A stretch of DNA of 64,000 nt from contig JBLNCE010000055.1 of the NCBI GenBank assembly GCA_050260415.1, forward strand, positions 29,621 through 93,620. Reading direction: 5' to 3'. Below, one piece after another: positions 1-64,000 of this stretch. Made by a program: the position numbers and the translations under genes. Numbering within the stretch: position 1 is the first letter of the stretch; every line of letters begins with the position of its first letter. The stretch is from Bacteroidota bacterium. Lineage in GTDB: Bacteria > Bacillota > UBA4882 > JAAYXC01. A model generated the notes under the pieces. It was not told where the DNA came from. It did no database searches and saw only the letters and a program-made list of their open reading frames with translations.

Positions 1-315
1 CACGGCCGCGGGAAAAAGGCCAGGGTGGAATATGTCGATGACGCGCGTTTTGAGTCAGAGCTTTACCTGCGTTACCTCTCAAGCTATTACGGCGCCGACA
101 GGCGGCAGATGGAATTCTGGCTGCAGCGGGGCCTGGACGAAACGGATCTGCTAATCGGATTGAACTTGGCCGCCCGAACCGGCCGCCCCGCGGCGACGAT
201 TATGAGCCTGCGCACAAACGGTCTTTCTTGGGCCGTGATTGCGGTGCGGTTTGGGCAGAATCCAGCCGTCCTGACCAGGCCGGCGCCGCCTCGCACCCGC
301 GCGGCGCGACGATGA
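1..315 (+). CDS. Hypothetical protein, C-terminal part (frame open from window edge)
   Basis: Frame 1 is open from position 1 to TGA at 313-315 with protein-like composition (YLRYLSSYYG...GLSWAVIA); no family recognised. Confidence 0.5.
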   Translation, partial: HGRGKKARVEYVDDARFESELYLRYLSSYYGADRRQMEFWLQRGLDETDLLIGLNLAARTGRPAATIMSLRTNGLSWAVIAVRFGQNPAVLTRPAPPRTRAARR

Positions 316-602
316 TGATTGACGAGACCTGATTCTCCGAGGGCTCAAGCAGCGGGACGACAAGTCCCGTTGCCTTTTGTGGGCGCACAATGTTGCGCAG
401 ATCGCGAGAGGAGCGCGCCGTTTCCTATCGAAGATGCCAACCCAGAACAATTCGCCGGGAGCGGCTCTGGCGCTCGGCGGATACCACGGTGCCACTTGAA
501 CGACGAGGAACGCCTCGGGAAACAGCGTTTGATCTTGACCATACCGCGCAAACATGCGATCATTGCCTTGAGATGCCAATGAACGCAGAGGGGGCGTTGC
601 GC

Positions 603-1130
603 ATGTCAACCATTACCGAAGCGGTCTCACGCAAGTTTCCGGAAGGGATCGTCCTGGTATCCTCCGTCAGCAAGGAGGGCAGGGTGAATGTGATGCCCGC
701 CGGCTGGAGCATGGTCACCTCGAACGAGCCGCTCCTGGTCGCCGTGAGCGTGGGCAAGGAGCGTTACACGCACGCGCTCATCATGGAAACCAGGGAGTTT
801 GTGCTCGCGTATCCGTCCTTCGATATGGCGGACGACGTCATGATTACCGGCACGCAGTCAGGCCGGGACACGGCCAAGATGGAGAGATGCCGGCTCCGGC
901 TGGTGCCGGCGGAGAAGGTGGGCGCGCGGCTGATCGAAGGCGCGGTGGCCAACCTTGAATGCCGCCTGCACTCCTATCATCCCACCGGCGATCACACGAT
1001 CTTCGTGGGGGAGGTCGTGGCCGGACACGTGGGCGGACCGCCGTGCAGCCGGTTGATGAATTTCGGACGGAGGCATTTCGCGGTGGCGCGCATGGACCCC
1101 GAGGCACAGGTGAGCTACGAAAACGCTTGA
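603..1130 (+). CDS. Flavin reductase-like (DIM6/NTAB) family protein
   Basis: Motifs NVMPAGW, EPLLVAVSV, LECRL and GDHTIFVGEV; ATG 603 preceded by GAGGGG. Confidence 0.85.
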   Translation: MSTITEAVSRKFPEGIVLVSSVSKEGRVNVMPAGWSMVTSNEPLLVAVSVGKERYTHALIMETREFVLAYPSFDMADDVMITGTQSGRDTAKMERCRLRLVPAEKVGARLIEGAVANLECRLHSYHPTGDHTIFVGEVVAGHVGGPPCSRLMNFGRRHFAVARMDPEAQVSYENA

Positions 1131-1144
1131 CCGTTACTTCTCTG

Positions 1145-1375
1145 GAAACGGTGTGAAAAACCTCATCATCGTGAATCGATGAAGGCCCTCTCCCCCTTGG
1201 TCCCCCGTTCGGCTGAGCTCACGGCCGAAGCCTCTCCCGCCTGCAGGCCGTTCCTCCTTCGCCGAGGCTTCGGAGGATCAGATCCACCGTAGCTTCAGCG
1301 GAGGTGGAAGCGCCGACATCCAGGATTGCGGCCTTACGGTGCGCAGGCCCGCGAGTGCGGGAGAGGGGGAAGGGA
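1145..1375 (+). repeat. Family-A palindromic miniature element carrying nested inserts
   Basis: GTGAAAAACC...CGATGAAGGCCCTCTCCCCCTTGGTCCCC...CCTCTCCCGC...GCGGGAGAGGGG matches copies at ~9110 (-), ~25540 and ~35900. Confidence 0.75.
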
Positions 1376-1515
1376 AGCGTCCTCCGTGGTGAGCCTGTAG
1401 GCCCTAATCCTTTTCCCTTCCCCCGTCACGGGTCGCGCTTAATCACATCCTGTGAGCGTGACTTCCGCGCCGTCCTGTCGCTGGGGGAGGGAATCGAAGG
1501 GGAGAGGGAACATCC

Positions 1516-2394
1516 TTGAACGAGAAGAGGGTGATTGAGACGATCACGGCCGAATTTCACAAATATCACGCCCTCGGCAACGACTACCTCGTCATTGACC
1601 CGCAGAGGACGCGGCTCGCCCTGAACGAGCAGAACATCAAGCTGATCTGCCACCGCAATTTCGGCCTCGGCTCCGATGGGATCCTTTGGGGTCCGTTCTT
1701 CGAGGGGGACCGCATCAGCCTGAGGATCCTCAACCCCGACGGCAGCGAGGCGGAGAAGAGCGGAAACGGCATTCGTATCTTCGCGCGGTACCTAATGGAA
1801 GCCGGCTATGTAACGGGCGATGGTTTTTCCCTTCGCACGCTTGGAGGCGATGTCGCGGTCGAGATCCTGGATCGACGGGCGCGCATGGTCCGTGTGGACA
1901 TGGGGACGGTGACTTTCTGGAGCGACCGGATACCGGTCGGCGGCGAGCGGCGCGAGGTGGTGGATGAGGCGCTTACGGTGGGTGAAGAGTGCTATCGGGT
2001 GACATGCGTTTCGCTCGGCAACCCGCACTGCGTCATCCCCGTCGCGGACATCTCGCGCGATCTGGCCGCGCGAATCGGCCCGTTGATTGAGAGGCATCCC
2101 AGCTTTCCCAGGCGGATAAACATGCAATTACTTCGAGTCCTTGACCGCAACAATATTCAGATCGAGATCTGGGAGCGGGGCGCCGGCTATACCCTGGCCT
2201 CCGGCAGCAGCAGTTGCGCGGCGGCCAGCGCCGCGTTCCGGTTGGGACTGGTGGATGACCGGGTGACGGTTCACATGCCCGGGGGGAAGATCGAGGTACA
2301 AATCAAAACCGACGGACACGTCCTGATGACTGGTCCGGTCGTCGGCGTGGCGCGGGGGGAGTTCAGCCCCGATCTTTTGACGCTATGCGTCTGA
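1516..2394 (+). CDS. dapF: Diaminopimelate epimerase-like protein with both catalytic Cys replaced by Ser
   Basis: KYHALGNDY, ICHRNFGLGSDG, NPDGSEAEKSGNG, GNPH, WERGAGYTLASGSS, MPGG, MTGP. Confidence 0.75.
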   Translation: MNEKRVIETITAEFHKYHALGNDYLVIDPQRTRLALNEQNIKLICHRNFGLGSDGILWGPFFEGDRISLRILNPDGSEAEKSGNGIRIFARYLMEAGYVTGDGFSLRTLGGDVAVEILDRRARMVRVDMGTVTFWSDRIPVGGERREVVDEALTVGEECYRVTCVSLGNPHCVIPVADISRDLAARIGPLIERHPSFPRRINMQLLRVLDRNNIQIEIWERGAGYTLASGSSSCAAASAAFRLGLVDDRVTVHMPGGKIEVQIKTDGHVLMTGPVVGVARGEFSPDLLTLCV

Positions 2395-2514
2395 TAAACA
2401 GATGACCGAATGAGATGGCCTCTGTTGCACCGGGAAAAAGGGTGAGACGGCGGTCCTTCATTCGATCGTTCCAGACCATAGACTGAATCAGCCCGCAACC
2501 CCGTTTGTTGGTGA

Positions 2515-2560
2515 TTGACGGGAAGCACTCGGCATGGAAAAATTAATTAAAGTAATTAAT
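2515..2560 (+). promoter_or_regulatory. Sigma-A-like promoter with overlapping palindromic operator (putative ROK site)
   Basis: TTGACG-17-AAAAAT with upstream TG; ATTAATT-N5-AATTAAT at 2542-2560; same arrangement at 4140-4186. Confidence 0.65.
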
Positions 2561-2568
2561 AAACGCAC

Positions 2569-2851
2569 ACCGTCTTCAAATCGCTGAGCCTGCTCAATAC
2601 GATGGCCGGCCTGACCTTGGCCTTGACGTCGGCGGCCTTGCCGTTCTGCGTCTGGCCGATCAAAGGATTCCCAAGGATGCCCTACGGACGCTCTCGGTGG
2701 GTATCCCCTGCGGTACCTGGGAGAGCTGTCATATGATTGGGCCACGGTGATGGCGATTTCCGTCATTGGGACACTGCCCACGCTCTTGCTCCTTGTTTTC
2801 TTCCAGGGTTACATGGTCCAAGGCCTGACGGCGGGGAGCATCAAGGGCTAA
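2569..2851 (+). pseudogene. Remnant of carbohydrate ABC permease (3' part, internal deletion and frameshift)
   Basis: DNA aligns with ~10682-10785 and ~10973-11137 (TVFxSxSLLNTM..., YDWATVM..., QGYMVQGLTxGSIKG-stop). Confidence 0.85.
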
Positions 2852-2880
2852 CCTACATTAACAGCTTTGGAGGCGAGAGA

Positions 2881-3939
2881 ATGGAGAAAGAACCGGGCGC
2901 GTTCACCTATGCCGAGATCCTGGGACAGCCGGCAGTCCTTGGCGCCGTGATCGCGGAGATGGAGCACATGGCGGCGATCTGCCAAGGGGTCTTCACGACT
3001 CTGCAGCCGGAAGAAATAGTGTTCACCGGCTGCGGGACGTCGTACTACCTGGCGCAGGCCATCGGCGCGGCGTTTTCGAACTACAACCGGATTCCATCCC
3101 GCGCCGTGGCCGCATCGGAACTGCTGCTCTATCCGGAACTATACCTGGGGGAGCGAAGGACGCTGCTCGTACCGATCACCCGCTCGGCGAAGACGAGCGA
3201 GGTGCGCGGGGCGCTCGCCGCGGCCCGCGCCCGCCCGGGTGTAACGACGCTGGCGATCACCTGCGATCCGGATAGCGCCGCGGTCAATGACTACTTCGTC
3301 CTCGTGCCGGGTACGGCGGAGCGGAGTGTCGTCATGACCCAATCGTTCTCGGGCTTGCTCATGGCCGGCCTGATTCTAGCCCTTTCCGCGGCGGGAAAGA
3401 CCGATTTGCTCGGGGGATTGGCGCGCATGCCCGAAGCCTGCGCGGGACTGCTTGGCAGGAGCGAGCACCTTGCCCGGAAAGTCGTGGCGGAGAACGGGGA
3501 CGCCAACCTCTTCATCTTCCTGGGACAGGGTCCATGCTACGGATTGGCCGGGGAGGCCATGATCAAGATGAAGGAGATGTCCTTGTCGAACGCCGAAGCC
3601 CACCACAGCCTGGAATACCGGCACGGTCCGATCTCCCTGGTCGATGGGCGGACGTTCGCCATGCTCTTTACCTCGCGGGCGGCCGCGGAGGTGGAGTTAC
3701 GTTTGCTTGTGGACCTCGCGCGGCTCGGAGCCGGAACGATGGCCGTCGGTTGCGCCATGCCGGAGGAGATGAAGTCCGTCGTGAACTACCACCTTGAGCT
3801 GGACCCGGAGCTTGACGACTTCCTCTGCGGGCCGCTGGCAATCGTGCCGGCGCAGTTCTTTGCCTACCATTACGCCCGCAGAAAAGGACTTGATCTGGAT
3901 ACGCCGCCGTATTTGACGCAAGCCGTGGTCCTCGCCTGA
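2881..3939 (+). CDS. SIS-domain sugar-phosphate deaminase/isomerase (GlmS-C/AgaS/FrlB-like), paralog 1
   Basis: TYAEI..QP, TGCGTSY, SVVMT, EAMIKMKE, EYRHGP; ATG 2881 with GGAGG RBS. Confidence 0.85.
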   Translation: MEKEPGAFTYAEILGQPAVLGAVIAEMEHMAAICQGVFTTLQPEEIVFTGCGTSYYLAQAIGAAFSNYNRIPSRAVAASELLLYPELYLGERRTLLVPITRSAKTSEVRGALAAARARPGVTTLAITCDPDSAAVNDYFVLVPGTAERSVVMTQSFSGLLMAGLILALSAAGKTDLLGGLARMPEACAGLLGRSEHLARKVVAENGDANLFIFLGQGPCYGLAGEAMIKMKEMSLSNAEAHHSLEYRHGPISLVDGRTFAMLFTSRAAAEVELRLLVDLARLGAGTMAVGCAMPEEMKSVVNYHLELDPELDDFLCGPLAIVPAQFFAYHYARRKGLDLDTPPYLTQAVVLA

Positions 3940-4139
3940 TTGCAGGCAGACATGGGGCGGATGCTGATGGTCAAGACGGGGAGGCGAAGTGCCGGCGATC
4001 TCAGGACGCGCGGCGCAAGAGAAAAACCAAAAGTTGAGTGAATCGGGGTTCCAGCCCAGAAAGCGAAAGATATTACAAGTATCGGGGCGCTCATCTCAAT
4101 TAACTGGCTGGTATTATGCATCAGCCGGTCGGGGGTTGT

Positions 4140-4186
4140 TTGACGGAACCGTTTCGGTTGTGGAATAATTAATTAAATAAATTAAT
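4140..4186 (+). promoter_or_regulatory. Promoter and palindromic operator upstream of ROK regulator
   Basis: TTGACG-18-AATAAT with upstream TG; ATTAATT-N5-AATTAAT at 4168-4186. Confidence 0.7.
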
Positions 4187-4202
4187 CAAAAGGAGCCCAG
4201 CC

Positions 4203-5414
4203 ATGCGTCCTCTCAAGGGCAAGAACATGGCCGACTTGCGCAAGAGTAACCGGGCCAGGGTCCTTGAGGTCCTATTCAGACATGGGCCGATCTCCAGGGC
4301 GGAGATCAGCGAGATTACCGGTCTGACCCCGCCCGCGGTCACCGCGCTGGCCAACGAGTTGATCGGAGAAGGTCTCTTGGCGGAGGCGGGGGTTGAGGAC
4401 GGCAAGGCAACCGTGGGTAGAAAGCGCATAAAGTTGCAGCTCATTGCCGATTCGATGGTGGCCGTAGGCGTGGAGATTGGCATCAAGCATCTATCGCTTG
4501 GGCTTGTCGACCTCAACGGCCGGATCTTCAATACAACCACGCTGAACATTGAGGATAGCGACCCCGATGCCATTATTAAACTGGCGGCCAGCGGGATCGA
4601 ACGCATCGCGCGGGATTATGCCGCGCACCGGGTAATCGGCGTCGGCGTCGGCGCCACGGGTCTGGTGGACGGCGAGACCGGGATCGTGCGGTATTCGCCG
4701 AACATTGGCTGGCATGACGTTCCCTTGCGGCGTCTTTTGGAGGAACGGCTCAAGCTGTCCGTGGTCGTCGACAATAACGTACGCCTCATGGCGCTCGGCG
4801 AGAACATGTTCTTTCACAACCAGGGCGATGTCGCCAGGTTGGCCTTGATTCACGCCGATTACGGGATCGGCTGCGGGTTCACCGTCAACGGCGAGCTTTA
4901 TTACGGGCGGGGCTTTGCCGGGGGGGAACTTGGGCACACCATCATTCTACCAGAGGGTCCGCCGTGTATCTGCGGTAAAAAAGGCTGCCTGGAAACCGTC
5001 GCCTCGGGCAGGGCGATCACCACCCGCTATGCGGAGAAGACGAACCGCGGCAAGCTTAGTTACCGCGACGGGCTGCAGCAACTGCTCGCGGCGGGCGCCA
5101 AAAACGAGAAAGCGGCGGTGGAGATTCTCGCTGAGGCAGGCATGTATATGGGGATTGGTCTTACCAACCTCGCGACGGTGCTTGCGCCCGATCTGATCGT
5201 GCTGCACGGGCCCGTGTTCAAGTCGGATATCTACGCCCGGCACATGGCGGAGCAGATTGAGAGTCTCACCCGCGGCGAAGGCGAGGGTCTTTCCATTGTC
5301 AGCAGCCGCAAGCAGGGCGACCTGGTTATTCTGGGCGCGGGGGCGCTGACGATCCAGAAACTTTTGATCGACGACGCCTCACGCACGCGGCTGAGTAACG
5401 GCGGCGGCACTTGA
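4203..5414 (+). CDS. ROK-family transcriptional regulator (NagC/XylR-like)
   Basis: N-terminal HTH (ISRAEISEITGLTPPAVT), GRKR, VDNNV, GELGH, CICGKKGCLE. Confidence 0.92.
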   Translation: MRPLKGKNMADLRKSNRARVLEVLFRHGPISRAEISEITGLTPPAVTALANELIGEGLLAEAGVEDGKATVGRKRIKLQLIADSMVAVGVEIGIKHLSLGLVDLNGRIFNTTTLNIEDSDPDAIIKLAASGIERIARDYAAHRVIGVGVGATGLVDGETGIVRYSPNIGWHDVPLRRLLEERLKLSVVVDNNVRLMALGENMFFHNQGDVARLALIHADYGIGCGFTVNGELYYGRGFAGGELGHTIILPEGPPCICGKKGCLETVASGRAITTRYAEKTNRGKLSYRDGLQQLLAAGAKNEKAAVEILAEAGMYMGIGLTNLATVLAPDLIVLHGPVFKSDIYARHMAEQIESLTRGEGEGLSIVSSRKQGDLVILGAGALTIQKLLIDDASRTRLSNGGGT

Positions 5415-5448
5415 AACAAGCAAAAATGGAATCATGGAGGTGACTTGC

Positions 5449-6507
5449 GTGGGTAAGAAGCCGGGTGAATTTACTTACGCCGAGATCGTCGCCCAGCCGG
5501 ACGTACTGGGCGCCGTGGCCGCCAAGAAGGAGAGCTTGACGGCGACATGCAAAGCGGTCTTTGCCGTGGTCCAACCGGAAGAGGTCATCTTCACCGGTTG
5601 TGGCACCTCATACTATCTGGCCCAAACGATCTGCGCCGCGTTTTCGCGCTACAACCGCATTCCCGCCCGCGCTTTGGCCGCTTCGGAACTGCTGCTCTAC
5701 CCGGAGTTGTATCTCAAGGAACGGCGAACTTTGTTCGTGCCGATTACCCGCTCGGCGCAGACCACCGAGGTACGCAGGGTTCTGGCCGCGGTGCGCGGCC
5801 GCCCGGGCGTCGCGACGATGGCCGTTTCCTGCGATCCGGACAGCGCCGGGATAAACGACTATTGCCTCCTCACGCCGGTCACGGCGGAAAAAAGCGTGGT
5901 CATGACCAAATCGTTCTCCGCGCTGCTCATGGCGGGTCTCTTCATGGCCCTTGCCGCGGCGGGAGAGACCGATCTGAGCGAGGCCTTGGCGCGCCTGCCA
6001 AGCAGCGGCGCGGAGGCGGTGGCAAGGAGCGAAGCGATGGCGCGGAAGATCGTGGCGGAGAACGGGGACGCCAATCTCTTTGTCTTCCTGGGGCAGGGTC
6101 CGTGCTATGGTCTGGCCGGCGAAGCGATGATCAAGATGACGGAGATGTCCCTGGCGAACACCGCCGTCTTTCACAGCCTGGAATATCGGCATGGACCGCT
6201 CTCCCTGGTCGATAAGCGGACATTGGTCGTCCTTTTTGCCTCGCAGGCCGCCGTCGAGGTGGAGTTGCCGCTCCTCAAAGAACTCAAGGGTCTGGGCGCC
6301 CGGACGATGGCGATCGGCGGCGCGCTGCCGGAGGCGTTGACGTCCGTGGCGAACTACCACGTTGAACTGGCCCCCGGCCTTGGCGATTATCTTTGCGGCC
6401 CGTTGGCCATCGTACCGGCCCAGATGCTTGCCTATCATTATGCGCGCCGCCGGGGGCTCGATCTGGATACGCCGCGGCATCTATCCCATGCCGTGGTGCT
6501 GGCCTAA
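5449..6507 (+). CDS. SIS-domain sugar-phosphate deaminase/isomerase, paralog 2
   Basis: Collinear with 2881-3939; GTG 5449 follows GGAGGTG; TGCGTSY, EYRHGP. Confidence 0.85.
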   Translation: MGKKPGEFTYAEIVAQPDVLGAVAAKKESLTATCKAVFAVVQPEEVIFTGCGTSYYLAQTICAAFSRYNRIPARALAASELLLYPELYLKERRTLFVPITRSAQTTEVRRVLAAVRGRPGVATMAVSCDPDSAGINDYCLLTPVTAEKSVVMTKSFSALLMAGLFMALAAAGETDLSEALARLPSSGAEAVARSEAMARKIVAENGDANLFVFLGQGPCYGLAGEAMIKMTEMSLANTAVFHSLEYRHGPLSLVDKRTLVVLFASQAAVEVELPLLKELKGLGARTMAIGGALPEALTSVANYHVELAPGLGDYLCGPLAIVPAQMLAYHYARRRGLDLDTPRHLSHAVVLA

Positions 6508-6510
6508 GCC

Positions 6511-7749
6511 ATGGCAATCACCGCGCACGCCGACGTGGCGCTGAGGCCGCGCCCGGAGCCGTCGCCGGACGCGAAGCATGAGACGGAACTGATCGTTAAA
6601 AACGGCGAGGTCCTGACGGACCAAGGGCTGCTCCCGCTCGACGTGGCCGTTACCAGGGGCCGAATCGCCGCACTTGTCCAGCCCGCCATGGCGCGGTCCG
6701 CCGGTAAGACGATCGACGCGGCTGGATTCTATGTCCTGCCGGGGTTTATCGATCTGCATACGCATGGCGGTGCCGGCATCGATCTCATGCACGCCACGGA
6801 GGACGAGATCGCCCGGTTGACCGAGTTTTACGCCGCCCAAGGCACGACCGGTTTCTTGGCCACCACGCTTACGGCCGCCAAGGAAGAGACGCTCAGCGCC
6901 CTGGTAAGAATGAAAAAAGTGAGCGAGCGCGGGACATGCGGCGCGCGGATGCTGGGCATTCATCTCGAAGGGCCTTATATTACCAGGGATTTTGCCGGTG
7001 CGCAGCCGACCGCGCACATCGTTCCACCTACGCCCCAGGATTTTGCGGCTTACGACGCGGCGGCGGGCGGCCTTATCAGATTGGTCACCTTGGCGCCGGA
7101 AGTGGATGGCGCCTTGGAATTAATTTCATATTTACGCCAGCGTGGCGTTGCCGTATCGTTAGGCCACTCCGGGGCGACATACAAGTGCGCCTTGGCCGCC
7201 ATCGCCGCCGGGGCCTGCAGTTGCACCCACATTTTCAACGGCATGAAGGGATTGCACCACCACGAGCCGGGTATTCTCGGCGCCTGCCTCGAAAGTGAGA
7301 TCTACAGCGAATTAATCTGCGACGGCCGGCATCTCGCGCCGGGGACCGTGCGTCTGCTCTGGAAGACAAAGGGGATCGACCGCTTGCTTGCCGTCACGGA
7401 CAGCATGGTGGCGGCGGGATTGCCCGACGGGACCTATTGGCAGGGATCCCTTGAGCTGACGGTACGCGAAGGCGACGTCCGCTTGCGGGACGGCTCGCGC
7501 GCCGGCAGCTCCTTGACGATGATTGGGGCGCTCAGGAACCTGATCAAGTTTACCGGCCGCGGTCTCGCCGAGTGTGTGCGGCCGTTGACGTGCAATCCGG
7601 CGGCGCTCCTGGGGATACAGGGCGCCAAGGGCGGCATCCGTCAGGGCATGGATGCGGATCTGGTCCTGATCGACCGGGATTATCGAGTCCGCGGCACCAT
7701 TGTGGACGGTAGGGTGGTTTATGCCGCCGGGCTTGAGGGGGTGGGATGA
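6511..7749 (+). CDS. nagA: N-acetylhexosamine(-6-phosphate) deacetylase, NagA/AgaA family
   Basis: PGFIDLHTHG, HLEGPY, TLAPE, GHSGA, THIFNGM, ICDGRH, VTDSM, AGSSLTM, NPA. Confidence 0.88.
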   Translation: MAITAHADVALRPRPEPSPDAKHETELIVKNGEVLTDQGLLPLDVAVTRGRIAALVQPAMARSAGKTIDAAGFYVLPGFIDLHTHGGAGIDLMHATEDEIARLTEFYAAQGTTGFLATTLTAAKEETLSALVRMKKVSERGTCGARMLGIHLEGPYITRDFAGAQPTAHIVPPTPQDFAAYDAAAGGLIRLVTLAPEVDGALELISYLRQRGVAVSLGHSGATYKCALAAIAAGACSCTHIFNGMKGLHHHEPGILGACLESEIYSELICDGRHLAPGTVRLLWKTKGIDRLLAVTDSMVAAGLPDGTYWQGSLELTVREGDVRLRDGSRAGSSLTMIGALRNLIKFTGRGLAECVRPLTCNPAALLGIQGAKGGIRQGMDADLVLIDRDYRVRGTIVDGRVVYAAGLEGVG

Positions 7750-7837
7750 GACGCGGTGGGGCATCGCGTTTTCAACGGTCCGGATATGAAGTTGTTTATT
7801 TTTGACAGCCAAAAACAGCTAAAGGGAGGTTGTATGA

Positions 7838-9106
7838 ATGCGTAGGTTTTCCCTGATAAAGATTGCCGTGACCGTCGCTTTAGCCCTGGTCATCGTGGCC
7901 GTCGCTTGCTCCGCCGCGAGTGTGGTCACGGTGCGGTTCGCCACTTACGGACTCTTGGAGAAAGCGACCGCCGACCTGTTCAAAAAGATGGCGGTGGATT
8001 TCGAGGCGGCCAACAAGGGCGTAAAGATCGAGTTCGTCAACTTTCCCTACGGCGATCTGAAGCAGCAGGTCCTGGTCATGGCCTCCGCCGGTGACTATGT
8101 GGACGTTGTGCACGGCGAGCGCCCCTGGCTAAGCACGTTTGTGGCCTCGGGGTACTTCGCGGAGTTGGACCGGTTCATGAGCCGGAGCTATCTCAAGGAT
8201 TTCTACCCCAATATCCTCGACGACATGCGCAGCAACGGCAAGCTCTACGCCATCCCCTGGATCGTCACCCCGTACGTGCTTTACTACAACAAGGACCTCT
8301 TCACCAAGGCCGGACTGGATCCGAACGCGCCGCCCAAGACCTACGACCAGGCAGTCGCCTACGCAGCCAAGATCGCCGCCTTGAAGGACAAGGACGGCAA
8401 TCAGGTCTACGGCCTCGGCGAGACCACCGCTTCCGTGCCCGTGAGCGGCTCCTCCATCCTCCGCGTCCTGTACAGCTTTGGCGGCGGGATCTGGGACAAG
8501 AAGGGCAACGTCAGTGTGAATACGCCGGGCAACGTGGAGGCATTCAAGTACTTAAAGACGTTGTACGAGAACAAATATAACGCGGAGGTCGCCAAGCTGA
8601 AGGATCTCCGTAACCTCTTCGCCATCGGGCGGCTGGGAATGTACTTTGACCAGCTCTGGGGCATCAGCGGCGCCATCGCCATCAATCCCGAGATCCAAGG
8701 GAAGCTCGGCCTGGCGCCGCCGCCGGCGACCGCCGCGACCAAGGGGTTGAGCACCCTCGAAGCACACATGCTCTTGATCATGAAAGACTCCAAGCACAAG
8801 AGCGAAGCGGCGCGGTTCGTCGAGTACATCACCTCCAAGGACGTCATGGTCAACTACTATACCAATTACAGCAGGTTCATCGCCCCGCGCGCCTCGATCG
8901 ACAAGCTGCCGGAGATGAACGATGCCTTTATCAAGCCGGCCAAGACAAGCATCAGTCAGTGCAAAGCCATGGCCAAACAACACCCCAACATGGAAAGCGC
9001 GTTCCTGGAACTCTGCGCGGCCGCGCAAAAGGTCACGGTCGGCAAGAGCAGTCCCGAGACCGTCGTCAAGGAACTGGACGCCAAGCTGAAGGAGATCCTG
9101 AAGTAG
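7838..9106 (+). CDS. Carbohydrate ABC transporter solute-binding protein
   Basis: Signal peptide; GKLYAIPW, LYYNKDLF..AGLD; GGGAGG RBS. Confidence 0.92.
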   Translation: MRRFSLIKIAVTVALALVIVAVACSAASVVTVRFATYGLLEKATADLFKKMAVDFEAANKGVKIEFVNFPYGDLKQQVLVMASAGDYVDVVHGERPWLSTFVASGYFAELDRFMSRSYLKDFYPNILDDMRSNGKLYAIPWIVTPYVLYYNKDLFTKAGLDPNAPPKTYDQAVAYAAKIAALKDKDGNQVYGLGETTASVPVSGSSILRVLYSFGGGIWDKKGNVSVNTPGNVEAFKYLKTLYENKYNAEVAKLKDLRNLFAIGRLGMYFDQLWGISGAIAINPEIQGKLGLAPPPATAATKGLSTLEAHMLLIMKDSKHKSEAARFVEYITSKDVMVNYYTNYSRFIAPRASIDKLPEMNDAFIKPAKTSISQCKAMAKQHPNMESAFLELCAAAQKVTVGKSSPETVVKELDAKLKEILK

Positions 9107-9109
9107 TTC

Positions 9110-9240
9110 AGGGCACGCGTCCGGGGCGATGTTTTTAGACCCTCACCCCTTTCCCCTCTCCCGCGATCGCGGGAGAGGGAAACGAAGGGGAGAGGGTACA
9201 GCATCGAACCGCGAAAAGCGTGTTTGTACAACGCTTTCAC
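9110..9240 (-). repeat. Family-A palindromic miniature element
   Basis: Reverse complement AAAGCGTTGTACAAAC...ACCCTCTCCCCTTCGTTTCCCTCTCCCGCGATCGCGGGAGAGGGGAAAGGGG matches ~35905-35975 and ~25540. Confidence 0.8.
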
Positions 9241-9292
9241 TGTTAACGCGGTTATGGTTATCACATCGCGCGAACCCGATCGAGGTGATCTT

Positions 9293-10210
9293 ATGAAGCG
9301 ACCGATCGCCGGACGCAGCAGCTTCCGTCATAAACATCGCGTGGACGCGGCGTTCGCGGTGCTGACGATTGCGCCCACGGTGCTGCTCGTCTTTATATGC
9401 AGTTTTCTGCCCGTGGCCAAGTCCATCTACCTCAGTTTTCTCGATTTCAAGCTTTCCCGGGCCTATCAAAGCTTGTGGAACAACTTCCAGAACTACAAGG
9501 AGATCCTAGCCCAGGGAGACCTGGTTGCCGCCGTCAAGGTCACCTTGGTCTTTGTCGCGGTGGTCGTTTTCCTGCAGTTGTGCCTCGGCTTGTTGCTGGC
9601 TCTGATCCTAAACAGCCGGATCCATGGCCGGCGGCTCGCGCGGAGCCTGGTGCTCCTGCCCTGGGTCATACCCACGGTGATTACGGCGCTGCTCTGGAAC
9701 TGGCTGTATCAACCCCAGTACGGTCTGATCAACTATGTCCTGCTGAAGACGGGCCTGATCGCCAGCCCCGCGTCCTGGCTTGCGGATGTGAAACTGGCCT
9801 TGCCGAGCGTGATGGTAACGGCGCTTTGGAAGCAGTTGCCGTTGATGGCCTTGATGCTCTTGGCCGGCCTGCAGTCAATCCCGGTCGAGATGTATGAGGC
9901 GGCGCGGATGGACGGCGCTGGCGCGCTGCAGTCCCTGCGGTTTATCACCCTGCCCTTCCTGCGAAGCGTCATCCGGACCACGGTTATGATCTCGATTATC
10001 CTTAACTTTAAACAGTTCCCCTTGTTCTGGATCATGACCGGCGGCGGTCCGATCGACGCCACGACCACCCTGGCGATTTACAGCTACAAGAGCGCTTTCG
10101 TCAACCTGGATTTCGGTAAGGGCGCGGCGATTGCCACGCTCTGGCTGGTGCTGTTGGTGGCCGTGTATCTGGGTTTCAACCGGCTTTTCAAGATAAACGA
10201 GGTCGAATAA
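9293..10210 (+). CDS. Carbohydrate ABC transporter permease (MalF/UgpA-like)
   Basis: EAA motif LQSIPVEMYEAARMDGA, TGGGP; GAGGTG RBS. Confidence 0.92.
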   Translation: MKRPIAGRSSFRHKHRVDAAFAVLTIAPTVLLVFICSFLPVAKSIYLSFLDFKLSRAYQSLWNNFQNYKEILAQGDLVAAVKVTLVFVAVVVFLQLCLGLLLALILNSRIHGRRLARSLVLLPWVIPTVITALLWNWLYQPQYGLINYVLLKTGLIASPASWLADVKLALPSVMVTALWKQLPLMALMLLAGLQSIPVEMYEAARMDGAGALQSLRFITLPFLRSVIRTTVMISIILNFKQFPLFWIMTGGGPIDATTTLAIYSYKSAFVNLDFGKGAAIATLWLVLLVAVYLGFNRLFKINEVE

Positions 10211-10309
10211 TCCAGCACGACTCGCCATGCGGCTTTGTTCTCCCAAAGGGAGATCGCGACACGGAGTTATTGCAAACCGTCCGAATCACGCGACAAGGTG
10301 GGACCGACC

Positions 10310-11137
10310 GTGAAGGACAAAAGCAGGCTGATCACCTATCCGGCGCTCTGCGTCTTCCTGGTTTTTTTGCTCTTCCCGCTTTATTGGATGCTCTGCACAT
10401 CGTTCAAGACGAACCTCGTGATCTATAAGGTACCACCGGAATGGTACCCGCATCTTCCCACGCTCGCCAATTACGCGCGCCTTTTTCGGGAAGGGGCGTT
10501 CATCGGCTATTATCTCAACAACTTCATCGCTTCCTTCCTCGCCACGGCTTTGACCGTCATCCTTGCCGTCTTGTCCGGGTACTCACTGTCGCGGTTTAAG
10601 TTTCGGGGCAGCAATCTGCTCATGCTCCTGCTGCTCTCGACGCAGATGTTCCCCCTGATTGGAATCGTGATCGCCCTGTATACCGTCTTCCGGTCCATGA
10701 GCCTGCTCAATACGATGACCGGTTTGGTCCTGGCTCTATCCGCCGCGGCCCTGCCGTTCTGTGTCTGGCTGATCAAGGGGTTCTTCGACAGCGTGCCCAT
10801 ATCATTGGAGGAAGCAGCCGCCATCGACGGCTGCGGCCGGCTCGGCACACTGGCGCGGGTCGTTCTGCCGCTTTCCAAACCCGGCCTCCTGGCGATCGGT
10901 ACCTACGCCTTCCTGCTGTCCTGGGATGACTTCCTCTACTGCCTGACGCTCATCACCAAAGACAACCTGCGCACGCTCTCGGTGGGGATTGCCCTGCGGT
11001 ACCTGGGCGAACTCTCTTACGATTGGGCCACGGTCATGACAATCTCGGTCATCGGTACGCTGCCCATGCTGTTGCTCTTCGTGTTCTTCCAGGGTTACAT
11101 GGTTCAAGGATTGACCGGGGGGAGCATCAAGGGGTAG
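10310..11137 (+). CDS. Carbohydrate ABC transporter permease (MalG/UgpE-like)
   Basis: FFDSVPISLEEAAAIDG, VLPLSKPGL, GLTGGSIKG. Confidence 0.92.
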   Translation: MKDKSRLITYPALCVFLVFLLFPLYWMLCTSFKTNLVIYKVPPEWYPHLPTLANYARLFREGAFIGYYLNNFIASFLATALTVILAVLSGYSLSRFKFRGSNLLMLLLLSTQMFPLIGIVIALYTVFRSMSLLNTMTGLVLALSAAALPFCVWLIKGFFDSVPISLEEAAAIDGCGRLGTLARVVLPLSKPGLLAIGTYAFLLSWDDFLYCLTLITKDNLRTLSVGIALRYLGELSYDWATVMTISVIGTLPMLLLFVFFQGYMVQGLTGGSIKG

Positions 11138-11190
11138 CTGCCCCTAGCAATGATCTACGCCACTAGCCATCCTACAAGGAGGGAAATGTC

Positions 11191-12369
11191 ATGACCGGCA
11201 ATCTATTGGTCGCGCACGGCGGCGGGCCGACCGCTGTCATCAACGCGTCGCTGTTTGGGGTGGTGTCGGAAGCGAAAAAGCACAAGGAGATCAACGGCAT
11301 ATTCGGCGCGCGTTTCGGGATCGACGGCGTCTTGAACGAGAGCTTCATCGACCTCGGCCGGGAACCGGAGTCCAAGATCGATAGGCTTCCCTACACTCCA
11401 TCCTCGGCGCTTGGTTCCACCCGACGCAAACTGACGGAGGATGATTACCCCCGCATCATCGAGATCTTCAAGCGCTACAACATCCGCTATTTCCTCTACA
11501 ACGGCGGGAACGACTCCATGGACACCTGCCTGAAGGTGGCGGAAGCCGCGGGGAATTACGAGATCCAGGTCATCGGCGTACCCAAGACCATTGATAACGA
11601 TCTGGCGGAGACGGATCATTGTCCGGGTTTCGGCAGTGCCGCGCGTTATACGGCAGTCAGCGCCATGGAACTGTTCAAGGAGGTGGCGGGGCTCCCGATC
11701 CATGTCATCGTCATGGAGACCATGGGCAGGAACGCCGGCTGGCTTACCGCCGCCGCGGCCCTTGGCCGGAAGAGCGAGACCGACGGTCCCCATCTGGTCT
11801 ACCTGCCGGAACGGGTTTTCCGCGAAGAGCAGTTCGTCGAGGATGTAAGGCGCTGGAACTCCCGGGTCAAGGGTGTATTGGTGGTGGCCAGCGAGGGGCT
11901 GGTGGACGAGAAGGGGGAGTCCATTGCCAACACCGGCATCCTGGATGGTTTCGGGCATAAGATCCCTGGGGGCGTCGGCCAGGCCTTATCCAATATACTC
12001 ATCAAGCACGGCCTTAAATCACGCAGCGAAAAACCCGGGCTCCTCGGGCGCAACTCCATCGCCCTGCAATCGTCCGTCGACCGCGACGAAGCCATCCGGG
12101 TCGGGGTGCATGCGGTCCAGTGCCTCATGGAGGGAAAGACGGGGTACATGGTGGCGATCAGGCGCGTAACCAACACGCCCTACCAATCCACGCTGGAACT
12201 CGTGCCGTTGGCGAAGGTCGCCAATGTGGAGCGCAAGATGCCCGACAAATTCATCAACAAAGAAGGCAACGGCATCGAGCCGTCCTTTGCCGACTACTGC
12301 CTGCCGCTCCTCGGCGAACCCTTGCCGGACTATGTCGCGCTGGACGGGGTTTCCGTGGCCAAGGCGTGA
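11191..12369 (+). CDS. pfp: Phosphofructokinase, PPi-dependent type signature
   Basis: GGGPTAVIN, GGNDS (Asp at the position diagnostic for PPi use), PKTIDND, METMGRNAGW. Confidence 0.85.
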   Translation: MTGNLLVAHGGGPTAVINASLFGVVSEAKKHKEINGIFGARFGIDGVLNESFIDLGREPESKIDRLPYTPSSALGSTRRKLTEDDYPRIIEIFKRYNIRYFLYNGGNDSMDTCLKVAEAAGNYEIQVIGVPKTIDNDLAETDHCPGFGSAARYTAVSAMELFKEVAGLPIHVIVMETMGRNAGWLTAAAALGRKSETDGPHLVYLPERVFREEQFVEDVRRWNSRVKGVLVVASEGLVDEKGESIANTGILDGFGHKIPGGVGQALSNILIKHGLKSRSEKPGLLGRNSIALQSSVDRDEAIRVGVHAVQCLMEGKTGYMVAIRRVTNTPYQSTLELVPLAKVANVERKMPDKFINKEGNGIEPSFADYCLPLLGEPLPDYVALDGVSVAKA

Positions 12370-12387
12370 GGTAATCGCCCGGGATAA

Positions 12388-12545
12388 AGTAACGATTACG
12401 ATTGCGGAGTACGAGTACGTGTACGAGTACGATTATGATTGCGAGTGCATGTACATACAGGTACGGGTACGACAGAAAACATGGCGAAGATTATTCTCTG
12501 GCTCCCCTCACAGGCGTTTTGCCGGGACAACAAGGGATGAAAATC
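12388..12545. repeat. Hexamer (GAGTAC/GATTAC) tandem repeats plus GGGACAAC...GATGAAAA motif (family B)
   Basis: Related arrays and the same motif occur at 47985-48105 and 52545-52700. Confidence 0.7.
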
Positions 12546-12614
12546 GGGTTGACGTCCCCGAGCGACGAGCGACCAGCGACGAGCTGCGTTTTTCAAAATA
12601 AGGAGTGAATATCG

Positions 12615-13469
12615 ATGCTTGTTACCAGCAAGGAGATCGTTCTGAAGGCGTACAAAGAGGGGTATGCGGTGCCGGCCATCAATACCCAGGGCGGCAACTA
12701 CGACATTATCCGCTCGATCTGCCTCGCGGCCGAGGAGATGAAGTCGCCGGTGATCCTGGCGCACTATATCGCCACCGGCGCGTATTCGGGCAACGAATGG
12801 TTCGCCGAGGTGGCGAAATACTGGGCAAAGAAGGTCGCCGTGCCCGTGGCGGTTCACCTGGATCACGGCGACACCTTCAAGACCTGCGTTGAAGCGCTCC
12901 AGATGGGCTTTACCTCCATCATGCTGGATTGCTCCACCGAATCGATCGAGGATAATATCCTGCACACCAATAAAGTGATCGAGGTCTGCCACGCCGTCAA
13001 CATCCCGGTCGAGGCGGAGGTGGGCGAGCTTGTCCGGCTGGACGCCACCGGCGCGGTCATGGAGAACAAGAACATTGCCAACGTGGATGACGTGAAGCGA
13101 TTCCTGGCTGGCTGCCAACCCGACATGCTGGCAATCGGCATCGGCAACGCGCATGGGTTCTACAAGGGCAGACCGGACATCCGCCTGGATATCCTGAGAC
13201 AGGTGCGGGAAATAACCTCTTTGCCGTTGGTGTTGCACGGTTGCACCGGTATGCCCGACGAGATCGTCAAGGAAGCCATCGGCCTCGGCATGGCCAAGAT
13301 CAACTTCGGCACCCTGGTCCGCCATAAGTATCTCGACTACTACAAGGAAGGCATTGAGACCCTGGAACACAACGGCCACTCCTGGAAAGTCTCACAGTTC
13401 GCCGAGCTGAAATTGAGGGAGATCATCAAGGACATTATCAAGCTGTCCGGTTCGGAAAATAAGTACTAG
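12615..13469 (+). CDS. Class II ketose-bisphosphate aldolase (fructose/tagatose type)
   Basis: YAVPAIN, HLDHG, EAEVG, GNAHG, VLHG, KINFGT. Confidence 0.9.
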   Translation: MLVTSKEIVLKAYKEGYAVPAINTQGGNYDIIRSICLAAEEMKSPVILAHYIATGAYSGNEWFAEVAKYWAKKVAVPVAVHLDHGDTFKTCVEALQMGFTSIMLDCSTESIEDNILHTNKVIEVCHAVNIPVEAEVGELVRLDATGAVMENKNIANVDDVKRFLAGCQPDMLAIGIGNAHGFYKGRPDIRLDILRQVREITSLPLVLHGCTGMPDEIVKEAIGLGMAKINFGTLVRHKYLDYYKEGIETLEHNGHSWKVSQFAELKLREIIKDIIKLSGSENKY

Positions 13470-13591
13470 CGAAGGGCGCGGCTGATCTTGCATCATTCCT
13501 TCACTCCCAGGTCCTCCCCTGTGATCGCGTGGGCGGGATGGAGAGAGGGCAAATCATCGGCAAAGCATATTTCGCAAGGTGGAGAAGCATC

Positions 13592-14938
13592 GTGGACCAG
13601 AAACAACTTAATCTCGGCTTTGTCACCACGCTTTCCGGGCGCTGGCCCCGGGAACTGCCGGCGCGGCGCGATGAAGAATACGCGTCCTGGCTGGCCGCGG
13701 CCTTTCCCGGCGTTAATCTCGTGCGCGCCCGCGAAATCGCCGTGGACAACGAGAGCGTGGCGCGGATCGCGGCTGGTTTCAAGGCCTGTGCCGTGGATCT
13801 GATTGTCGTCCTGATCGGCGCCTTTACCGGCGATTTCGCCGCGGTCGCCTTGGGCGAGGAACTCAAGGTCCCCATCATCCTCTGGGCGCCGCGTGAACCG
13901 CCGTTCGACGGGGGGCGTCTCATGGCGAACAGCCTGGTGGCGGCCACCATGAACGCGGCGGCCCTGAACAGGATGGATCTAAAATACCACTTCGTATATG
14001 GCGATCGCGACGAGGAAAGAGTCGGCGGGGAGGTCGCCCGTTACATCCGCGTGTACGGCGCCCTCAAGAGATTGAGGCATACATACCTTGGTTTGCTGGG
14101 CTACCGGCCGACCGCGTTCTACAGTTCGACTTTTGACGAGACCCTGATCCGCAAGCGGTTCGGCCTCAAAATGGAAGAATTCGACCTGAAGATGGTCTTC
14201 GACCTGGCGGAGAAGGTCGAGCCAGACAAGCTGGCGGCGGAGATAAGGGAATTCGAGAAGACCGTCAGGCTCGTCAACCTGCCCGAGGGTCATCTGGAGA
14301 ACCATTGCCGGCTATACCTTGCGCTGGAGAGATTCTTCGCGGAGCAGGGGTTTGATGCCGTCTCCCTCAAGTGCTGGCCGGAGATGGGTTTCCTAAAGTA
14401 TACGCCCTGCGCGGTGTTGTCCCGGTTCGCCGAGAAAGGCTTCGTCATCGGGTGCGAAAGTGACGTGGACGCCACGATTACGATGCTGATCCAGACGTAC
14501 CTGACGGGTCAGGCTGTTTTCATGGGCGATCTAGTTACCATCGACGAGCGCGAGAACACGGCCCTGTTCTGGCATTGCGGCCAGGCCGCCGGGAGCCTCA
14601 AGGACCCGGAGCGCGAGTCGTTTGCCAGCAATCATCCCTTGGCCGGCCAGGGTGTGGTCTTCGAAACGACGCTCAAACCGGGCAGGGTCACGATTGCCCG
14701 CATGTCCAAGATCGGCGGCGGGTACAAGCTCTTCCTGACCGCCGGACAAGCCGTGCCGACCGAAAAAGTTGTCAAAGGCGTGATGGTGAACGTGGTCCTG
14801 GACGATCCGGTCCTGAGGACCGTCTACCGGATCGCGGCGGAAGGCGTGCCGCATCATTATGGCATCGTCTGGGCCGATGTACGTGAAGACCTGAGGGTTC
14901 TCTGCGCGGCCCTGGGGATCGAAGTCTTGCAGGTATAG
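13592..14938 (+). CDS. L-fucose/L-arabinose isomerase-like protein
   Basis: PIILWA.REP, KCWPE, GCESDVD, WHCG, LKPGRVTIAR, GVPHHY; GTG start inferred from RBS. Confidence 0.8.
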   Translation: MDQKQLNLGFVTTLSGRWPRELPARRDEEYASWLAAAFPGVNLVRAREIAVDNESVARIAAGFKACAVDLIVVLIGAFTGDFAAVALGEELKVPIILWAPREPPFDGGRLMANSLVAATMNAAALNRMDLKYHFVYGDRDEERVGGEVARYIRVYGALKRLRHTYLGLLGYRPTAFYSSTFDETLIRKRFGLKMEEFDLKMVFDLAEKVEPDKLAAEIREFEKTVRLVNLPEGHLENHCRLYLALERFFAEQGFDAVSLKCWPEMGFLKYTPCAVLSRFAEKGFVIGCESDVDATITMLIQTYLTGQAVFMGDLVTIDERENTALFWHCGQAAGSLKDPERESFASNHPLAGQGVVFETTLKPGRVTIARMSKIGGGYKLFLTAGQAVPTEKVVKGVMVNVVLDDPVLRTVYRIAAEGVPHHYGIVWADVREDLRVLCAALGIEVLQV

Positions 14939-14998
14939 GTAGAGAAACGAAGCTTTGCCATGGATGCGGTAGCCGCGACCGGAGAGGAGGAGGTTTTC

Positions 14999-15934
14999 TT
15001 GCGGGAAATCTTCGTCAATCTTAAACGTTTCGACGTGCCCAGGCGGCTCGGCGGGATCTGTCAATCGGAGGACCCGCGTGCCTGGGTGGAGTGGATAATC
15101 TCGGAAAGCGTCCGCGGGGGCTTGGGCAGGCTGTCGGGGATGGAACTAACCTTTCTCTTGCCGGAAGGACTGATCCTCGAGGCCGCGGGAAGGCTGGCGT
15201 CTTTTCCGGCGCAGGAGACGCGGTCCATCAACCTCGGCTGCCAGGGGGTCTTTCGTGAGGACGTCGCGCCGGGGGGGAATTTTGGCGCTTTCACCACGAA
15301 CCGTCCCGCCGCCGCCGCCAAGAATCTTGGTTGTACCTGGACGATCGTCGGCCATTCCGAAGAACGCCGGGATAAGCTGGGCGTCATCGCAAAGTACGAT
15401 CCGGACGTGCTCCAGAATATGGCTCAACAGCGAAAAGCCAAGTCGGCGGTGGATGCGCTCATCAACGAGGAGATTCTCCGCGCCCTGGATGCCGGGCTGA
15501 ATGTGCTGGTTTGCGTGGGTGAGACCGCGGAGGAAAAGGGGGAAGGAGATTTCCCGGCCCAGAAGCCTCGCATCGAGGAGGTGCTCCGCGCCCAACTGGC
15601 GACGGGCCTGAAGGAGGTCGCGGGCAAGTTGGACGGGCGGAAGATCGTCCTCGGTTACGAGCCGATCTGGGCGATCGGCCCCGGCAGGACGCCTCCGGGG
15701 GAGGATTATATTGGCTTCGTCTCCGCTTTCATCAAGCAGACCGTCAAGGAGATCCACGGCTTCGATCCGACCGTGGTCTATGGCGGCGGGTTGAAGGAAG
15801 AGAATGCCGGCATGATCGCCCGCATCCCGGCGATCGGCGGCGGACTGGTGGCACTGACCCGGTTCACCGGCGAGATCGCCTTTGAGCCGGAGGGGTTGAT
15901 CAGGATCGTCGGGAAGTACCTTGAGGCGGGCTGA
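14999..15934 (+). CDS. Divergent triosephosphate isomerase family protein
   Basis: NLKR, GAFT, GHSEERR, VCVGET, YEPIWAIG, YGGG; TTG start after GGAGG. Confidence 0.82.
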   Translation: MREIFVNLKRFDVPRRLGGICQSEDPRAWVEWIISESVRGGLGRLSGMELTFLLPEGLILEAAGRLASFPAQETRSINLGCQGVFREDVAPGGNFGAFTTNRPAAAAKNLGCTWTIVGHSEERRDKLGVIAKYDPDVLQNMAQQRKAKSAVDALINEEILRALDAGLNVLVCVGETAEEKGEGDFPAQKPRIEEVLRAQLATGLKEVAGKLDGRKIVLGYEPIWAIGPGRTPPGEDYIGFVSAFIKQTVKEIHGFDPTVVYGGGLKEENAGMIARIPAIGGGLVALTRFTGEIAFEPEGLIRIVGKYLEAG

Positions 15935-16065
15935 ATCCAGAGGGCCCATCCCGGGGTGAGGGTTGAAGATTCATGAGGTTAGCGGTGGGCGTCTTTGTGC
16001 GTAGAACGACGCCACGACGAGAAGCGCAGCCCATCAACCAACCTTTTCAGAAAGGATAATAACGC

Positions 16066-17490
16066 ATGAAATCCGTAAACATCGAATACGGCGACGGATT
16101 GCTGCCGATCGAGGTCCCCGAGACGGCTGTGGTGCCGCGCTACAAAGAGACTTATTTTGACCCGCCCGCGGCGGCCGACCCGGCGGCCGCAATCAGGAAG
16201 GCCTTGGCCAACCCGCTGGGCATGGACCCCTTGGGAAAGTTGGCGAAAAACGGCAGCAAGGTCGTGATCGCCTTTCCCGACCGGGTCAAGGGCGGATCGC
16301 ACGCGCAGGCGCACCGGCGGTTGGCGATTCCCATAATCGTCGAGGAACTCAAACGCGCCGGGGTACGCGACCGGGATATCCTGCTGCTCTGCGCGATCGG
16401 ATTGCACAAAAAGAATACGAAGGAAGAGTTCGACCAGTATCTCGGCCGGGAGATCGTGGACGTTTTCTGGCCGGACCGGATTAAGAACCACGACGCGGAG
16501 GACCCGGAAGGCATCGTGCAACTTGGCCGGGATGAGATGGGGAACCCCGTCTGCGTGAACAAAGACATTTATGAGGCGGATCTGGCGGTCATGATCGGCC
16601 ATACGCAGGGCAACCCTTACGGCGGTTATAGCGGCGGCTATAAGATGTGCGTCACCGGCGTGACCGACTGGCGCTCGATCGGCAGCCACCATTGTCCGGC
16701 GACCATGCATCGCGAGGACTTCGTGCCGGTAAATACGGAGCGGAGCCACATGCGCAGGCAGTTTGATTCCATCGGCCGGGCGATGGAAAAAGGCATGGGT
16801 AAGAAGTTCTTCCTCGTCGATGCCGTGCTGGGCGCCGAATCGCAAATCCTGGCCGTCTACGCGGGCGCGGCGGCGGAGGTTCAGAAGGCGAGCTGGCCCC
16901 TGGCGCGGCAACGCACGGAAGTAGTCTTGGACATCAAAGAGAAGTTCGACGTCATGGTTTTTGGCCTGCCCAGGACCTTTCATTACGGTCCGGGCATGGG
17001 CACCAACCCGATCCTCATGCTCCAGGCGTGCGGAAGCCAGGTGGCGCGGAATCTCTCGGTCTTGAGGGAAGGCGGCGTCGTCATCGCCGCGTCCGTCTGC
17101 GATGGCTGGTTCAATGACGAATGGTTTCCCTCCTACCGCGAGGTCTATACAAGGCTGCAAGGCGTCGATGATCTGGCCCAGGCGGTCGCCTGGGCGGAGG
17201 AGATCGCCACCCGGCCCGAATATATCCGCAAATACCGGCACGAATTCGCCTACCATCCCTTCCACGCCCTATCCATGGTCGCCATGGGCGGCGTGGCCCT
17301 GAGGCATACCAGCGCGATCTATGTGGTGGGGGCCAAGGAACCGCAATGCGCACGGGGTATGAGAATGAGGCCGGTCGATACCTTTGCCGAGGCGCTCGGG
17401 GAAGCGGCGAAGATCGTCGGCAGGGACCCGAGGATGCTCGTGATACCGGAGGCGTTTACGAGAACGGCTGTACATTTCAAGATGCCGTAA
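16066..17490 (+). CDS. Lactate racemase (LarA) homolog, nickel-pincer family
   Basis: I.YG start, ALANPLG, IGLH, NHD, GGYSGGYK, GGVVI. Confidence 0.8.
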   Translation: MKSVNIEYGDGLLPIEVPETAVVPRYKETYFDPPAAADPAAAIRKALANPLGMDPLGKLAKNGSKVVIAFPDRVKGGSHAQAHRRLAIPIIVEELKRAGVRDRDILLLCAIGLHKKNTKEEFDQYLGREIVDVFWPDRIKNHDAEDPEGIVQLGRDEMGNPVCVNKDIYEADLAVMIGHTQGNPYGGYSGGYKMCVTGVTDWRSIGSHHCPATMHREDFVPVNTERSHMRRQFDSIGRAMEKGMGKKFFLVDAVLGAESQILAVYAGAAAEVQKASWPLARQRTEVVLDIKEKFDVMVFGLPRTFHYGPGMGTNPILMLQACGSQVARNLSVLREGGVVIAASVCDGWFNDEWFPSYREVYTRLQGVDDLAQAVAWAEEIATRPEYIRKYRHEFAYHPFHALSMVAMGGVALRHTSAIYVVGAKEPQCARGMRMRPVDTFAEALGEAAKIVGRDPRMLVIPEAFTRTAVHFKMP

Positions 17491-17502
17491 TGGAGGGACG
17501 TC

Positions 17503-17664
17503 ATGTTCGCTCAGATCGATGATGCGCTCAAAGAGATCTTTACTCTGCACCGGACGCTCTACGGACTCATTACGCTCGGCACCATGGTCGCGATCGGCGT
17601 TACGGTGGGCGCAATTACGGAACTGATCGTGCGCGTGGCTGGTCTCAGAGTGGACAAGCGTTGA
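17503..17664 (+). CDS. Small membrane protein, 53 aa (absent from ORF track)
   Basis: GGAGG RBS; MFAQIDDALKEIFTLHRTLYGLITLGTMVAIGVTVGAITELIVRVAGLRVDKR; one TM helix; sits in operon before TauE. Confidence 0.7.
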   Translation: MFAQIDDALKEIFTLHRTLYGLITLGTMVAIGVTVGAITELIVRVAGLRVDKR

Positions 17665-17782
17665 TCGCGATCCCGGAAATCCAGGACATGCATGTAACTT
17701 GCCGCGGTATTACCGCCTTGGCGTATTAGCGCCGATACCGCAGATTCTCAAGGTACTTCCAAGAGCATCGGGAGGATTGAGT

Positions 17783-18811
17783 ATGTATTTACCTATCGCG
17801 GATGCGGTCGTAAATCCGATCGCCCTGGTCGTCATCGGTTTCTGCGTGGGTATCCTGGGTGGTTTCTTCGGCGTCGGCGGCGCCTTCATGGTTACACCCG
17901 CCCTGAACATCTTCGGCTTTCCCATGGCCTATGCCATCGGAACCGATGTCGCCCACATCTTCGGCAAGTCTATCGTCTCAACATACAAGCACGCCCTATT
18001 GAAACATGTCGACTGGAAGCTGGGCGCCGTCGTCGGTTTGCTGGGCATGTTCGGGGTCAATCTCGGTAAGGACATGGTGCTCTACCTGGAAAAGGTGAAT
18101 CTGGTCGGACCCATCGTCAGGATCGTTTATATGCTCCTGCTCTTTACGATCGGCGGTCTCATGCTCATGGAGTGCCTCAGCAAAAAAGCCGCTAGCTCGG
18201 ACAGGGATGAGGCCGGCATAAGCAGGGTCGCCCGGAGAATTCGCGGCTTGAAGATCCCACCCGTGCTATCGTTTCCCCAATCCGGCATCGAGTCCGTCTC
18301 CATCTGGGCAGTGGTCTTGCTTGGCGTCTTTACCGGCTTCGTCTCGGGTTTCCTCGGGGTGGGTGGAGGTTTCGTGCGTGTACCGATGTTTATCTATCTA
18401 TTGGGGTTACCGACGGTGATCGCGGTCGGGACGGACCTGTTGGCCATCTTGATCTCCAACGCTTGGGGTGCATACATATACGCCACGGCGGGTAAGGTGG
18501 AGCTGGTGGGAGCGGCGGTCATGCTTCTTGGCGCCGGGGTCGGCGCGCAGTTGGGGTCGCTTGCGACCGCTTTCATCAAAGGGATGCAAATCAGGCTGTA
18601 TTTTGCCATCACTGTGCTGCTCGCCGGGGCATCGGTGGTCCTGAAACAGTTCGGGCTCGACCGGGTGGCCGGGTATCTTATGTTGGGGTCGGCTCTGGCG
18701 CTCAGCGCGTGGATCCTGATCTTGCTCGTGAGAGAGGTCGCCGCGGGCAAAAGGAGGATCGAGGCGTCGGCGTTCGGAGAGGCGGCGGCGGGAAAAGATA
18801 GTGTTGAGTGA
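17783..18811 (+). CDS. TauE/SafE (TSUP) family exporter
   Basis: Two repeats [13 protein letters not shown]...AIGTD and [13 protein letters not shown]...AVGTD; multiple TM helices. Confidence 0.9.
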
Positions 18812-18821
18812 GGATGACTCC

Positions 18822-19928
18822 TCACTCAATAAAGTCCTTCAACTGCTTGCTCCGGCTAGGGTGCCTGAGTTTTCTCAGGGCTTTGGCCTCGATCTGGCGG
18901 ATCCTCTCCCTCGTCACGCCGAAGTACTGTCCGACCTCCTCCAGGGTACGGGCGCGGCCGTCCTCCATGCCGAAACGGAGGCGCAAGACCTTTTTCTCCC
19001 GCGTGGTCATCGTGTCCAGGATTTCCGCGAGCTTCTCCTGGAGCAGGCTGAAAGACGCCGCTTCCGCCGGCGCCGGCGTATCGTTGTCTTCGACAAAATC
19101 GCCGAGACGGCTGTCTTCTTCTTCACCGATGGGCGTTTCCAGGGAGACTGGTTCCTGGGCGATCTTGACGATCTCGCGCACGCGGTCCACGCCTATCTCC
19201 ATTTCCGCCGCGATCTCTTCCACGGAGGGTTCCCTGCCGAGCACCTGGACCAGTTGGCGCGAGACGCGGTTAAACTTGTTGATTGTCTCCACCATATGGA
19301 CCGGGATACGGATCGTGCGCGCTTGGTCGGCGATGGCCCTGGTGATGGCCTGGCGGATCCACCACGTCGCATAGGTGCTGAACTTATATCCCTTGCGGTA
19401 GTCGAATTTTTCCACCGCTTTGATCAAGCCCAGGTTGCCTTCCTGGATCAGATCCAAGAAGTGCATGCCGCGCCCGGCGTAGCGCCGGGCAATACTCACC
19501 ACGAGGCGCAGGTTGGCCTCGGCCAAGTGCCTCTTGGCGCTCTCGTCACCTTGCTCCGCGCGTTTGGCGAGGTCGACTTCCTCCGCCGCGTCAAGCAGGG
19601 GAACACGGCCGATTTCCTTGAGATACATGCGTACCGGATCGTCAATGGCAATGCCCTCGGGCAGTGAAAGGTCGATCTCCGCCTCCGCCTCGGTTGGTGC
19701 AAGGACGGCGGGGAATGGAAAGCCGGTCTCGTCCGCCGCGGGCAGGACCTCAACGCCGCTGCTGGCCAGGGCCTTGTAGAGCGCGTCAATTTGCTCTGGC
19801 GCCAGTTCCACCCGGTCCAAGGTGTCCATGATCTCCTGGTGGGTGACTGAGCCCTTCTTCTCGCCTTTGCTCAGGAGTTCCCTAACAGCGGAGATGCTGG
19901 CGATCTCGAAGTCCTTGCCGTTCTCCAC
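18822..19928 (-). CDS. rpoD: RNA polymerase sigma factor RpoD/SigA
   Basis: Region 1.1, [66 protein letters not shown]; start codon approximate. Confidence 0.93.
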
Positions 19929-20020
19929 GTCGTGTTCCGTCCTCCCTAGGTGACGCTCGCGCCGGTTTTGCAGGTGGGTGCTGAACAGGAGGCCTCCCTG
20001 CCGCCTACACGGATGTGTTC

Positions 20021-20049
20021 TTGACAACGGATTCATTCTGTGTTATGGT
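20021..20049 (+). promoter_or_regulatory. Putative opposing sigma-A promoter
   Basis: TTGACA-17 bp-TATGGT with extended TG. Confidence 0.4.
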
Positions 20050-20099
20050 TTAATTAATTCAGTGTATACTTATGATATGATAGGCATATTCCGCTATAT

Positions 20100-20128
20100 A
20101 TTATACCATAAAATTGAGTTTTTGTCAA
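20100..20128 (-). promoter_or_regulatory. Perfect-consensus sigma-A promoter for rpoD
   Basis: Minus strand TTGACA-17 bp-TATAAT with extended -10 TG. Confidence 0.85.
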
Positions 20129-20286
20129 GGAAATCTTTGCGCTCCCATTGGCCACGGGCGGGTCGGAACAGAGTCGCGAGAAGTGATAAGGGTTTGCGCG
20201 GGCGGGCGCAGACCCTTTGTTATTTCGAGAAATCTAGAAGAAGTGGGAAAATCCCCATCTCAGCCGGCGGCGCTGTCCGGCTTTTA

Positions 20287-21441
20287 TCATCCCCGGAGGG
20301 ACTGCACGGCCTTTCCCAGCTCGATGACTTGTTCGATATCGCCCTCGGGCGGCAGGATATCGCCAATATTGACGAGGACCCGATTCCTAAAGGCTTTGGC
20401 GATGCGGAGGCCGAAGTTCACGATTTCCCGCGTGGGCAACCGCTGCGTCAAGAGCGTGGCCGGAACGCCGCAGTAGCAGTGGAGGTCTTCCCCGGCCGCG
20501 ACGGCCAGTTCCTCGGGTGTATAATTGAACATCGGCGCCGGCGTACAGCCGTCCAGGAGGTCAAAACCGGTTTCCTTGATGAAGGGGAAGAAGCTCCGGA
20601 AGTTGCCGTCGAGGTGGGTGGAGATTAACTTGCCCGCCCGGTGGAGGATGCTGGTCGCCTTTTGATAATAGGGGATGCAGTACTTGCGGTAGAAAGGCGG
20701 CGCGATCAGGTTCTCGTCGGCGTGATCCGAGATAATGGCCAGCCTGGCCGGGGCCTGGGCCGCCAGTTCCACCAGTTTCAGTTTGTGTTCGGTCATGAAC
20801 TCGAGCATCTCCAGGACCACGTTTTCATGGTCATAGAGCGCGTAGATTACTTGCTCGAAGCCCATCAGATCGTGCACCAGCTGGCCAAAGGGCGAGCGCC
20901 AGAGCACCAGATCGCAGACGCCGAAGCCTTCCGTCTCGCGGTGAAACTTCTCGATCTCGTGGAAGGCCGGCGTGAAATGCTGGTGCGCCAGGGCATACTT
21001 GATGGCTTCCAGGTCCTTCAGTTCCTTCACGAAATGCTCGATCGGCGCCCAGGAACCATCCGCGGCCAACTGGTGCCTGGCCCGGAGGGTTCCGCGGGGT
21101 GTGGTTAGAGTCGTGATCTTGAACGGGCCCTCTCGGGTAATCTCCTCCGTGACCTTGTCGTCGTATGAGATCTTGACCCAGGCCGCCATATGCACGGGTA
21201 GGCCCCAGTCGTATTCCCGGTAAAAATCGAGGAAGGTCATCCTGCCCATCCTGCCCGGCAGACGGCTCGGCCGCCGGTGAAAACCCTCCGCGTCCGGGAT
21301 ATAGGCGCCGGGACCGAAGATCTCCTCCTCGCCCATCTCCTTGCGCGTGCATTCGTACCAGGTTGAGATGTCGGGGAAGAAGGGCAGCCGGTCGAGGGGT
21401 TTCTTCTCGAGCAGGTTGAAGAAGCGTTCGCGGTTGGTCAA
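20287..21441 (-). CDS. Uroporphyrinogen decarboxylase-like (URO-D/MtaA-CmuA superfamily) protein
   Basis: TNRERF..LL...P.DRLPF, TPRGTL, EHFVK, lmGfE...yal.D, PPFYRKY..PYY, HLDG; TTG after GGAGG. Confidence 0.75.
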   Translation of the reverse strand: MTNRERFFNLLEKKPLDRLPFFPDISTWYECTRKEMGEEEIFGPGAYIPDAEGFHRRPSRLPGRMGRMTFLDFYREYDWGLPVHMAAWVKISYDDKVTEEITREGPFKITTLTTPRGTLRARHQLAADGSWAPIEHFVKELKDLEAIKYALAHQHFTPAFHEIEKFHRETEGFGVCDLVLWRSPFGQLVHDLMGFEQVIYALYDHENVVLEMLEFMTEHKLKLVELAAQAPARLAIISDHADENLIAPPFYRKYCIPYYQKATSILHRAGKLISTHLDGNFRSFFPFIKETGFDLLDGCTPAPMFNYTPEELAVAAGEDLHCYCGVPATLLTQRLPTREIVNFGLRIAKAFRNRVLVNIGDILPPEGDIEQVIELGKAVQSLRG

Positions 21442-21534
21442 ATAATCCCCTCCCTGGGATAACGTGGGTTCCAAAGCCTTAAGTGTCCCTTCCAATTGGT
21501 GTAGGATGACCTCAAAGGTCAAAGCCTTCAACTT

Positions 21535-21686
21535 GATCGGGGTCGGTATCGGTATCGGGATCGATATAAATGCCAGTATCGGGATCGGGACCGGCATCAC
21601 GACGCTTCCGCCCATTGATTGCACGGCGGAATCGTAGGATGGAAATACGACACCCGATTGCGACCCCGATACCGACCCCGACTCCG
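21535..21686. repeat. Hexamer (ATCGGT/ATCGGG) inverted-repeat palindrome
   Basis: TCGGGGTCGGTATCGGTATCGGG ... CGACCCCGATACCGACCCCGA; same units at 25632-25727. Confidence 0.75.
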
Positions 21687-21701
21687 AAGGGCACTTTTCG
21701 G

Positions 21702-22970
21702 TTATTTCATCCGTTTCCTCACATCAGCTACGAACCTATCCATCTCCACCACCGTACTCTCCACGCGGGCTTTCTCCGCCGCGAGCGCGATGAGATGGCT
21801 GTTGATCGTATCCGCCGTGATCCTGGACGAGGCCTGGCCGCCCAGGCCGTTGATGGACCGTACGAAATCGCGCATGAGGTTGAAGTCGCCGCCGCCGTGT
21901 TTGTCCTGCTCCGCATCGAGACGAATGACGTCGCGTGCGCCCGAGGCGAAATCGACGACCTCGATCTCCGCCTTGTGGAGGTTGCCGCGCATCTGGCCCT
22001 TGGTGCCCATGAACTTCATGGTGCGGTTGAACTCGTCCGTGAAGGCGCACATGGACATGTTGATGGTGACGTCATTGGCGTACTGCAAGCATAACACCTG
22101 GTGATCGACCACGTCGTTGTCGCACTTGTAGACGCAGCGGCCGTAGGGGCCGTCCTTTAAAGCTTTAAGCCGTCCCTCCGGGCTCGTGTCCACGCTGATG
22201 ACGGTGGAGGAAAAGCCCGAGTTCTCCCGGAGATAGACGTCCGGGGCGTAGAACATGCACTCGTACTTGGCCGGACAGCCGTCCAGACACCGATCGGCGG
22301 CGCCCTTGGGAGCGTTCTTGGCGTTGAAATAGGTTAGGTCGCCGAAGGAGGAGACCTTGGTGCAGTCCGCGCCGACCAGCCAGAGGAAGGCATCCATGTC
22401 ATGACAGCATTTGGAGAGGATCATCGGGCAGGATTCCTGCGCATTGCGCCAGTTACCGCGGACGAAGCTGTGCGCGAAGTGCATGATGCCAACATTCTCC
22501 GCGTAATGCAATGACATGAGGCGCCCGATGCGGCCTTCGTCCAGGAACCGCTTGAGCGTCTGCATGAACCACATGTAACGCATGACGTAACATAGCATAA
22601 AGATCTTATCGTAGTTCTTGGCTAGATCCCCGATACGCAAGACTTCCTCCGCCTCGGTGGAGATGGGCTTCTCCAGTAGGATGTGGTAGCCCTTTTCCAT
22701 GGCCTTGAGGGCGGGCTGGAAGTGCATCTTGTCCCAGGTGCAGATGAGGATGGCGTCGGCCATCCTTGGCCTGTCGAGCAGGTCCTCCCATTTGGCGAAG
22801 GCCATCGCATCCTTTATGCCGTGGAGTTCCTGAAACTTCTTGCGCCTATCCTCCCGCGGCTCCGCCACGGCCACGAACTGCAACTCGTCCGGATTGGCCA
22901 GGGCATAGCTGCCGTAGGCGTTCATACCCCGGTCGCCGGCGCCCAAGAGTACTGATGTGACTTTTTTCAC
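21702..22970 (-). CDS. Gfo/Idh/MocA family NAD(P)-dependent oxidoreductase
   Basis: LLGAGDRG, LLEKP, HSFVRGNW, KCCHDMD, HGGGD. Confidence 0.9.
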   Translation of the reverse strand: MKKVTSVLLGAGDRGMNAYGSYALANPDELQFVAVAEPREDRRKKFQELHGIKDAMAFAKWEDLLDRPRMADAILICTWDKMHFQPALKAMEKGYHILLEKPISTEAEEVLRIGDLAKNYDKIFMLCYVMRYMWFMQTLKRFLDEGRIGRLMSLHYAENVGIMHFAHSFVRGNWRNAQESCPMILSKCCHDMDAFLWLVGADCTKVSSFGDLTYFNAKNAPKGAADRCLDGCPAKYECMFYAPDVYLRENSGFSSTVISVDTSPEGRLKALKDGPYGRCVYKCDNDVVDHQVLCLQYANDVTINMSMCAFTDEFNRTMKFMGTKGQMRGNLHKAEIEVVDFASGARDVIRLDAEQDKHGGGDFNLMRDFVRSINGLGGQASSRITADTINSHLIALAAEKARVESTVVEMDRFVADVRKRMK

Positions 22971-22992
22971 CTCTGTTATCCCTCCCGCCGTA

Positions 22993-24000
22993 TTAGGCGT
23001 TCCGCCTGATGTACCCGATGGAGACCGCCACGAGCATGACCAGGCCGGTAACGCACTTCTGGTAATTCGAGTTGATGGACATGAGCACCAGGGCATTGCT
23101 GATGAGGCCGATGAGCACCACGCCCAGCAGGATGCTGAGGGCGGAGCCCTTGCCGCCGTTCAAGGCGATGCCGCCCACGATGATGGAGGCCAGAGCGTCA
23201 AGGGAGTAGGAATCACCCGTATTGTACATGGCCTGCGAGACCCGGGAGACCAGGATCATGGCGGCCAGCGCGTTCATGAGGCCCACGACGATATAGGCCT
23301 TGATGAGCGTGGCATCCGTATTGATGCCGGAGACATAGGCCGCCTTCCTGTTGCCGCCGGTCGCGTAGAGGAAACGGCCGTATTTTGTATATCTCAACAC
23401 GACGAAGGAGATGAGCAGAGCCAAGAGGAGGAAGGGGATGGAGGCCGGTACGCGGCTGAAGATATAGCCCCTGCCAAGGAAAGTGAACTTGTCACCCAGG
23501 TAGTAGTAGGTCATGTGGGTGAGAATCAGGGCCAACCCGCTATAGATGAAACTGAAACAGAGCGTGATGATGAAGGAGGGCGCCTTGGTCTTGACAACGG
23601 TGATGCCGTTGATCGCTCCCAAAAGGGCGCCGCTGAGCACGGCCGCCACCACCGCCAAGTACGGGGCGTAAGGTGCTAGCGCGGGCAGGACCGAAGGACC
23701 GGTCGTGCCGCCGATTTTTTGGATGATCATGCCCATGACCACGCCGATTACCGAGACCTGGGCGCCCACGGAGATGTCGATCTCGCCCGCGATCAGCAGC
23801 ATCCCGACGCCGCTGGCCACGATGCCCAGGACCGCGATGGCCTGAAAGAGGTTAAGGAAGTTTTGCGGCATGAGGAAGCGGGGATTGACGATCCAGGCGA
23901 TGAGGCAGATCAGGATGATGACGGCCAGGATCGCCAGGTACTGCATGTTCAACATTCTCTTGGGCTTCAGGTCGGTCAAGGACGGCGCGATTATCTTCAT
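22993..24000 (-). CDS. Monosaccharide ABC transporter permease (RbsC-like)
   Basis: GEIDISVG, PSFIITL, TKYGR.LYA.GGN..AA..SGI, IVGG.AL.GGKG. Confidence 0.92.
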   Translation of the reverse strand: MKIIAPSLTDLKPKRMLNMQYLAILAVIILICLIAWIVNPRFLMPQNFLNLFQAIAVLGIVASGVGMLLIAGEIDISVGAQVSVIGVVMGMIIQKIGGTTGPSVLPALAPYAPYLAVVAAVLSGALLGAINGITVVKTKAPSFIITLCFSFIYSGLALILTHMTYYYLGDKFTFLGRGYIFSRVPASIPFLLLALLISFVVLRYTKYGRFLYATGGNRKAAYVSGINTDATLIKAYIVVGLMNALAAMILVSRVSQAMYNTGDSYSLDALASIIVGGIALNGGKGSALSILLGVVLIGLISNALVLMSINSNYQKCVTGLVMLVAVSIGYIRRNA

Positions 24001-25505
24001 ATTGAACCTTCTCCTTCCCCGACGCCCATCGCATGGCGCAGGATATTTTCTTCGGTAAGCTCCCCGCCTTCGAGGATTTTGGCCAGGCGGCCGTGGTACA
24101 TGACGCCGACCCGGTCGCAGATCGAGAGCAGTTCCGGGTTGTCGGAGGAGATCATGATGATGATCTTGCCTTGACCGGCCAGTTCGTCCATGATCTTGTA
24201 GATCTCACCCTTGGCGCCCACGTCGATGCCGACCGTCGGTTCGTCGATGATGAGGATATCCGCCCGGGCATAGAGCCACTTGGCCAGGACTACCTTCTGC
24301 TGGTTACCGCCGCTGAGGTTGCTCACCAGTTGTTGGTTGGAAGGGGTCTTGACCGTCAGGCGGCGCGACATCTCCTCGGTTTCTTTCTGTTCCCGGCCCA
24401 GATGCATGAAGAAGCCCAGAGTCTTGGCGAACTGGACCAGGCTTATATTCTCGAAGATGGGGCGCTCCATGACAAGGCCGGTCGATTTGCGATCCTCGGT
24501 GAGGAAGCCGATCCCCTTTCTGATGGCGTCCTTGGGGTTGCGCGGGGTGAGGTCCCTGCCCTCGTACATGAGCCGGCCCGAGGCCTTCTTGTCCAGGCCG
24601 AAGATGGCGCGGGCCAACTCCGTGCGGCCCGAGCCGACCAAGCCTCCGAGGCCGAAGATCTCCCCGCGCCCCACCGAAAAGGAGATATGCTCCAGGACAC
24701 CGGGATGATGGTAGTCCCGGATTTCCAGGCAAGCATGACCCTTGGTCTCCCGGCGTTGGCGTTGATAGAGGGAGGTCGAAGTACGGCCGATCATCTCGCG
24801 GATTATCTCATCCAGGCTGGTCTCCTTTACGTGGTGCGTGGCGATCTTCTTCCCGTCCTTCAGGACCGTGACCCGCTGGCAGATCCCGATGATCTCGCCG
24901 AGGTTGTGGGAGATGTAAATCACGCTGACCCCCGTCTCCGTATAGCGGTGGATCAGCTTGAAGAGTATCTGCTTACCCTTTTCGTCCAGCGAAGCCGTGG
25001 GCTCATCCAGGATGAGGATCTTGGGATGCTGGGAAGAGGCTTTGGCCAGGCTCACGAGCCTGCGCTCGATGAAAGTGAGGCTGCTGATCTTCCGCTGCGG
25101 ATTGATGGGAATCTCGAGCTTATCCAGAAGCTCCGCCGCGGCCCGAGTGCAGTCCCCGTAAGCGACAAAGCCCGCCCGGGTGGGAAGATGGTGAAGGTAG
25201 ATATTCTCGGCCACGGTGAGCTCCTCGACCAATTGGTTCTCCTGGTGCACGGTCTGAATGCCAAGTTCCATGGCCTGGGCCGGATCCAGGGCATGGAAGG
25301 TCTGGCCGTCGATGACGATCTGCCCGCCGTCCGGCCGCAGCGAGCCGGCGATGATCTCGATCAAGGTCGATTTGCCGGCGCCGTTCTGGCCCACGAGCGC
25401 ATGGACCTCCCCCGCCGCCAGGGTAAAGTCGACCTTGTCAAGGGCCTGGACGCCGGGGTAGCTCTTATTGAGTCCGCGGATTTCCAGGACGTTTTTCTGT
25501 TCCAT
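23997..25505 (-). CDS. Monosaccharide ABC transporter ATP-binding protein (RbsA-like)
   Basis: GQNGAGKST, LDEPT, LSGGNQQKV, DEPTVGIDVGAK. Confidence 0.95.
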   Translation of the reverse strand: MEQKNVLEIRGLNKSYPGVQALDKVDFTLAAGEVHALVGQNGAGKSTLIEIIAGSLRPDGGQIVIDGQTFHALDPAQAMELGIQTVHQENQLVEELTVAENIYLHHLPTRAGFVAYGDCTRAAAELLDKLEIPINPQRKISSLTFIERRLVSLAKASSQHPKILILDEPTASLDEKGKQILFKLIHRYTETGVSVIYISHNLGEIIGICQRVTVLKDGKKIATHHVKETSLDEIIREMIGRTSTSLYQRQRRETKGHACLEIRDYHHPGVLEHISFSVGRGEIFGLGGLVGSGRTELARAIFGLDKKASGRLMYEGRDLTPRNPKDAIRKGIGFLTEDRKSTGLVMERPIFENISLVQFAKTLGFFMHLGREQKETEEMSRRLTVKTPSNQQLVSNLSGGNQQKVVLAKWLYARADILIIDEPTVGIDVGAKGEIYKIMDELAGQGKIIIMISSDNPELLSICDRVGVMYHGRLAKILEGGELTEENILRHAMGVGEGEGSI

Positions 25506-25539
25506 CAATGGTCCCCTCGCGCTACGCCTCGATTAAATA

Positions 25540-25815
25540 AAAGCGTTGTGAAAAACCTCGTTATCGCGGTTTCGATGAAGGCCCTCTCCCCCTCGGTCCC
25601 CATAAGCGCTAACTTAGGTACAATAGACTGAGATCGGGGCCGGTATCGGAATCGGGGTCGAAGGTTTTTTCTAGGATATCGAGTGCAGCGGTATCGATTC
25701 CGATAGCGATACCGATTCCGACCCCGAGGAAGGACCAATTAAGCGTAGTAAGAAGATTAAAGCTAGCGCATATGCCCTCGGTCCCCCCTCTCCCGCGCGT
25801 GCGGGAGAGGGGGGA
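25540..25815 (+). repeat. Family-A palindromic element interrupted by an IS4-like MITE
   Basis: Removing 25601-25785 restores the family-A sequence seen at 1145 and 9110. Confidence 0.75.
25601..25774. mobile_element. 174-bp MITE with IS186/IS231-like ends and 11-bp target duplication
   Basis: Left end CATAAGCGCTAACTT, right end (rc) CATATGCGCTAGCTT (13/15 match); direct repeat CCCTCGGTCCC at 25590-25600 and 25775-25785. Confidence 0.8.
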
Positions 25816-25830
25816 TGAAAGGCAAGGATC

Positions 25831-25865
25831 ATTCAGGGGCCAGGGGAAACCCCCGGCCCCTGAAT
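25831..25865 (-). terminator. Strong hairpin downstream of SBP gene (terminator or mRNA stabiliser)
   Basis: ATTCAGGGGCC-AGGGG-AAA-CCCC-C-GGCCCCTGAAT. Confidence 0.6.
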
Positions 25866-25901
25866 CAAAGAGTCTTTATAACACAAGCACTGCTGGAATC
25901 G

Positions 25902-26924
25902 TTACTTCCTGAGGTTCGGATGGTACACGCCGGTCTTCACGAAATCCTTGGCCACCGGCAGCCAAGATTCGCCCATTTCCCAGGGGATGAGCGCATTCTG
26001 GTAGGTCTTGGCGCTGACCCAGACGATCGGGGAATAGGTCTTCTTCTGGTATTTTTCGCCCTTCAGGTAGGCGATGAGGTTATAGGCGCAGATCATGCCG
26101 TGCAGCGTCGGGGATTGGCTCAGGGCGAAGTCGAGGTAGCCCTTCTTGAAGTTCTCGACGTCCATGGGAGCGCCGTTGATGGAGACGACGGCGACCTTGT
26201 TCATGTCGACCTTCATCTCGCGCATGGCCTGGATGATGCCTTCCGTGATCTCGGCGCAGCCGCCTAAGGCCGCGTTGAACTTCACGCCGGACTGGATGAT
26301 GTTCTTCATGATGTTCAAGGACTTGTCGGTCGCGTAGTCGCCGTACTGGATGTCGGTGGCGAGCTTGAAGTCCTTGACGTTTTTCATCTCATCCGTCAAG
26401 CCTTTGATGCCCTGGACGATCGTGGGGCTGCCGGCGATGCCGGAGATATAGACCAGGTTGATGGGGCCGCTGACGTCCCGGCGGAGTTTGTTCACGGTGT
26501 ACTTGTAGACGTCATACCAGTTGAAGTCGATATCCGCGAAGGGTTTGCCGGGGCCAGCCGCGAGGCCGCTCTCCGTGATCTGGATGGGGATCTTGGCGTC
26601 GTTCGCCAGTTTGCAAGAGAACTGGGCGCTCTCGGGCGTGGCGGCCGTCAGGTTGATGGCGTCGACGCCCATGGTGATGAGGTTCTGGACCGCGGTGGTT
26701 TCATTGCTGGGGTTGTACTGATGGAACTGGAAAGTCACCTTGAAGCCCTGTTCCTTGGCGACCATCTCGTAGGCCTGCTTGAAGAAACCGAACCAACCGG
26801 CCTCGTAAGGAAGGACCACACCGACCGTGTACTGCTTTGACGCGGAGAACACCGCTGGCCCGGCCACCGCGACCAGCATCGCGACGGCCAACAGGATGAA
26901 TAGACCCTTACCGCTTCTCCTCAT
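25902..26924 (-). CDS. Monosaccharide ABC solute-binding protein (RbsB-like)
   Basis: Signal peptide, VQNLITMGVDAI, AKIPI, LSQSP; GGAGG RBS. Confidence 0.88.
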   Translation of the reverse strand: MRRSGKGLFILLAVAMLVAVAGPAVFSASKQYTVGVVLPYEAGWFGFFKQAYEMVAKEQGFKVTFQFHQYNPSNETTAVQNLITMGVDAINLTAATPESAQFSCKLANDAKIPIQITESGLAAGPGKPFADIDFNWYDVYKYTVNKLRRDVSGPINLVYISGIAGSPTIVQGIKGLTDEMKNVKDFKLATDIQYGDYATDKSLNIMKNIIQSGVKFNAALGGCAEITEGIIQAMREMKVDMNKVAVVSINGAPMDVENFKKGYLDFALSQSPTLHGMICAYNLIAYLKGEKYQKKTYSPIVWVSAKTYQNALIPWEMGESWLPVAKDFVKTGVYHPNLRK

Positions 26925-27132
26925 CTTCCAAACCTCCCATGTTTTATTAATAACGGATCATCCACGGGTAACACAGCGCCCGCATCCGTTATTTCCCAAA
27001 GGTGCCAATCCCCTCCAGTTGAGTGTAATTTTCCTGCCTCAAGCAGGCAGGACAAGTTCTGGCATCCTTAACAATACTACGGGGTCATTCCCTTTCCTGC
27101 TCAACCGGCGAGGGAATTTGTGGTCCGCTCCT

Positions 27133-27345
27133 CTATGACGGGCCCCCAAACTCCGCGACGTCGTCCTCGGAGAGAAAAGCCGCCTGTACTTCCATCCGCC
27201 GCTCGTTTTCCAGATCCCTGACTTCCACCATCCCGGTATCCTCGTGGATCCGTTCCAGCCAGACCGGCGCATGGCCATAATGCACGCCGATTACGCCGCG
27301 CGATGCCATGATCTCCTGCGCGCGCTTGATGTCCAGGGCGATCAA
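27133..27345 (-). CDS. sspH: H-type small acid-soluble spore protein
   Basis: DIKRAQEI.AS...I.V.Y...PVWLE.......V....L.E pattern typical of SspH; true start may be CTG at 27336. Confidence 0.75.
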   Translation of the reverse strand: MIALDIKRAQEIMASRGVIGVHYGHAPVWLERIHEDTGMVEVRDLENERRMEVQAAFLSEDDVAEFGGPS

Positions 27346-27520
27346 CCTCCCTTATGGGAGTATTCTGCCCCAGGCGGGACCGGCAAAACCGGGGTCTCGA
27401 AAGTGGAGACCATGGCGCGGGCGAAACTGCCGACGAATGCCCGGAACCGCCGATAGACGGCCGGGATGCGCGGTCTTATGATTACCTTGACATCAAAGCA
27501 TAGGTGAAGGAGAACCGACC

Positions 27521-28933
27521 ATGCCGCAACCGGGGATCCTGTTCATGCCCCATGGAAACCTGCAGTATTCGCAACTGCACCCGTCCAAGCGGGGCTGGGT
27601 GATCGCGGAATCATACGAGCGGATCTTCGACATCGCGCTGCGGCTGGGCGTGAAGATCGCCTTTGAGGCTTCCGGCGAAACGCTCGCGATCATGGCCGCC
27701 GAGCGTCCCGACGTCCTCAAGAAACTTAGACTTGGCATCAGGGAAGGGCGGATCGAACCGGTCGGCTCGCCCCAGGTCCATATCATGCTCGCAAATATCG
27801 ATCCCGAGATCGGCCTTGGTTCGTTGATCGACGGTCTGGACACCTGGGAAAAGCTCACCGGCGTCAGGCCGGTCACCGGCTGGAATCCGGAGTGCAGTTG
27901 GGCCTCGTTTATCCCCGATATCTTCCACGCGGCCGGTTACGAGATCCTGATCGCCGACGCGGATTCGTATCTCTTATCCGTCGTGCTGGGGTTGCGTGAG
28001 GCGACCGGGCTCGCCTTCGACGTCCGCGGCCATAGCAACAAGAACGCCCTGTTCGCCATGGAACGGGAGATCGCGGATAAACCCGAGGTCTTGCAAGTGC
28101 TATTCCGGCCTAATCTGCTCGCCAACGGGCTGAAGGTAATCCTGCGATCGGACATGCTCTGCAACATCTTGCTCTGGTATCTCATGGGCGCCACCGAGGG
28201 GAACCGGACCGAACCGATTAAAACTTGGGAGGTGGAGGCCCTCCTGTCCCGTTGGCGGGACCGGATCCCCGGCGGGGACGGTTTCCTGATGCCGTATGCC
28301 GAGGATGCCGAGTACGTGGGCACCACCGCTTATTTCTATGTCAAGCAGTTCGGGCAGGCCCGCTTCTTCGAACCGGCGCCCGAGAGCGCGATCCGTTTCG
28401 AGGAGATCCTTCGCTTCTCTCTCGATCTGGGTTTTTCCCCCATGACACCGCGGGAGGCCGCGGCAAAGTATGCGCCGATTCCCGGCAAAGGGTTCGAGGG
28501 CGTCGAAAACGGCTGCGCCTGGCACGGCGGCACCGCCAAGGCTTGGGGCAATACGGTCTATGCACGGATTCTGGACCCGGTCTGCCGCGGTATTTTCGAG
28601 GGTCTCAAGGCGGTGGCGTCGGCGCTGGGGGTCCAGGAACCGCGCGCGGAACCGGACTTCCATGGCGTGTTAAGCCAGATCACGGCCGCCTATGTCAGCG
28701 ACGCCCGCTGGCCGCCGGCGCCCACCTCGCCCGGCCGGTTCAATGTCGAGGAGGCCTTGCGCGCACTCGAGCGGGCCAACGCATCCTTGGCCAAACTCAT
28801 GAAAGAGCGGGGCCTGGAGCGGATGAAAGGACTCTACTCGCCCGGCATCATGGCCTCGCAGATTGCCGCCATCCGCGATGAGTTAATGTCGCTGCCTTAT
28901 TTTGAGGAGCAAAACGGGAGCATGCGCAAATGA
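27521..28933 (+). CDS. Glycoside hydrolase family 57-like protein
   Basis: HGNLQY, IEPVGSPQVH, GWNPECSW (nucleophile Glu), YAEDAEY (acid/base Asp), VSDARW. Confidence 0.75.
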   Translation: MPQPGILFMPHGNLQYSQLHPSKRGWVIAESYERIFDIALRLGVKIAFEASGETLAIMAAERPDVLKKLRLGIREGRIEPVGSPQVHIMLANIDPEIGLGSLIDGLDTWEKLTGVRPVTGWNPECSWASFIPDIFHAAGYEILIADADSYLLSVVLGLREATGLAFDVRGHSNKNALFAMEREIADKPEVLQVLFRPNLLANGLKVILRSDMLCNILLWYLMGATEGNRTEPIKTWEVEALLSRWRDRIPGGDGFLMPYAEDAEYVGTTAYFYVKQFGQARFFEPAPESAIRFEEILRFSLDLGFSPMTPREAAAKYAPIPGKGFEGVENGCAWHGGTAKAWGNTVYARILDPVCRGIFEGLKAVASALGVQEPRAEPDFHGVLSQITAAYVSDARWPPAPTSPGRFNVEEALRALERANASLAKLMKERGLERMKGLYSPGIMASQIAAIRDELMSLPYFEEQNGSMRK

Positions 28934-30384
28934 ACCAGTACAAACGCCCCAATATCCTCATCTTCATGACCGACCAGGAACAGGCGCAGGTAACCCTGTC
29001 CGGCCATCCCTGTCTCACGCCGACCCTCGACCGGGTGGCCCGGGAGGGGATCCGGTTCACCTCCGCCTACCCCCCGATGGCCCACTGCTGCCCGTCCAGG
29101 GCGTCTTTCATGACCGGGCTTTACCCGTCGCAGCACGGGATCCATAACAACGTCCTCAACGAACAGGCCATCGGCCGCTCCCTCCGGCCCGGAGTGCGGA
29201 CTTTCTCCGAGATGCTGAGGCAAGCCGGCTATCGAATGTTCTTCAGCGGCAAATGGCATGTCTCGGCCACCGAAACACCGGCGGACAGGGGTTGGGAGGA
29301 ACTGCACGTCACCGCGAGCATCCATGAATATCACGGGAGCCGCCGCGACACGTTCAAAGCGATGGACTACCGTCAGACGGAAACGCCTCGCAAGCGGGGT
29401 GAATTGCGGCGTCCGGGATGGGGGCCGCGTCCGCTTTACGGGACGGCGGCGCACGGCTATGCCGAGGACGGCGACTACATCGTGGTCAAAAAGGCCGTGG
29501 ACCGGTTGGCGCGGCTCAAAGAGAGCCCGGATCCATGGTGCATGTATGTGGGGGTCAAGGGTCCGCACGATCCGTTCGTGGTCCCGGAAAAGTACGCTCG
29601 GATGTACGATCCCGGGGAAATCCCGCTGCCGCCCAATTATCACGACGATCTGCGGGACAAGCCGGCCGTCTACCGGCGGATGCGAAAGGTCTTCAGCCAG
29701 CTGACCGAGGACGAAGTCAAGGAATCCATCGCTCACTACTGGGGATATTGCAGCATGATGGACGATCTCTTCAGCGAAGTTTTGACCGCCCTGGAAGACA
29801 GCGGGCAGAAGGACGACACGCTGGTGATCTTCCTCTCCGACCACGGGGAGCATTGCGGCGCCCATGGTTTGTACGCCAAGGGCCTCAGTGCTTTCGACGA
29901 GGGTTACCGGGTCCCCTGCGTCATGCGCTGGCCCGCTTTCATCGATAGCCCCGGCCGCTCGGTCGACGCCTTTGTAACGTTGATGGACATCGCGCCGACA
30001 CTGATCGAGATCGCGGGAGCGGAGAAGCTCCCCGCATGCGCCGGGGAAAGCCTGGTTCCGTTCCTGGCGGGGGAAATGCCTGGCAAGTGGCGGGAAGAAA
30101 TCTTTGCCCAGTGCAACGGGGTCGAGGTCTACCACACCAGCCGAATGATACGCACCAAGGAGTACAAGTTCGTTTACCATCCCACCGATATCGACGAATT
30201 GTACGATCTGGAGCACGATCCCCACGAACTACATAATCTTGCCGACCGACCGGAAGCCGCCCCGATTAAGGAAGAACTCTATCGATTGATGTGGGAGAAC
30301 GCCTTTAGATACGAAGACACCATCTTCAATCCATACCTGACCGTCGCCACGGCTGACTTTGGCCCGGCCCTGGTGAACAAGTGA
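28930..30384 (+). CDS. Formylglycine-dependent sulfatase (S1), cytoplasmic
   Basis: PNILIFMTDQ, CCPSR, GKWH, PHDP, SDHG, ELYDL..DP.E; overlaps the GH57 stop codon. Confidence 0.93.
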   Translation: MNQYKRPNILIFMTDQEQAQVTLSGHPCLTPTLDRVAREGIRFTSAYPPMAHCCPSRASFMTGLYPSQHGIHNNVLNEQAIGRSLRPGVRTFSEMLRQAGYRMFFSGKWHVSATETPADRGWEELHVTASIHEYHGSRRDTFKAMDYRQTETPRKRGELRRPGWGPRPLYGTAAHGYAEDGDYIVVKKAVDRLARLKESPDPWCMYVGVKGPHDPFVVPEKYARMYDPGEIPLPPNYHDDLRDKPAVYRRMRKVFSQLTEDEVKESIAHYWGYCSMMDDLFSEVLTALEDSGQKDDTLVIFLSDHGEHCGAHGLYAKGLSAFDEGYRVPCVMRWPAFIDSPGRSVDAFVTLMDIAPTLIEIAGAEKLPACAGESLVPFLAGEMPGKWREEIFAQCNGVEVYHTSRMIRTKEYKFVYHPTDIDELYDLEHDPHELHNLADRPEAAPIKEELYRLMWENAFRYEDTIFNPYLTVATADFGPALVNK

Positions 30385-30438
30385 GTCCGCTCCCGGGACG
30401 GGGGCTGGTTCCAAAATGGCGGAAAGGGGAGACTTGAA

Positions 30439-32676
30439 TTGAGAAAGAGATCCCTGGCCTGGTTCACGGTGCTCTCCATCCTCTGGCTTCTCGGTCAACT
30501 GTGTCTGGCCACCCAGGATACCTCTGCGGCCGGTGTGTCCTATTCCTTTGAACTCAGCGGCTACGACGGCGGCGGTAATCAGAGTTGCGTCGCCGTCGAT
30601 CCGTTCCATGCCGGCGTGGTGCTTGACGGGGCCGACATCTCCGGGTTTTACCGTTCCACGAACCATGGAAACGATTGGGCTTCGGCCAACGACCACGCCC
30701 CCGGCAGTCCCCTGCTCTTTACCATCAAGAGCGATTATAAGGTAGCCTCGATCGCATTCTCAAAAAAGACCCCGAACAAAGTGTACGCCGCAGTCGGCAA
30801 CCGGGGCGCGGATGGGCGGTTCTTGGTATCCACGGACGGGGGAGAGTCCTGGGAGGCCAGGTCGGACGTACCGCATTTTTCGGGCGGTAATACGAACGCC
30901 CCCGACAAACTGCCCAACCCGCATCCCCGCTCCACCGGCAACCTGATTGCCCTCGATGAAACGAACGGCTTCATCTACGTCGCCACCTACAAAGACGGGG
31001 TCATGCGTTCATCCGATGACGGAAGGACATGGAAGACGATCGGACTGGAAGGCAAGTTTCTCCGCAGCTTGGCGAGGGATGATCAGAACCCCGACATCGT
31101 TTATGCCTGCGCCTATGGGAATGGTGTTTGGAAAACCACCGACGCGCGCGGTTCCGGGACATTCGCCAAGTTGGCCAACTCCCCGAAGACGGCCGAAGAA
31201 CTCATCGTGATCGATCGTCAACTGTACGCGGCCGCCGCGGGTGAAGGTATCTGGAAATCGACCGACGGTGGGCAGACATGGACGGTGAAGTATGCTCCGG
31301 TCAATCCCGACGCGGAGATTAGCTGGTGTTCAATTGACGGTTACGCCGGGGAGAAGGGTCACGTGCTCTATGCCGGCGCTTGGCGGCCCGTGAAAAATGC
31401 TAAAAATCCGACCATGTACGAGAGTATCGTCCGCAGCACCGACGGGGGGGAGAAATGGCAACCGATCACCGTCGACCCCGCAAAGGTGCATTTCACCATG
31501 GGGGGACCGGGGGGCGATCTGTGGTGGCATTCCCAGGGCGAGATCGGCGAATTCACCATGATCGGCAAGGAGCGGTACATCCCCACGTACCTGGCGATCG
31601 ACCCCCTGGATAAATCCCGGCTGTACGCCGCGGGGCGGGCCGGGGTATGGCGGACCGATAACGCCCTGGCCGATTCCCCCGATTGGTACCCGGCGGTGCA
31701 TAAAATGAATACCACCATCAACAAGGAAATCGCGGTCGATCCGAAGCAGCCCAACCGGGTTTTCGTGACCGACGTCGATTGGGTCTTCGTCTACTCCAAC
31801 GACCAGATGAAGCACATCTGGATGAACCGCCCCGCGGACTTGCTGCTGGGGACGGACATCGAAGTCGATCCCGCCACGACGCCTTCCCGGGTCTTCTTGG
31901 GGGTCGGCGCGGACAAACAGAACAGCAACGGTGAGATCATATCCATCATCGATCCGTCGGACCCCAAATCGACCTGGAAAGATGAAGGTTTGTCGGACTG
32001 CACCGGCGGGAAGCGTCCGTTGGGCATCGCGCTGGGGCAGGAGAAGGATGGGTCGCCCGTCCTCCTGGCGGCGGTCGAGGACAGCGGCATCTGGCGCCGC
32101 GCGGCCGGCGTCTGGACCAGGGTATGCGACAAGGCGATGCCCCCGCAAAAGACGCTCTTTGCCTCCTTTGCCTGGGCGCCCGGGTCCCAGTTCGTTTACT
32201 TGTACGACCGCGAAACCGGCGTCTGGCGGTCCGCCGACCGCGGTTTGACCTGGAGCAAGATCTGGGACCAACCCTCTTCACAGGAAGCCACCGGGTATCT
32301 CGCTCTTGACCCCAAGAACAGCAAGTTGTACGTCTCGACCGTCAAGGGGCTTTATGTGTTGGAGAACCCGGAAGGCGCGGTCAATCCCGTCCTCGTCAAG
32401 GAAGTCTTGGATCCGGGGCCGATTGCTTTTGCCGGCGGTTCGGTATACGTAACGACCCGGATGACCGTCAAACCCGGGGAAGAAAGACTATCAAACCCAA
32501 GGCCGGAAGCCTGTCTCCTGCGCTCCGCCGACGGCGGTAAGACTTGGGTCAATATCGCCGACAAGACTTACCGTTCCGCGGCCGGCTTGCCCCAGGGCAT
32601 CGCGGTTGCCCCCGACGGGCGCGTCTATGTCTCCATGGACGGCACGGGCGTTATCGTCGGTACACCGTCGAAATAA
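30439..32676 (+). CDS. Secreted BNR/Asp-box beta-propeller protein (GH74-like architecture)
   Basis: Signal peptide; many S.D.G.TW Asp boxes; GGG...VDPF...GADISGFYRS. Confidence 0.8.
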   Translation: MRKRSLAWFTVLSILWLLGQLCLATQDTSAAGVSYSFELSGYDGGGNQSCVAVDPFHAGVVLDGADISGFYRSTNHGNDWASANDHAPGSPLLFTIKSDYKVASIAFSKKTPNKVYAAVGNRGADGRFLVSTDGGESWEARSDVPHFSGGNTNAPDKLPNPHPRSTGNLIALDETNGFIYVATYKDGVMRSSDDGRTWKTIGLEGKFLRSLARDDQNPDIVYACAYGNGVWKTTDARGSGTFAKLANSPKTAEELIVIDRQLYAAAAGEGIWKSTDGGQTWTVKYAPVNPDAEISWCSIDGYAGEKGHVLYAGAWRPVKNAKNPTMYESIVRSTDGGEKWQPITVDPAKVHFTMGGPGGDLWWHSQGEIGEFTMIGKERYIPTYLAIDPLDKSRLYAAGRAGVWRTDNALADSPDWYPAVHKMNTTINKEIAVDPKQPNRVFVTDVDWVFVYSNDQMKHIWMNRPADLLLGTDIEVDPATTPSRVFLGVGADKQNSNGEIISIIDPSDPKSTWKDEGLSDCTGGKRPLGIALGQEKDGSPVLLAAVEDSGIWRRAAGVWTRVCDKAMPPQKTLFASFAWAPGSQFVYLYDRETGVWRSADRGLTWSKIWDQPSSQEATGYLALDPKNSKLYVSTVKGLYVLENPEGAVNPVLVKEVLDPGPIAFAGGSVYVTTRMTVKPGEERLSNPRPEACLLRSADGGKTWVNIADKTYRSAAGLPQGIAVAPDGRVYVSMDGTGVIVGTPSK

Positions 32677-32929
32677 CCGCCAAGCGCGGCTTTGTGCTGA
32701 TCCGCGAATCATGCGTGGTATCGGGACGGCATCTTATGGAACGCACCAAATCAAAAGCTTGTGGGCGTCGGAGACACGCGATATAACCGCGTTTTTCCGC
32801 CCCTGACATCTTTCGGACTAGGTGCGTTCCATAATGATGGCCAAGGCGACTTTCGCGATAGTGAATTAGTTGCCATAAATACCAGATTATTGAAAGTAGT
32901 CTTTCTATTTCTAGACAACCCTCGACCTC

Positions 32930-32990
32930 TTAAGAGCGGTGTGAAAAACCCGATCTTAACCACGAAACACGCGAAATACACGAAAAATAG
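32930..32990 (+). repeat. MITE-like left end plus 9-mer repeats
   Basis: GAGCGGTGTGAAAAACC (as in family A) followed by CACGAAACACGCGAAATACACGAAA. Confidence 0.5.
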
Positions 32991-33127
32991 ACGATTCGGT
33001 CTGATTTGTTTCATAGTCGTTCCGACTTTATGAATAAAGGAGATGAGGACAAAAGAATCCAGAATTTAAATTAACGTGGCCCATTATTACTTTAGTTACA
33101 AAATCTAAAAAGAAGAAAGGGTGAAAA

Positions 33128-35857
33128 ATGGTGACCATAAGACGAATTATGGGGGTAGCAGTACTTATCGCTCTTGGCCTCTTTTTGTTCGCGACAGTTG
33201 CGACAGGCGCCACCAACACCTTCAATCCCGCGGCGGACGCTTATGTCATGAGTGAAAACCCAACCACAAACTATGGTACGGCGGATGTCGAGATCATCAA
33301 AGGCGCCGGGGGAACCCTCAAGCGTGAAGCCTATATTCGCTTTGACCTTAGCGGCCTGGGAGCAAGCAGCGTCACCGGCGCAACGCTCAAGCTCTACGCG
33401 ACCAACCTGCCAAACGGAGGCACGCCCGGCGTAAAGGTTATGTCAGTCAACGCGGATACATGGACGGAGACCGGAATCATCTGGAACAACAAGCCCGCTT
33501 ACAACGGTACGCCGCTCCATACGGTGACTATTAGCGCCATTAACACTTGGTACAGCTTCGATATTACCTCTTTGGTAAACAGCAGCCTGGCAACTGGTGA
33601 CAAGCAGATCTCGCTGGCTCTCATCGGCTTGAGCACCGAGAATCTTTCCATCCAGTTCAGCAGCAGAGAAGCGGCCAGCAACATACCTGTGCTGGAAGTA
33701 ACGACCAGCGATTCATCAACGCCGACACCAACACCAACACCGACCCCGACCCCGACCCCAACTCCAACTCCAACATCTACTCCGGGGGGAGCGAGCACTT
33801 TCAATCCCGCGGCGGACGCGTATGTCATGAGTGAAAATCCAACCAAAAACTATGGCACGGCTAATGTCGAGATCGTCAAAGGCGCCGGGGGAACCCTCCA
33901 GCGTGAAGCCTATATTCGCTTTGACCTTAGCAGCCTGGCGGTAAGCAATGTTACCAGCGCAACCTTCAAGCTCTATGCCTCTAACCTGCCAAACGGAGGC
34001 ACACCCGGCGTAAGAGTCATGTCCGTCAACTCGGATGCCTGGACGGAAACCGGAATCACCTGGGACAACAAGCCCGTCTATAACGGTACGCCGCTCTATA
34101 CCGCGACTATTATCGCCATCAATACTTGGTACAACTTCGATCTCACCGCGTGGGTAAACAGCAACCTGGCATCGGGTGACAAGCAGATCTCGCTGGCACT
34201 CGTCGGCTTGAACACCGAAAATCTATCCATCCAGTTCAGCAGCAGAGAAGCGGCCAGCAATAGGCCCGTGCTTGAAGTGACGACGGCAAGCAGCGTTACA
34301 CCTACGCCCACCCCTACTCCGACACCGACGGTAACACCGACGCCGACCCCGACATCGACCCCGACACCTACCCCGACAACCACGCCAAGCGGTGGCTGGG
34401 TATGGGAAGCCGGCGGCGCCCATGGGGGCGGGTTCGGCCAGGTCATCGCGGCCGATCCATTCCATCCCGGCTATGCCACGCTCGGCGGCGACAGCTGGGG
34501 CGTCTACAACACCAAGAATTACGGCAATCAATGGGATGCCGCCACGAAGTACTGCGAGGATCAGCCGGGAGACTTCTTCTTCATGGGTCTGGCCTATTCG
34601 ATCAAGTATCCCGGCCGCGTCTATGGCTTGACCGGAAAACTGGAAAATCCGGGCGCCGGCGGTTTCGTCTACATCTTGGGTAACACATACAATTTGATCA
34701 CCCGTGATGTCAACGGCGGTGAGAACGCGAACGCCGGCCCCAGGACCGACCGTCCGCGCTGCACCGGCAACAGGGTGGTACTCGACTACGACAGCGCGAG
34801 CGGCATCGAGTACATCTACGTGGCGACCGGCGCGGGCGGCGGCGTCAAACGCACGACTGACGCCGGCAACACCTGGACCGTAATCGGCATGAGCGGTTAC
34901 GACCAGGGTATCACGGGTATGGCCCTTGACCCGAACGATAAAACCGTGCTCTATGTGGGCACCCATACCGGCGCTTATAAGCTAACGGGCATCCGCGGCG
35001 CAAACCCATCGCAGACGACGCTGAGCGCGGCGCCGGCGCGGGTCGAGGAGATGGCAACGATCGGCAATAACGTCTATGCCGCCTGCCACTCCCACGGCGT
35101 CTACAAGGTGACAAACGGCGGGAACACCTGGACCAAACTGGGCGGAAGCTTCTTCCCTGCCACTTCTTGGTGGTCCGCGGTAGGTGGCACCGGTAACACT
35201 GTCTATGTCGGCGGCGGAGATCCGGAAGAGGGTAAATCGATCGCCAAATCGACCGATGCCGGTCAAACATGGCGATGGGTAACGGATGTGCCCAACAAGA
35301 TCAGTACGGTGATCTGGGGCGCCAACCAGGAATGGTGGCTGGCCGCCTACGTGCCGCGCATCATTCCGGGGGTCGGCGGCGGTACTTTCGAATCCGGGCA
35401 AATCGCGGTAGACCACTTTAATCCCAATATCGTTTATATCGCCGGCCGTTCAGGGGGTTGGAAGTCCGAGGATGGAGGAGATACATGGCGTCCGATGGTC
35501 AACCATCTCGGCGGTACGATGCACACCAACATCGGCGCCCAAGCGGGAGGCAATGTCGGGACCGAGTGCCTGGACTGGGTGGGCACCCATTCATCCGACC
35601 ATTATTTTACCATCACGCAGTCGTCCACCCCGGGCAGCTTGGGGTCCGTAACCTTGGATCTGACCAAGAACGGGCACCGCTACCAGATAATCATGTCCGT
35701 GCCGAGGGACATCCTACTGGACGGCAAGAGTATCGCGGATGAATTCTTCCGCGCCGCCTGCGTCCGGGCGCAGGACATTGATGTCTCCGACGACGGCAAT
35801 TACATCTACGTGGCCCAATACGGCGGCGGTGTACTGGTGGGGCACAAGACGCCCTAA
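33128..35857 (+). CDS. Secreted protein: 2x DNRLRE/CBM96-like domains, PT linkers, BNR beta-propeller
   Basis: ADAYV..ENPT.NYG, REAYIRFDLS, SATLKLY, W.E..ITW.NKP, FSSREA..PVLEV twice; C-terminal Asp boxes. Confidence 0.85.
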   Translation: MVTIRRIMGVAVLIALGLFLFATVATGATNTFNPAADAYVMSENPTTNYGTADVEIIKGAGGTLKREAYIRFDLSGLGASSVTGATLKLYATNLPNGGTPGVKVMSVNADTWTETGIIWNNKPAYNGTPLHTVTISAINTWYSFDITSLVNSSLATGDKQISLALIGLSTENLSIQFSSREAASNIPVLEVTTSDSSTPTPTPTPTPTPTPTPTPTSTPGGASTFNPAADAYVMSENPTKNYGTANVEIVKGAGGTLQREAYIRFDLSSLAVSNVTSATFKLYASNLPNGGTPGVRVMSVNSDAWTETGITWDNKPVYNGTPLYTATIIAINTWYNFDLTAWVNSNLASGDKQISLALVGLNTENLSIQFSSREAASNRPVLEVTTASSVTPTPTPTPTPTVTPTPTPTSTPTPTPTTTPSGGWVWEAGGAHGGGFGQVIAADPFHPGYATLGGDSWGVYNTKNYGNQWDAATKYCEDQPGDFFFMGLAYSIKYPGRVYGLTGKLENPGAGGFVYILGNTYNLITRDVNGGENANAGPRTDRPRCTGNRVVLDYDSASGIEYIYVATGAGGGVKRTTDAGNTWTVIGMSGYDQGITGMALDPNDKTVLYVGTHTGAYKLTGIRGANPSQTTLSAAPARVEEMATIGNNVYAACHSHGVYKVTNGGNTWTKLGGSFFPATSWWSAVGGTGNTVYVGGGDPEEGKSIAKSTDAGQTWRWVTDVPNKISTVIWGANQEWWLAAYVPRIIPGVGGGTFESGQIAVDHFNPNIVYIAGRSGGWKSEDGGDTWRPMVNHLGGTMHTNIGAQAGGNVGTECLDWVGTHSSDHYFTITQSSTPGSLGSVTLDLTKNGHRYQIIMSVPRDILLDGKSIADEFFRAACVRAQDIDVSDDGNYIYVAQYGGGVLVGHKTP

Positions 35858-35899
35858 GCGCGGTCACCGAACGGCTCCGGAGCCTTGTTTCCGTGGATC

Positions 35900-36012
35900 A
35901 AGGTTGGACCCTCTCCCCTTCGTTTCCCCTCCCCCGCGATCGCGGGGGAGGGGAAAGGGGTCAGGGTCTAGAGACATCAACACCAGGCCTTGCTGGGTTT
36001 TTCACCGCCTCT
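35900..36012 (+). repeat. Family-A palindromic miniature element, including right end
   Basis: CCCTCTCCCCTTCGTTTCCCCTCCCCCGCGATCGCGGGGGAGG...GGTTTTTCACCGCCTCT, complementary to the GTGAAAAACC left ends. Confidence 0.75.
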
Positions 36013-36129
36013 ATATGAAGACATAGCGGCCTTCATCATTGCCAGCTTAAAAGGGAGGAGTGATGCACGGCACGATTCCAACCTGAAAGCCCTTGGTCTC
36101 GAACTTGCAGAGAAGAAAGGGTGAAAAAC

Positions 36130-38448
36130 GTGTTTAAGAAATCTCTGGTCGTAATCTCGGTTGTCGTTATCAGCCTCTTGTTGTTCTCGACCGCCGCGTT
36201 CGGCGCCATAATCATGAAGCCTTACCTACAGGCCGTCACCACCAACAGCGTCTATGTGTTGGTGGAATGCGGTACCACCGGCACGGTGACGGTTCAGTAC
36301 GGCCCAACCACATCTTATACCATGTCGGCCACCACGGAAAGCACCGCAGCCACCACGGCTTCTCCGGTGACTTACATTCACCGGGTGAAGCTGACCGGGC
36401 TGCAACCGAACCAAACCTATCATTACAAGGCCTCGCAGGGAGGCAGCAGTCCCTATCCCGATTCCACCTTTAAAACGTTGGTCAATCCGGGAACCGGCTT
36501 CCGCTTTGCTTATGTGGCCGACCAGCGCTCCGGGACAGCGATCCATGACTCGATCAGCACGAGAATCCTGAACGCCAATCCCCTGTTTTCATTATACGGC
36601 GGCGACCTGTGCGTTTCCTCGGCGTATGCGGACTACAAGAACGAGTTCTTCCGCGCCAACGAATTGAATCTCAGCGCCAAAGTACCGTTCTTCAATTCGC
36701 CCGGCAACCACGAGGCTTGGACGCAAAACACCAAGGCGTTCACCTGGGGACCCGGCTCCACGCAGGATTACTATTCGTTCGACAGCGGCGACGTCCATTT
36801 CCTGAACTTGAACACCCAAGTGGACTGCGCGGTCGGCAGCGCCCAATACAACTTCGCGCGGAACGATCTTGCCAGCACCACCAAACCGTGGAAGATCGTC
36901 AACTTCCACAAAGGGGCCTATTGTTCGGGTGGACACGGAGAAACTGCGCAGATGAAGACCTTGTCGCAAAATGTTTTCGAGCCCAACGGCGTTGACCTGG
37001 TCTTGAACGGACACACCCATTTCTATCAGCATAACCTCGTCAGCGGCATTCACCACCTGGTGCTGGGCGGCGGGGGCGCCGGCCTGGAAACGGTGGTCGG
37101 CAGCGATCCTTATGTACGAAAAACGGTGAAGGACTATAACTACGCCATCATCGATATGACCCCCACGACATGCAATGTTACAGTTTATAACGATCATGGG
37201 ACGGTGCTTGACACACTCTCTCTGTCCAAAGGTCCGGCGCCGACTCCGACACCGACGGTCACGCCGACACCAACTCCGTCACCAACTCCGACGCCGGGGG
37301 AAATAACGGCCTTTAATCCCGAGGCGGACGCTTATGTAATGAGCGAGAACCCAACTCTGAACTATGGCACGGCAAATGTCCTGATCGTCAAGGGCCCCGG
37401 TGGGACCCTCCAGCGTGAAGCATACATTCGTTTCAACCTCAGCGGCCTGGGCGCAACCAGCGTCGCGAGCGCGACGCTGAAACTGTATGCCACCAACCTG
37501 CCCAACGGAGGCACGCCCAGCGTGAAGGTCATGTCGGTCAACGCCGATACCTGGTCCGAAAGTAGCCTCACCTGGAACAACAAACCCGCTTATAACGGTA
37601 CGGCGCTCGATACGGTGACGGTCAACGCTATCAACACCTGGTATAACTTGGACGTTACCGCTTGGGTCAACAGCAACCTGGGAGCGGGGGACGCGCAGAT
37701 CTCGCTGGCGCTAATCGGCTTGAACACTGAAAACCTATCCATTCAGTTCAGCAGCAGTGATGCGACCGGCAACATACCTGTGCTGGAAGTGAAGAGCAGC
37801 GGCGGCACATCGACGCCGACCCCAGTACCCACACCGACGCCGACGGTCACGCCGACGGTAACGCCATCACCAACTCCGACTTCAACACCCACCCCAACGC
37901 CGACGGTGACGCCGACCCCGACTCCGTCGCCGACTCCGACGCCGGGGGAGATCAGCACCTTCAATCCGGCGGCGGACGCTTATGTCATGAGTGAAAACCC
38001 GACCACGAACTACGGCACGGCGAATGTCGAGATCGTCAAAGGCCCCGGCGGCACTCTCCAGCGTGAAGCGTACGTCCGCTTCGATCTCAGCAGTCTGGGA
38101 GCAAGCAGCGTCGTCAGCGCCACGCTCAAGCTTTATGCGGTCAGCCTGCCGAACGGCGGCACACCTGGAGTCAGGGTGATGTCGGTCAATTCCGACGCGT
38201 GGACCGAGACCGGGATTACCTGGAACAACAAGCCCGCGTATAACACACCGGCCCTTGCCACCCAGACGATCACGGCCATTAACGCTTGGTATACGTTCGA
38301 TATTACCGCTTGGGTGAACAGCAACCTGGCCTCGGGCGATAAGCAGATCTCGTTGGCGCTCGTCGGTCTTAGCGCGGAGAACCTTTCCATTCAGTTCAGA
38401 AGCAAAGATGCCGCCAGCGAATTACCGGTGCTCGAAGTATCGCCATAA
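36130..38448 (+). CDS. Secreted purple acid phosphatase-like metallophosphoesterase with 2x DNRLRE/CBM96-like domains
   Basis: FN3-like H.V.LTGL.P...Y.Y; VADQ, GGDL, PGNHE, NFH, NGHTHFY; PT linkers; two DNRLRE repeats. Confidence 0.87.
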   Translation: MFKKSLVVISVVVISLLLFSTAAFGAIIMKPYLQAVTTNSVYVLVECGTTGTVTVQYGPTTSYTMSATTESTAATTASPVTYIHRVKLTGLQPNQTYHYKASQGGSSPYPDSTFKTLVNPGTGFRFAYVADQRSGTAIHDSISTRILNANPLFSLYGGDLCVSSAYADYKNEFFRANELNLSAKVPFFNSPGNHEAWTQNTKAFTWGPGSTQDYYSFDSGDVHFLNLNTQVDCAVGSAQYNFARNDLASTTKPWKIVNFHKGAYCSGGHGETAQMKTLSQNVFEPNGVDLVLNGHTHFYQHNLVSGIHHLVLGGGGAGLETVVGSDPYVRKTVKDYNYAIIDMTPTTCNVTVYNDHGTVLDTLSLSKGPAPTPTPTVTPTPTPSPTPTPGEITAFNPEADAYVMSENPTLNYGTANVLIVKGPGGTLQREAYIRFNLSGLGATSVASATLKLYATNLPNGGTPSVKVMSVNADTWSESSLTWNNKPAYNGTALDTVTVNAINTWYNLDVTAWVNSNLGAGDAQISLALIGLNTENLSIQFSSSDATGNIPVLEVKSSGGTSTPTPVPTPTPTVTPTVTPSPTPTSTPTPTPTVTPTPTPSPTPTPGEISTFNPAADAYVMSENPTTNYGTANVEIVKGPGGTLQREAYVRFDLSSLGASSVVSATLKLYAVSLPNGGTPGVRVMSVNSDAWTETGITWNNKPAYNTPALATQTITAINAWYTFDITAWVNSNLASGDKQISLALVGLSAENLSIQFRSKDAASELPVLEVSP

Positions 38449-38504
38449 TACTTCAACAAGTCATGGTGTGCTAAACTCGGATTTCGAAAGTACCTTGTTT
38501 AGCT

Positions 38505-38549
38505 GCGGCTTTGGCGCGAAATCACGTACGCGGCAAAGCCGCTTGTTTT
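38505..38549 (+). terminator. Putative intrinsic terminator
   Basis: GCGGCTTTG...CAAAGCCGC followed by TTGTTTT. Confidence 0.5.
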
Positions 38550-38645
38550 CCAGCACTTGCGAAATCTCGACAACAGACACCGTCATCGGCTTCGATCCCT
38601 TGAAGATGTCAATTAAACAGAGCAATAAATACGGGGGTGATTTTG

Positions 38646-41417
38646 ATGAAAAAAAACATCATCGTGATGTTGGTCGTTTTTTTAGGCGGGTTATCGCTCA
38701 TTACCAGCGTTTTGTTTCCGCAACAATTGCTCTCGGCATCGGCCACTTATACTTTCGGCCCTAGCGGCCATGATGGCGGAGGAGGCCAAAGCGCGATTGC
38801 GGTTGATCCGTTTCATCCGGGGACGATCGTTTCCGGCGCGGATATCTCGGGATTTCACCGTTCCACCGATTACGGCAGGAACTGGACGCCTGTGAATATT
38901 CATGCCGCCGGCTCACAGGCGATGTTCAGTCTCAGGATGCAATACAAGGTGGCCTCGGTGGTTTTTTCCAAGAAGACCGCGGATAAATTGTACGCCGGCG
39001 TAGGCCACCAGGGTGCAAACGGAGGCTTTGTCCTTTCCACCGACGGCGGAAGAACCTGGACTCTGAAGTCGACGGTGCCGCAGTTTTGCGGCGGTAATAC
39101 CGCTTCGCCGCTGCCGAACCCCGGACATCCAAGATCGGTGGGCAAGCTCATCGTCTTGGATCCTAGCCAGACCAATGAGTACATCTATGCCGGTACTTAC
39201 AGCCAGGGGTTGATGCGTTCCAACGACGACGGGGCAACCTGGACCACGCTCGGACTCAGCGGTAAGTACATCAGGGGTGTGGCGATCGATGAGAACAATC
39301 CCCAAACGCTGTACGTGGCATGTTACGACACCAACGGCGGCACCAGTGAAGCGGTATATAAGGTTACGAGCGCAAGAGGCACCCCTGACATTACGCGCCT
39401 TGATACCAGCTTCTTCGCGGCCGAGGAACTGGTGGTCGTAAACGGGGTTCTTTACGTCGCGGCCAACGCTGACGGAGTATGGAAATATGACGGAACCGCC
39501 TGGACACAATTGTATACGGATTCTACCCCGAGTATCTTCTATTCGATCGACGGTTACTGGAACTCATCCACCGGCAAGGCGGTGATTTTTGCGGGTACCG
39601 CGGATCACGCCAGACCCGTTGCCGGTTCAACCTATCTGCATTACAGCATCATCAGATCAACCGACTCGGGAGCTACCTGGACCTGCCTGACGGATGATGA
39701 GACAAAGCTTCACCGGAACATGCCGATGGGAGATGCCGACGGTGAAATCTGGTGGCATTCGCAACACGATACATGGTACCAACCTATCATGGGCGGTATT
39801 ACTTACGTTGCCTGCCAGCTTGTACTGGATCCGACCGATTATACACACAATCGACTATACTCCGCCGGACGCGCCGGCACATGGCGTACCGATAATGCGC
39901 TTGCCGCCGATCCTGATTGGTATCCGGCCATGAGACACATGAATGTTACCATAAACCGAGGTGTTGTTGCGGACCCCAATGATGCAAACCGAGTAGACAT
40001 TCTTGACGTCGACTGGGTTTACTTGTGGTCCACCGATAAACTGAGTCATATGTACATGAATAAGCCAACCGAGGATTCGGAATACTGCCTTGCGCTCGAC
40101 TCGACTACAGATCCTTCCAATCCTTCCACGGTTTACCTGGGCGCCGGGACAAACCTCTACTACCTGGCCGACCCGTTGACACCTGGTTCCGCCTGGAGCA
40201 CCATTCTATCCGGGCAGGGAAGGGTGCTTGGCGTGACCGTAAAGAAAGTCGGAACCGAGCGGGTAGTTATTGCCGCTTGTGAAGGCACCGGAATATGGAG
40301 AAAACAGGGTTCGGCAGATTGGGTGAACGTCTATAACAGCGACAGCGTATTGACAAATATGGCCGGGCAGGATAAAGCCATTTTCTCCTGGGGCGGCGGC
40401 ACATCCGCGACAGTTTATTTTACGGATCGGGTAAACGGCATCTACCGTTCACTTGACAACGGCTCGACCTGGACCAGGGTCAACAGCAGCATCGTCGGAT
40501 CGGGCGACATGGCCAAGTATTGCGGGTTTGTAAGTTTGGACCCAACCGATGACAATATCTTGTACATTTCAAACACCGGCGGGGTATGGAAGTCCGCCAA
40601 TGCCAAAGCCAGTAATCCGACCTTCTCCGATATTACCTCGGCCATTCCGGGGCTTGGCGTCCCGGCCGCGCTTACCCACGATGATGACGGCAATGTTTAC
40701 CTGGCGTCGATCGTAACCGCCACTCAAGATCCGAAGCTTTTCTTCCTGCAAAAAGGCGGAGGCACTTGGACCGATATCGCTGACCCCGGTTATAAAGCGC
40801 AGGCGGGGTTCTTATGGCAGATCTCCGTTGGACCGCGTCCGGATCACGTGATTTATGCAGCTTGTGATGCAACCGGTGTGACCGTGGGTACTTTAGCTTC
40901 CTTGCCTACGCCTACATCCACGCCGACACCCACGCCAACCCCAACCCCGACTTCAGCCCCTACACCGACGCCAGGCAATATCTTGTTCTCCGATGATTTT
41001 GAGGGGGGCAATTTCAACAATTGGGGCAACGCGAGTTCTACTACAGCCGAAATCTGGACGGCTAACGTCCATCAAGGAGCATATTCCGCTAGGATCTACA
41101 ACCTGACAGGCGAGGCTGATTTGCTTAGTAAACCTCATGATACGACCGGTAAGTACGGTATGACTTTAACGTATTGGATTAAGATGCCTACCTTGGCATC
41201 CGGGCATAAACTGTTGGTCGAATATACTACTGACGGTACGACCTACGTTGCTGCCCATACACTCAGCGCTGTAATCGCAAAATGGACCCAAAAGACATTC
41301 ACCTTCCCGTCAAGCTGCGATAATAATCCAAACTTCAAGTTCAGGTTCAGAGCGCCATCGGCATATTTCTCCGGTTCGGATGTGGCATATCTGGACGAAA
41401 TTGTGGTAAGTGACTAA
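38646..41417 (+). CDS. Secreted BNR beta-propeller protein with PT linker and C-terminal beta-sandwich (CBM-like) domain
   Basis: Collinear paralog of 30439-32676 (GADISGF, PRS.G, WWHSQ, AGRAG.WRTDNALA, DVDW); tail begins LFSDDFEGG. Confidence 0.82.
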   Translation: MKKNIIVMLVVFLGGLSLITSVLFPQQLLSASATYTFGPSGHDGGGGQSAIAVDPFHPGTIVSGADISGFHRSTDYGRNWTPVNIHAAGSQAMFSLRMQYKVASVVFSKKTADKLYAGVGHQGANGGFVLSTDGGRTWTLKSTVPQFCGGNTASPLPNPGHPRSVGKLIVLDPSQTNEYIYAGTYSQGLMRSNDDGATWTTLGLSGKYIRGVAIDENNPQTLYVACYDTNGGTSEAVYKVTSARGTPDITRLDTSFFAAEELVVVNGVLYVAANADGVWKYDGTAWTQLYTDSTPSIFYSIDGYWNSSTGKAVIFAGTADHARPVAGSTYLHYSIIRSTDSGATWTCLTDDETKLHRNMPMGDADGEIWWHSQHDTWYQPIMGGITYVACQLVLDPTDYTHNRLYSAGRAGTWRTDNALAADPDWYPAMRHMNVTINRGVVADPNDANRVDILDVDWVYLWSTDKLSHMYMNKPTEDSEYCLALDSTTDPSNPSTVYLGAGTNLYYLADPLTPGSAWSTILSGQGRVLGVTVKKVGTERVVIAACEGTGIWRKQGSADWVNVYNSDSVLTNMAGQDKAIFSWGGGTSATVYFTDRVNGIYRSLDNGSTWTRVNSSIVGSGDMAKYCGFVSLDPTDDNILYISNTGGVWKSANAKASNPTFSDITSAIPGLGVPAALTHDDDGNVYLASIVTATQDPKLFFLQKGGGTWTDIADPGYKAQAGFLWQISVGPRPDHVIYAACDATGVTVGTLASLPTPTSTPTPTPTPTPTSAPTPTPGNILFSDDFEGGNFNNWGNASSTTAEIWTANVHQGAYSARIYNLTGEADLLSKPHDTTGKYGMTLTYWIKMPTLASGHKLLVEYTTDGTTYVAAHTLSAVIAKWTQKTFTFPSSCDNNPNFKFRFRAPSAYFSGSDVAYLDEIVVSD

Positions 41418-41429
41418 GAACTGGTATAT

Positions 41430-41802
41430 TAAAGGTGCCAGGCATCGGCTTCGACGTCCAGAGCAATGACGCTAGGTGACACTGGTAAGAGAGCGGGGAC
41501 GGTGGGCTCGGCTGGCGATGGCCAACGAGCCCACCGCAATCCGGCCTTTTTCGCAGTCTTTGGCGGCGTAACCGACTACAATAAGGCTCGGGAGGGCAGA
41601 AGCCTACACAAACGCCGAACAGAGCGAACGCACGGCCTAAACGTCGAGGCATTTCGGCGTCTTGGGGACTATGCGGGCGAGCAGGGAATTCATATCGGAC
41701 TTCAGAACTTTACTCGGCGAGGGGCTGCCTCCACGGCGGAACTATTGGCAGCTCCTTAACGCGATTGGCAATTCGGCAATCGGTATCACTTTTGACACAT
41801 AG
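41430..41802 (+). pseudogene. Remnant of sugar phosphate isomerase/epimerase (xylose isomerase-like TIM barrel)
   Basis: Fragments VFGG, NVEAFRRLGDYAGEQGIHIGLQN and IGITFD-stop, interrupted by stops. Confidence 0.55.
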
Positions 41803-41947
41803 ACCCATTGTCCCTGATTGCCGACCGATGACGGGATCTGCCGATAGACCATCTATCCTTTATCCCCCATAATTTAGTCATGGAAAGGGACTAGAAACGC
41901 GGCGACGGTATTTCTGTCGACCCGATCAGCGAGTAGGTGAATTAAGG

Positions 41948-42904
41948 ATGAAGCCCGCGATATCCCAAGATATATACGGGTACGGGACGGAGCGAAGACG
42001 GTCGGAATTCCGCAAAAAGATTGGCCGTAACTGGGATCTCTACCTTTTGATCCTGCCGGTGTTAGCGTATTTCGTCATTTTTCATTACTGGCCGATGCTC
42101 GGGATCCAGATTGCATTCAAGAAGTTTTACGCCATCAAAGGCATCTGGGGTAGTCCCTGGGTGGGATTTGAGAATTTCGCACGCTTCTTCGGATCGTATT
42201 ATTTTTGGCGGCTGATCGGGAACACCTTGGGCATCAGCTTGATGCAATTGGTGATCGGATTTCCGGCACCGATATTGCTGGCTTTGATGTTGAATGAGGT
42301 ACGTAATAAATACTTTAAGAAATCTGTTCAAATGATAACATATGCACCACATTTTTTGTCGATTGTGGTAGTAGTTGGGATGATGGTGGCATTTCTTTCA
42401 CCTACGACTGGGAATGTTAATTATTTAATTCAATTACTTGGTGGTAAACCCATATTCTTCATGGCGGAATCGAGTTGGTTTAAACCCCTGTATGTATTGT
42501 CAGGCATATGGCAAAATGCCGGTTGGAGATCGATCATTTTTATCGCCGCGTTGGCGAATATTGATCCACAGTTATATGAGGCCGCCGAGGTCGATGGCGC
42601 CAGCAAACTCCAGAGAATTAGGCATGTCACCATACCGGGTATCCTGCCGACGGCAATCATCATGCTTATTATGGAAACCGGCCGGGTGATGAATATCGGC
42701 TTTGAAAAGGCATTTTTAATGCAAAATCCGGCCAATATTGCCGCATCCGAGGTTATTTCCACATATGTTTATAAAGTGGGCTTGTTGAATGCTCAATTCA
42801 GTTTTGCCACGGCGGTCGGACTCTTTAATGCGGTAGTAAACATTTGTTTACTGCTAATGGTGAACCGGATCGCAAAACATGTCAGTCAGACCAGTCTGTG
42901 GTAG
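41948..42904 (+). CDS. Polysaccharide ABC permease, LplB-like
   Basis: IQIAFK, SPWVG, YAPHFLS.VV, IDPQLYEAA.VDGA, VISTYVY. Confidence 0.93.
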   Translation: MKPAISQDIYGYGTERRRSEFRKKIGRNWDLYLLILPVLAYFVIFHYWPMLGIQIAFKKFYAIKGIWGSPWVGFENFARFFGSYYFWRLIGNTLGISLMQLVIGFPAPILLALMLNEVRNKYFKKSVQMITYAPHFLSIVVVVGMMVAFLSPTTGNVNYLIQLLGGKPIFFMAESSWFKPLYVLSGIWQNAGWRSIIFIAALANIDPQLYEAAEVDGASKLQRIRHVTIPGILPTAIIMLIMETGRVMNIGFEKAFLMQNPANIAASEVISTYVYKVGLLNAQFSFATAVGLFNAVVNICLLLMVNRIAKHVSQTSLW

Positions 42905-42917
42905 GAAGGTGACTACA

Positions 42918-43808
42918 ATGAGTGTAACCAAAAAAACGAGTGGCGATAGGATTTTTAGTATTTTTAACATAAGTTTATTAACTGCCATCTCTATCATAAT
43001 TCTATATCCATTAATTTATATGGTTAGCGCATCTTTTAGTGATCCTGAAGCTGTAATTCAAGGGAAAGTTGTTTTACTTCCAGTAAAATTCAATATAGAT
43101 GCTTACCTTAGAGTGCTCAAGAACCCCGATATCTTAATAGGTTATCGTAATACGGTCCTTTACACAACGGTTGGCGTCATTGTTAATATAATAATGACCA
43201 CCTTCGCGGCCTATCCTTTATCGCGAAAGAATTTTTATGGGAGAAACGTAATCACTATGTTCATTACGTTCACCATGTTTTTTAACGCTGGTTTGATCCC
43301 TAATTATTTGGTGATAACGCAGTTGGGTCTACGTGATAATTTTTGGGTGATGATTTTTCCTGGGGCGATTACAGTAATGAATTTAATCATTATGCGGACC
43401 TTTTTCCAAAATTCAATCCCAGAAGAATTATACGAGGCCGCCTTTACCGATGGATGCACCAATATCCAAGCGCTTTTCAAAATAGTCTTACCCCTCTCTA
43501 AACCAGTGCTCGCTGTCATGGTATTATTTTATGGGGTAATGCATTGGAACTCCTTTTTTAATGCCTTGATCTATTTGACTGATCGGCAAAAATATCCGTT
43601 GCAAATAATTTTACGGGAAATACTCATCCAAAGCAAGATGCAAGACATGATGGAGAGCAGCTCGGAAGCAGTCTATCGCCAACAGTTGCTCTATGAGACG
43701 TTGAAATTTGCAGTTATTGTGGTTTCCAGTCTACCGATGTTGGCTATCTATCCGATCATTCAGCGGTATTTTGTCAAGGGAGTCATGATCGGAGCGATCA
43801 AAGGATGA
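42918..43808 (+). CDS. Polysaccharide ABC permease, LplC-like
   Basis: AYPLSRK, MFFNAGLIP.Y, IPEELYEAA..DG, QRYFVKGVMIGAIKG. Confidence 0.93.
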   Translation: MSVTKKTSGDRIFSIFNISLLTAISIIILYPLIYMVSASFSDPEAVIQGKVVLLPVKFNIDAYLRVLKNPDILIGYRNTVLYTTVGVIVNIIMTTFAAYPLSRKNFYGRNVITMFITFTMFFNAGLIPNYLVITQLGLRDNFWVMIFPGAITVMNLIIMRTFFQNSIPEELYEAAFTDGCTNIQALFKIVLPLSKPVLAVMVLFYGVMHWNSFFNALIYLTDRQKYPLQIILREILIQSKMQDMMESSSEAVYRQQLLYETLKFAVIVVSSLPMLAIYPIIQRYFVKGVMIGAIKG

Positions 43809-43903
43809 ATTCCGACGACACCAAAAGGGGGGATAGCACAGTCAAAGTTCGCGCCAGTAACGGGATTTAGGGCATTGAAAAGTAATGAGGGGGGTAATAT
43901 CCA

Positions 43904-45508
43904 GTGCTTGGAAGAAGACTTCTAGTGCTCCTAATGGTGTTGGCAATCGTCGCCGTGACTGGATTTGCGGCCACGGATGCCAATTTCAATGCAAAAGGAT
44001 ACCCGATCGTCAAGCAGCCTATCACATTAAAGATGATGGGCAGTAAAACCATAACTCACGGTCCATGGGATAAGATGTTAGTCTTCCAGGAGGTTGAGAA
44101 AAAGACCGGTATTCATATTGTCTGGGACACGCCGCCGGAAAACATCTATATGGAACGTAAGAGTATCATCTTCGCCGCCAACGAATTACCTGATGCATTT
44201 TTCAAAGGTCAACTAAGTAGCCAGGAAGTTGCCGATTACGGTTCTCAAGGATTGTTGATCCCTCTTAATAAACTAATTGACAAATATGCCCCAAACTTCA
44301 AAAAGGTTTTGCGTGAATTCCCCGATGTCAAGAAAACCATTACTTCCGCCGATGGAAATATATATTGTTTGACAGGAGTTACCGGTTATGCTGACGGGCT
44401 AATCAACGCCCCCACCTGGATCAATAAGAAATGGCTCGATGCGTTGAAGCTGCCCATGCCGACCACCACCGATGAGCTATACAAAGTGTTGAAGGCATTT
44501 AAGGAAAAAGATCCGAACGGAAATGGGAAACAAGACGAAATCCCCTTGGCGGCCGCGACAAATTTCGCGGTGCCAACCCAAGCGCCGGATATTATTCATT
44601 CGTTGAGAGGCTGTTGGGGACTGGGCAACCGCGGCACCACCGGTACGGCAGACTTCGATCTGGATAAGAGCGGTAAGGTTCGCTACATCCCGGTTGACAG
44701 CCGCTATAAAGAACTCTTGGCCTATATTAATAAGCTCTATGTCGAGGGGTTGGTCGATAAGGAACTTTTCACCCAAAAGAAGGCCCAATATCAGGCCAAG
44801 GGCAGTCAAGGTCTTTACGGAATGTTCATACGTAATACTCCGGATCAGGCGGGCGCCGTAAAGTATATGGCGGACTATGTCGGGACCGGCTGTTTCAAAG
44901 GCCCGCATGGGGACAAATTGCATTCAAATGTATCGGATCCTTCTTCCAACCCGGTCGGGGCATTCGCGATCACCAAAAAGAACAGGTATCCGGAAGCCAC
45001 GATGCGGTGGGTGGATTATTTCTATGGCGAAGAGGGCGCGATCTTGATGGCGGCCGGGATCAAGGGCGTTACGTACCAGGTACTGCCCGATGGCACCATC
45101 ACATACATGGAAAACATTACCAAGAATCCACAGGGGCTGACCCAGAACGATGCAATCGGCCAGTTCAGCCCGATTCCAGGCGGCGGAATACCCCGCCTAA
45201 TACTGGAAAAGTACGATCTCCTGCCTAAAAATGCGCCGGCTGCCAAGGCGGCACGCGCGTCGGTCGTTCCATACATTCCGAAAGAAGTTTGGCCGGAATT
45301 CACATTCACGGAGGCGGAACGAGCCCAGCTCAGCGTGCTGCAAAACGATATCAACACCTATGTCCGGGAAATGGAAGCGAAATTCATCATGGGCGCCGAG
45401 CCGTTATCGTCCTGGGACAAATACGTCGCGCAGGTCAAGCGGATCGGTCTGGCGAAACTTTTGGAGATCTATACGGCCGCCTATAAACGATGGAAGAGCG
45501 GCAGGTAA
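43904..45508 (+). CDS. Oligosaccharide ABC solute-binding protein (LplA-like)
   Basis: GYPIV..PITL, LIPLN.LIDKYAPN, DPNGNGKQDEIPL, EAKFIMG...WD.YV. Confidence 0.92.
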   Translation: MLGRRLLVLLMVLAIVAVTGFAATDANFNAKGYPIVKQPITLKMMGSKTITHGPWDKMLVFQEVEKKTGIHIVWDTPPENIYMERKSIIFAANELPDAFFKGQLSSQEVADYGSQGLLIPLNKLIDKYAPNFKKVLREFPDVKKTITSADGNIYCLTGVTGYADGLINAPTWINKKWLDALKLPMPTTTDELYKVLKAFKEKDPNGNGKQDEIPLAAATNFAVPTQAPDIIHSLRGCWGLGNRGTTGTADFDLDKSGKVRYIPVDSRYKELLAYINKLYVEGLVDKELFTQKKAQYQAKGSQGLYGMFIRNTPDQAGAVKYMADYVGTGCFKGPHGDKLHSNVSDPSSNPVGAFAITKKNRYPEATMRWVDYFYGEEGAILMAAGIKGVTYQVLPDGTITYMENITKNPQGLTQNDAIGQFSPIPGGGIPRLILEKYDLLPKNAPAAKAARASVVPYIPKEVWPEFTFTEAERAQLSVLQNDINTYVREMEAKFIMGAEPLSSWDKYVAQVKRIGLAKLLEIYTAAYKRWKSGR

Positions 45509-45525
45509 TCAGGTAACTCTGGTCT

Positions 45526-45572
45526 GAGGAACGGATGGATTTCCACATTCGTTCCTCTGACTGCCCCTTTAT
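45526..45572 (+). terminator. Hairpin after SBP gene
   Basis: GAGGAACG...CGTTCCTC followed by a T-rich stretch. Confidence 0.5.
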
Positions 45573-45595
45573 TGTCGTAACCGGGGGTGACAACG

Positions 45596-47911
45596 ATGAG
45601 ATTACAGAACATCCTTCAAAGTAAAAAATGGACTGTTCGATTTTATAAATATATGTTATCTTATATCTTATTCGTTGTTATCCTATTAAGTATCGTGGGC
45701 GCAGTCGTTTACAGCAGATTTATCACCACCCTGAGAAGCGAGGTAGAAACCTCTAACATTGCAGCTCTAACACAGATAAAAGCTATTATCGACTTAAGAA
45801 TCAAAGAAATGAAGAAAATTTCCCTCCAGATCTCAACCAATCCTCAGCTCACTTCCTTTTTTCTGAACAATGGGGCAGGATATGCTTCTTATTGCGCTAT
45901 AAGGGAGTTGAATGACTACCGTGCCAATAACGGATTTATTTATGACATAGCTCTTTATTATAGTAAACATTCAAATATTCATGCGGCAAGTGGTACTTAT
46001 ACCATCGATTTATTTTTTGATATTTATCAATACAACGATTGGGGTAAATCTGATTTTCTCAATACTATTAACACATTAAAATACCCATTGATGCGTCCGG
46101 TGGAATCAGTGAATTTGAACGGTTCCCACCCCACCGGATTTGCCACTTTTTTGTACCCAATACCAGTTGCTTCTACCCATCCGTACGGGGCGGTTATTTT
46201 TTTGATCGAGGAATCTGTTCTGAAAAGTATCGTCAAAGACATCTTGAAAGACTACACCGGATTAATTATCATTTTGGATCAAGAAAACCATCCCATTTTA
46301 TCAGTACCTTCTGGAGAAATAATAGATATTGAACAGAAAGTCGTGGATTTAATAAAGACCGAGGATATATCGGAACAGATCGGAAAGATGTCCATTCAAG
46401 GGAAACAGTATTCCATTGTCAAATCTGTATCCAGCTTTAATGGATGGCAATATTTAACGGTCATGCCTACCGCTCAATTCATGCAGAAGGTACGTGCTAG
46501 TTACTTAGCGTTCAACCTCACTGTTATTGGTGTTTTACTTTTGGGTATCGTGATGTCATTCTTTTTTGCCAATAACAGTTATCGACCATTGCGTAAATTG
46601 GTCGATATTCTGAGGGGTCGATCAGATGAGAGCGCCAATCAGGCATACACCGATGAAATAGCTTATATTTCCGATACTATTTTCCAAGTGACCAAAGAAA
46701 ACCAAGGCCTGATGTCAAGGCTTAAGAACAAAGCGGGCATGATAAAAGAGCAATTGTTATTGCGTTTGCTTTACGGGAGGATCCAAGCTGGGGACCAACT
46801 TGATGACATGTTGGAAATTTCCGGTATTAAGCTGACAGAACCCTATTTGGCTGTTGTTCTGTTGTTAATCGATGATTATGAGAAATTCAAAGAATCCAAT
46901 ACCCAATCAATGCAGGACATTTTAAGATTCAGTATGGTAAATACCACGGAAGAATTATGTGCGGAGATTGGGCATGGATATGGCATGGACCTAGTCGATA
47001 ATATCGGCTTAGTATTTTTGCTGAATTTACGCCACGATGATAATGAACAACTTAGAAGTTTCATCCAACGCGTGAAGATTTTTTTTAGAGACTATTTCAA
47101 TATAACACTTACGGCCGGTATCGGTAATATTTATTCAGATTTATCGTCGGTTTCGGACTCTTTCAATGAAGCTCGTACGGCCGCTTATCATAGATTGATT
47201 ATGGGTCGAGATCAAATAATATTTTATCGTGATCTCGATGACCATAACGAAACCAGATATTATTACCCGGTTGAACAGGAACAGCAACTGGTGATGGCGA
47301 TCAAGCAAGGCGACGGCGAACAGGCGCGTAAGATAATCAACCGCATTATTGGAAATCTGCGGGAACAGCATACCGCGCCAGGCACCATACAGTACGTATG
47401 GTTCGGGATCATCGTGACCATCGCCAAGATCGTAGACGAGATGGGCATCAGTACGGTGGAATGCGTGGGAGACAGAATTGAGGATTTAATGGCCCTGCAA
47501 TTCGAGACCCTGGGATCTTTAGAGGATCGGCTCGGCGTACTCTGCGTGACGGCCAGTGCATATATCGAAAAGCACAAAAAGAGCAGGAAGACCGATCTGA
47601 AAGAAAAGATCATGGCGTATGTAAGCGCCAATTACAGCGATAATAGTCTTTGTGTCGACCGGCTGGCGGAAGTTTTCGCCCTTTCGCCCTCATACATTGC
47701 AAGGTTTTTCAAGGATCAAACCGGCTACTCCCTGAAACAATACATCGATTTACGGCGCATGGACAGGATCAAGGTCCTGTTGAAGACCACCAATATGACC
47801 CTTAAAGAGATAATCGGCCAGGTCGGCTACGTCGATGAAACAAACGTCATTCGTAAGTTCAAAAAGTCCGAGGGCATAACCCCGATTCAGTATCGCACCA
47901 TCGCCAAATAG
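45596..47911 (+). CDS. Membrane-anchored sensor AraC-family regulator (YesS-like)
   Basis: Two TM helices flanking an extracytoplasmic domain; C-terminal HTH (LSPSYIARFFKDQTG...VGY....FKKSEGITP.QYR). Confidence 0.9.
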   Translation: MRLQNILQSKKWTVRFYKYMLSYILFVVILLSIVGAVVYSRFITTLRSEVETSNIAALTQIKAIIDLRIKEMKKISLQISTNPQLTSFFLNNGAGYASYCAIRELNDYRANNGFIYDIALYYSKHSNIHAASGTYTIDLFFDIYQYNDWGKSDFLNTINTLKYPLMRPVESVNLNGSHPTGFATFLYPIPVASTHPYGAVIFLIEESVLKSIVKDILKDYTGLIIILDQENHPILSVPSGEIIDIEQKVVDLIKTEDISEQIGKMSIQGKQYSIVKSVSSFNGWQYLTVMPTAQFMQKVRASYLAFNLTVIGVLLLGIVMSFFFANNSYRPLRKLVDILRGRSDESANQAYTDEIAYISDTIFQVTKENQGLMSRLKNKAGMIKEQLLLRLLYGRIQAGDQLDDMLEISGIKLTEPYLAVVLLLIDDYEKFKESNTQSMQDILRFSMVNTTEELCAEIGHGYGMDLVDNIGLVFLLNLRHDDNEQLRSFIQRVKIFFRDYFNITLTAGIGNIYSDLSSVSDSFNEARTAAYHRLIMGRDQIIFYRDLDDHNETRYYYPVEQEQQLVMAIKQGDGEQARKIINRIIGNLREQHTAPGTIQYVWFGIIVTIAKIVDEMGISTVECVGDRIEDLMALQFETLGSLEDRLGVLCVTASAYIEKHKKSRKTDLKEKIMAYVSANYSDNSLCVDRLAEVFALSPSYIARFFKDQTGYSLKQYIDLRRMDRIKVLLKTTNMTLKEIIGQVGYVDETNVIRKFKKSEGITPIQYRTIAK

Positions 47912-47984
47912 CCGATCAATGTCATAACTGCTGATAGACGCGATGGGCATCTTGGTTTAGGCTATTTAGTGGAAGCAAGCACCT

Positions 47985-48105
47985 CCGGCGTGCCGCAGGG
48001 ACAACTGAGGATGAAAATGTCCCGACCATACTCGTACTCAGCGAAGTGGAACGCGTACTCGTGATCGAGCATTCCCGGCGAGTACGAGTACATGTACGTG
48101 TACGA
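47985..48105. repeat. Family-B element (GGGACAAC...GATGAAAA plus CTCGTA/GAGTAC hexamer palindrome)
   Basis: Shared with 12388-12545 and 52545-52700. Confidence 0.7.
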
Positions 48106-48166
48106 AAGTTAAACCATGGCAAAGGTTGTTCTCAGGCTAGAATGGCTGCTTCAGGGAGTGACGTTT

Positions 48167-49603
48167 TTGAACATACTGATTATCATGTCGGACGAGCATT
48201 CCCATCAGGCGATGGGTTGCAGTGGCCATCCGATCGTTAAGACGCCGGTCTTGGATCGATTGGCCGGTGAAGGAACCATCTTTACCAACTGTTATACTCC
48301 CAGCCCCCTGTGCGTCCCCGGTAGAGCGAGTTTCTTTACCAGCCGGTATGTCCACCAACTAGGCACCTGGGATAACAGCACCCCTTACGACGGCTGCGTA
48401 AAGGGAATATCGCATTATTTGTCGGAGCAAGGCTTTTCCCTGTCGAGTTTTGGAAAATGGGATTTTCATCCGGAAGGATGCTATGAGGGTCTTGAGGCCG
48501 AGCTATTCGGGGTAAGAAAGAAGCCGGATATCGAGGCCTTGTTTCGAGAGACCGGTAGAGTGCGACCGAATACCGAGAAGCGCTTTCGCGATATGGGCGT
48601 CAGAGATAAGCTCTCCCATGACGAGCAGGTTCGGGATGCCGCCATCCGCTGGCTGCGGAACCACCACGAAGGGGAGAAGCCCTGGGTTCTCTACCTCGGT
48701 TTCACGCAGCCGCATTTTCCTTTCTACGTAAAGAAAGAGTTTTGGGATTACTATCGCGGCACTCTGAAAGAGACACCAAGTGTGGCCAAGGAGCCGTTCA
48801 CTTCCTTGAACGAACCCTTATCGGCTTTGCGCCGCCACTTCCGAGGCGATGCCGCCGATGACGAGATAATCCGGATGGCTCATGAAGGGTACTATGCGGC
48901 GATCTCGGAGTTGGATGACAACGTGGGCCGGGTCCTGGCAACCCTGGAAGAGGAAGGGTTGGCCCATGACACGCTGGTCATCTACACCAGCGATCACGGC
49001 GAACAACTCGGCCATCACGGTTTGTGGTGGAAGTGTTGCATGTTCGAGGAGTCGGTGCATGTACCCCTGATTATGAGAGGTCCCGGGATCAAAAAGGGGG
49101 GAGAGGTCGAAACGCTGGTCTCCCTCGTGGACATCTTCCCCACGCTTTGCCAGGCGTTGGCGCTGGCGGCGCCCGCGAACACGGTCGGCAGGTCGCTGTG
49201 GAATCTTGCCGTGGGGGAAGCGGATGTGGCGAGGGACGATTTCGTCTTCAGCGAATACCACGCGCACGGCATGCCGGTCGGGATGTATATGATCCGCTGG
49301 CGGAACTGGAAATACGTTCATTACGTGGGCTATCGCCCGCAGCTTTTTGACTTGGCGGGCGACCCCGAGGAATCATGCGATCTGGCGGGGCTTGAGCTAG
49401 ACAATAGTACACGGGGGGATATAATTCGGGAAGTCATGGCCGAGTGCGAAAAAAGGCTCTATTCGGTCTGCGATCCGCAAGCGGTCGACAGGAGGGCGAA
49501 AGGCTTCCAGGCCAAATTGCGAGCGGAATTCAAACTCGACGAAGACGGCGCGGGTAAGGCAAACTTGCCGGTTCCCCATCCGGAAGCGTTGCACATCCAA
49601 TAA
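48167..49603 (+). CDS. Sulfatase (choline-sulfatase-like S1), cytoplasmic
   Basis: NILIIMSDEH, PLCVPGRAS, PHFP, SDHGE, WWKC.MFEES, SEYHA. Confidence 0.92.
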   Translation: MNILIIMSDEHSHQAMGCSGHPIVKTPVLDRLAGEGTIFTNCYTPSPLCVPGRASFFTSRYVHQLGTWDNSTPYDGCVKGISHYLSEQGFSLSSFGKWDFHPEGCYEGLEAELFGVRKKPDIEALFRETGRVRPNTEKRFRDMGVRDKLSHDEQVRDAAIRWLRNHHEGEKPWVLYLGFTQPHFPFYVKKEFWDYYRGTLKETPSVAKEPFTSLNEPLSALRRHFRGDAADDEIIRMAHEGYYAAISELDDNVGRVLATLEEEGLAHDTLVIYTSDHGEQLGHHGLWWKCCMFEESVHVPLIMRGPGIKKGGEVETLVSLVDIFPTLCQALALAAPANTVGRSLWNLAVGEADVARDDFVFSEYHAHGMPVGMYMIRWRNWKYVHYVGYRPQLFDLAGDPEESCDLAGLELDNSTRGDIIREVMAECEKRLYSVCDPQAVDRRAKGFQAKLRAEFKLDEDGAGKANLPVPHPEALHIQ

Positions 49604-49646
49604 GATATCGAGGTATCGCAGAATCAATGGTAAGGAAGGGTTCTTA

Positions 49647-51275
49647 ATGTCCGCCAGGCCCAATGTTCTGATTCTCTTCACCGATCAACAGCGTTATGAC
49701 ACAATCAATGCGGCTGGTTATCCTCACATGATCACCCCTAATCTCGACAACCTCGCCGCAGAGGGTTGCCTTTACCGCAACGCGCACTCCACCAATCCGG
49801 TATGCATCCCGGCGCGCCACGACCTGCTCACCGGTTTGCCAGGCCGGGCGCACGGGTACTTCAAGAATGTCCGGCAGCCCATCAAGGATTATGGTTTGCC
49901 CACGCTGCCCAGGATCTTTTCCGAAAACGGGTACCGCACGGCCGCCATAGGGAAGATGCACTTCATTCCCGTCAGAATGCACCATGGATTCAGTGAGATG
50001 TATCTCATGGAAGAAATACCGCGGCGCAGGCAGGACGACCAATATGCCTGTTTCCTGAAGGAGCAAGGATTGGGACACATACAGAATATCCACGGCGTCA
50101 GGCCCGCCATATACAGCCTGCCGCAGAATTCCCAAATGGATGAAGCCCATCATGGATCCACGTGGGTGGCAAACAGGACGATTGAGTGGCTCAAAACCAA
50201 CGGGAACAGACCTTTCTTTGTTATGTCAAGCTGGATCCATCCGCACCCGCCGTGGGATCTGCCACAGGAGTACCACGGCCTATACAGAGGCAGAGATTTG
50301 CCTGAACCGGCTCCTGTATCGAGAAGCTATCCTTTTGCGCGTGAGAAGAGCGAATGGTACGGGGATTTTGATACGGAAGCGGAGAAACGCGCGATACGGG
50401 AGGCCTACTTTTCCGCCGTCACGATGGTGGACAAGAACATCGGCCGGGTGCTGGATCACCTTCGGGAGACGGGCCAACTGGATAATACGCTGGTCATCTT
50501 CACTTCAGACCACGGCGAAATGCTGCAGGACAAGGGGTTTTACTCGAAACCACTGCCCTATGACGGGACCGCCAGAGTGCCGTTGATCGTTAGATATCCA
50601 ATGGAATTTGGTGGGGGAACAATCAGCGAGGAATTTGCCGACCTGTTTGATGTCCTGCCCACCTGCCTGGATATATGCGGTCTGGACTATCCAGGGGATG
50701 GGGCCATTTTGCCCGGCGAATCGCTCCGTGCCCCGGGACGGGGAAGAGACAGGGAGCACCAGATCTCCGCCTCCGGGATCGATGCCGACAGGTGGATTAT
50801 GAGCCGGAACAGGCGGTACAAATACATCTACTGGTACAACCAAGGCACCGAGGAATTATACGACATGCGGGAGGATCCACGGGAGTTTGTGAACCTGATC
50901 GAAAGCGGCGGGTTCCCGCAGGCGGTCTATGAAGAACTGAGAAGAAAGGCGATGGCGTTCGAGAAGAAATGGGGCCCGGAAGGCATGATCCATGATGATG
51001 ATTTCATTGTCCTGGATGGCAAGATAAAGCCGCTAGACTCCCACGCCAAGCGCACCTTTTGGCAGAATAGGCAACTGCAGTACTTCGACGAGCGGATCGG
51101 CGAGGAAAGGGCGGCCGAGTTCATCAAGGAAATTTATCATGCCATGGAAAACGAGGGGTGCATGGGAAAGAGTCTGGAGGAAATACTCAACGACCCTGAT
51201 TTGAAGGAAGATTTCCTCGAAAATCTGAGGAAATTCGGGTTGAGTCCGGAGATGGAAGAGATGCTTTTTAAATAA
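49647..51275 (+). CDS. Sulfatase (S1), cytoplasmic, paralog A
   Basis: [30 protein letters not shown]. Confidence 0.93.
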   Translation: MSARPNVLILFTDQQRYDTINAAGYPHMITPNLDNLAAEGCLYRNAHSTNPVCIPARHDLLTGLPGRAHGYFKNVRQPIKDYGLPTLPRIFSENGYRTAAIGKMHFIPVRMHHGFSEMYLMEEIPRRRQDDQYACFLKEQGLGHIQNIHGVRPAIYSLPQNSQMDEAHHGSTWVANRTIEWLKTNGNRPFFVMSSWIHPHPPWDLPQEYHGLYRGRDLPEPAPVSRSYPFAREKSEWYGDFDTEAEKRAIREAYFSAVTMVDKNIGRVLDHLRETGQLDNTLVIFTSDHGEMLQDKGFYSKPLPYDGTARVPLIVRYPMEFGGGTISEEFADLFDVLPTCLDICGLDYPGDGAILPGESLRAPGRGRDREHQISASGIDADRWIMSRNRRYKYIYWYNQGTEELYDMREDPREFVNLIESGGFPQAVYEELRRKAMAFEKKWGPEGMIHDDDFIVLDGKIKPLDSHAKRTFWQNRQLQYFDERIGEERAAEFIKEIYHAMENEGCMGKSLEEILNDPDLKEDFLENLRKFGLSPEMEEMLFK

Positions 51276-51364
51276 GGGACCTATTCCGGCGTACGCGGAG
51301 AGATATAACAAACCGGTGAACAGATGAAAGGTAAATCATTACGGATGACACGGGAGATGTATGC

Positions 51365-52534
51365 ATGAAGGTAACGGAAGCGAAGATTTACCTCGTCGAA
51401 ATCGGCGGCCGTCATCCGGTGCTGGTCAAGGTCCTGACCGACGAAGGCATTAGCGGCGTGGGGGAGGCGGCGATTGCCTACGGGCTTGGCAAGACCGCGG
51501 CCGCGGGAATGATCAAGGACCTGGCGGAAGAAATTCTGCTCGGCAAGGACCCGTTTCGCATCGAGGCGATCTGGAGTGAGATGTACGACCACTCATTCTG
51601 GGCCAAAGGCGGCGGGCCGATCGTTTTTGCCGGCATCAGCGCGATCGAACAGGCGCTGTGGGATATAAAGGGGAAAGCGCTCGGCGTGCCCGTGTATGAA
51701 CTGCTCGGGGGCAAATTCAGGGACCGGGCCCGGGTCTATGCCAACGGATGGTCGTTCCGCTGCGTTACCCCGGACGATTACGCACGGGCGGCGGAAAAAG
51801 TGGTCGGGGACGGGTATACGGCGCTCAAGCTTTATCCCTTGGCCGCTCCGGCTCCGGGCCCCCACGGGCGGATCCGTCACGTATCCCTCCGCAGCATCGA
51901 CAAGGATTACGAAAGGGCGGTCGTGGAAAAAGTGAGGGCCGTACGCGGTGCGGTGGGGCCGGATATCGATGTCATGGTTGATATGAGCGCCGAGCTGACT
52001 ACCGACGCCGCGATCCGCATTGGGAAGCGGCTTGAGGAGATGGACCTCTGCTTTTTTGAAGAGCCGGTCGATCCTTTTGATACGGAAGCGCTGAAAAAGG
52101 TATCCGACCGCGTGGACATCCCGATTGCCGTTGGCGAAAGGCTGTATACGCGGTACGGATTCCGCCGGGTGATGGAAAACCATGTGGCCGATATCCTTCA
52201 GCCGGATATCGGGAACACGGGCGGGATCATGGAGACCAAGAAGATCGCCGCCATGGCCGAGACCTATTGCATGCGAATCCAGCCGCACAACTGCGCCAGT
52301 CCCGTCTCCACCGCCGCGGCGCTGCAGTTGGCCGCCTGTATACCGAACTTCGCCATCCAGGAGGTCTATCCGTATCGTATCCCCGAGCATTTCCAGCTAG
52401 TGGATCACGCGCCGGAACTGGAGATGAAAGACAGCTTTTTGCCGATTAGCGGCCGTCCTGGTCTGGGTGTTGAACTCGTCGAGGAGAAGGTTCGGCCGTT
52501 TTTGTGGGCTGAATGCAAATTGAAAGCTAACTAG
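51365..52534 (+). CDS. Mandelate racemase/enolase-superfamily acid-sugar dehydratase (DgoD-like)
   Basis: TDEGISGVGE, ALWDIKGK.LGVPVYELLGG, EEP, GER, QPD, PHN, PGLG. Confidence 0.88.
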   Translation: MKVTEAKIYLVEIGGRHPVLVKVLTDEGISGVGEAAIAYGLGKTAAAGMIKDLAEEILLGKDPFRIEAIWSEMYDHSFWAKGGGPIVFAGISAIEQALWDIKGKALGVPVYELLGGKFRDRARVYANGWSFRCVTPDDYARAAEKVVGDGYTALKLYPLAAPAPGPHGRIRHVSLRSIDKDYERAVVEKVRAVRGAVGPDIDVMVDMSAELTTDAAIRIGKRLEEMDLCFFEEPVDPFDTEALKKVSDRVDIPIAVGERLYTRYGFRRVMENHVADILQPDIGNTGGIMETKKIAAMAETYCMRIQPHNCASPVSTAAALQLAACIPNFAIQEVYPYRIPEHFQLVDHAPELEMKDSFLPISGRPGLGVELVEEKVRPFLWAECKLKAN

Positions 52535-52544
52535 AAGCGGTCCC

Positions 52545-52700
52545 TCCGGCATTTTACCGGGACAACAAGTAGAAGAAAACTGGCGGCCATTCGTGCTCGT
52601 CCACCCTCCGCAGTAGCATCTTGGCTGTTACATGAGTGACTACTACGGAGGACGGGTGCTCGTACTCGTAATCGTTCTCATAATCGAACACGAGCACGAT
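52545..52700. repeat. Family-B element with nested 55-bp insert
   Basis: GGGACAAC...GAAGAAAA plus CTCGTA/CTCGTT hexamers. Confidence 0.7.
52601..52655. mobile_element. 55-bp mini-MITE with 8-bp target duplication
   Basis: Ends CCACCCTCCGCAGTAG / (rc) CCGTCCTCCGTAGTAG (13/16); GTGCTCGT at 52593-52600 and 52656-52663. Confidence 0.7.
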
Positions 52701-52755
52701 GATCGGGAAACAGCAAAGAGCAATTTTCAGGTCAGCATTCAGGAGGAGCGTAGAT

Positions 52756-54087
52756 ATGAAAAGCCCAAGAATCGCCTTTATCGGCGCGGGAAGTTATGGA
52801 TTCACGTTCAAGCTCGTGGCGGACATCCTCAGCTATGACGCTTTGCGGGATTGTGAACTCAGTTTTATGGATGTAAACGGGGAAAGGCTTAACAACTTGA
52901 AGATCGTACTGGACGAGCACTTCAGGAATGTCGGGTACGCGAGAAAAGCGCTGTACACTCTGGACCTCGAAAAGGCGCTGGAAGGCGCGGATTTTGTCAT
53001 CAACTTGGTAAAGATAGGTTTCTTGGAAGCATCCGAAATCGATATGGATATTCCCAAGAAATTCGGGCTGTACCAGACGATTGGCGACACCTGCGGCGTG
53101 GGGGGTGTGTTCAGGGGTCTTCGCACGATGATTTACGACATCAAGTTGTGCCGGACGATAGAACGGGTAAGCGCGCCGGGCGCGGTCGTGCTCAATTATA
53201 CGAACCCCCAGTCGATGCTGGTCATGGCCGCCGCCGCCACCAGCAGGATCCCCTTTGTGGGCTTGTGCCACAGCGTTCAGGGAACCACGCGCCTGATCGC
53301 GAAGTATCTCGATGTTTCCTATGAAGAGCTGACATACGAAGCAGCGGGCATAAATCATATGAATTGGATCCTGAAACTGGAAAGAAACGGGGAGGATCTA
53401 TATCCCCGGTTCAGGCAGTTGGTCAAGGAGCGCGGCATATACGACAAGGAAGAGAAAGGCGACGAGATCGAACCCGGCTTCGGCGCAACGCGCCTCGATA
53501 TGCTTAACCGCGTTGGCTACATGGTGACGGAATCCAGCACGCATTTTGCCGAGTACGTGCCGTATTATCTGCGGACCCGGGATACCAGGGAAGTATATGG
53601 AATCCAGGTGGACAGATACAAGGCGAACATAGCGAGAAAGGAAAAACAATATCAAGGCTATGTCGAGAGCGCCAGGAAGGGTTCGCTACCGAAACCGGCA
53701 CGCAGTACCGAATACGGCTCGATGATAGTCAACGCCATGATGACGAACGAACCATGCAGAATCTATGCCAATGTGATGAACAAAGGTTTGATCACCAACC
53801 TGCCGGAATTCAGCGCCGTCGAAGTGGCCTGCCTCGTGGATCGGAACGGCGTGCAGCCGTGCCATTACGGCGCGTTGCCGACTCATCTCGCCGCTCTGTG
53901 CCGATCGAATATCAACGTGCATCAGCTTGCGGTGGAGGCGGTCCTGAATAAGGATCGCAAATCCGTGTATTGGGCTTTGATGATGGACCCGGCGACACAT
54001 AGCGTGCTTACCTTGGACCAGATGCAGGAAGTGGCCGATGCGTTGATCGCCAAACACCAGGAATACCTGGGTGAGTATATTAGATAG
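52756..54087 (+). CDS. GH4 NAD+-dependent glycosidase (alpha-galactosidase MelA-like)
   Basis: IGAGS, QTIGDT.G.GG.FRGLRT, NYTNP, GLCHS, AGINH, TESS.H..EYVPY. Confidence 0.92.
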   Translation: MKSPRIAFIGAGSYGFTFKLVADILSYDALRDCELSFMDVNGERLNNLKIVLDEHFRNVGYARKALYTLDLEKALEGADFVINLVKIGFLEASEIDMDIPKKFGLYQTIGDTCGVGGVFRGLRTMIYDIKLCRTIERVSAPGAVVLNYTNPQSMLVMAAAATSRIPFVGLCHSVQGTTRLIAKYLDVSYEELTYEAAGINHMNWILKLERNGEDLYPRFRQLVKERGIYDKEEKGDEIEPGFGATRLDMLNRVGYMVTESSTHFAEYVPYYLRTRDTREVYGIQVDRYKANIARKEKQYQGYVESARKGSLPKPARSTEYGSMIVNAMMTNEPCRIYANVMNKGLITNLPEFSAVEVACLVDRNGVQPCHYGALPTHLAALCRSNINVHQLAVEAVLNKDRKSVYWALMMDPATHSVLTLDQMQEVADALIAKHQEYLGEYIR

Positions 54088-54102
54088 AGGAGGCGAATCA
54101 GG

Positions 54103-55122
54103 ATGGAAAACGGATTGTTGCTGAAGGATTATCGGCCGGAAAGCACTTTGAGGGCGAAAAGAACACCCATCGGTAAGGGTAAATACCCCGTTATAGACGT
54201 ACACAACCATTTGAAAAAAGTGTTTGATCTCGATGATGTAATAAGAGTCATGGATGAAGTCGGGGTAAAGACAATCGTTAACCTGGACGGGGGCTGGGGC
54301 GAAACTCTAAGAAATAATATCGATAGACTTGACAGGAAGTATCCCGGCAGGTTCATTACCTTCTGCAACCTCGATTTTGCGCTGATCGACGATCCGGGGT
54401 TCAAGGCGCATGTCCGAAACACGATTGCGGAAGGCGTCAAATACGGTATGGGCGGCGTGAAAATCTTCAAGGAGCTCGGTCTGAAATACAGGGATGCCAA
54501 CGGCAAATTGGTCATGCCGGATGACGACCGGCTGAGAGTGATCTGGGAAACCGCAGCGGAGCAAAACGTGCCCGTACTATATCATATTGCCGACCCCCTC
54601 GCTTTTTTCCAGCCTTTGAGTGGGAGCAACGAAAGGATAGAGCAACTGACCGTGCATCCCAACTGGTCGTTTTATGGAGCCGATTTCCCCACCCGCGACG
54701 AGCTCCTTGCCTGCCAGCGCAGGATGCTTGCGAAAAACCCGCAAACGAGATTCATCCTCCCCCATATCGCCTCCAATCCGGAAGACCTGGAACATGTCTC
54801 CGAACTGCTTGATACCTACAAGAATTTCTCCGTCGATATGAGCGCGAGGGTTGGGGACCTCGGCAGGCAGCCATATACGGCCAGGAAGTTCTTGATCAAA
54901 TACGCCGACCGTATTCTTTTCGGGCTTGACGGCGGTATCGAACCACAAAGATACATCATTTGTTTTAGGTTTTTAGAGACCGACGACGAGTACTTTGATT
55001 ACCGGCAGCCGGGCCACAACATAATCAGCAGATGGATGGTCTATGGCGTGTTTCTTCCCGATGATGTCCTAAGGAAGATATATTATCAAAACGCACTGAC
55101 GGTGCTAGGGCTGCCATGCTGA
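54103..55122 (+). CDS. Amidohydrolase_2 family metallohydrolase
   Basis: IDVHNH, G.KI.K.LGL, HIADP, PHIA, DRILFG.D, LRKIYY.NA. Confidence 0.85.
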   Translation: MENGLLLKDYRPESTLRAKRTPIGKGKYPVIDVHNHLKKVFDLDDVIRVMDEVGVKTIVNLDGGWGETLRNNIDRLDRKYPGRFITFCNLDFALIDDPGFKAHVRNTIAEGVKYGMGGVKIFKELGLKYRDANGKLVMPDDDRLRVIWETAAEQNVPVLYHIADPLAFFQPLSGSNERIEQLTVHPNWSFYGADFPTRDELLACQRRMLAKNPQTRFILPHIASNPEDLEHVSELLDTYKNFSVDMSARVGDLGRQPYTARKFLIKYADRILFGLDGGIEPQRYIICFRFLETDDEYFDYRQPGHNIISRWMVYGVFLPDDVLRKIYYQNALTVLGLPC

Positions 55123-55219
55123 AATGGGTAGGGGCCTTCCTCCAACCGTTCGCTATTCTCAAAAGGCTCAGTTCGGGATGTGGGAGGCAAAATGAGCCGC
55201 TCAAAAAGGGGGATGTTTC

Positions 55220-56851
55220 ATGAGCGATAAACGAAACGTCCTAATCCTCTTTACTGACCAACAACGCTATGACACGGTCAACGCGGCGGGTTATCCCCAC
55301 ATGATCACGCCCAATCTGGACCGGCTGGCCGCCGAGGGGTGCCTCTACGCGAACGCTCATTCCACCAACCCCGTCTGCATGCCGGCGCGCCACGATCTCT
55401 TGACCGGCCTGCCCGGCCGCGCGCACGGCTACTTTACCAACTCCCGGCAGACCATCAAGGACTACAGTCTGCCCACCATTCCCCGGATCTTTTCCGAAAA
55501 CGGTTACCGGACGGCCGCCATCGGGAAGATGCATTTTCGGCCCGCCCGCATGCACCATGGGTTCGGGGAGATGTTCCTCATGGAGGAACTCCCCAAGTGC
55601 CGCCAGGACGATCAGTACGCGACCTTTCTTGAGGCCGAGGGATTGGGCCATATCCAGAATATCCACGGCGTGCGGCCCCACATCTACAACCTGCCCCAGA
55701 ACTCCCAGATGGACGAGGCGCACCACGGTTCGACCTGGGTGGCCAATAAGACCATCGACTGGCTGAAGACCAATAAGAACAAGCCGTTCTTCGTCATGGC
55801 CGGCTGGATCAGTCCCCACCCGCCCTGGCATCTGCCCCCGGAGTATCAGGGCCTCTACCGCGGCCGGGATCTTCCAGAGCCGGTCCCGCTTTCGCGGTCT
55901 TATCCCTTTGCGCGGGAGAAGAACGAGTGGTTCGGCGATCTGGACACACCCGAGGAAAAACGCCGGATCAGGGAGGCCTACTATGCGTCGATCACGATGG
56001 TCGATCGCAACATCGGCCGGGTTCTGGATTACTTGCGGGACGAGAACCTGATCGAGAACACGCTCGTCATCTTCACGTCCGATCACGGGGAGATGCTGCA
56101 GGACAAGGGGTTCTACACCAAGCAACTGCCCTATGACGGCTCGGTGCGCATCCCGTGCATCGTCAGGTACCCGGAGCGGTTCACGCCGGGCGCCGTCAGG
56201 GAAGAGTTCGCGGATCTCTTCGACATCATGCCCACCTGTCTGGATGTCTGCGGTCTGGCTTACAACGGGGACAAGTACAAGCTCCCCGGAGAGTCGCTCT
56301 GCGCGACGGCTCCGCAACGGGACCGCAACTTCCAAGTCTCCTCGTTCGGCATCGGTCTGGAAAGATGGGTCATGTGCCGGAACAAGCGGTACAAGTACAT
56401 CTACAACTACAACCGCGGCGCGGAGGAACTCTACGACATGCTCGACGACCCCGGCGAGACGGTCAACCTGATGGAGGCCGGGAACTATCCCGCGGAGGAG
56501 CATCGTGCGCTGAAGCAAAAGGCCCTGGAATACGAACGGGCCTGGGGGCCGGAGGGGCTTGCGGACGGTGATGCTTTCACGGTCCTGGACGGCGAGGAGT
56601 TCCACCCAAACATCTATGCGAAGCGCTCATTCTGGCAGAACCAGCAACTGCAGTACTTCGACGAGCGCAGCAACGAGGAGCGGGGTCGGGCGTTCATCAG
56701 GGAGATCCAACACGCCTATGCCAACGACGGCAACGCGGGCCGGGCCCTGTCCGAGGTCTTCAACGATCCCGAGTGGCGGGAAAGCTTCCGGGAGCATTGG
56801 CGTAAGTTCGGGACCGGTACGGAGATCGAGGATTTGCTGTTCAAGAAATAG
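55220..56851 (+). CDS. Sulfatase (S1), cytoplasmic, paralog B of 49647-51275
   Basis: [19 protein letters not shown]; collinear with paralog A. Confidence 0.93.
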
Positions 56852-58307
56852 ACAAATACCGATCGCACTCCCGGGCCGCGCCGCGTCCGTCGGCGATCGC
56901 CCAAGCCACCAGGCTCTGGCCGCGGCGCATGTCTCCCGCCACGAAGATGCCGGGCACGTTCGTGGCGTAGCGGTCTGGCTCCGTCCGTACGTTGGTCCGC
57001 TCATCGCGGGCGATCCCCAGTTGCGTGAGGAGTCCATCCTCGGGCCCCAAGAACCCCATGGCCAGGAGCACGAGCTGGGCCGGCCGCACCTGTTCGGTGC
57101 CCGCGATCTCCCGCGGTACCATGCGGCCGTTCTCCGCCGACCATGCCACCTGCACGGTATGGACCTCCTTGACCCGGCCGTGCTCATCGCTTACGAAACG
57201 CTTGGTTCGGGTGCAGTAGACCCGCGGATCGCCACCGTGGAGCGCGGCCGCTTCCTCCTGGCCGTAGTCCAGCTTGTAGACTTTGGGCCACTGCGGCCAG
57301 GGATTATCCGCCGCACGCGCTTCCGGGGGCCGGGGCATGATCTCGAGCTGGGTGACGCTCCGGCAGCCCTGCCGCAGCGCCGTGGCCACGCAATCGGTAC
57401 CGGTATCGCCGCCGCCGACGATCAGGACGTCCCGGTCACGCGCGGAGATATAGCCTTCATCCCCGCCGCCATTGAGGAGCCGCTCCGTATTGCCCCTGAG
57501 GAAATCCAGGGCGAAATGGATCCCGCCGAGACTCCTCCCCTCGACCGGCAGGTCGCGCGGTCTTGTGGCCCCCCCGCAGAGGACGATCGCGTCGAACTCA
57601 GCGCGCAGGCGGTCCGCCGCGTAGTCCCCGCCAACCTCCGTGTTGGTTATGAACTCCACCCCCTCCGCGGCCATGAGGTCCACGCGGCGCCGCACGAGGC
57701 CCTTGTCCAGCTTCATGTTGGGAATGCCGTAGATGAGCAGCCCGCCGATGCGGTCCGCACGCTCAAAGACGGTGACTTTGTGCCCCGCCCGGTTGAGCTG
57801 CGCGGCGCAGGCCAGGCCCGCGGGACCGGATCCGATCACCGCCACCTTTTTACCGGTGCGCATCGGGGGCGGTTCCGGCACGATCCAACCCTCGGCGAAG
57901 GCCCGGTCGATAATCGCGCATTCATTGTTCTTGATCGTCACCTGCGGCCCATTGAGGCCGAGGGTGCAGGAGCCCTCGCAGGGAGCGGGACAGACCCGGC
58001 CGGTAAATTCCGGGAAACTGTTCGTCTTGAGCAGGCGTTTGGCTGCCTCGCGCCAGAGGCCCAGATAGATCAGATCGTTCCACTCGGGGATCAGGTTGCC
58101 GGGCGGACAGCCGGAAGCCATCCCCGCGAGCAGCAGGCCGGAGTGGCAGAACGGCGTACCGCAGTCCATGCACCGGGCGCCTTGCGTCCGCATGGTCTCC
58201 TCGGGCAGCCGCCCGTGGAACTCGTCCCAATCCTTCACCCGCTCTAGCGGGGGGCGATCCTCCGGCAACATGCGCGCGTATTCAAGAAACCCGGTGGGTT
58301 TGCCCAT
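56841..58307 (-). CDS. gltD: Glutamate synthase small subunit
   Basis: [57 protein letters not shown]. Confidence 0.96.
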
Positions 58308-58337
58308 GCTGGATTCCTCCGATCGAATATCGGGTGA

Positions 58338-58432
58338 TAGGCAAAGGGCAAGAGGCAAAAGTAAGAACCCTTGAGAGGTGTCTCCTGGCTACACTGTGTT
58401 GGTCTTCATCGCTTGCCTTTTGCCTGCCCTTA
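58338..58432. repeat. Heptamer (AGGCAAA/TTTGCCT) inverted repeats in the gltB-gltD spacer
   Basis: AGGCAAA GGGCAAG AGGCAAA ... CTTGCCT TTTGCCT. Confidence 0.6.
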
Positions 58433-61400
58433 ATTTCCACTCACCCTCGACATATCGCCCTTGTTTTCCTCGAAGGCGGCCATGGTGGCTTCGTCACCGC
58501 TGAGTCCGGCCTGCCGCATGAGCGTTAGGGCCTTCAAGGCGCGCTTGTAATCCTTCGGCATCACCTTGACGATCTTCGGCACCGACTGCTCCCAACGCGC
58601 GAGGATTTTCTTTGCCGGGTTACTGCCGGTATAATCCAGATGACGCTGGATCATGTCCCGCACTTCCCGGATCTCCTCCTCTTCCGCCAGCGTTTCCAAC
58701 TCGACCATCTCCAAGTTGCACCGGCGGGCGAGATCCCCCTTCTCATCCAGCACATAGGCGACGCCGCCCGACATGCCCGCGGCGAAGTTGCGGCCCGTGG
58801 TCCCAAGGACCACGACCCGTCCGCCGGTCATATACTCGCAGCCGTGGTCCCCGACCCCTTCGACGACCGCGTGCGCGCCGCTGTTGCGGACGCAGAAGCG
58901 CTCACCGGCGATGCCGCGGATGTACGCCTCGCCGCCCGTGGCCCCGTAGAGGGCCACGTTTCCGACGAGGATGTTTTCCTCGGGCACGAAGGTCGCCCCC
59001 CCCGGCGGGTAGACGATCACTTTGCCGCCGGAGAGCCCTTTGCCGAGATAATCGTTGGCGTCCCCCTCGAGGATCAGGGTGACGCCCCTGGGGATGAAGG
59101 CGCCGAAGCTCTGGCCGGCCGACCCCTTGAAAATCAGGCGGATGGTGTCTTCCGGCAGCCCCTCGGCGCCGTACTTCCGCGTAATCTCGCTGCCGAGCAT
59201 GGTGCCAACCACGCGGTCCGTGTTGCGAATGGGCAGGATTGCCCGGACGGGCTTTTTCTCGTCCAAGGCGGGCGCGCAGATCTCGAGCAGGACCCGCCGG
59301 TCGAGGGAGGCCTCCAAGCCGTGGTCCTGATGGATAAGCTGCCGCCGGCCGACGTTTGGCGGAACCGCGGGCTGATACAGGATGCCGCTGAAGTCAAGCC
59401 CTTTTGTCTTCCAGTGTCCGCTCTCGGCCGGTTCCAGTCTATCCACCCGGCCGATCATCTCGTCCATGGTATGGAAGCCCAGTTCAGCCATGATTTCGCG
59501 CACCTCTTCGGCCACGAAACGCATGAAGTTGACCACGTGGCGCGGATCGCCGGCAAAGCGCCTCCGGAGTTCGGGATTCTGGGTCGCCACGCCCACCGGG
59601 CAGGTATCAAGGTTGCAGATCCGCATCATGACGCAGCCCAGCACCACCAACGGCGCGGTGGCGAAGCCGAATTCCTCCGCTCCGAGCAGCGCCGCGACCG
59701 CCACATCCCGCCCGGTCATGAGTTTACCGTCCGCCTCAAGCCTCACGCGGCTGCGTAAATCGTTCAGCAGCAGCGTCTGGTGCGTCTCCGCCAAACCCAG
59801 TTCCCACGGCAGGCCCGCGTGGCGGATGCTGGTCCGGGGCGAGGCGCCCGTGCCCCCGTCGTAGCCGCTGATTAGGATCACGTCGGCTCTGCCCTTGGCA
59901 ACCCCGGCCGCGATGGTGCCGACACCGACCTCGGAGACCAGTTTCACGCTGATGCGGGCTTGCGGATTGGCGTTTTTGAGGTCGTGGATCAGCTCCGCCA
60001 AATCCTCGATCGAGTAGATATCGTGGTGCGGCGGGGGCGAGATCAGGCCGACCCCGGGCGTGGCATGGCGTACGCGGGCAATCCACGGATAGACCTTGCG
60101 GCCGGGCAGCTGGCCGCCTTCGCCCGGTTTGGCTCCTTGCGCGATCTTGATCTGTATCTCCTGGGCGCTCAGGAGATACTCGCTAGTTACGCCGAACCTT
60201 CCGGAGGCCACTTGTTTGATGGCGCTGCAACGGGAATCCCCGTTCGGCTCCGGCTTGAACCGCGCCGGATCCTCGCCGCCCTCGCCGGAGTTGCTCTTGC
60301 CGCCGAGACGGTTCATGGCCAGGGCCAGGCACTCATGGGCCTCCTGGCTGATGGAACCGTAAGACATGGCGCCGGTCTTGAAACGGCGGCAGATGGACTC
60401 CACGGACTCGACCTCCGCGAGCGGGAGGGGGTTGACATCCTTTTTGAACTTGAGCAATCCTCGCAGCGTATAGAGCCTTTGGCTCTGGTCGTTGATCGAA
60501 CGGGCATACTCCTTGTAGAGCTCATAATCCTCCGTGCGGCAAGCCTGCTGCAGTTTGTGGATGGATACGGGATTGTACAGATGGTATTCCCCGTCCCGGC
60601 GCCACTGGTATTGTCCTCGACTCTCAAGGGCCCCTTCCGCCGCGGCCCCCCCTTCGAAAGCAAAGGCCGCCGCGTGGCGCATGCACGCCTCGCGGGCGAT
60701 TACATCCAGCCCGACGCCGCCCACGCGTGACGGCGTCCAGGTAAAATACCGCTCCACGATCGAGTTGTGCAGTCCGACCGCCTCAAAGATCTGCGCGCCC
60801 TGGTAACCCTGGATCGTCGAGATGCCCATCTTGCTCAGGACTTTGAGCACCCCTTTGGTTGCGGCTTTGATGTAGCGTTTGACGGCTTTTTCGTAATCGA
60901 TCCCGCCGATCAGGCCCGCCTTAAGCGAGGCAAACGCAAGGTAGGGGTTGACGGCGGAGACGCCGTAGCCGAGCAAGAGGGCGAAATGATGGACTTCGCG
61001 CGGTTCGCCGCTCTCGAGGACCAGGCTGACCTGAGTCCGGGTGCCCTCGCGGATCAGGTGATGATGCAGGCCCGAAACGGCCAATAAAGCCGGGATTGGC
61101 GCCTGCGCCGGGCCCAGATCCCGGTCGGACAGGATGAGGATGTTCGCTCCCTCCCGGATCCTCTCGTCCGCGGCTTGGCAGAGTGCGTCCATGGCCTTGA
61201 CGAGCCCTTGCTCTCCTTGCTCGGGGCGGAAGAGGATCGGCAGGACGGCGGGCTTAAAACCGGGGCGGTCGATCGCGCGCAGCTTTGCCAGTTCGCCGTC
61301 GGTCAGAATCGGCGTCTGCAACTTGATCTGCCGGCAGCTCTCGGGGACCGGCGCCAGCAGCTTGCCCTCGGAGCCTATCATCGTCTCGGTGGAGGTCACG

Positions 61401-63022
61401 ATCTCCTCCCGGAGAGCGTCGATCGGCGGATTGGTCACCTGCGCAAAGAGCTGTTTGAAATAATCGTAAAGCAGCTGCGGTTTTTCGGAAAGCACGGCCA
61501 AGGGCGTATCGTTGCCCATCGCCCCCACGGGATCGATCGCATCGCGGGCCATGGGGCCGATCACCAGCCGCAGGTCCTCGTAACTATAGCCAAACGCCTT
61601 TTGCTTGCGGAGCAGATCTTCGGGCGCCATCGGCCCGGCGGTTTCGGCCCCCGGCAGATCCTCCAGCTTGACCTGGTATTCGTTCAACCAAGCACGGTAC
61701 GGATGCGCGGCGGCCATCTTGTGTTTGAGCTCGTCGTCAGCGATGATCCGTCCTTCCTCCGTATCGATGAGCAGCATCCGTCCGGGCTGAAGGCGGCCCT
61801 TGTAGGCCACACGATCCGGCGGCAGATCGATGACGCCGGCTTCCGAGGCCATGATGACCAGGTCGTCCTTGGTCACGTAATACCGGGAAGGACGCAAACC
61901 GTTGCGGTCGAGAACCGCCCCGACCTGTACCCCGTCCGTGAAGGCGATGGCGGCCGGACCGTCCCACGGCTCCATGAGGCAGCTGTGATACTCGTAAAAC
62001 GCCTTTTTCTCATCGCTCATCGTCTCGTTGTTCGTCCACGGCTCCGGGATCATCATCATCACCGCATGCGGGAGGGATCGGCCGGCCAGCACGAGGAACT
62101 CGAGGCTGTTGTCGAAGATGGCCGAGTCGCTGCCGTCCGTGTCGATCACCGGCAGGACATGCTCCAGGTCTTTTCCGAAGAAGGGGGACTCGAAGGTGGA
62201 CTGGCGCGCGTACATCCAGTTGATGTTGCCGCGCAGCGTGTTAATCTCGCCGTTATGGATTATATATCGGTAGGGATGCGCCCGTTCCCAGCTGGGAAAG
62301 GTATTGGTGCTGTAACGGGAGTGGACCAAAGCCAGGGCGCTCGCCAGGGCGGGATCCGCGAGGTCGAGATAGAACTCGCCGACCTGCGCCGCTGTGAGCA
62401 TGCCCTTATAAACCATGGTTTTGCAGGAGAGGCTGGCGATGTAGAACCATTGGCCGCCTTTGGTGCGGGCGTTCCGGATGGCCTTCTCGGCCCTTCGGCG
62501 GATGACATAGAGGTTTCGCTCAAAGCTCAAGTCGTCTTGGAGATCGGGGTTGCGCCAGATGAAGGCCTGGCGGATAAAGGGTTTGGTCGACCTTGCCGTG
62601 GCCCCTAGCTTCCGGTCGTCCGTGGGCACCGTCCGCCAGCCGAGGAAGCCTTGACCCTCCTCCTTCACGATCTTCTCGAACGTCTCTTCGCAGGCTTCGC
62701 GTTCCTCGTCGTCCGGCGGCAGGAAGACCATGCCGACGGCGTATTTGCCCGCCGGGGGCAGATGCAGATGCTGCGCAGCACAGGCCGAGCGGAGGAAAGT
62801 ATCCGGGATCTGCAGGAGGATGCCGGCGCCGTCGCCTGTATTCGGCTCGCTCCCGCTGCCGCCGCGATGGCTGAGATTGATGAGGATCGTCAGCGCCTGG
62901 CGCACGATCTCGTGAGATTTGCGGCCTTTGATGTCCACGGCGAAGCCGATGCCGCAGGCGTCGTGCTCGAAACGGGGGTCGTAGAGCCCCTGTTTTGGGG
63001 GCCGGCCGGTTCTCATCTTCAT
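58430..63022 (-). CDS. gltB: Glutamate synthase large subunit
   Basis: [67 protein letters not shown]. Confidence 0.98.
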
Positions 63023-63079
63023 GCTCGAAACCTCTCCATACGTGTTAGCCTCAACAATGGTTCCTTTTTGAACCGGGAA

Positions 63080-63937
63080 TCAGATCGACTCCATCGTTCC
63101 ATGTCCCAAGACCCGGCCTGGATTCCATCCGGTCGTACGCTTCGGGTATGCCTTGCCGCCCTTTACGGAGCCGCCGAGTTCCAGAGATACATCGTTGGCG
63201 GCCTTGATCACCGCCGGAACGAGGACATTGCGCAGCCTATCCCCCTCAATGCGCCCATCGGGCCCGGATATACTTACCGCGCATACGATCCGGCCCTCAT
63301 GGTTGCGTACCGGCGCGGCCGCGCAGCGCACGGCCGGCTCCATCTCCCCGAAGTCCAGCGCGTATCCCTCTTTCCTCACCTTGTCCAGTTCCTGGAGCAG
63401 CCGTTCCGGATCGGTAATCGTCCGCGTCGTGTAACGTTTGAGCACCCTGCCGCGCAGGAGATGTTCCAGTTCATCCTCGGAAAGCGCGGCCAAGAGCACC
63501 TTGCCCGAACCGGTGCAATATGCCGGCCCGCGGGAACCGAGGCGGGCGCGCATCTTGATCATGCTTTCCGCCTCAACCTGGTCGATATAGACGACGTCCA
63601 ATCCCTCCAACACGGCGAGATTGGCCGTTTCAGCACAACTCTGCGCCAATTTGCGCAGGTGCGGCCGGGCGATGGCCCTGATATCCAAGGACGCCAGGAA
63701 TGACGTCCCCACCTCCAAAGCCTTGAAACCCAAGGAGTAGCGACCCGTGACCGAATCCTGGCGCGCGAACCCGCGCGACATCAGCGTAGCCAGCAAGCGG
63801 TGCACCGTACTTCGGGTCAACTCAACCTCGGCGCTAATCTCGCCAAGGCTCATGGGGCCGCCTTCCCGGGCCATCGCTTCGAGGATAGCGAGGCTGCGGT
63901 CAACGGCCTGAACCACGTGGGATTTGCGTTCTGCCAC
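63080..63937 (-). CDS. IclR-family transcriptional regulator
   Basis: VQAVDRSL.IL, RSTVHRLL.TL, ETANL, YCTGSGKVLLA, VR..GYA, CAAAPV, AVSISGP. Confidence 0.93.
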   Translation of the reverse strand: MAERKSHVVQAVDRSLAILEAMAREGGPMSLGEISAEVELTRSTVHRLLATLMSRGFARQDSVTGRYSLGFKALEVGTSFLASLDIRAIARPHLRKLAQSCAETANLAVLEGLDVVYIDQVEAESMIKMRARLGSRGPAYCTGSGKVLLAALSEDELEHLLRGRVLKRYTTRTITDPERLLQELDKVRKEGYALDFGEMEPAVRCAAAPVRNHEGRIVCAVSISGPDGRIEGDRLRNVLVPAVIKAANDVSLELGGSVKGGKAYPKRTTGWNPGRVLGHGTMESI

Positions 63938-63963
63938 CAGCTATCCCTCCATTTCATGCAATC

Positions 63964-63973
63964 TTGTATACAA
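63964..63973. promoter_or_regulatory. Palindrome TTGTATACAA upstream of iclR
   Basis: Perfect 10-bp palindrome about 27 bp upstream of the start; resembles GntR/FadR-type boxes. Confidence 0.35.
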
Positions 63974-64000
63974 TGTGATGTTCACTTGGATCCTTGTATC

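Follow-up and report, generated by a model that had tools for sequence, protein, structure and literature searches.

An operon of altered amino-sugar and glycolytic enzyme copies and an orphan nickel enzyme in a soil bacterium

Sulfo-EMP2 loci combine an isomerase, a kinase of the phosphofructokinase (PFK) family, and a class II aldolase, as laid out in two reports (PMC9594981, PMC10665668). For mycobacterial NagA enzymes, another report describes an arginine that is essential in one enzyme, acceptance of GlcNAc-6-sulfate by two, and a requirement for an anionic 6-group in those tested (PMC6016474). A single-histidine subfamily of LarA homologs has also been described, whose member LarASp has one catalytic histidine and no lactate racemase activity (PMC12611868). 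Here, we analyzed a window of 64,000 nucleotides (the whole stretch of DNA studied) from a soil bacterium carrying an operon that unites altered copies of amino-sugar and glycolytic enzymes with an orphan nickel enzyme. Its isomerase, kinase, and aldolase share the Pfam makeup of sulfo-EMP2, a layout that the preliminary description of this locus had given correctly, but the unit is not a strict member. At the ortholog level, neither the isomerase nor the aldolase groups with SqvD/SftI or SqiA, the clustering which that description had raised.

We interpret the region between roughly 2.9 and 18.8 kb as one repressor-controlled catabolic locus built from specialized paralogs of amino-sugar and upper-glycolytic enzymes. 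The sequences suggest a sulfo-EMP2-like route for hexoses and N-acetylhexosamines bearing a nonphosphate anionic sulfur group at C6, a proposal that in our judgment has about an even chance of being right. A 6-O-sulfate is favored over a C6-sulfonate, which is possible; the substrates could be, for example, GlcNAc-6-sulfate or Glc/Gal-6-sulfate freed from sulfated glycans. We infer the substrate, all reactions, and the direction of transport from the observed gene content, conservation, and residue changes. In the proposed route, the ABC system would import the sugar. On the amino-sugar branch, deacetylation by the NagA variant, followed by deamination and isomerization by the SIS protein, would yield a 6-sulfo-ketohexose, which on the neutral branch would arise from a 6-sulfo aldose through the SqvD-like isomerase. 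The PFK-family kinase would then phosphorylate C1, probably with PPi as the phosphate donor, and the aldolase would release dihydroxyacetone phosphate (DHAP) and a C3 sulfo-aldehyde. The paired TPI-like protein and LarA homolog may then convert this C3 compound through some form of enediol and hydride-shuttle chemistry, and the TauE-family transporter would carry a sulfur-containing anion across the membrane.

Table 1. Features of the locus, with coordinates in the window
Feature	Coordinates	Strand	Evidence
Second double-SIS gene (GlmD/AgaS/GlmS-C-like)	2737..3939 (as listed; likely true start ~2881)	+	Pfam SIS
Promoter-like site and A+T-only palindromic stretch	4140..4195	+	promoter scan, palindrome, sequence reading
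ROK-family regulator (NagC/Mlc type)	4203..5414	+	PF00480, MarR_2/HTH_24
Double-SIS deaminase/isomerase	5434..6507	+	PF01380
NagA-family deacetylase variant	6511..7749	+	TIGR00221
CUT1-type sugar ABC substrate-binding protein (SBP)	7838..9106	+	SBP_bac_1, SBP_bac_8
ABC permease 1	9224..10210	+	BPD_transp_1
ABC permease 2	10235..11137	+	BPD_transp_1
PPi-type phosphofructokinase-family kinase	11191..12369	+	PF00365, PRK14072
Class II ketose-1-phosphate aldolase (putative)	12615..13469	+	PF01116
FucI-superfamily aldose-ketose isomerase, SftI/SqvD-like	13529..14938	+	PF02952, NF048012
TPI-like protein	14960..15934	+	PF00121
LarA homolog, single-histidine (His to Asn) NPN subfamily	16066..17490	+	PF09861
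53-aa hydrophobic ORF, reality uncertain	17503..17664	+	reading frame only
TauE/SafE (TSUP) family membrane transporter	17783..18811	+	PF01925
Hairpin, 11-bp stem, between convergent TauE and sigma-70 genes	18804..18829	.	scan (listed on - strand)
Convergent sigma-70 gene	18822-20036	-	downstream end of unit

All of the genes previously listed were recovered in the same order on the plus strand by ORF, Pfam, and NCBIfam analysis (Table 1), and the unit likewise contains no sugar kinase, PTS, or ABC ATPase gene. The upstream SIS gene belongs to the locus; its product shares 70.6% identity over 350 aa with the downstream SIS paralog, and its NCBIfam GlmS, GlmD, and AgaS matches all fall under their cutoffs. 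The top promoter match in the scanned region lies at 4140-4169 (TTGACG, 18-nt spacer, AATAAT, with TG; 10 of 12 positions) in a scan that was nonsignificant overall (7 sites versus 5.1 expected), and a second promoter-like site precedes the upstream SIS gene at 2515-2543. The first site is overlapped by a 28-nt A+T-only stretch with a palindrome at 4166-4179, a candidate operator for the ROK repressor. By sequence, the ROK gene encodes a regulator of the NagC/Mlc type: the protein's N terminus has winged helix-turn-helix matches at residues 17-66, and NagC is its top NCBIfam match, albeit below the cutoff (182 versus 650 bits). A kinase function was rejected on these grounds; the first glycine-rich kinase motif appears degenerate when read by eye. 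At its 3' end, the unit meets the convergent sigma-70 gene and the hairpin, which is likely a two-way terminator. The 53-aa ORF has no Pfam match, and tblastn and phmmer found no homolog of it across 80 related loci.

These 80 Bacillota loci were anchored on the isomerase, and co-occurrence was counted by phmmer. The aldolase is present in 75, SIS in 44, LarA in 27, NagA in 25, the TPI-like protein in 23, and the PFK in 20, along with sulfatases in 43, TauE in 20, and PTS IIC/IID proteins in 15; these counts are lower bounds, because the loci were truncated at +/-10 kb or by the end of a contig, and they come from related genomes that are not independent. SBP orthologs (34-59% identity) occur in 60/80 loci and each of the two permeases in 61/80. 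The gene set is modular, with an aldolase-isomerase core, a PFK-TPI-LarA block, and SIS and NagA as add-ons: LarA accompanies the PFK in 20/20 loci and the TPI-like gene in 22/23, SIS accompanies NagA in 23/25, and the aldolase accompanies SIS in 43/44, while all ten enzyme and transport genes come together in 5 loci. Because many other genomes carry this gene set as well, the arrangement goes beyond chance, which agrees with the conserved, uncharacterized sugar-catabolic unit originally envisaged. The larA and tauE genes, whose linkage to the sugar genes had also been proposed, are co-conserved with them across the related loci, contrary to what would have refuted that proposal. The amino-sugar genes, SIS and NagA, form only an accessory branch. 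That two or more unrelated ordinary operons, nag and glycolytic, merely lie side by side has a probability close to negligible; gaps of 245 bp between the PFK and aldolase genes and 131 bp between the TPI-like and LarA genes leave room for internal promoters, but modules from both halves are interleaved elsewhere (Perm2-Ald-SIS contiguous and LarA-NagA adjacent in Lachnospiraceae loci), and each enzyme of the unit has a housekeeping paralog elsewhere in the genome, from which it has diverged.

The changed 6-phosphate contacts noted at the outset are found in NagA and in the TPI-like protein; in the aldolase, it is residues aligned to such contacts in a related enzyme that differ. In the NagA variant (TIGR00221, 309.7 bits, cutoff 225.65), alignments to 2VHL, 1O12, and 6FV3 place a histidine (HHHEPG) at the otherwise invariant 6-phosphate-binding arginine. 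The replaced arginine is the one described as essential in a mycobacterial NagA (PMC6016474). The histidine is found in 24 of 25 locus orthologs, whereas housekeeping NagA copies retain the arginine (HHRKPG) in 5/5 of the same genomes. The aldolase (PF01116, 249.7 bits) retains its metal histidines, and its family-conserved motifs LAHY..TG and GHSW align to the 6-phosphate contacts of class II fructose-bisphosphate (FBP) aldolase (FBA) with different residues; Tyr51 aligns with Ser49 of Helicobacter pylori FBA, and the alignment of the distal site to Arg280 of that enzyme is of low confidence. It has loop motifs of its own where both FBA and SqiA bind the 6-group. The TPI-like protein matches PF00121 (103 bits) over profile positions 54-229 only and keeps the catalytic residues (N-x-K, GH[SC]E, YEP), but its phosphate gripper is remodeled in 28/28 members (YGGS to YGGG; VGGAS to ALT[RKQ]F), with an Arg, Lys, or Gln retained in the rebuilt loop. 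Its family comprises 64 representatives at an E value of <=1e-30 among 1.84 billion, and canonical TPIs are encoded elsewhere in the genome (C7 and C88). The PFK (PRK14072 PPi-PFK subfamily, 470.7 bits, cutoff 273; 3HNO, 3.5e-82) has a family-conserved PIHV motif with a histidine where the other PFK of the genome (contig C150) has an arginine, presumably equivalent to Arg162 of Escherichia coli PfkA, together with a conserved K.R.EKPG..GR motif and a Lys/Arg cluster around the sugar-phosphate site. Other anions would also fit these His-for-Arg changes, as would regulation.

Aromatic and hydrophobic replacements of polar phosphate contacts in the aldolase and the TPI-like protein (Tyr, Trp, Ala-Leu-Phe) would suit a 6-deoxy route, an option raised in the preliminary description. 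In this route, sugars of the fucose, rhamnose, or quinovose type that have been desulfated, or the corresponding N-acetylamino sugars, are isomerized, 1-phosphorylated, and cleaved to DHAP and lactaldehyde, the latter being handled by the TPI-like protein and LarA. The isomerase lies in the FucI superfamily, a lactaldehyde dehydrogenase-like gene is found near the block of locus L095, and the sulfatases could release sugars of this kind from glycans resembling fucoidan or ulvan. However, we consider this route highly improbable. It fits poorly with the conserved basic cluster of the PFK, with the Arg, Lys, or Gln that the remodeled TPI loop conserves, and with the recurrence of TauE and NitT/TauT anion transporters; to our knowledge, known 6-deoxy routes also use a different aldolase fold. 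The anionic 6-group required by the tested mycobacterial NagA enzymes (PMC6016474) likewise speaks against it.

Several features instead fit ordinary phospho-sugars, with import, cytoplasmic desulfation, C6 phosphorylation by a kinase or PTS encoded elsewhere, and a GalNAc/tagatose-type path through NagA, an AgaS-like SIS protein, PFK, and a KbaY-like aldolase, leaving the TPI-like protein and LarA as accessories. NagA and the PFK both exceed their family cutoffs, the aldolase scores about equally on GatY/tagatose-bisphosphate and FBA models, the genome holds many ROK genes, and the same-locus sulfatases (43/80 loci) could simply strip sulfate to give a neutral sugar for a kinase elsewhere. 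PGI-like and PMI-like genes accompany the PFK-TPI-LarA block in some loci, and one PGI-like neighbor passes the NCBIfam glucose-6-phosphate isomerase cutoff (481.6 versus 443 bits), which fits plain phospho-sugars and counts against the 6-sulfo reading. So do PTS mannose-family IIC-IID fusions, with AgaW and AgaE as top matches, that take the place of TauE in 15 of the 80 loci; PTS systems normally deliver 6-phosphates. The retained phosphate-loop Ser/Thr of SIS is a further point against 6-sulfo substrates. We nevertheless think this explanation unlikely. Loss of the phosphate-binding arginine is specific to the cluster NagA, the TPI gripper is rebuilt even though canonical TPIs are available, and the window's unit lacks a kinase, EIIA, and EIIB. 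The AgaS and KbaY equivalog cutoffs are missed widely: the aldolase misses every FBA, GatY, and KbaY cutoff in NCBIfam, and SIS falls short of both its equivalogs, scoring 149 bits for GlmD (cutoff 580) and 96 bits for AgaS (cutoff 529). SIS belongs to a distinct subfamily of putative double-SIS sugar deaminases/isomerases, in which the motifs CGTS, K..E, and RHGP, whose meanings we assume to carry over from GlmS, are retained in 46/46 members and the C-terminal Lys position is Q or H. Finally, phospho-sugars would leave TauE recurrence unexplained and give no role to a free-aldose isomerase, the most conserved member.

This isomerase (PF02952, 28.4 versus 29.3 bits) has the sulfoquinovose isomerase SftI as its only named relative and no PDB sequence match; 448 homologs were found among 8000 scored candidates. 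Together with the sulfo-EMP2 Pfam makeup and the recurrence of TauE and NitT/TauT-type transporters, the SftI kinship argues for a C6-sulfonate version, in which N-acetyl-sulfoquinovosamine, the substrate first put forward, or sulfoquinovose is cleaved in sulfo-EMP2 fashion to DHAP and sulfolactaldehyde, and the latter is oxidized to sulfolactate, which LarA racemizes and TauE exports. Two neighbors would suit it: in L095, an aldehyde dehydrogenase gene, with the sulfoacetaldehyde dehydrogenase SafD as second-best match, adjoins the TPI-LarA-TauE block, and in L097, a gene directly upstream of LarA has a beta-hydroxyacid dehydrogenase fold that we take to be that of the SLA reductase YihU. On balance, this version is rather improbable. 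The SftI score is 271 bits against a cutoff of 700 (NF048012), the aldolase matches SqiA (8Q58, 1e-46) no better than it does FBP aldolases (4.7e-49) and is without the loop residues of SqiA, the window's unit lacks an SLA dehydrogenase or reductase, a search of the 94.9%-complete genome gave no GH31 sulfoquinovosidase, and a full-text literature search did not find "sulfoquinovosamine." The LarA homolog belongs to the single-histidine orphan subfamily (9Q2U, E value 1e-148; 9Q3J, 3.4e-134; PMC12611868), with GLHKK, QGNPYGG..GGYK, FHYG, and HPFH read in its alignment. Because that subfamily showed no lactate racemase activity, the earlier idea that LarA handles the C3 acid is guesswork, and a role as C3-acid racemase is unsupported. 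LarC is present in the genome, so NPN cofactor synthesis is available.

Sulfatases and a maturase, which act on esters and not on C-S bonds, occur in related loci and in the window, a pattern that favors sulfate esters over a C-sulfonate. The locus sulfatase is nearest to the GlcNAc-6-sulfatase 5G2V (1.1e-60) and the mucin-desulfating sulfatase 7P24, and 46 of 47 locus sulfatase ORFs contain C-x-[PA]-x-R. Most of their N termini, read by eye, enter the sulfatase domain directly with no obvious signal peptide, suggesting a cytoplasmic location. A radical-SAM/SPASM protein in 6 loci is likely the maturase, and an NMT1-type SBP is found in 4. The window holds 4 sulfatases and the genome 13 matches; none lies inside the window's unit, the nearest being ~10 kb away, and sulfatase and pathway genes are both present in 8/27 LarA loci.

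Regarding transport, PDB matches of the SBP are merely generic (best, 5CI5, 7.5e-28) and give no substrate clue. The TauE-family gene sits beside LarA in 8/11 LarA-anchored loci, and by HMM, the family is found in 20/80 isomerase-anchored loci and 5/6 of L089-L094 (25/86 together). PF01925 was confirmed for genes in L001, L007, L029, L077, L090, L091, and L092, while those of L095, L096, and L099 were detected with the same HMM only. The window protein (148.5 bits) shares 36.6% identity over 290 aa (E value, 7e-55) with that of L092, whose gene lies directly downstream of LarA.

Each enzyme of the unit is an extra, divergent paralog, because the window's own genome also encodes two canonical TPIs, three further LarA-family genes and other PFK, class II aldolase, NagA-like and ROK genes. 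This assembly (207 contigs, 3.7 Mb, 94.9% completeness and 5.3% contamination) also encodes LarC, which is required for the nickel-pincer cofactor (NPN). Its canonical TPI genes, at C7:21477-22211 and C88:14426-15160, score nearly equally and, given the estimated contamination of 5.3%, may represent a duplicate or a contaminant contig. The sequencing runs listed as containing the window are four DNA runs from one soil-metagenome study, with no RNA run among them.

The ORF listing, together with Pfam and NCBIfam searches, established a co-directional run of genes and bore out the gene list and one-strand order that the preliminary description had read by eye. The run is closed by a convergent sigma-70 gene and a hairpin with an 11-bp stem. 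The same domain listing agrees with the earlier observation that the unit holds neither a sugar kinase nor a PTS component, and it shows an ABC ATPase to be absent from the unit as well. A second SIS gene upstream of the ROK gene, about 70% identical to the unit's SIS, had been missed; two SIS genes are therefore found here, whereas related loci usually have one. The ROK protein is a regulator, since it carries HTH domains and its best family match is the repressor NagC. A 28-nt palindromic stretch consisting of A+T only, in a genome of 60% G+C, overlaps the -10 region of a promoter-like site before the ROK gene and is a candidate operator; the promoter and terminator scans as a whole gave no excess over shuffled expectation, and no Rfam RNA family matched in positions 1-24000 of the window. 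For the 53-aa ORF, neither tblastn nor a further search found relatives in the 80 isomerase-anchored loci.

Features of the unit and its surroundings, in window coordinates
Feature	Coordinates	Strand	Remarks
Upstream SIS gene	2737-3939		probable start near 2881
Top promoter-like match of the scan	4140-4169
A+T-only palindromic stretch	near 4160-4190
ROK protein	4203-5414	+	N-terminal winged helix
Double-SIS protein	5434-6507	+	Pfam/NCBIfam
NagA	6511-7749	+	over TIGR00221 cut-off
CUT1 substrate-binding protein (SBP) and two permeases	7838-11137	+	SBP 7838-9106; Pfam/NCBIfam
PFK-family kinase	11191-12369	+	over cut-off of PPi-PFK subfamily PRK14072
Class II aldolase	12615-13469	+
FucI-superfamily isomerase	13529-14938	+
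TPI-like protein	14960-15934	+
LarA homolog	16066-17490	+
53-aa hydrophobic ORF	17503-17664	+	frame read from sequence
TauE/SafE-family protein	17783-18811	+	PF01925
URO-D-like gene	20287-21624	-	just past the sigma factor gene
Sulfated-glycan utilisation region	27521-56851		downstream of the unit
Sulfatase	28930-30384		domain starts within ~20 residues of N-terminus
Sulfatase	48116-49603		domain starts within ~20 residues of N-terminus
Sulfatase	49647-51275		domain starts within ~20 residues of N-terminus
Sulfatase	55220-56851		domain starts within ~20 residues of N-terminus

The unit's NagA scores 309.7 with TIGR00221 (cut-off, 225.65), and its HxH, E, H, H and D metal and catalytic motifs can be read in alignments. 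The invariant Arg, partner of the 6-phosphate, is replaced by His at that column, giving the motif H-H-E-P-G, whereas the NagA enzymes of B. subtilis, T. maritima and M. smegmatis (2VHL, 1O12 and 6FV3) have (H/R)-R-E-P-G. According to the available text of a study on mycobacterial NagA, this Arg is invariant, pincers the 6-phosphate together with its neighbor, and cannot be mutated without loss of activity; the two mycobacterial enzymes studied required an anionic 6-group and accepted GlcNAc-6-sulfate with a 7-fold higher Km (PMC6016474). In all five genomes with a full or near-full cluster, a second NagA over the same family cut-off retains H-H-R-K-P-G, and the cluster copies of these genomes read H-Q-H-[FY]-P-A.

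The TPI-like protein shares with triose-phosphate isomerase (PF00121) the TIM-family sequence and the residues that we take to be catalytic, namely, the Asn and Lys of NLK, the His of GH[SC]E and the Glu of YEP, kept in 28/28 members. It differs by insertions of ~20 aa after Lys12 and after His95 and by being nearly always paired with the LarA homolog. What is presumably the phosphodianion gripper of TPI, the loop 7 Ser and the loop 8 Gly-Gly, is remodeled: the Ser is Gly (YGGG), and Gly-Gly is replaced by ALT[RKQ]F with a 6-residue insertion. Loop 6 reads AIGPGKTPPG. The protein misses the TIGR00419 equivalog (70.6 against 130.6), and its family is small: of 1.84 billion proteins, 64 cluster representatives reach E<=1e-30, and ordinary TPIs follow from about 1e-19. 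The preliminary description had proposed changed 6-phosphate contacts in NagA and changed phosphate contacts in TPI, and both changes proved to be family traits: the His of NagA is kept in 24 of the 25 cluster-linked orthologs, and the substitutions in loops 7 and 8 of the TPI-like protein in 28 of 28 members.

A comparable replacement is seen in the PFK-family kinase (PRK14072, 470.7 bits against 273; PDB 3HNO, 3.5e-82), whose family-conserved P-I-H-V carries a His in place of the Arg found in the other PFK of the genome; we take this to be the position at which Arg162 of E. coli PfkA contacts the 6-phosphate. Its motif K-x-R-x-E-K-P-G-x-x-G-R is at least 90% conserved, and its GGNDS and PKT motifs, by what we assume to be the rule for PPi donors, suggest that it probably uses PPi. 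The aldolase keeps the metal histidines. Within LAHY..TG, its loop reads Y-I-A, aligned with S-E-G in H. pylori FBP aldolase (FBA; the Ser49 loop) and G-Q-K in SqiA, which, in the available text, holds sulfonate by loop backbone amides (Gln51 and Lys52) and has Ala instead of the inter-subunit Arg (PMC10665668). A motif GHSW[KM] lies near the inter-subunit Arg280 position, in a C-terminal stretch where the alignment is weak, and overall the aldolase is equidistant by sequence from SqiA (1e-46) and from FBP aldolases (4.7e-49). The SIS proteins keep GlmS-type motifs and miss every equivalog cut-off, with AgaS at 95.9 against 529; the aldolase falls short of KbaY (144 against 542) and of the GatY subfamily (223.6 against 383). 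The isomerase found no sequence match in the PDB, and the SBP matched only generic CUT1 binders there, with the sulfoquinovosyl-glycerol binder SmoF weak at 4.3e-13, which gives no clue to the substrate.

The LarA homolog has full-length PDB matches to 9Q2U and 9Q3K (E 1e-148) and to 9Q3J (3.4e-134), and its alignment to 9Q2U shows the motifs QGNPYGG..GGYK, GLHKK, FHYG and HPFH. By this alignment it is a member of the published orphan single-His subfamily (LarASp/LarABw), since the residues described in PMC12611868 can all be read in it: the Asn that stands for the second catalytic His, the Lys that links NPN, and the conserved His and Tyr of the pocket. An assignment as lactate racemase LarA proper was rejected, with NF033504 at 146.9 against 460 and Asn at the second catalytic His. 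As far as the available text of the published work goes, the single-His proteins, with Asn in place of that His, showed no detectable lactate racemase activity, a structure held an unidentified ligand of about 316 Da, and a role in carbohydrate metabolism was suspected from neighbors annotated as PGI, PPi-PFK, TPI, FBP aldolase, GlcN6P isomerase and aldose epimerase (Gatreddi et al. 2025, PMC12611868). That text leaves the function open and treats the neighbors as glycolytic enzymes. In contrast, the neighbors seen here are paralogs that have diverged, show altered 6-anion sites and keep company with sulfatases and TauE-family transporters; to judge by sequence, those in the unit are not ordinary glycolytic enzymes.

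How these genes are assembled elsewhere was examined from the isomerase, for which 448 homologs were found among 8000 scored candidates, the best non-self match being 68% identical. An alignment of 15 homologs led to 171 confirmed places in species-representative genomes, and 80 loci were kept, mostly from Bacillota, Lachnospiraceae, Hungatella, Ruminiclostridium or Desulfosporosinus. These were annotated by tblastn with the window proteins, by Pfam and NCBIfam searches of unmatched neighbors and by propagation with phmmer and HMMs; because each locus stops 10 kb to either side or where its contig ends, a gene that seems absent may lie beyond, and related genomes do not count as independent samples. 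The aldolase was found in 75/80 loci, each of the two permeases in 61, the SBP in 60, a LacI regulator in 56, SIS in 44, a sulfatase in 43, LarA in 27, NagA in 25, the TPI-like gene in 23, PFK and TauE-family genes in 20 each, a PTS mannose-family IIC-IID fusion in 15 and ROK in 9. The architecture is modular. The aldolase and isomerase genes are adjacent almost throughout; PFK, the TPI-like gene and LarA form a co-travelling block, with LarA in 20/20 PFK loci and 22/23 TPI loci; SIS accompanies NagA in 23 of 25 loci, and the aldolase accompanies SIS in 43 of 44. All ten enzyme and transport genes occur together in five loci. The PFK-TPI-LarA block can also carry an alternative front end (L092-L094, L091, L001, L003 and L038) made of PGI-like genes, PMI-like genes and a class II aldolase of greater length (396 aa), which replaces the aldolase-isomerase pair in some loci and adds to it in others.

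A second sample was anchored on the window LarA. This gene turned up in 5 of 40 relatives and 6 of 400 genomes drawn from its phylum, and in neither of the two same-family genomes searched. In the eleven loci fetched, the TPI-like gene adjoins LarA in nine, and in eight LarA has a TauE-family gene no more than two genes away (Pfam-confirmed for three, E 1e-40 to 1e-45); the TauE beside LarA in one of them, L092, is 36.6% identical to that of the window over 290 aa. The window protein itself is a member of the TauE/SafE (TSUP) family, with 148.5 bits for PF01925 against a gathering score of 32.6. A tblastn search with it returned nothing in the 80 loci, a failure of sensitivity, as Pfam and HMM searches then recovered TauE-family genes. 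The preliminary description had tied larA and tauE to the sugar genes; because both are co-conserved with these genes in the isomerase-anchored and LarA-anchored samples, they belong to the system.

In Lachnospiraceae loci, the slot between NagA and the isomerase holds either one or two TauE genes or the PTS IIC-IID fusion (for example, L016 8170-9873 and L019 8317-9918). The two are mutually exclusive, with both present in 0/20 TauE loci and 0/15 PTS loci, and one or the other is found in 19/27 LarA loci. Their shared slot, the fact that they never occur together and the lack of an EIIA or EIIB gene beside the fusion in L019, the one locus inspected for this, suggest that the TauE proteins and the fusion do the same job. 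Components of NitT/TauT-type ABC systems (an NMT1/THI5-like binding protein, permease and ATPase) were seen inside or beside the cluster in L042, L058, L033 and L063 and, directly after LarA-TauE, in L091 (11728-13344).

Which substituent the C6 position carries is addressed by the company these genes keep. The sulfatases usually lie within the ABC operon, 46 of 47 have the C-x-[PA]-x-R motif, and most N-termini, read by eye, enter the sulfatase domain directly with no obvious signal peptide. The one compared to the PDB was closest to GlcNAc-6-sulfatase 5G2V and to the mucin-desulfating sulfatase 7P24. Six loci also encode a radical-SAM/SPASM protein that is likely the maturase of the sulfatases, and four encode an NMT1-type binding protein. 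The window adds four sulfatases of its own, along with BNR-repeat and CBM96 proteins, a GH4 enzyme and more ABC systems between 27 and 57 kb, and its genome has 13 sulfatase matches. By association, sulfatases, maturase, NMT1-type binder and TauE point to a sulfur oxyanion. A sulfonate would be consistent with the Pfam triad of sulfo-EMP2, with SftI as the isomerase's only named relative and with an aldehyde dehydrogenase or a beta-hydroxyacid dehydrogenase near the TPI-like or LarA genes in two distant loci (L095 and L097). However, PF01055, for the GH31 sulfoquinovosidase YihQ, had 0 matches in this genome (94.9% complete), its control being detected in 6/14 genomes, and sulfatases do not cut C-S bonds. 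A search for SqvB (DUF4867) also gave 0 matches, while its control was detected in 0/14 genomes. The sulfatase association, the missing GH31 gene and the specificity of sulfatases lead us to favor 6-O-sulfated sugars, with sulfonates as second choice. The sulfur group at C6 proposed in the preliminary description thus finds support in the sulfatases and TauE, and its sulfonate form recedes.

The main counter-reading is that the sulfatases strip the sulfate and a distant kinase then makes ordinary 6-phosphates. The PTS IIC-IID fusions speak for it, as do the PGI neighbor, which is over its equivalog cut-off, and the presence of sulfatase and pathway genes together in 8/27 LarA loci; the enzymes that would have to accept these 6-phosphates are the paralogs with altered 6-anion sites. 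We continue to favor a 6-O-sulfate retained through the pathway.

Two known systems resemble the unit. Sulfo-EMP2 of Gram-positive bacteria, as described in the available text, consists of the isomerase SqvD, the kinase SqiK and the class II aldolase SqiA and takes a 6-anionic sugar without a C6 kinase, phosphorylates it at C1 and cuts it to DHAP and a C3 sulfo-aldehyde (PMC9594981, PMC10665668). The PF02952, PF00365 and PF01116 families are likewise found in one cluster here, and some related loci add a mutarotase. The kinase and aldolase families are shared at family level only (PF00365, 169 bits; PF01116, 250 bits), and the isomerase is a homolog and not an ortholog of SqvD/SftI (NF048012, 271 bits against 700; PF02952, 28.4 against 29.3). 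The unit differs in its aldolase loop residues, which match neither SqiA nor FBA, in a kinase of the PPi-PFK subfamily and in the added NagA, SIS, TPI-like, LarA and TauE genes, and the neighborhood sulfatases point to esters. With GlcNAc/GalNAc catabolism (NagC-NagA-NagB/GlmD; AgaA-AgaS-PfkA/LacC-KbaY) it shares ROK, NagA-family, double-SIS, PFK-family and class II aldolase proteins. In contrast to that route, its NagA is without the invariant phosphate-binding Arg, its SIS and aldolase miss the equivalog cut-offs, the window has no kinase or PTS, and the isomerase, TPI-like, LarA and TauE genes are extra. Ortholog-level tests failed for SqvD/SftI, AgaS and KbaY, and the aldolase is no nearer to SqiA than to FBP aldolases. 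We infer that the system resembles sulfo-EMP2 in its working, with an amino-sugar branch attached.

Considering these data, we propose a model in six steps. First, the ABC system would import the sugar. NagA and SIS, or the isomerase, would then yield a 6-sulfo-ketohexose, to which the PFK-family kinase would add a phosphate at C1 and which the aldolase would split to DHAP and a C3 sulfo-aldehyde. The TPI-like protein and then LarA, whose genes are nearly always adjacent, would act in sequence on the C3 product, and TauE would carry the sulfur anion across the membrane. No sulfolactaldehyde (SLA) dehydrogenase or reductase domain was found among the unit's genes by Pfam and NCBIfam; the aldehyde dehydrogenase of L095 and the beta-hydroxyacid dehydrogenase of L097 are the counterparts noted elsewhere.

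Several reactions could be assigned to the TPI-LarA stage. The published assay rules out lactate racemization, as far as its available account extends (PMC12611868). The stage may be a racemization of sulfolactate or DHPS, or it may be an epimerization at the hexose level. We also considered an elimination, in which the TPI-like protein would have evolved from an isomerase into a beta-eliminase. Acting on glyceraldehyde-3-sulfate or sulfolactaldehyde, it would generate the enediolate and, its gripper being remodeled, expel sulfate or sulfite to leave methylglyoxal. The nickel pincer of LarA would then serve as an internal hydride shuttle that converts methylglyoxal hydrate to D-lactate, a single catalytic His being enough for one stereospecific reduction, and the inorganic sulfur oxyanion would leave the cell through the TauE-family protein. 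The pairing of the TPI-like gene with LarA (9/11 and 22/23 loci), the single-His architecture and the fact that a loop-impaired TPI leaks methylglyoxal led us to this scenario, which we nonetheless regard as quite improbable. If true, it would, with NagA, SIS, the kinase and the aldolase, amount to a full glycolysis of sulfated sugars that is redox-neutral and needs no sulfatase, and provide the first function for the orphan LarA subfamily.

The LarA subfamily and its "glycolytic" neighborhood are already in print, in the part of PMC12611868 available. A literature search found no published account of the link to sulfatases and TauE-family transporters, of the paralog-specific loss of phosphate contacts or of the modular architecture of the locus. 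It found no mention of sulfoquinovosamine and no match for terms on hexose or triose 6- or 3-sulfate metabolism; a single review matched for sulfolactaldehyde together with methylglyoxal and sulfite; among the matches listed, none tied sulfoquinovose to LarA by title or abstract, and nothing relevant concerned GlcNAc-6-sulfate in Lachnospiraceae or Hungatella. A functionless nickel-pincer subfamily with solved structures would gain a concrete substrate hypothesis and defined partner enzymes. Should 6-O-sulfate indeed stand in for phosphate, soil bacteria and gut Lachnospiraceae would have a new way of using sulfated glycans, for example those of mucin or of keratan-like, algal or microbial polymers, a sulfate-as-phosphate route beside or instead of the sulfatase route known from Bacteroides and an extra branch of the sulfoglycolysis family. 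The paralog-specific Arg-to-His switch of NagA offers a simple annotation marker for genes now named nagA, pfk, fba and tpiA.

Several observations lie beside this argument. The closest LarA relatives (67-70% identity), in L095 (genome G401) and L096 (G377), stand in a differently built locus, arranged aldolase-TPI-LarA-GntR-TauE, with distant isomerase, PFK and aldolase homologs (32-36% identity), an ABC system that includes its own ATPase and three GntR regulators. Just beyond, Pfam and NCBIfam identify an aldehyde dehydrogenase and an aldehyde:ferredoxin oxidoreductase in L095, and two ORFs of similar size are found at the corresponding positions of L096. In L097 (G255), a locus with no TPI-like gene, a gene with NAD_binding_2 and NAD_binding_11 (4388-5524) lies directly upstream of LarA; this beta-hydroxyacid dehydrogenase fold is, we assume, that of tartronate-semialdehyde and sulfolactaldehyde reductases. 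Besides its sulfatases, the last two of which are 70% identical, the region downstream of the unit encodes two BNR/Sortilin-type proteins, two CBM96 proteins, GH57-like and GH4 enzymes, an enolase-superfamily protein, an amidohydrolase, a second ABC system and an AraC regulator. Five related loci (L095 2571-3713, L096, L028, L041 and L014) share URO-D/MtaA-like genes; the window's URO-D-like gene was dropped as a pathway member, as its best match to these copies is 24% identity over 172 aa and it is not their ortholog. Finally, in L019 (7395-8157, - strand), two short ORFs on the opposite strand separate NagA from the PTS fusion. One of them ends in an HTH-like C terminus, and together they resemble a toxin-antitoxin or regulator pair that has been inserted there.
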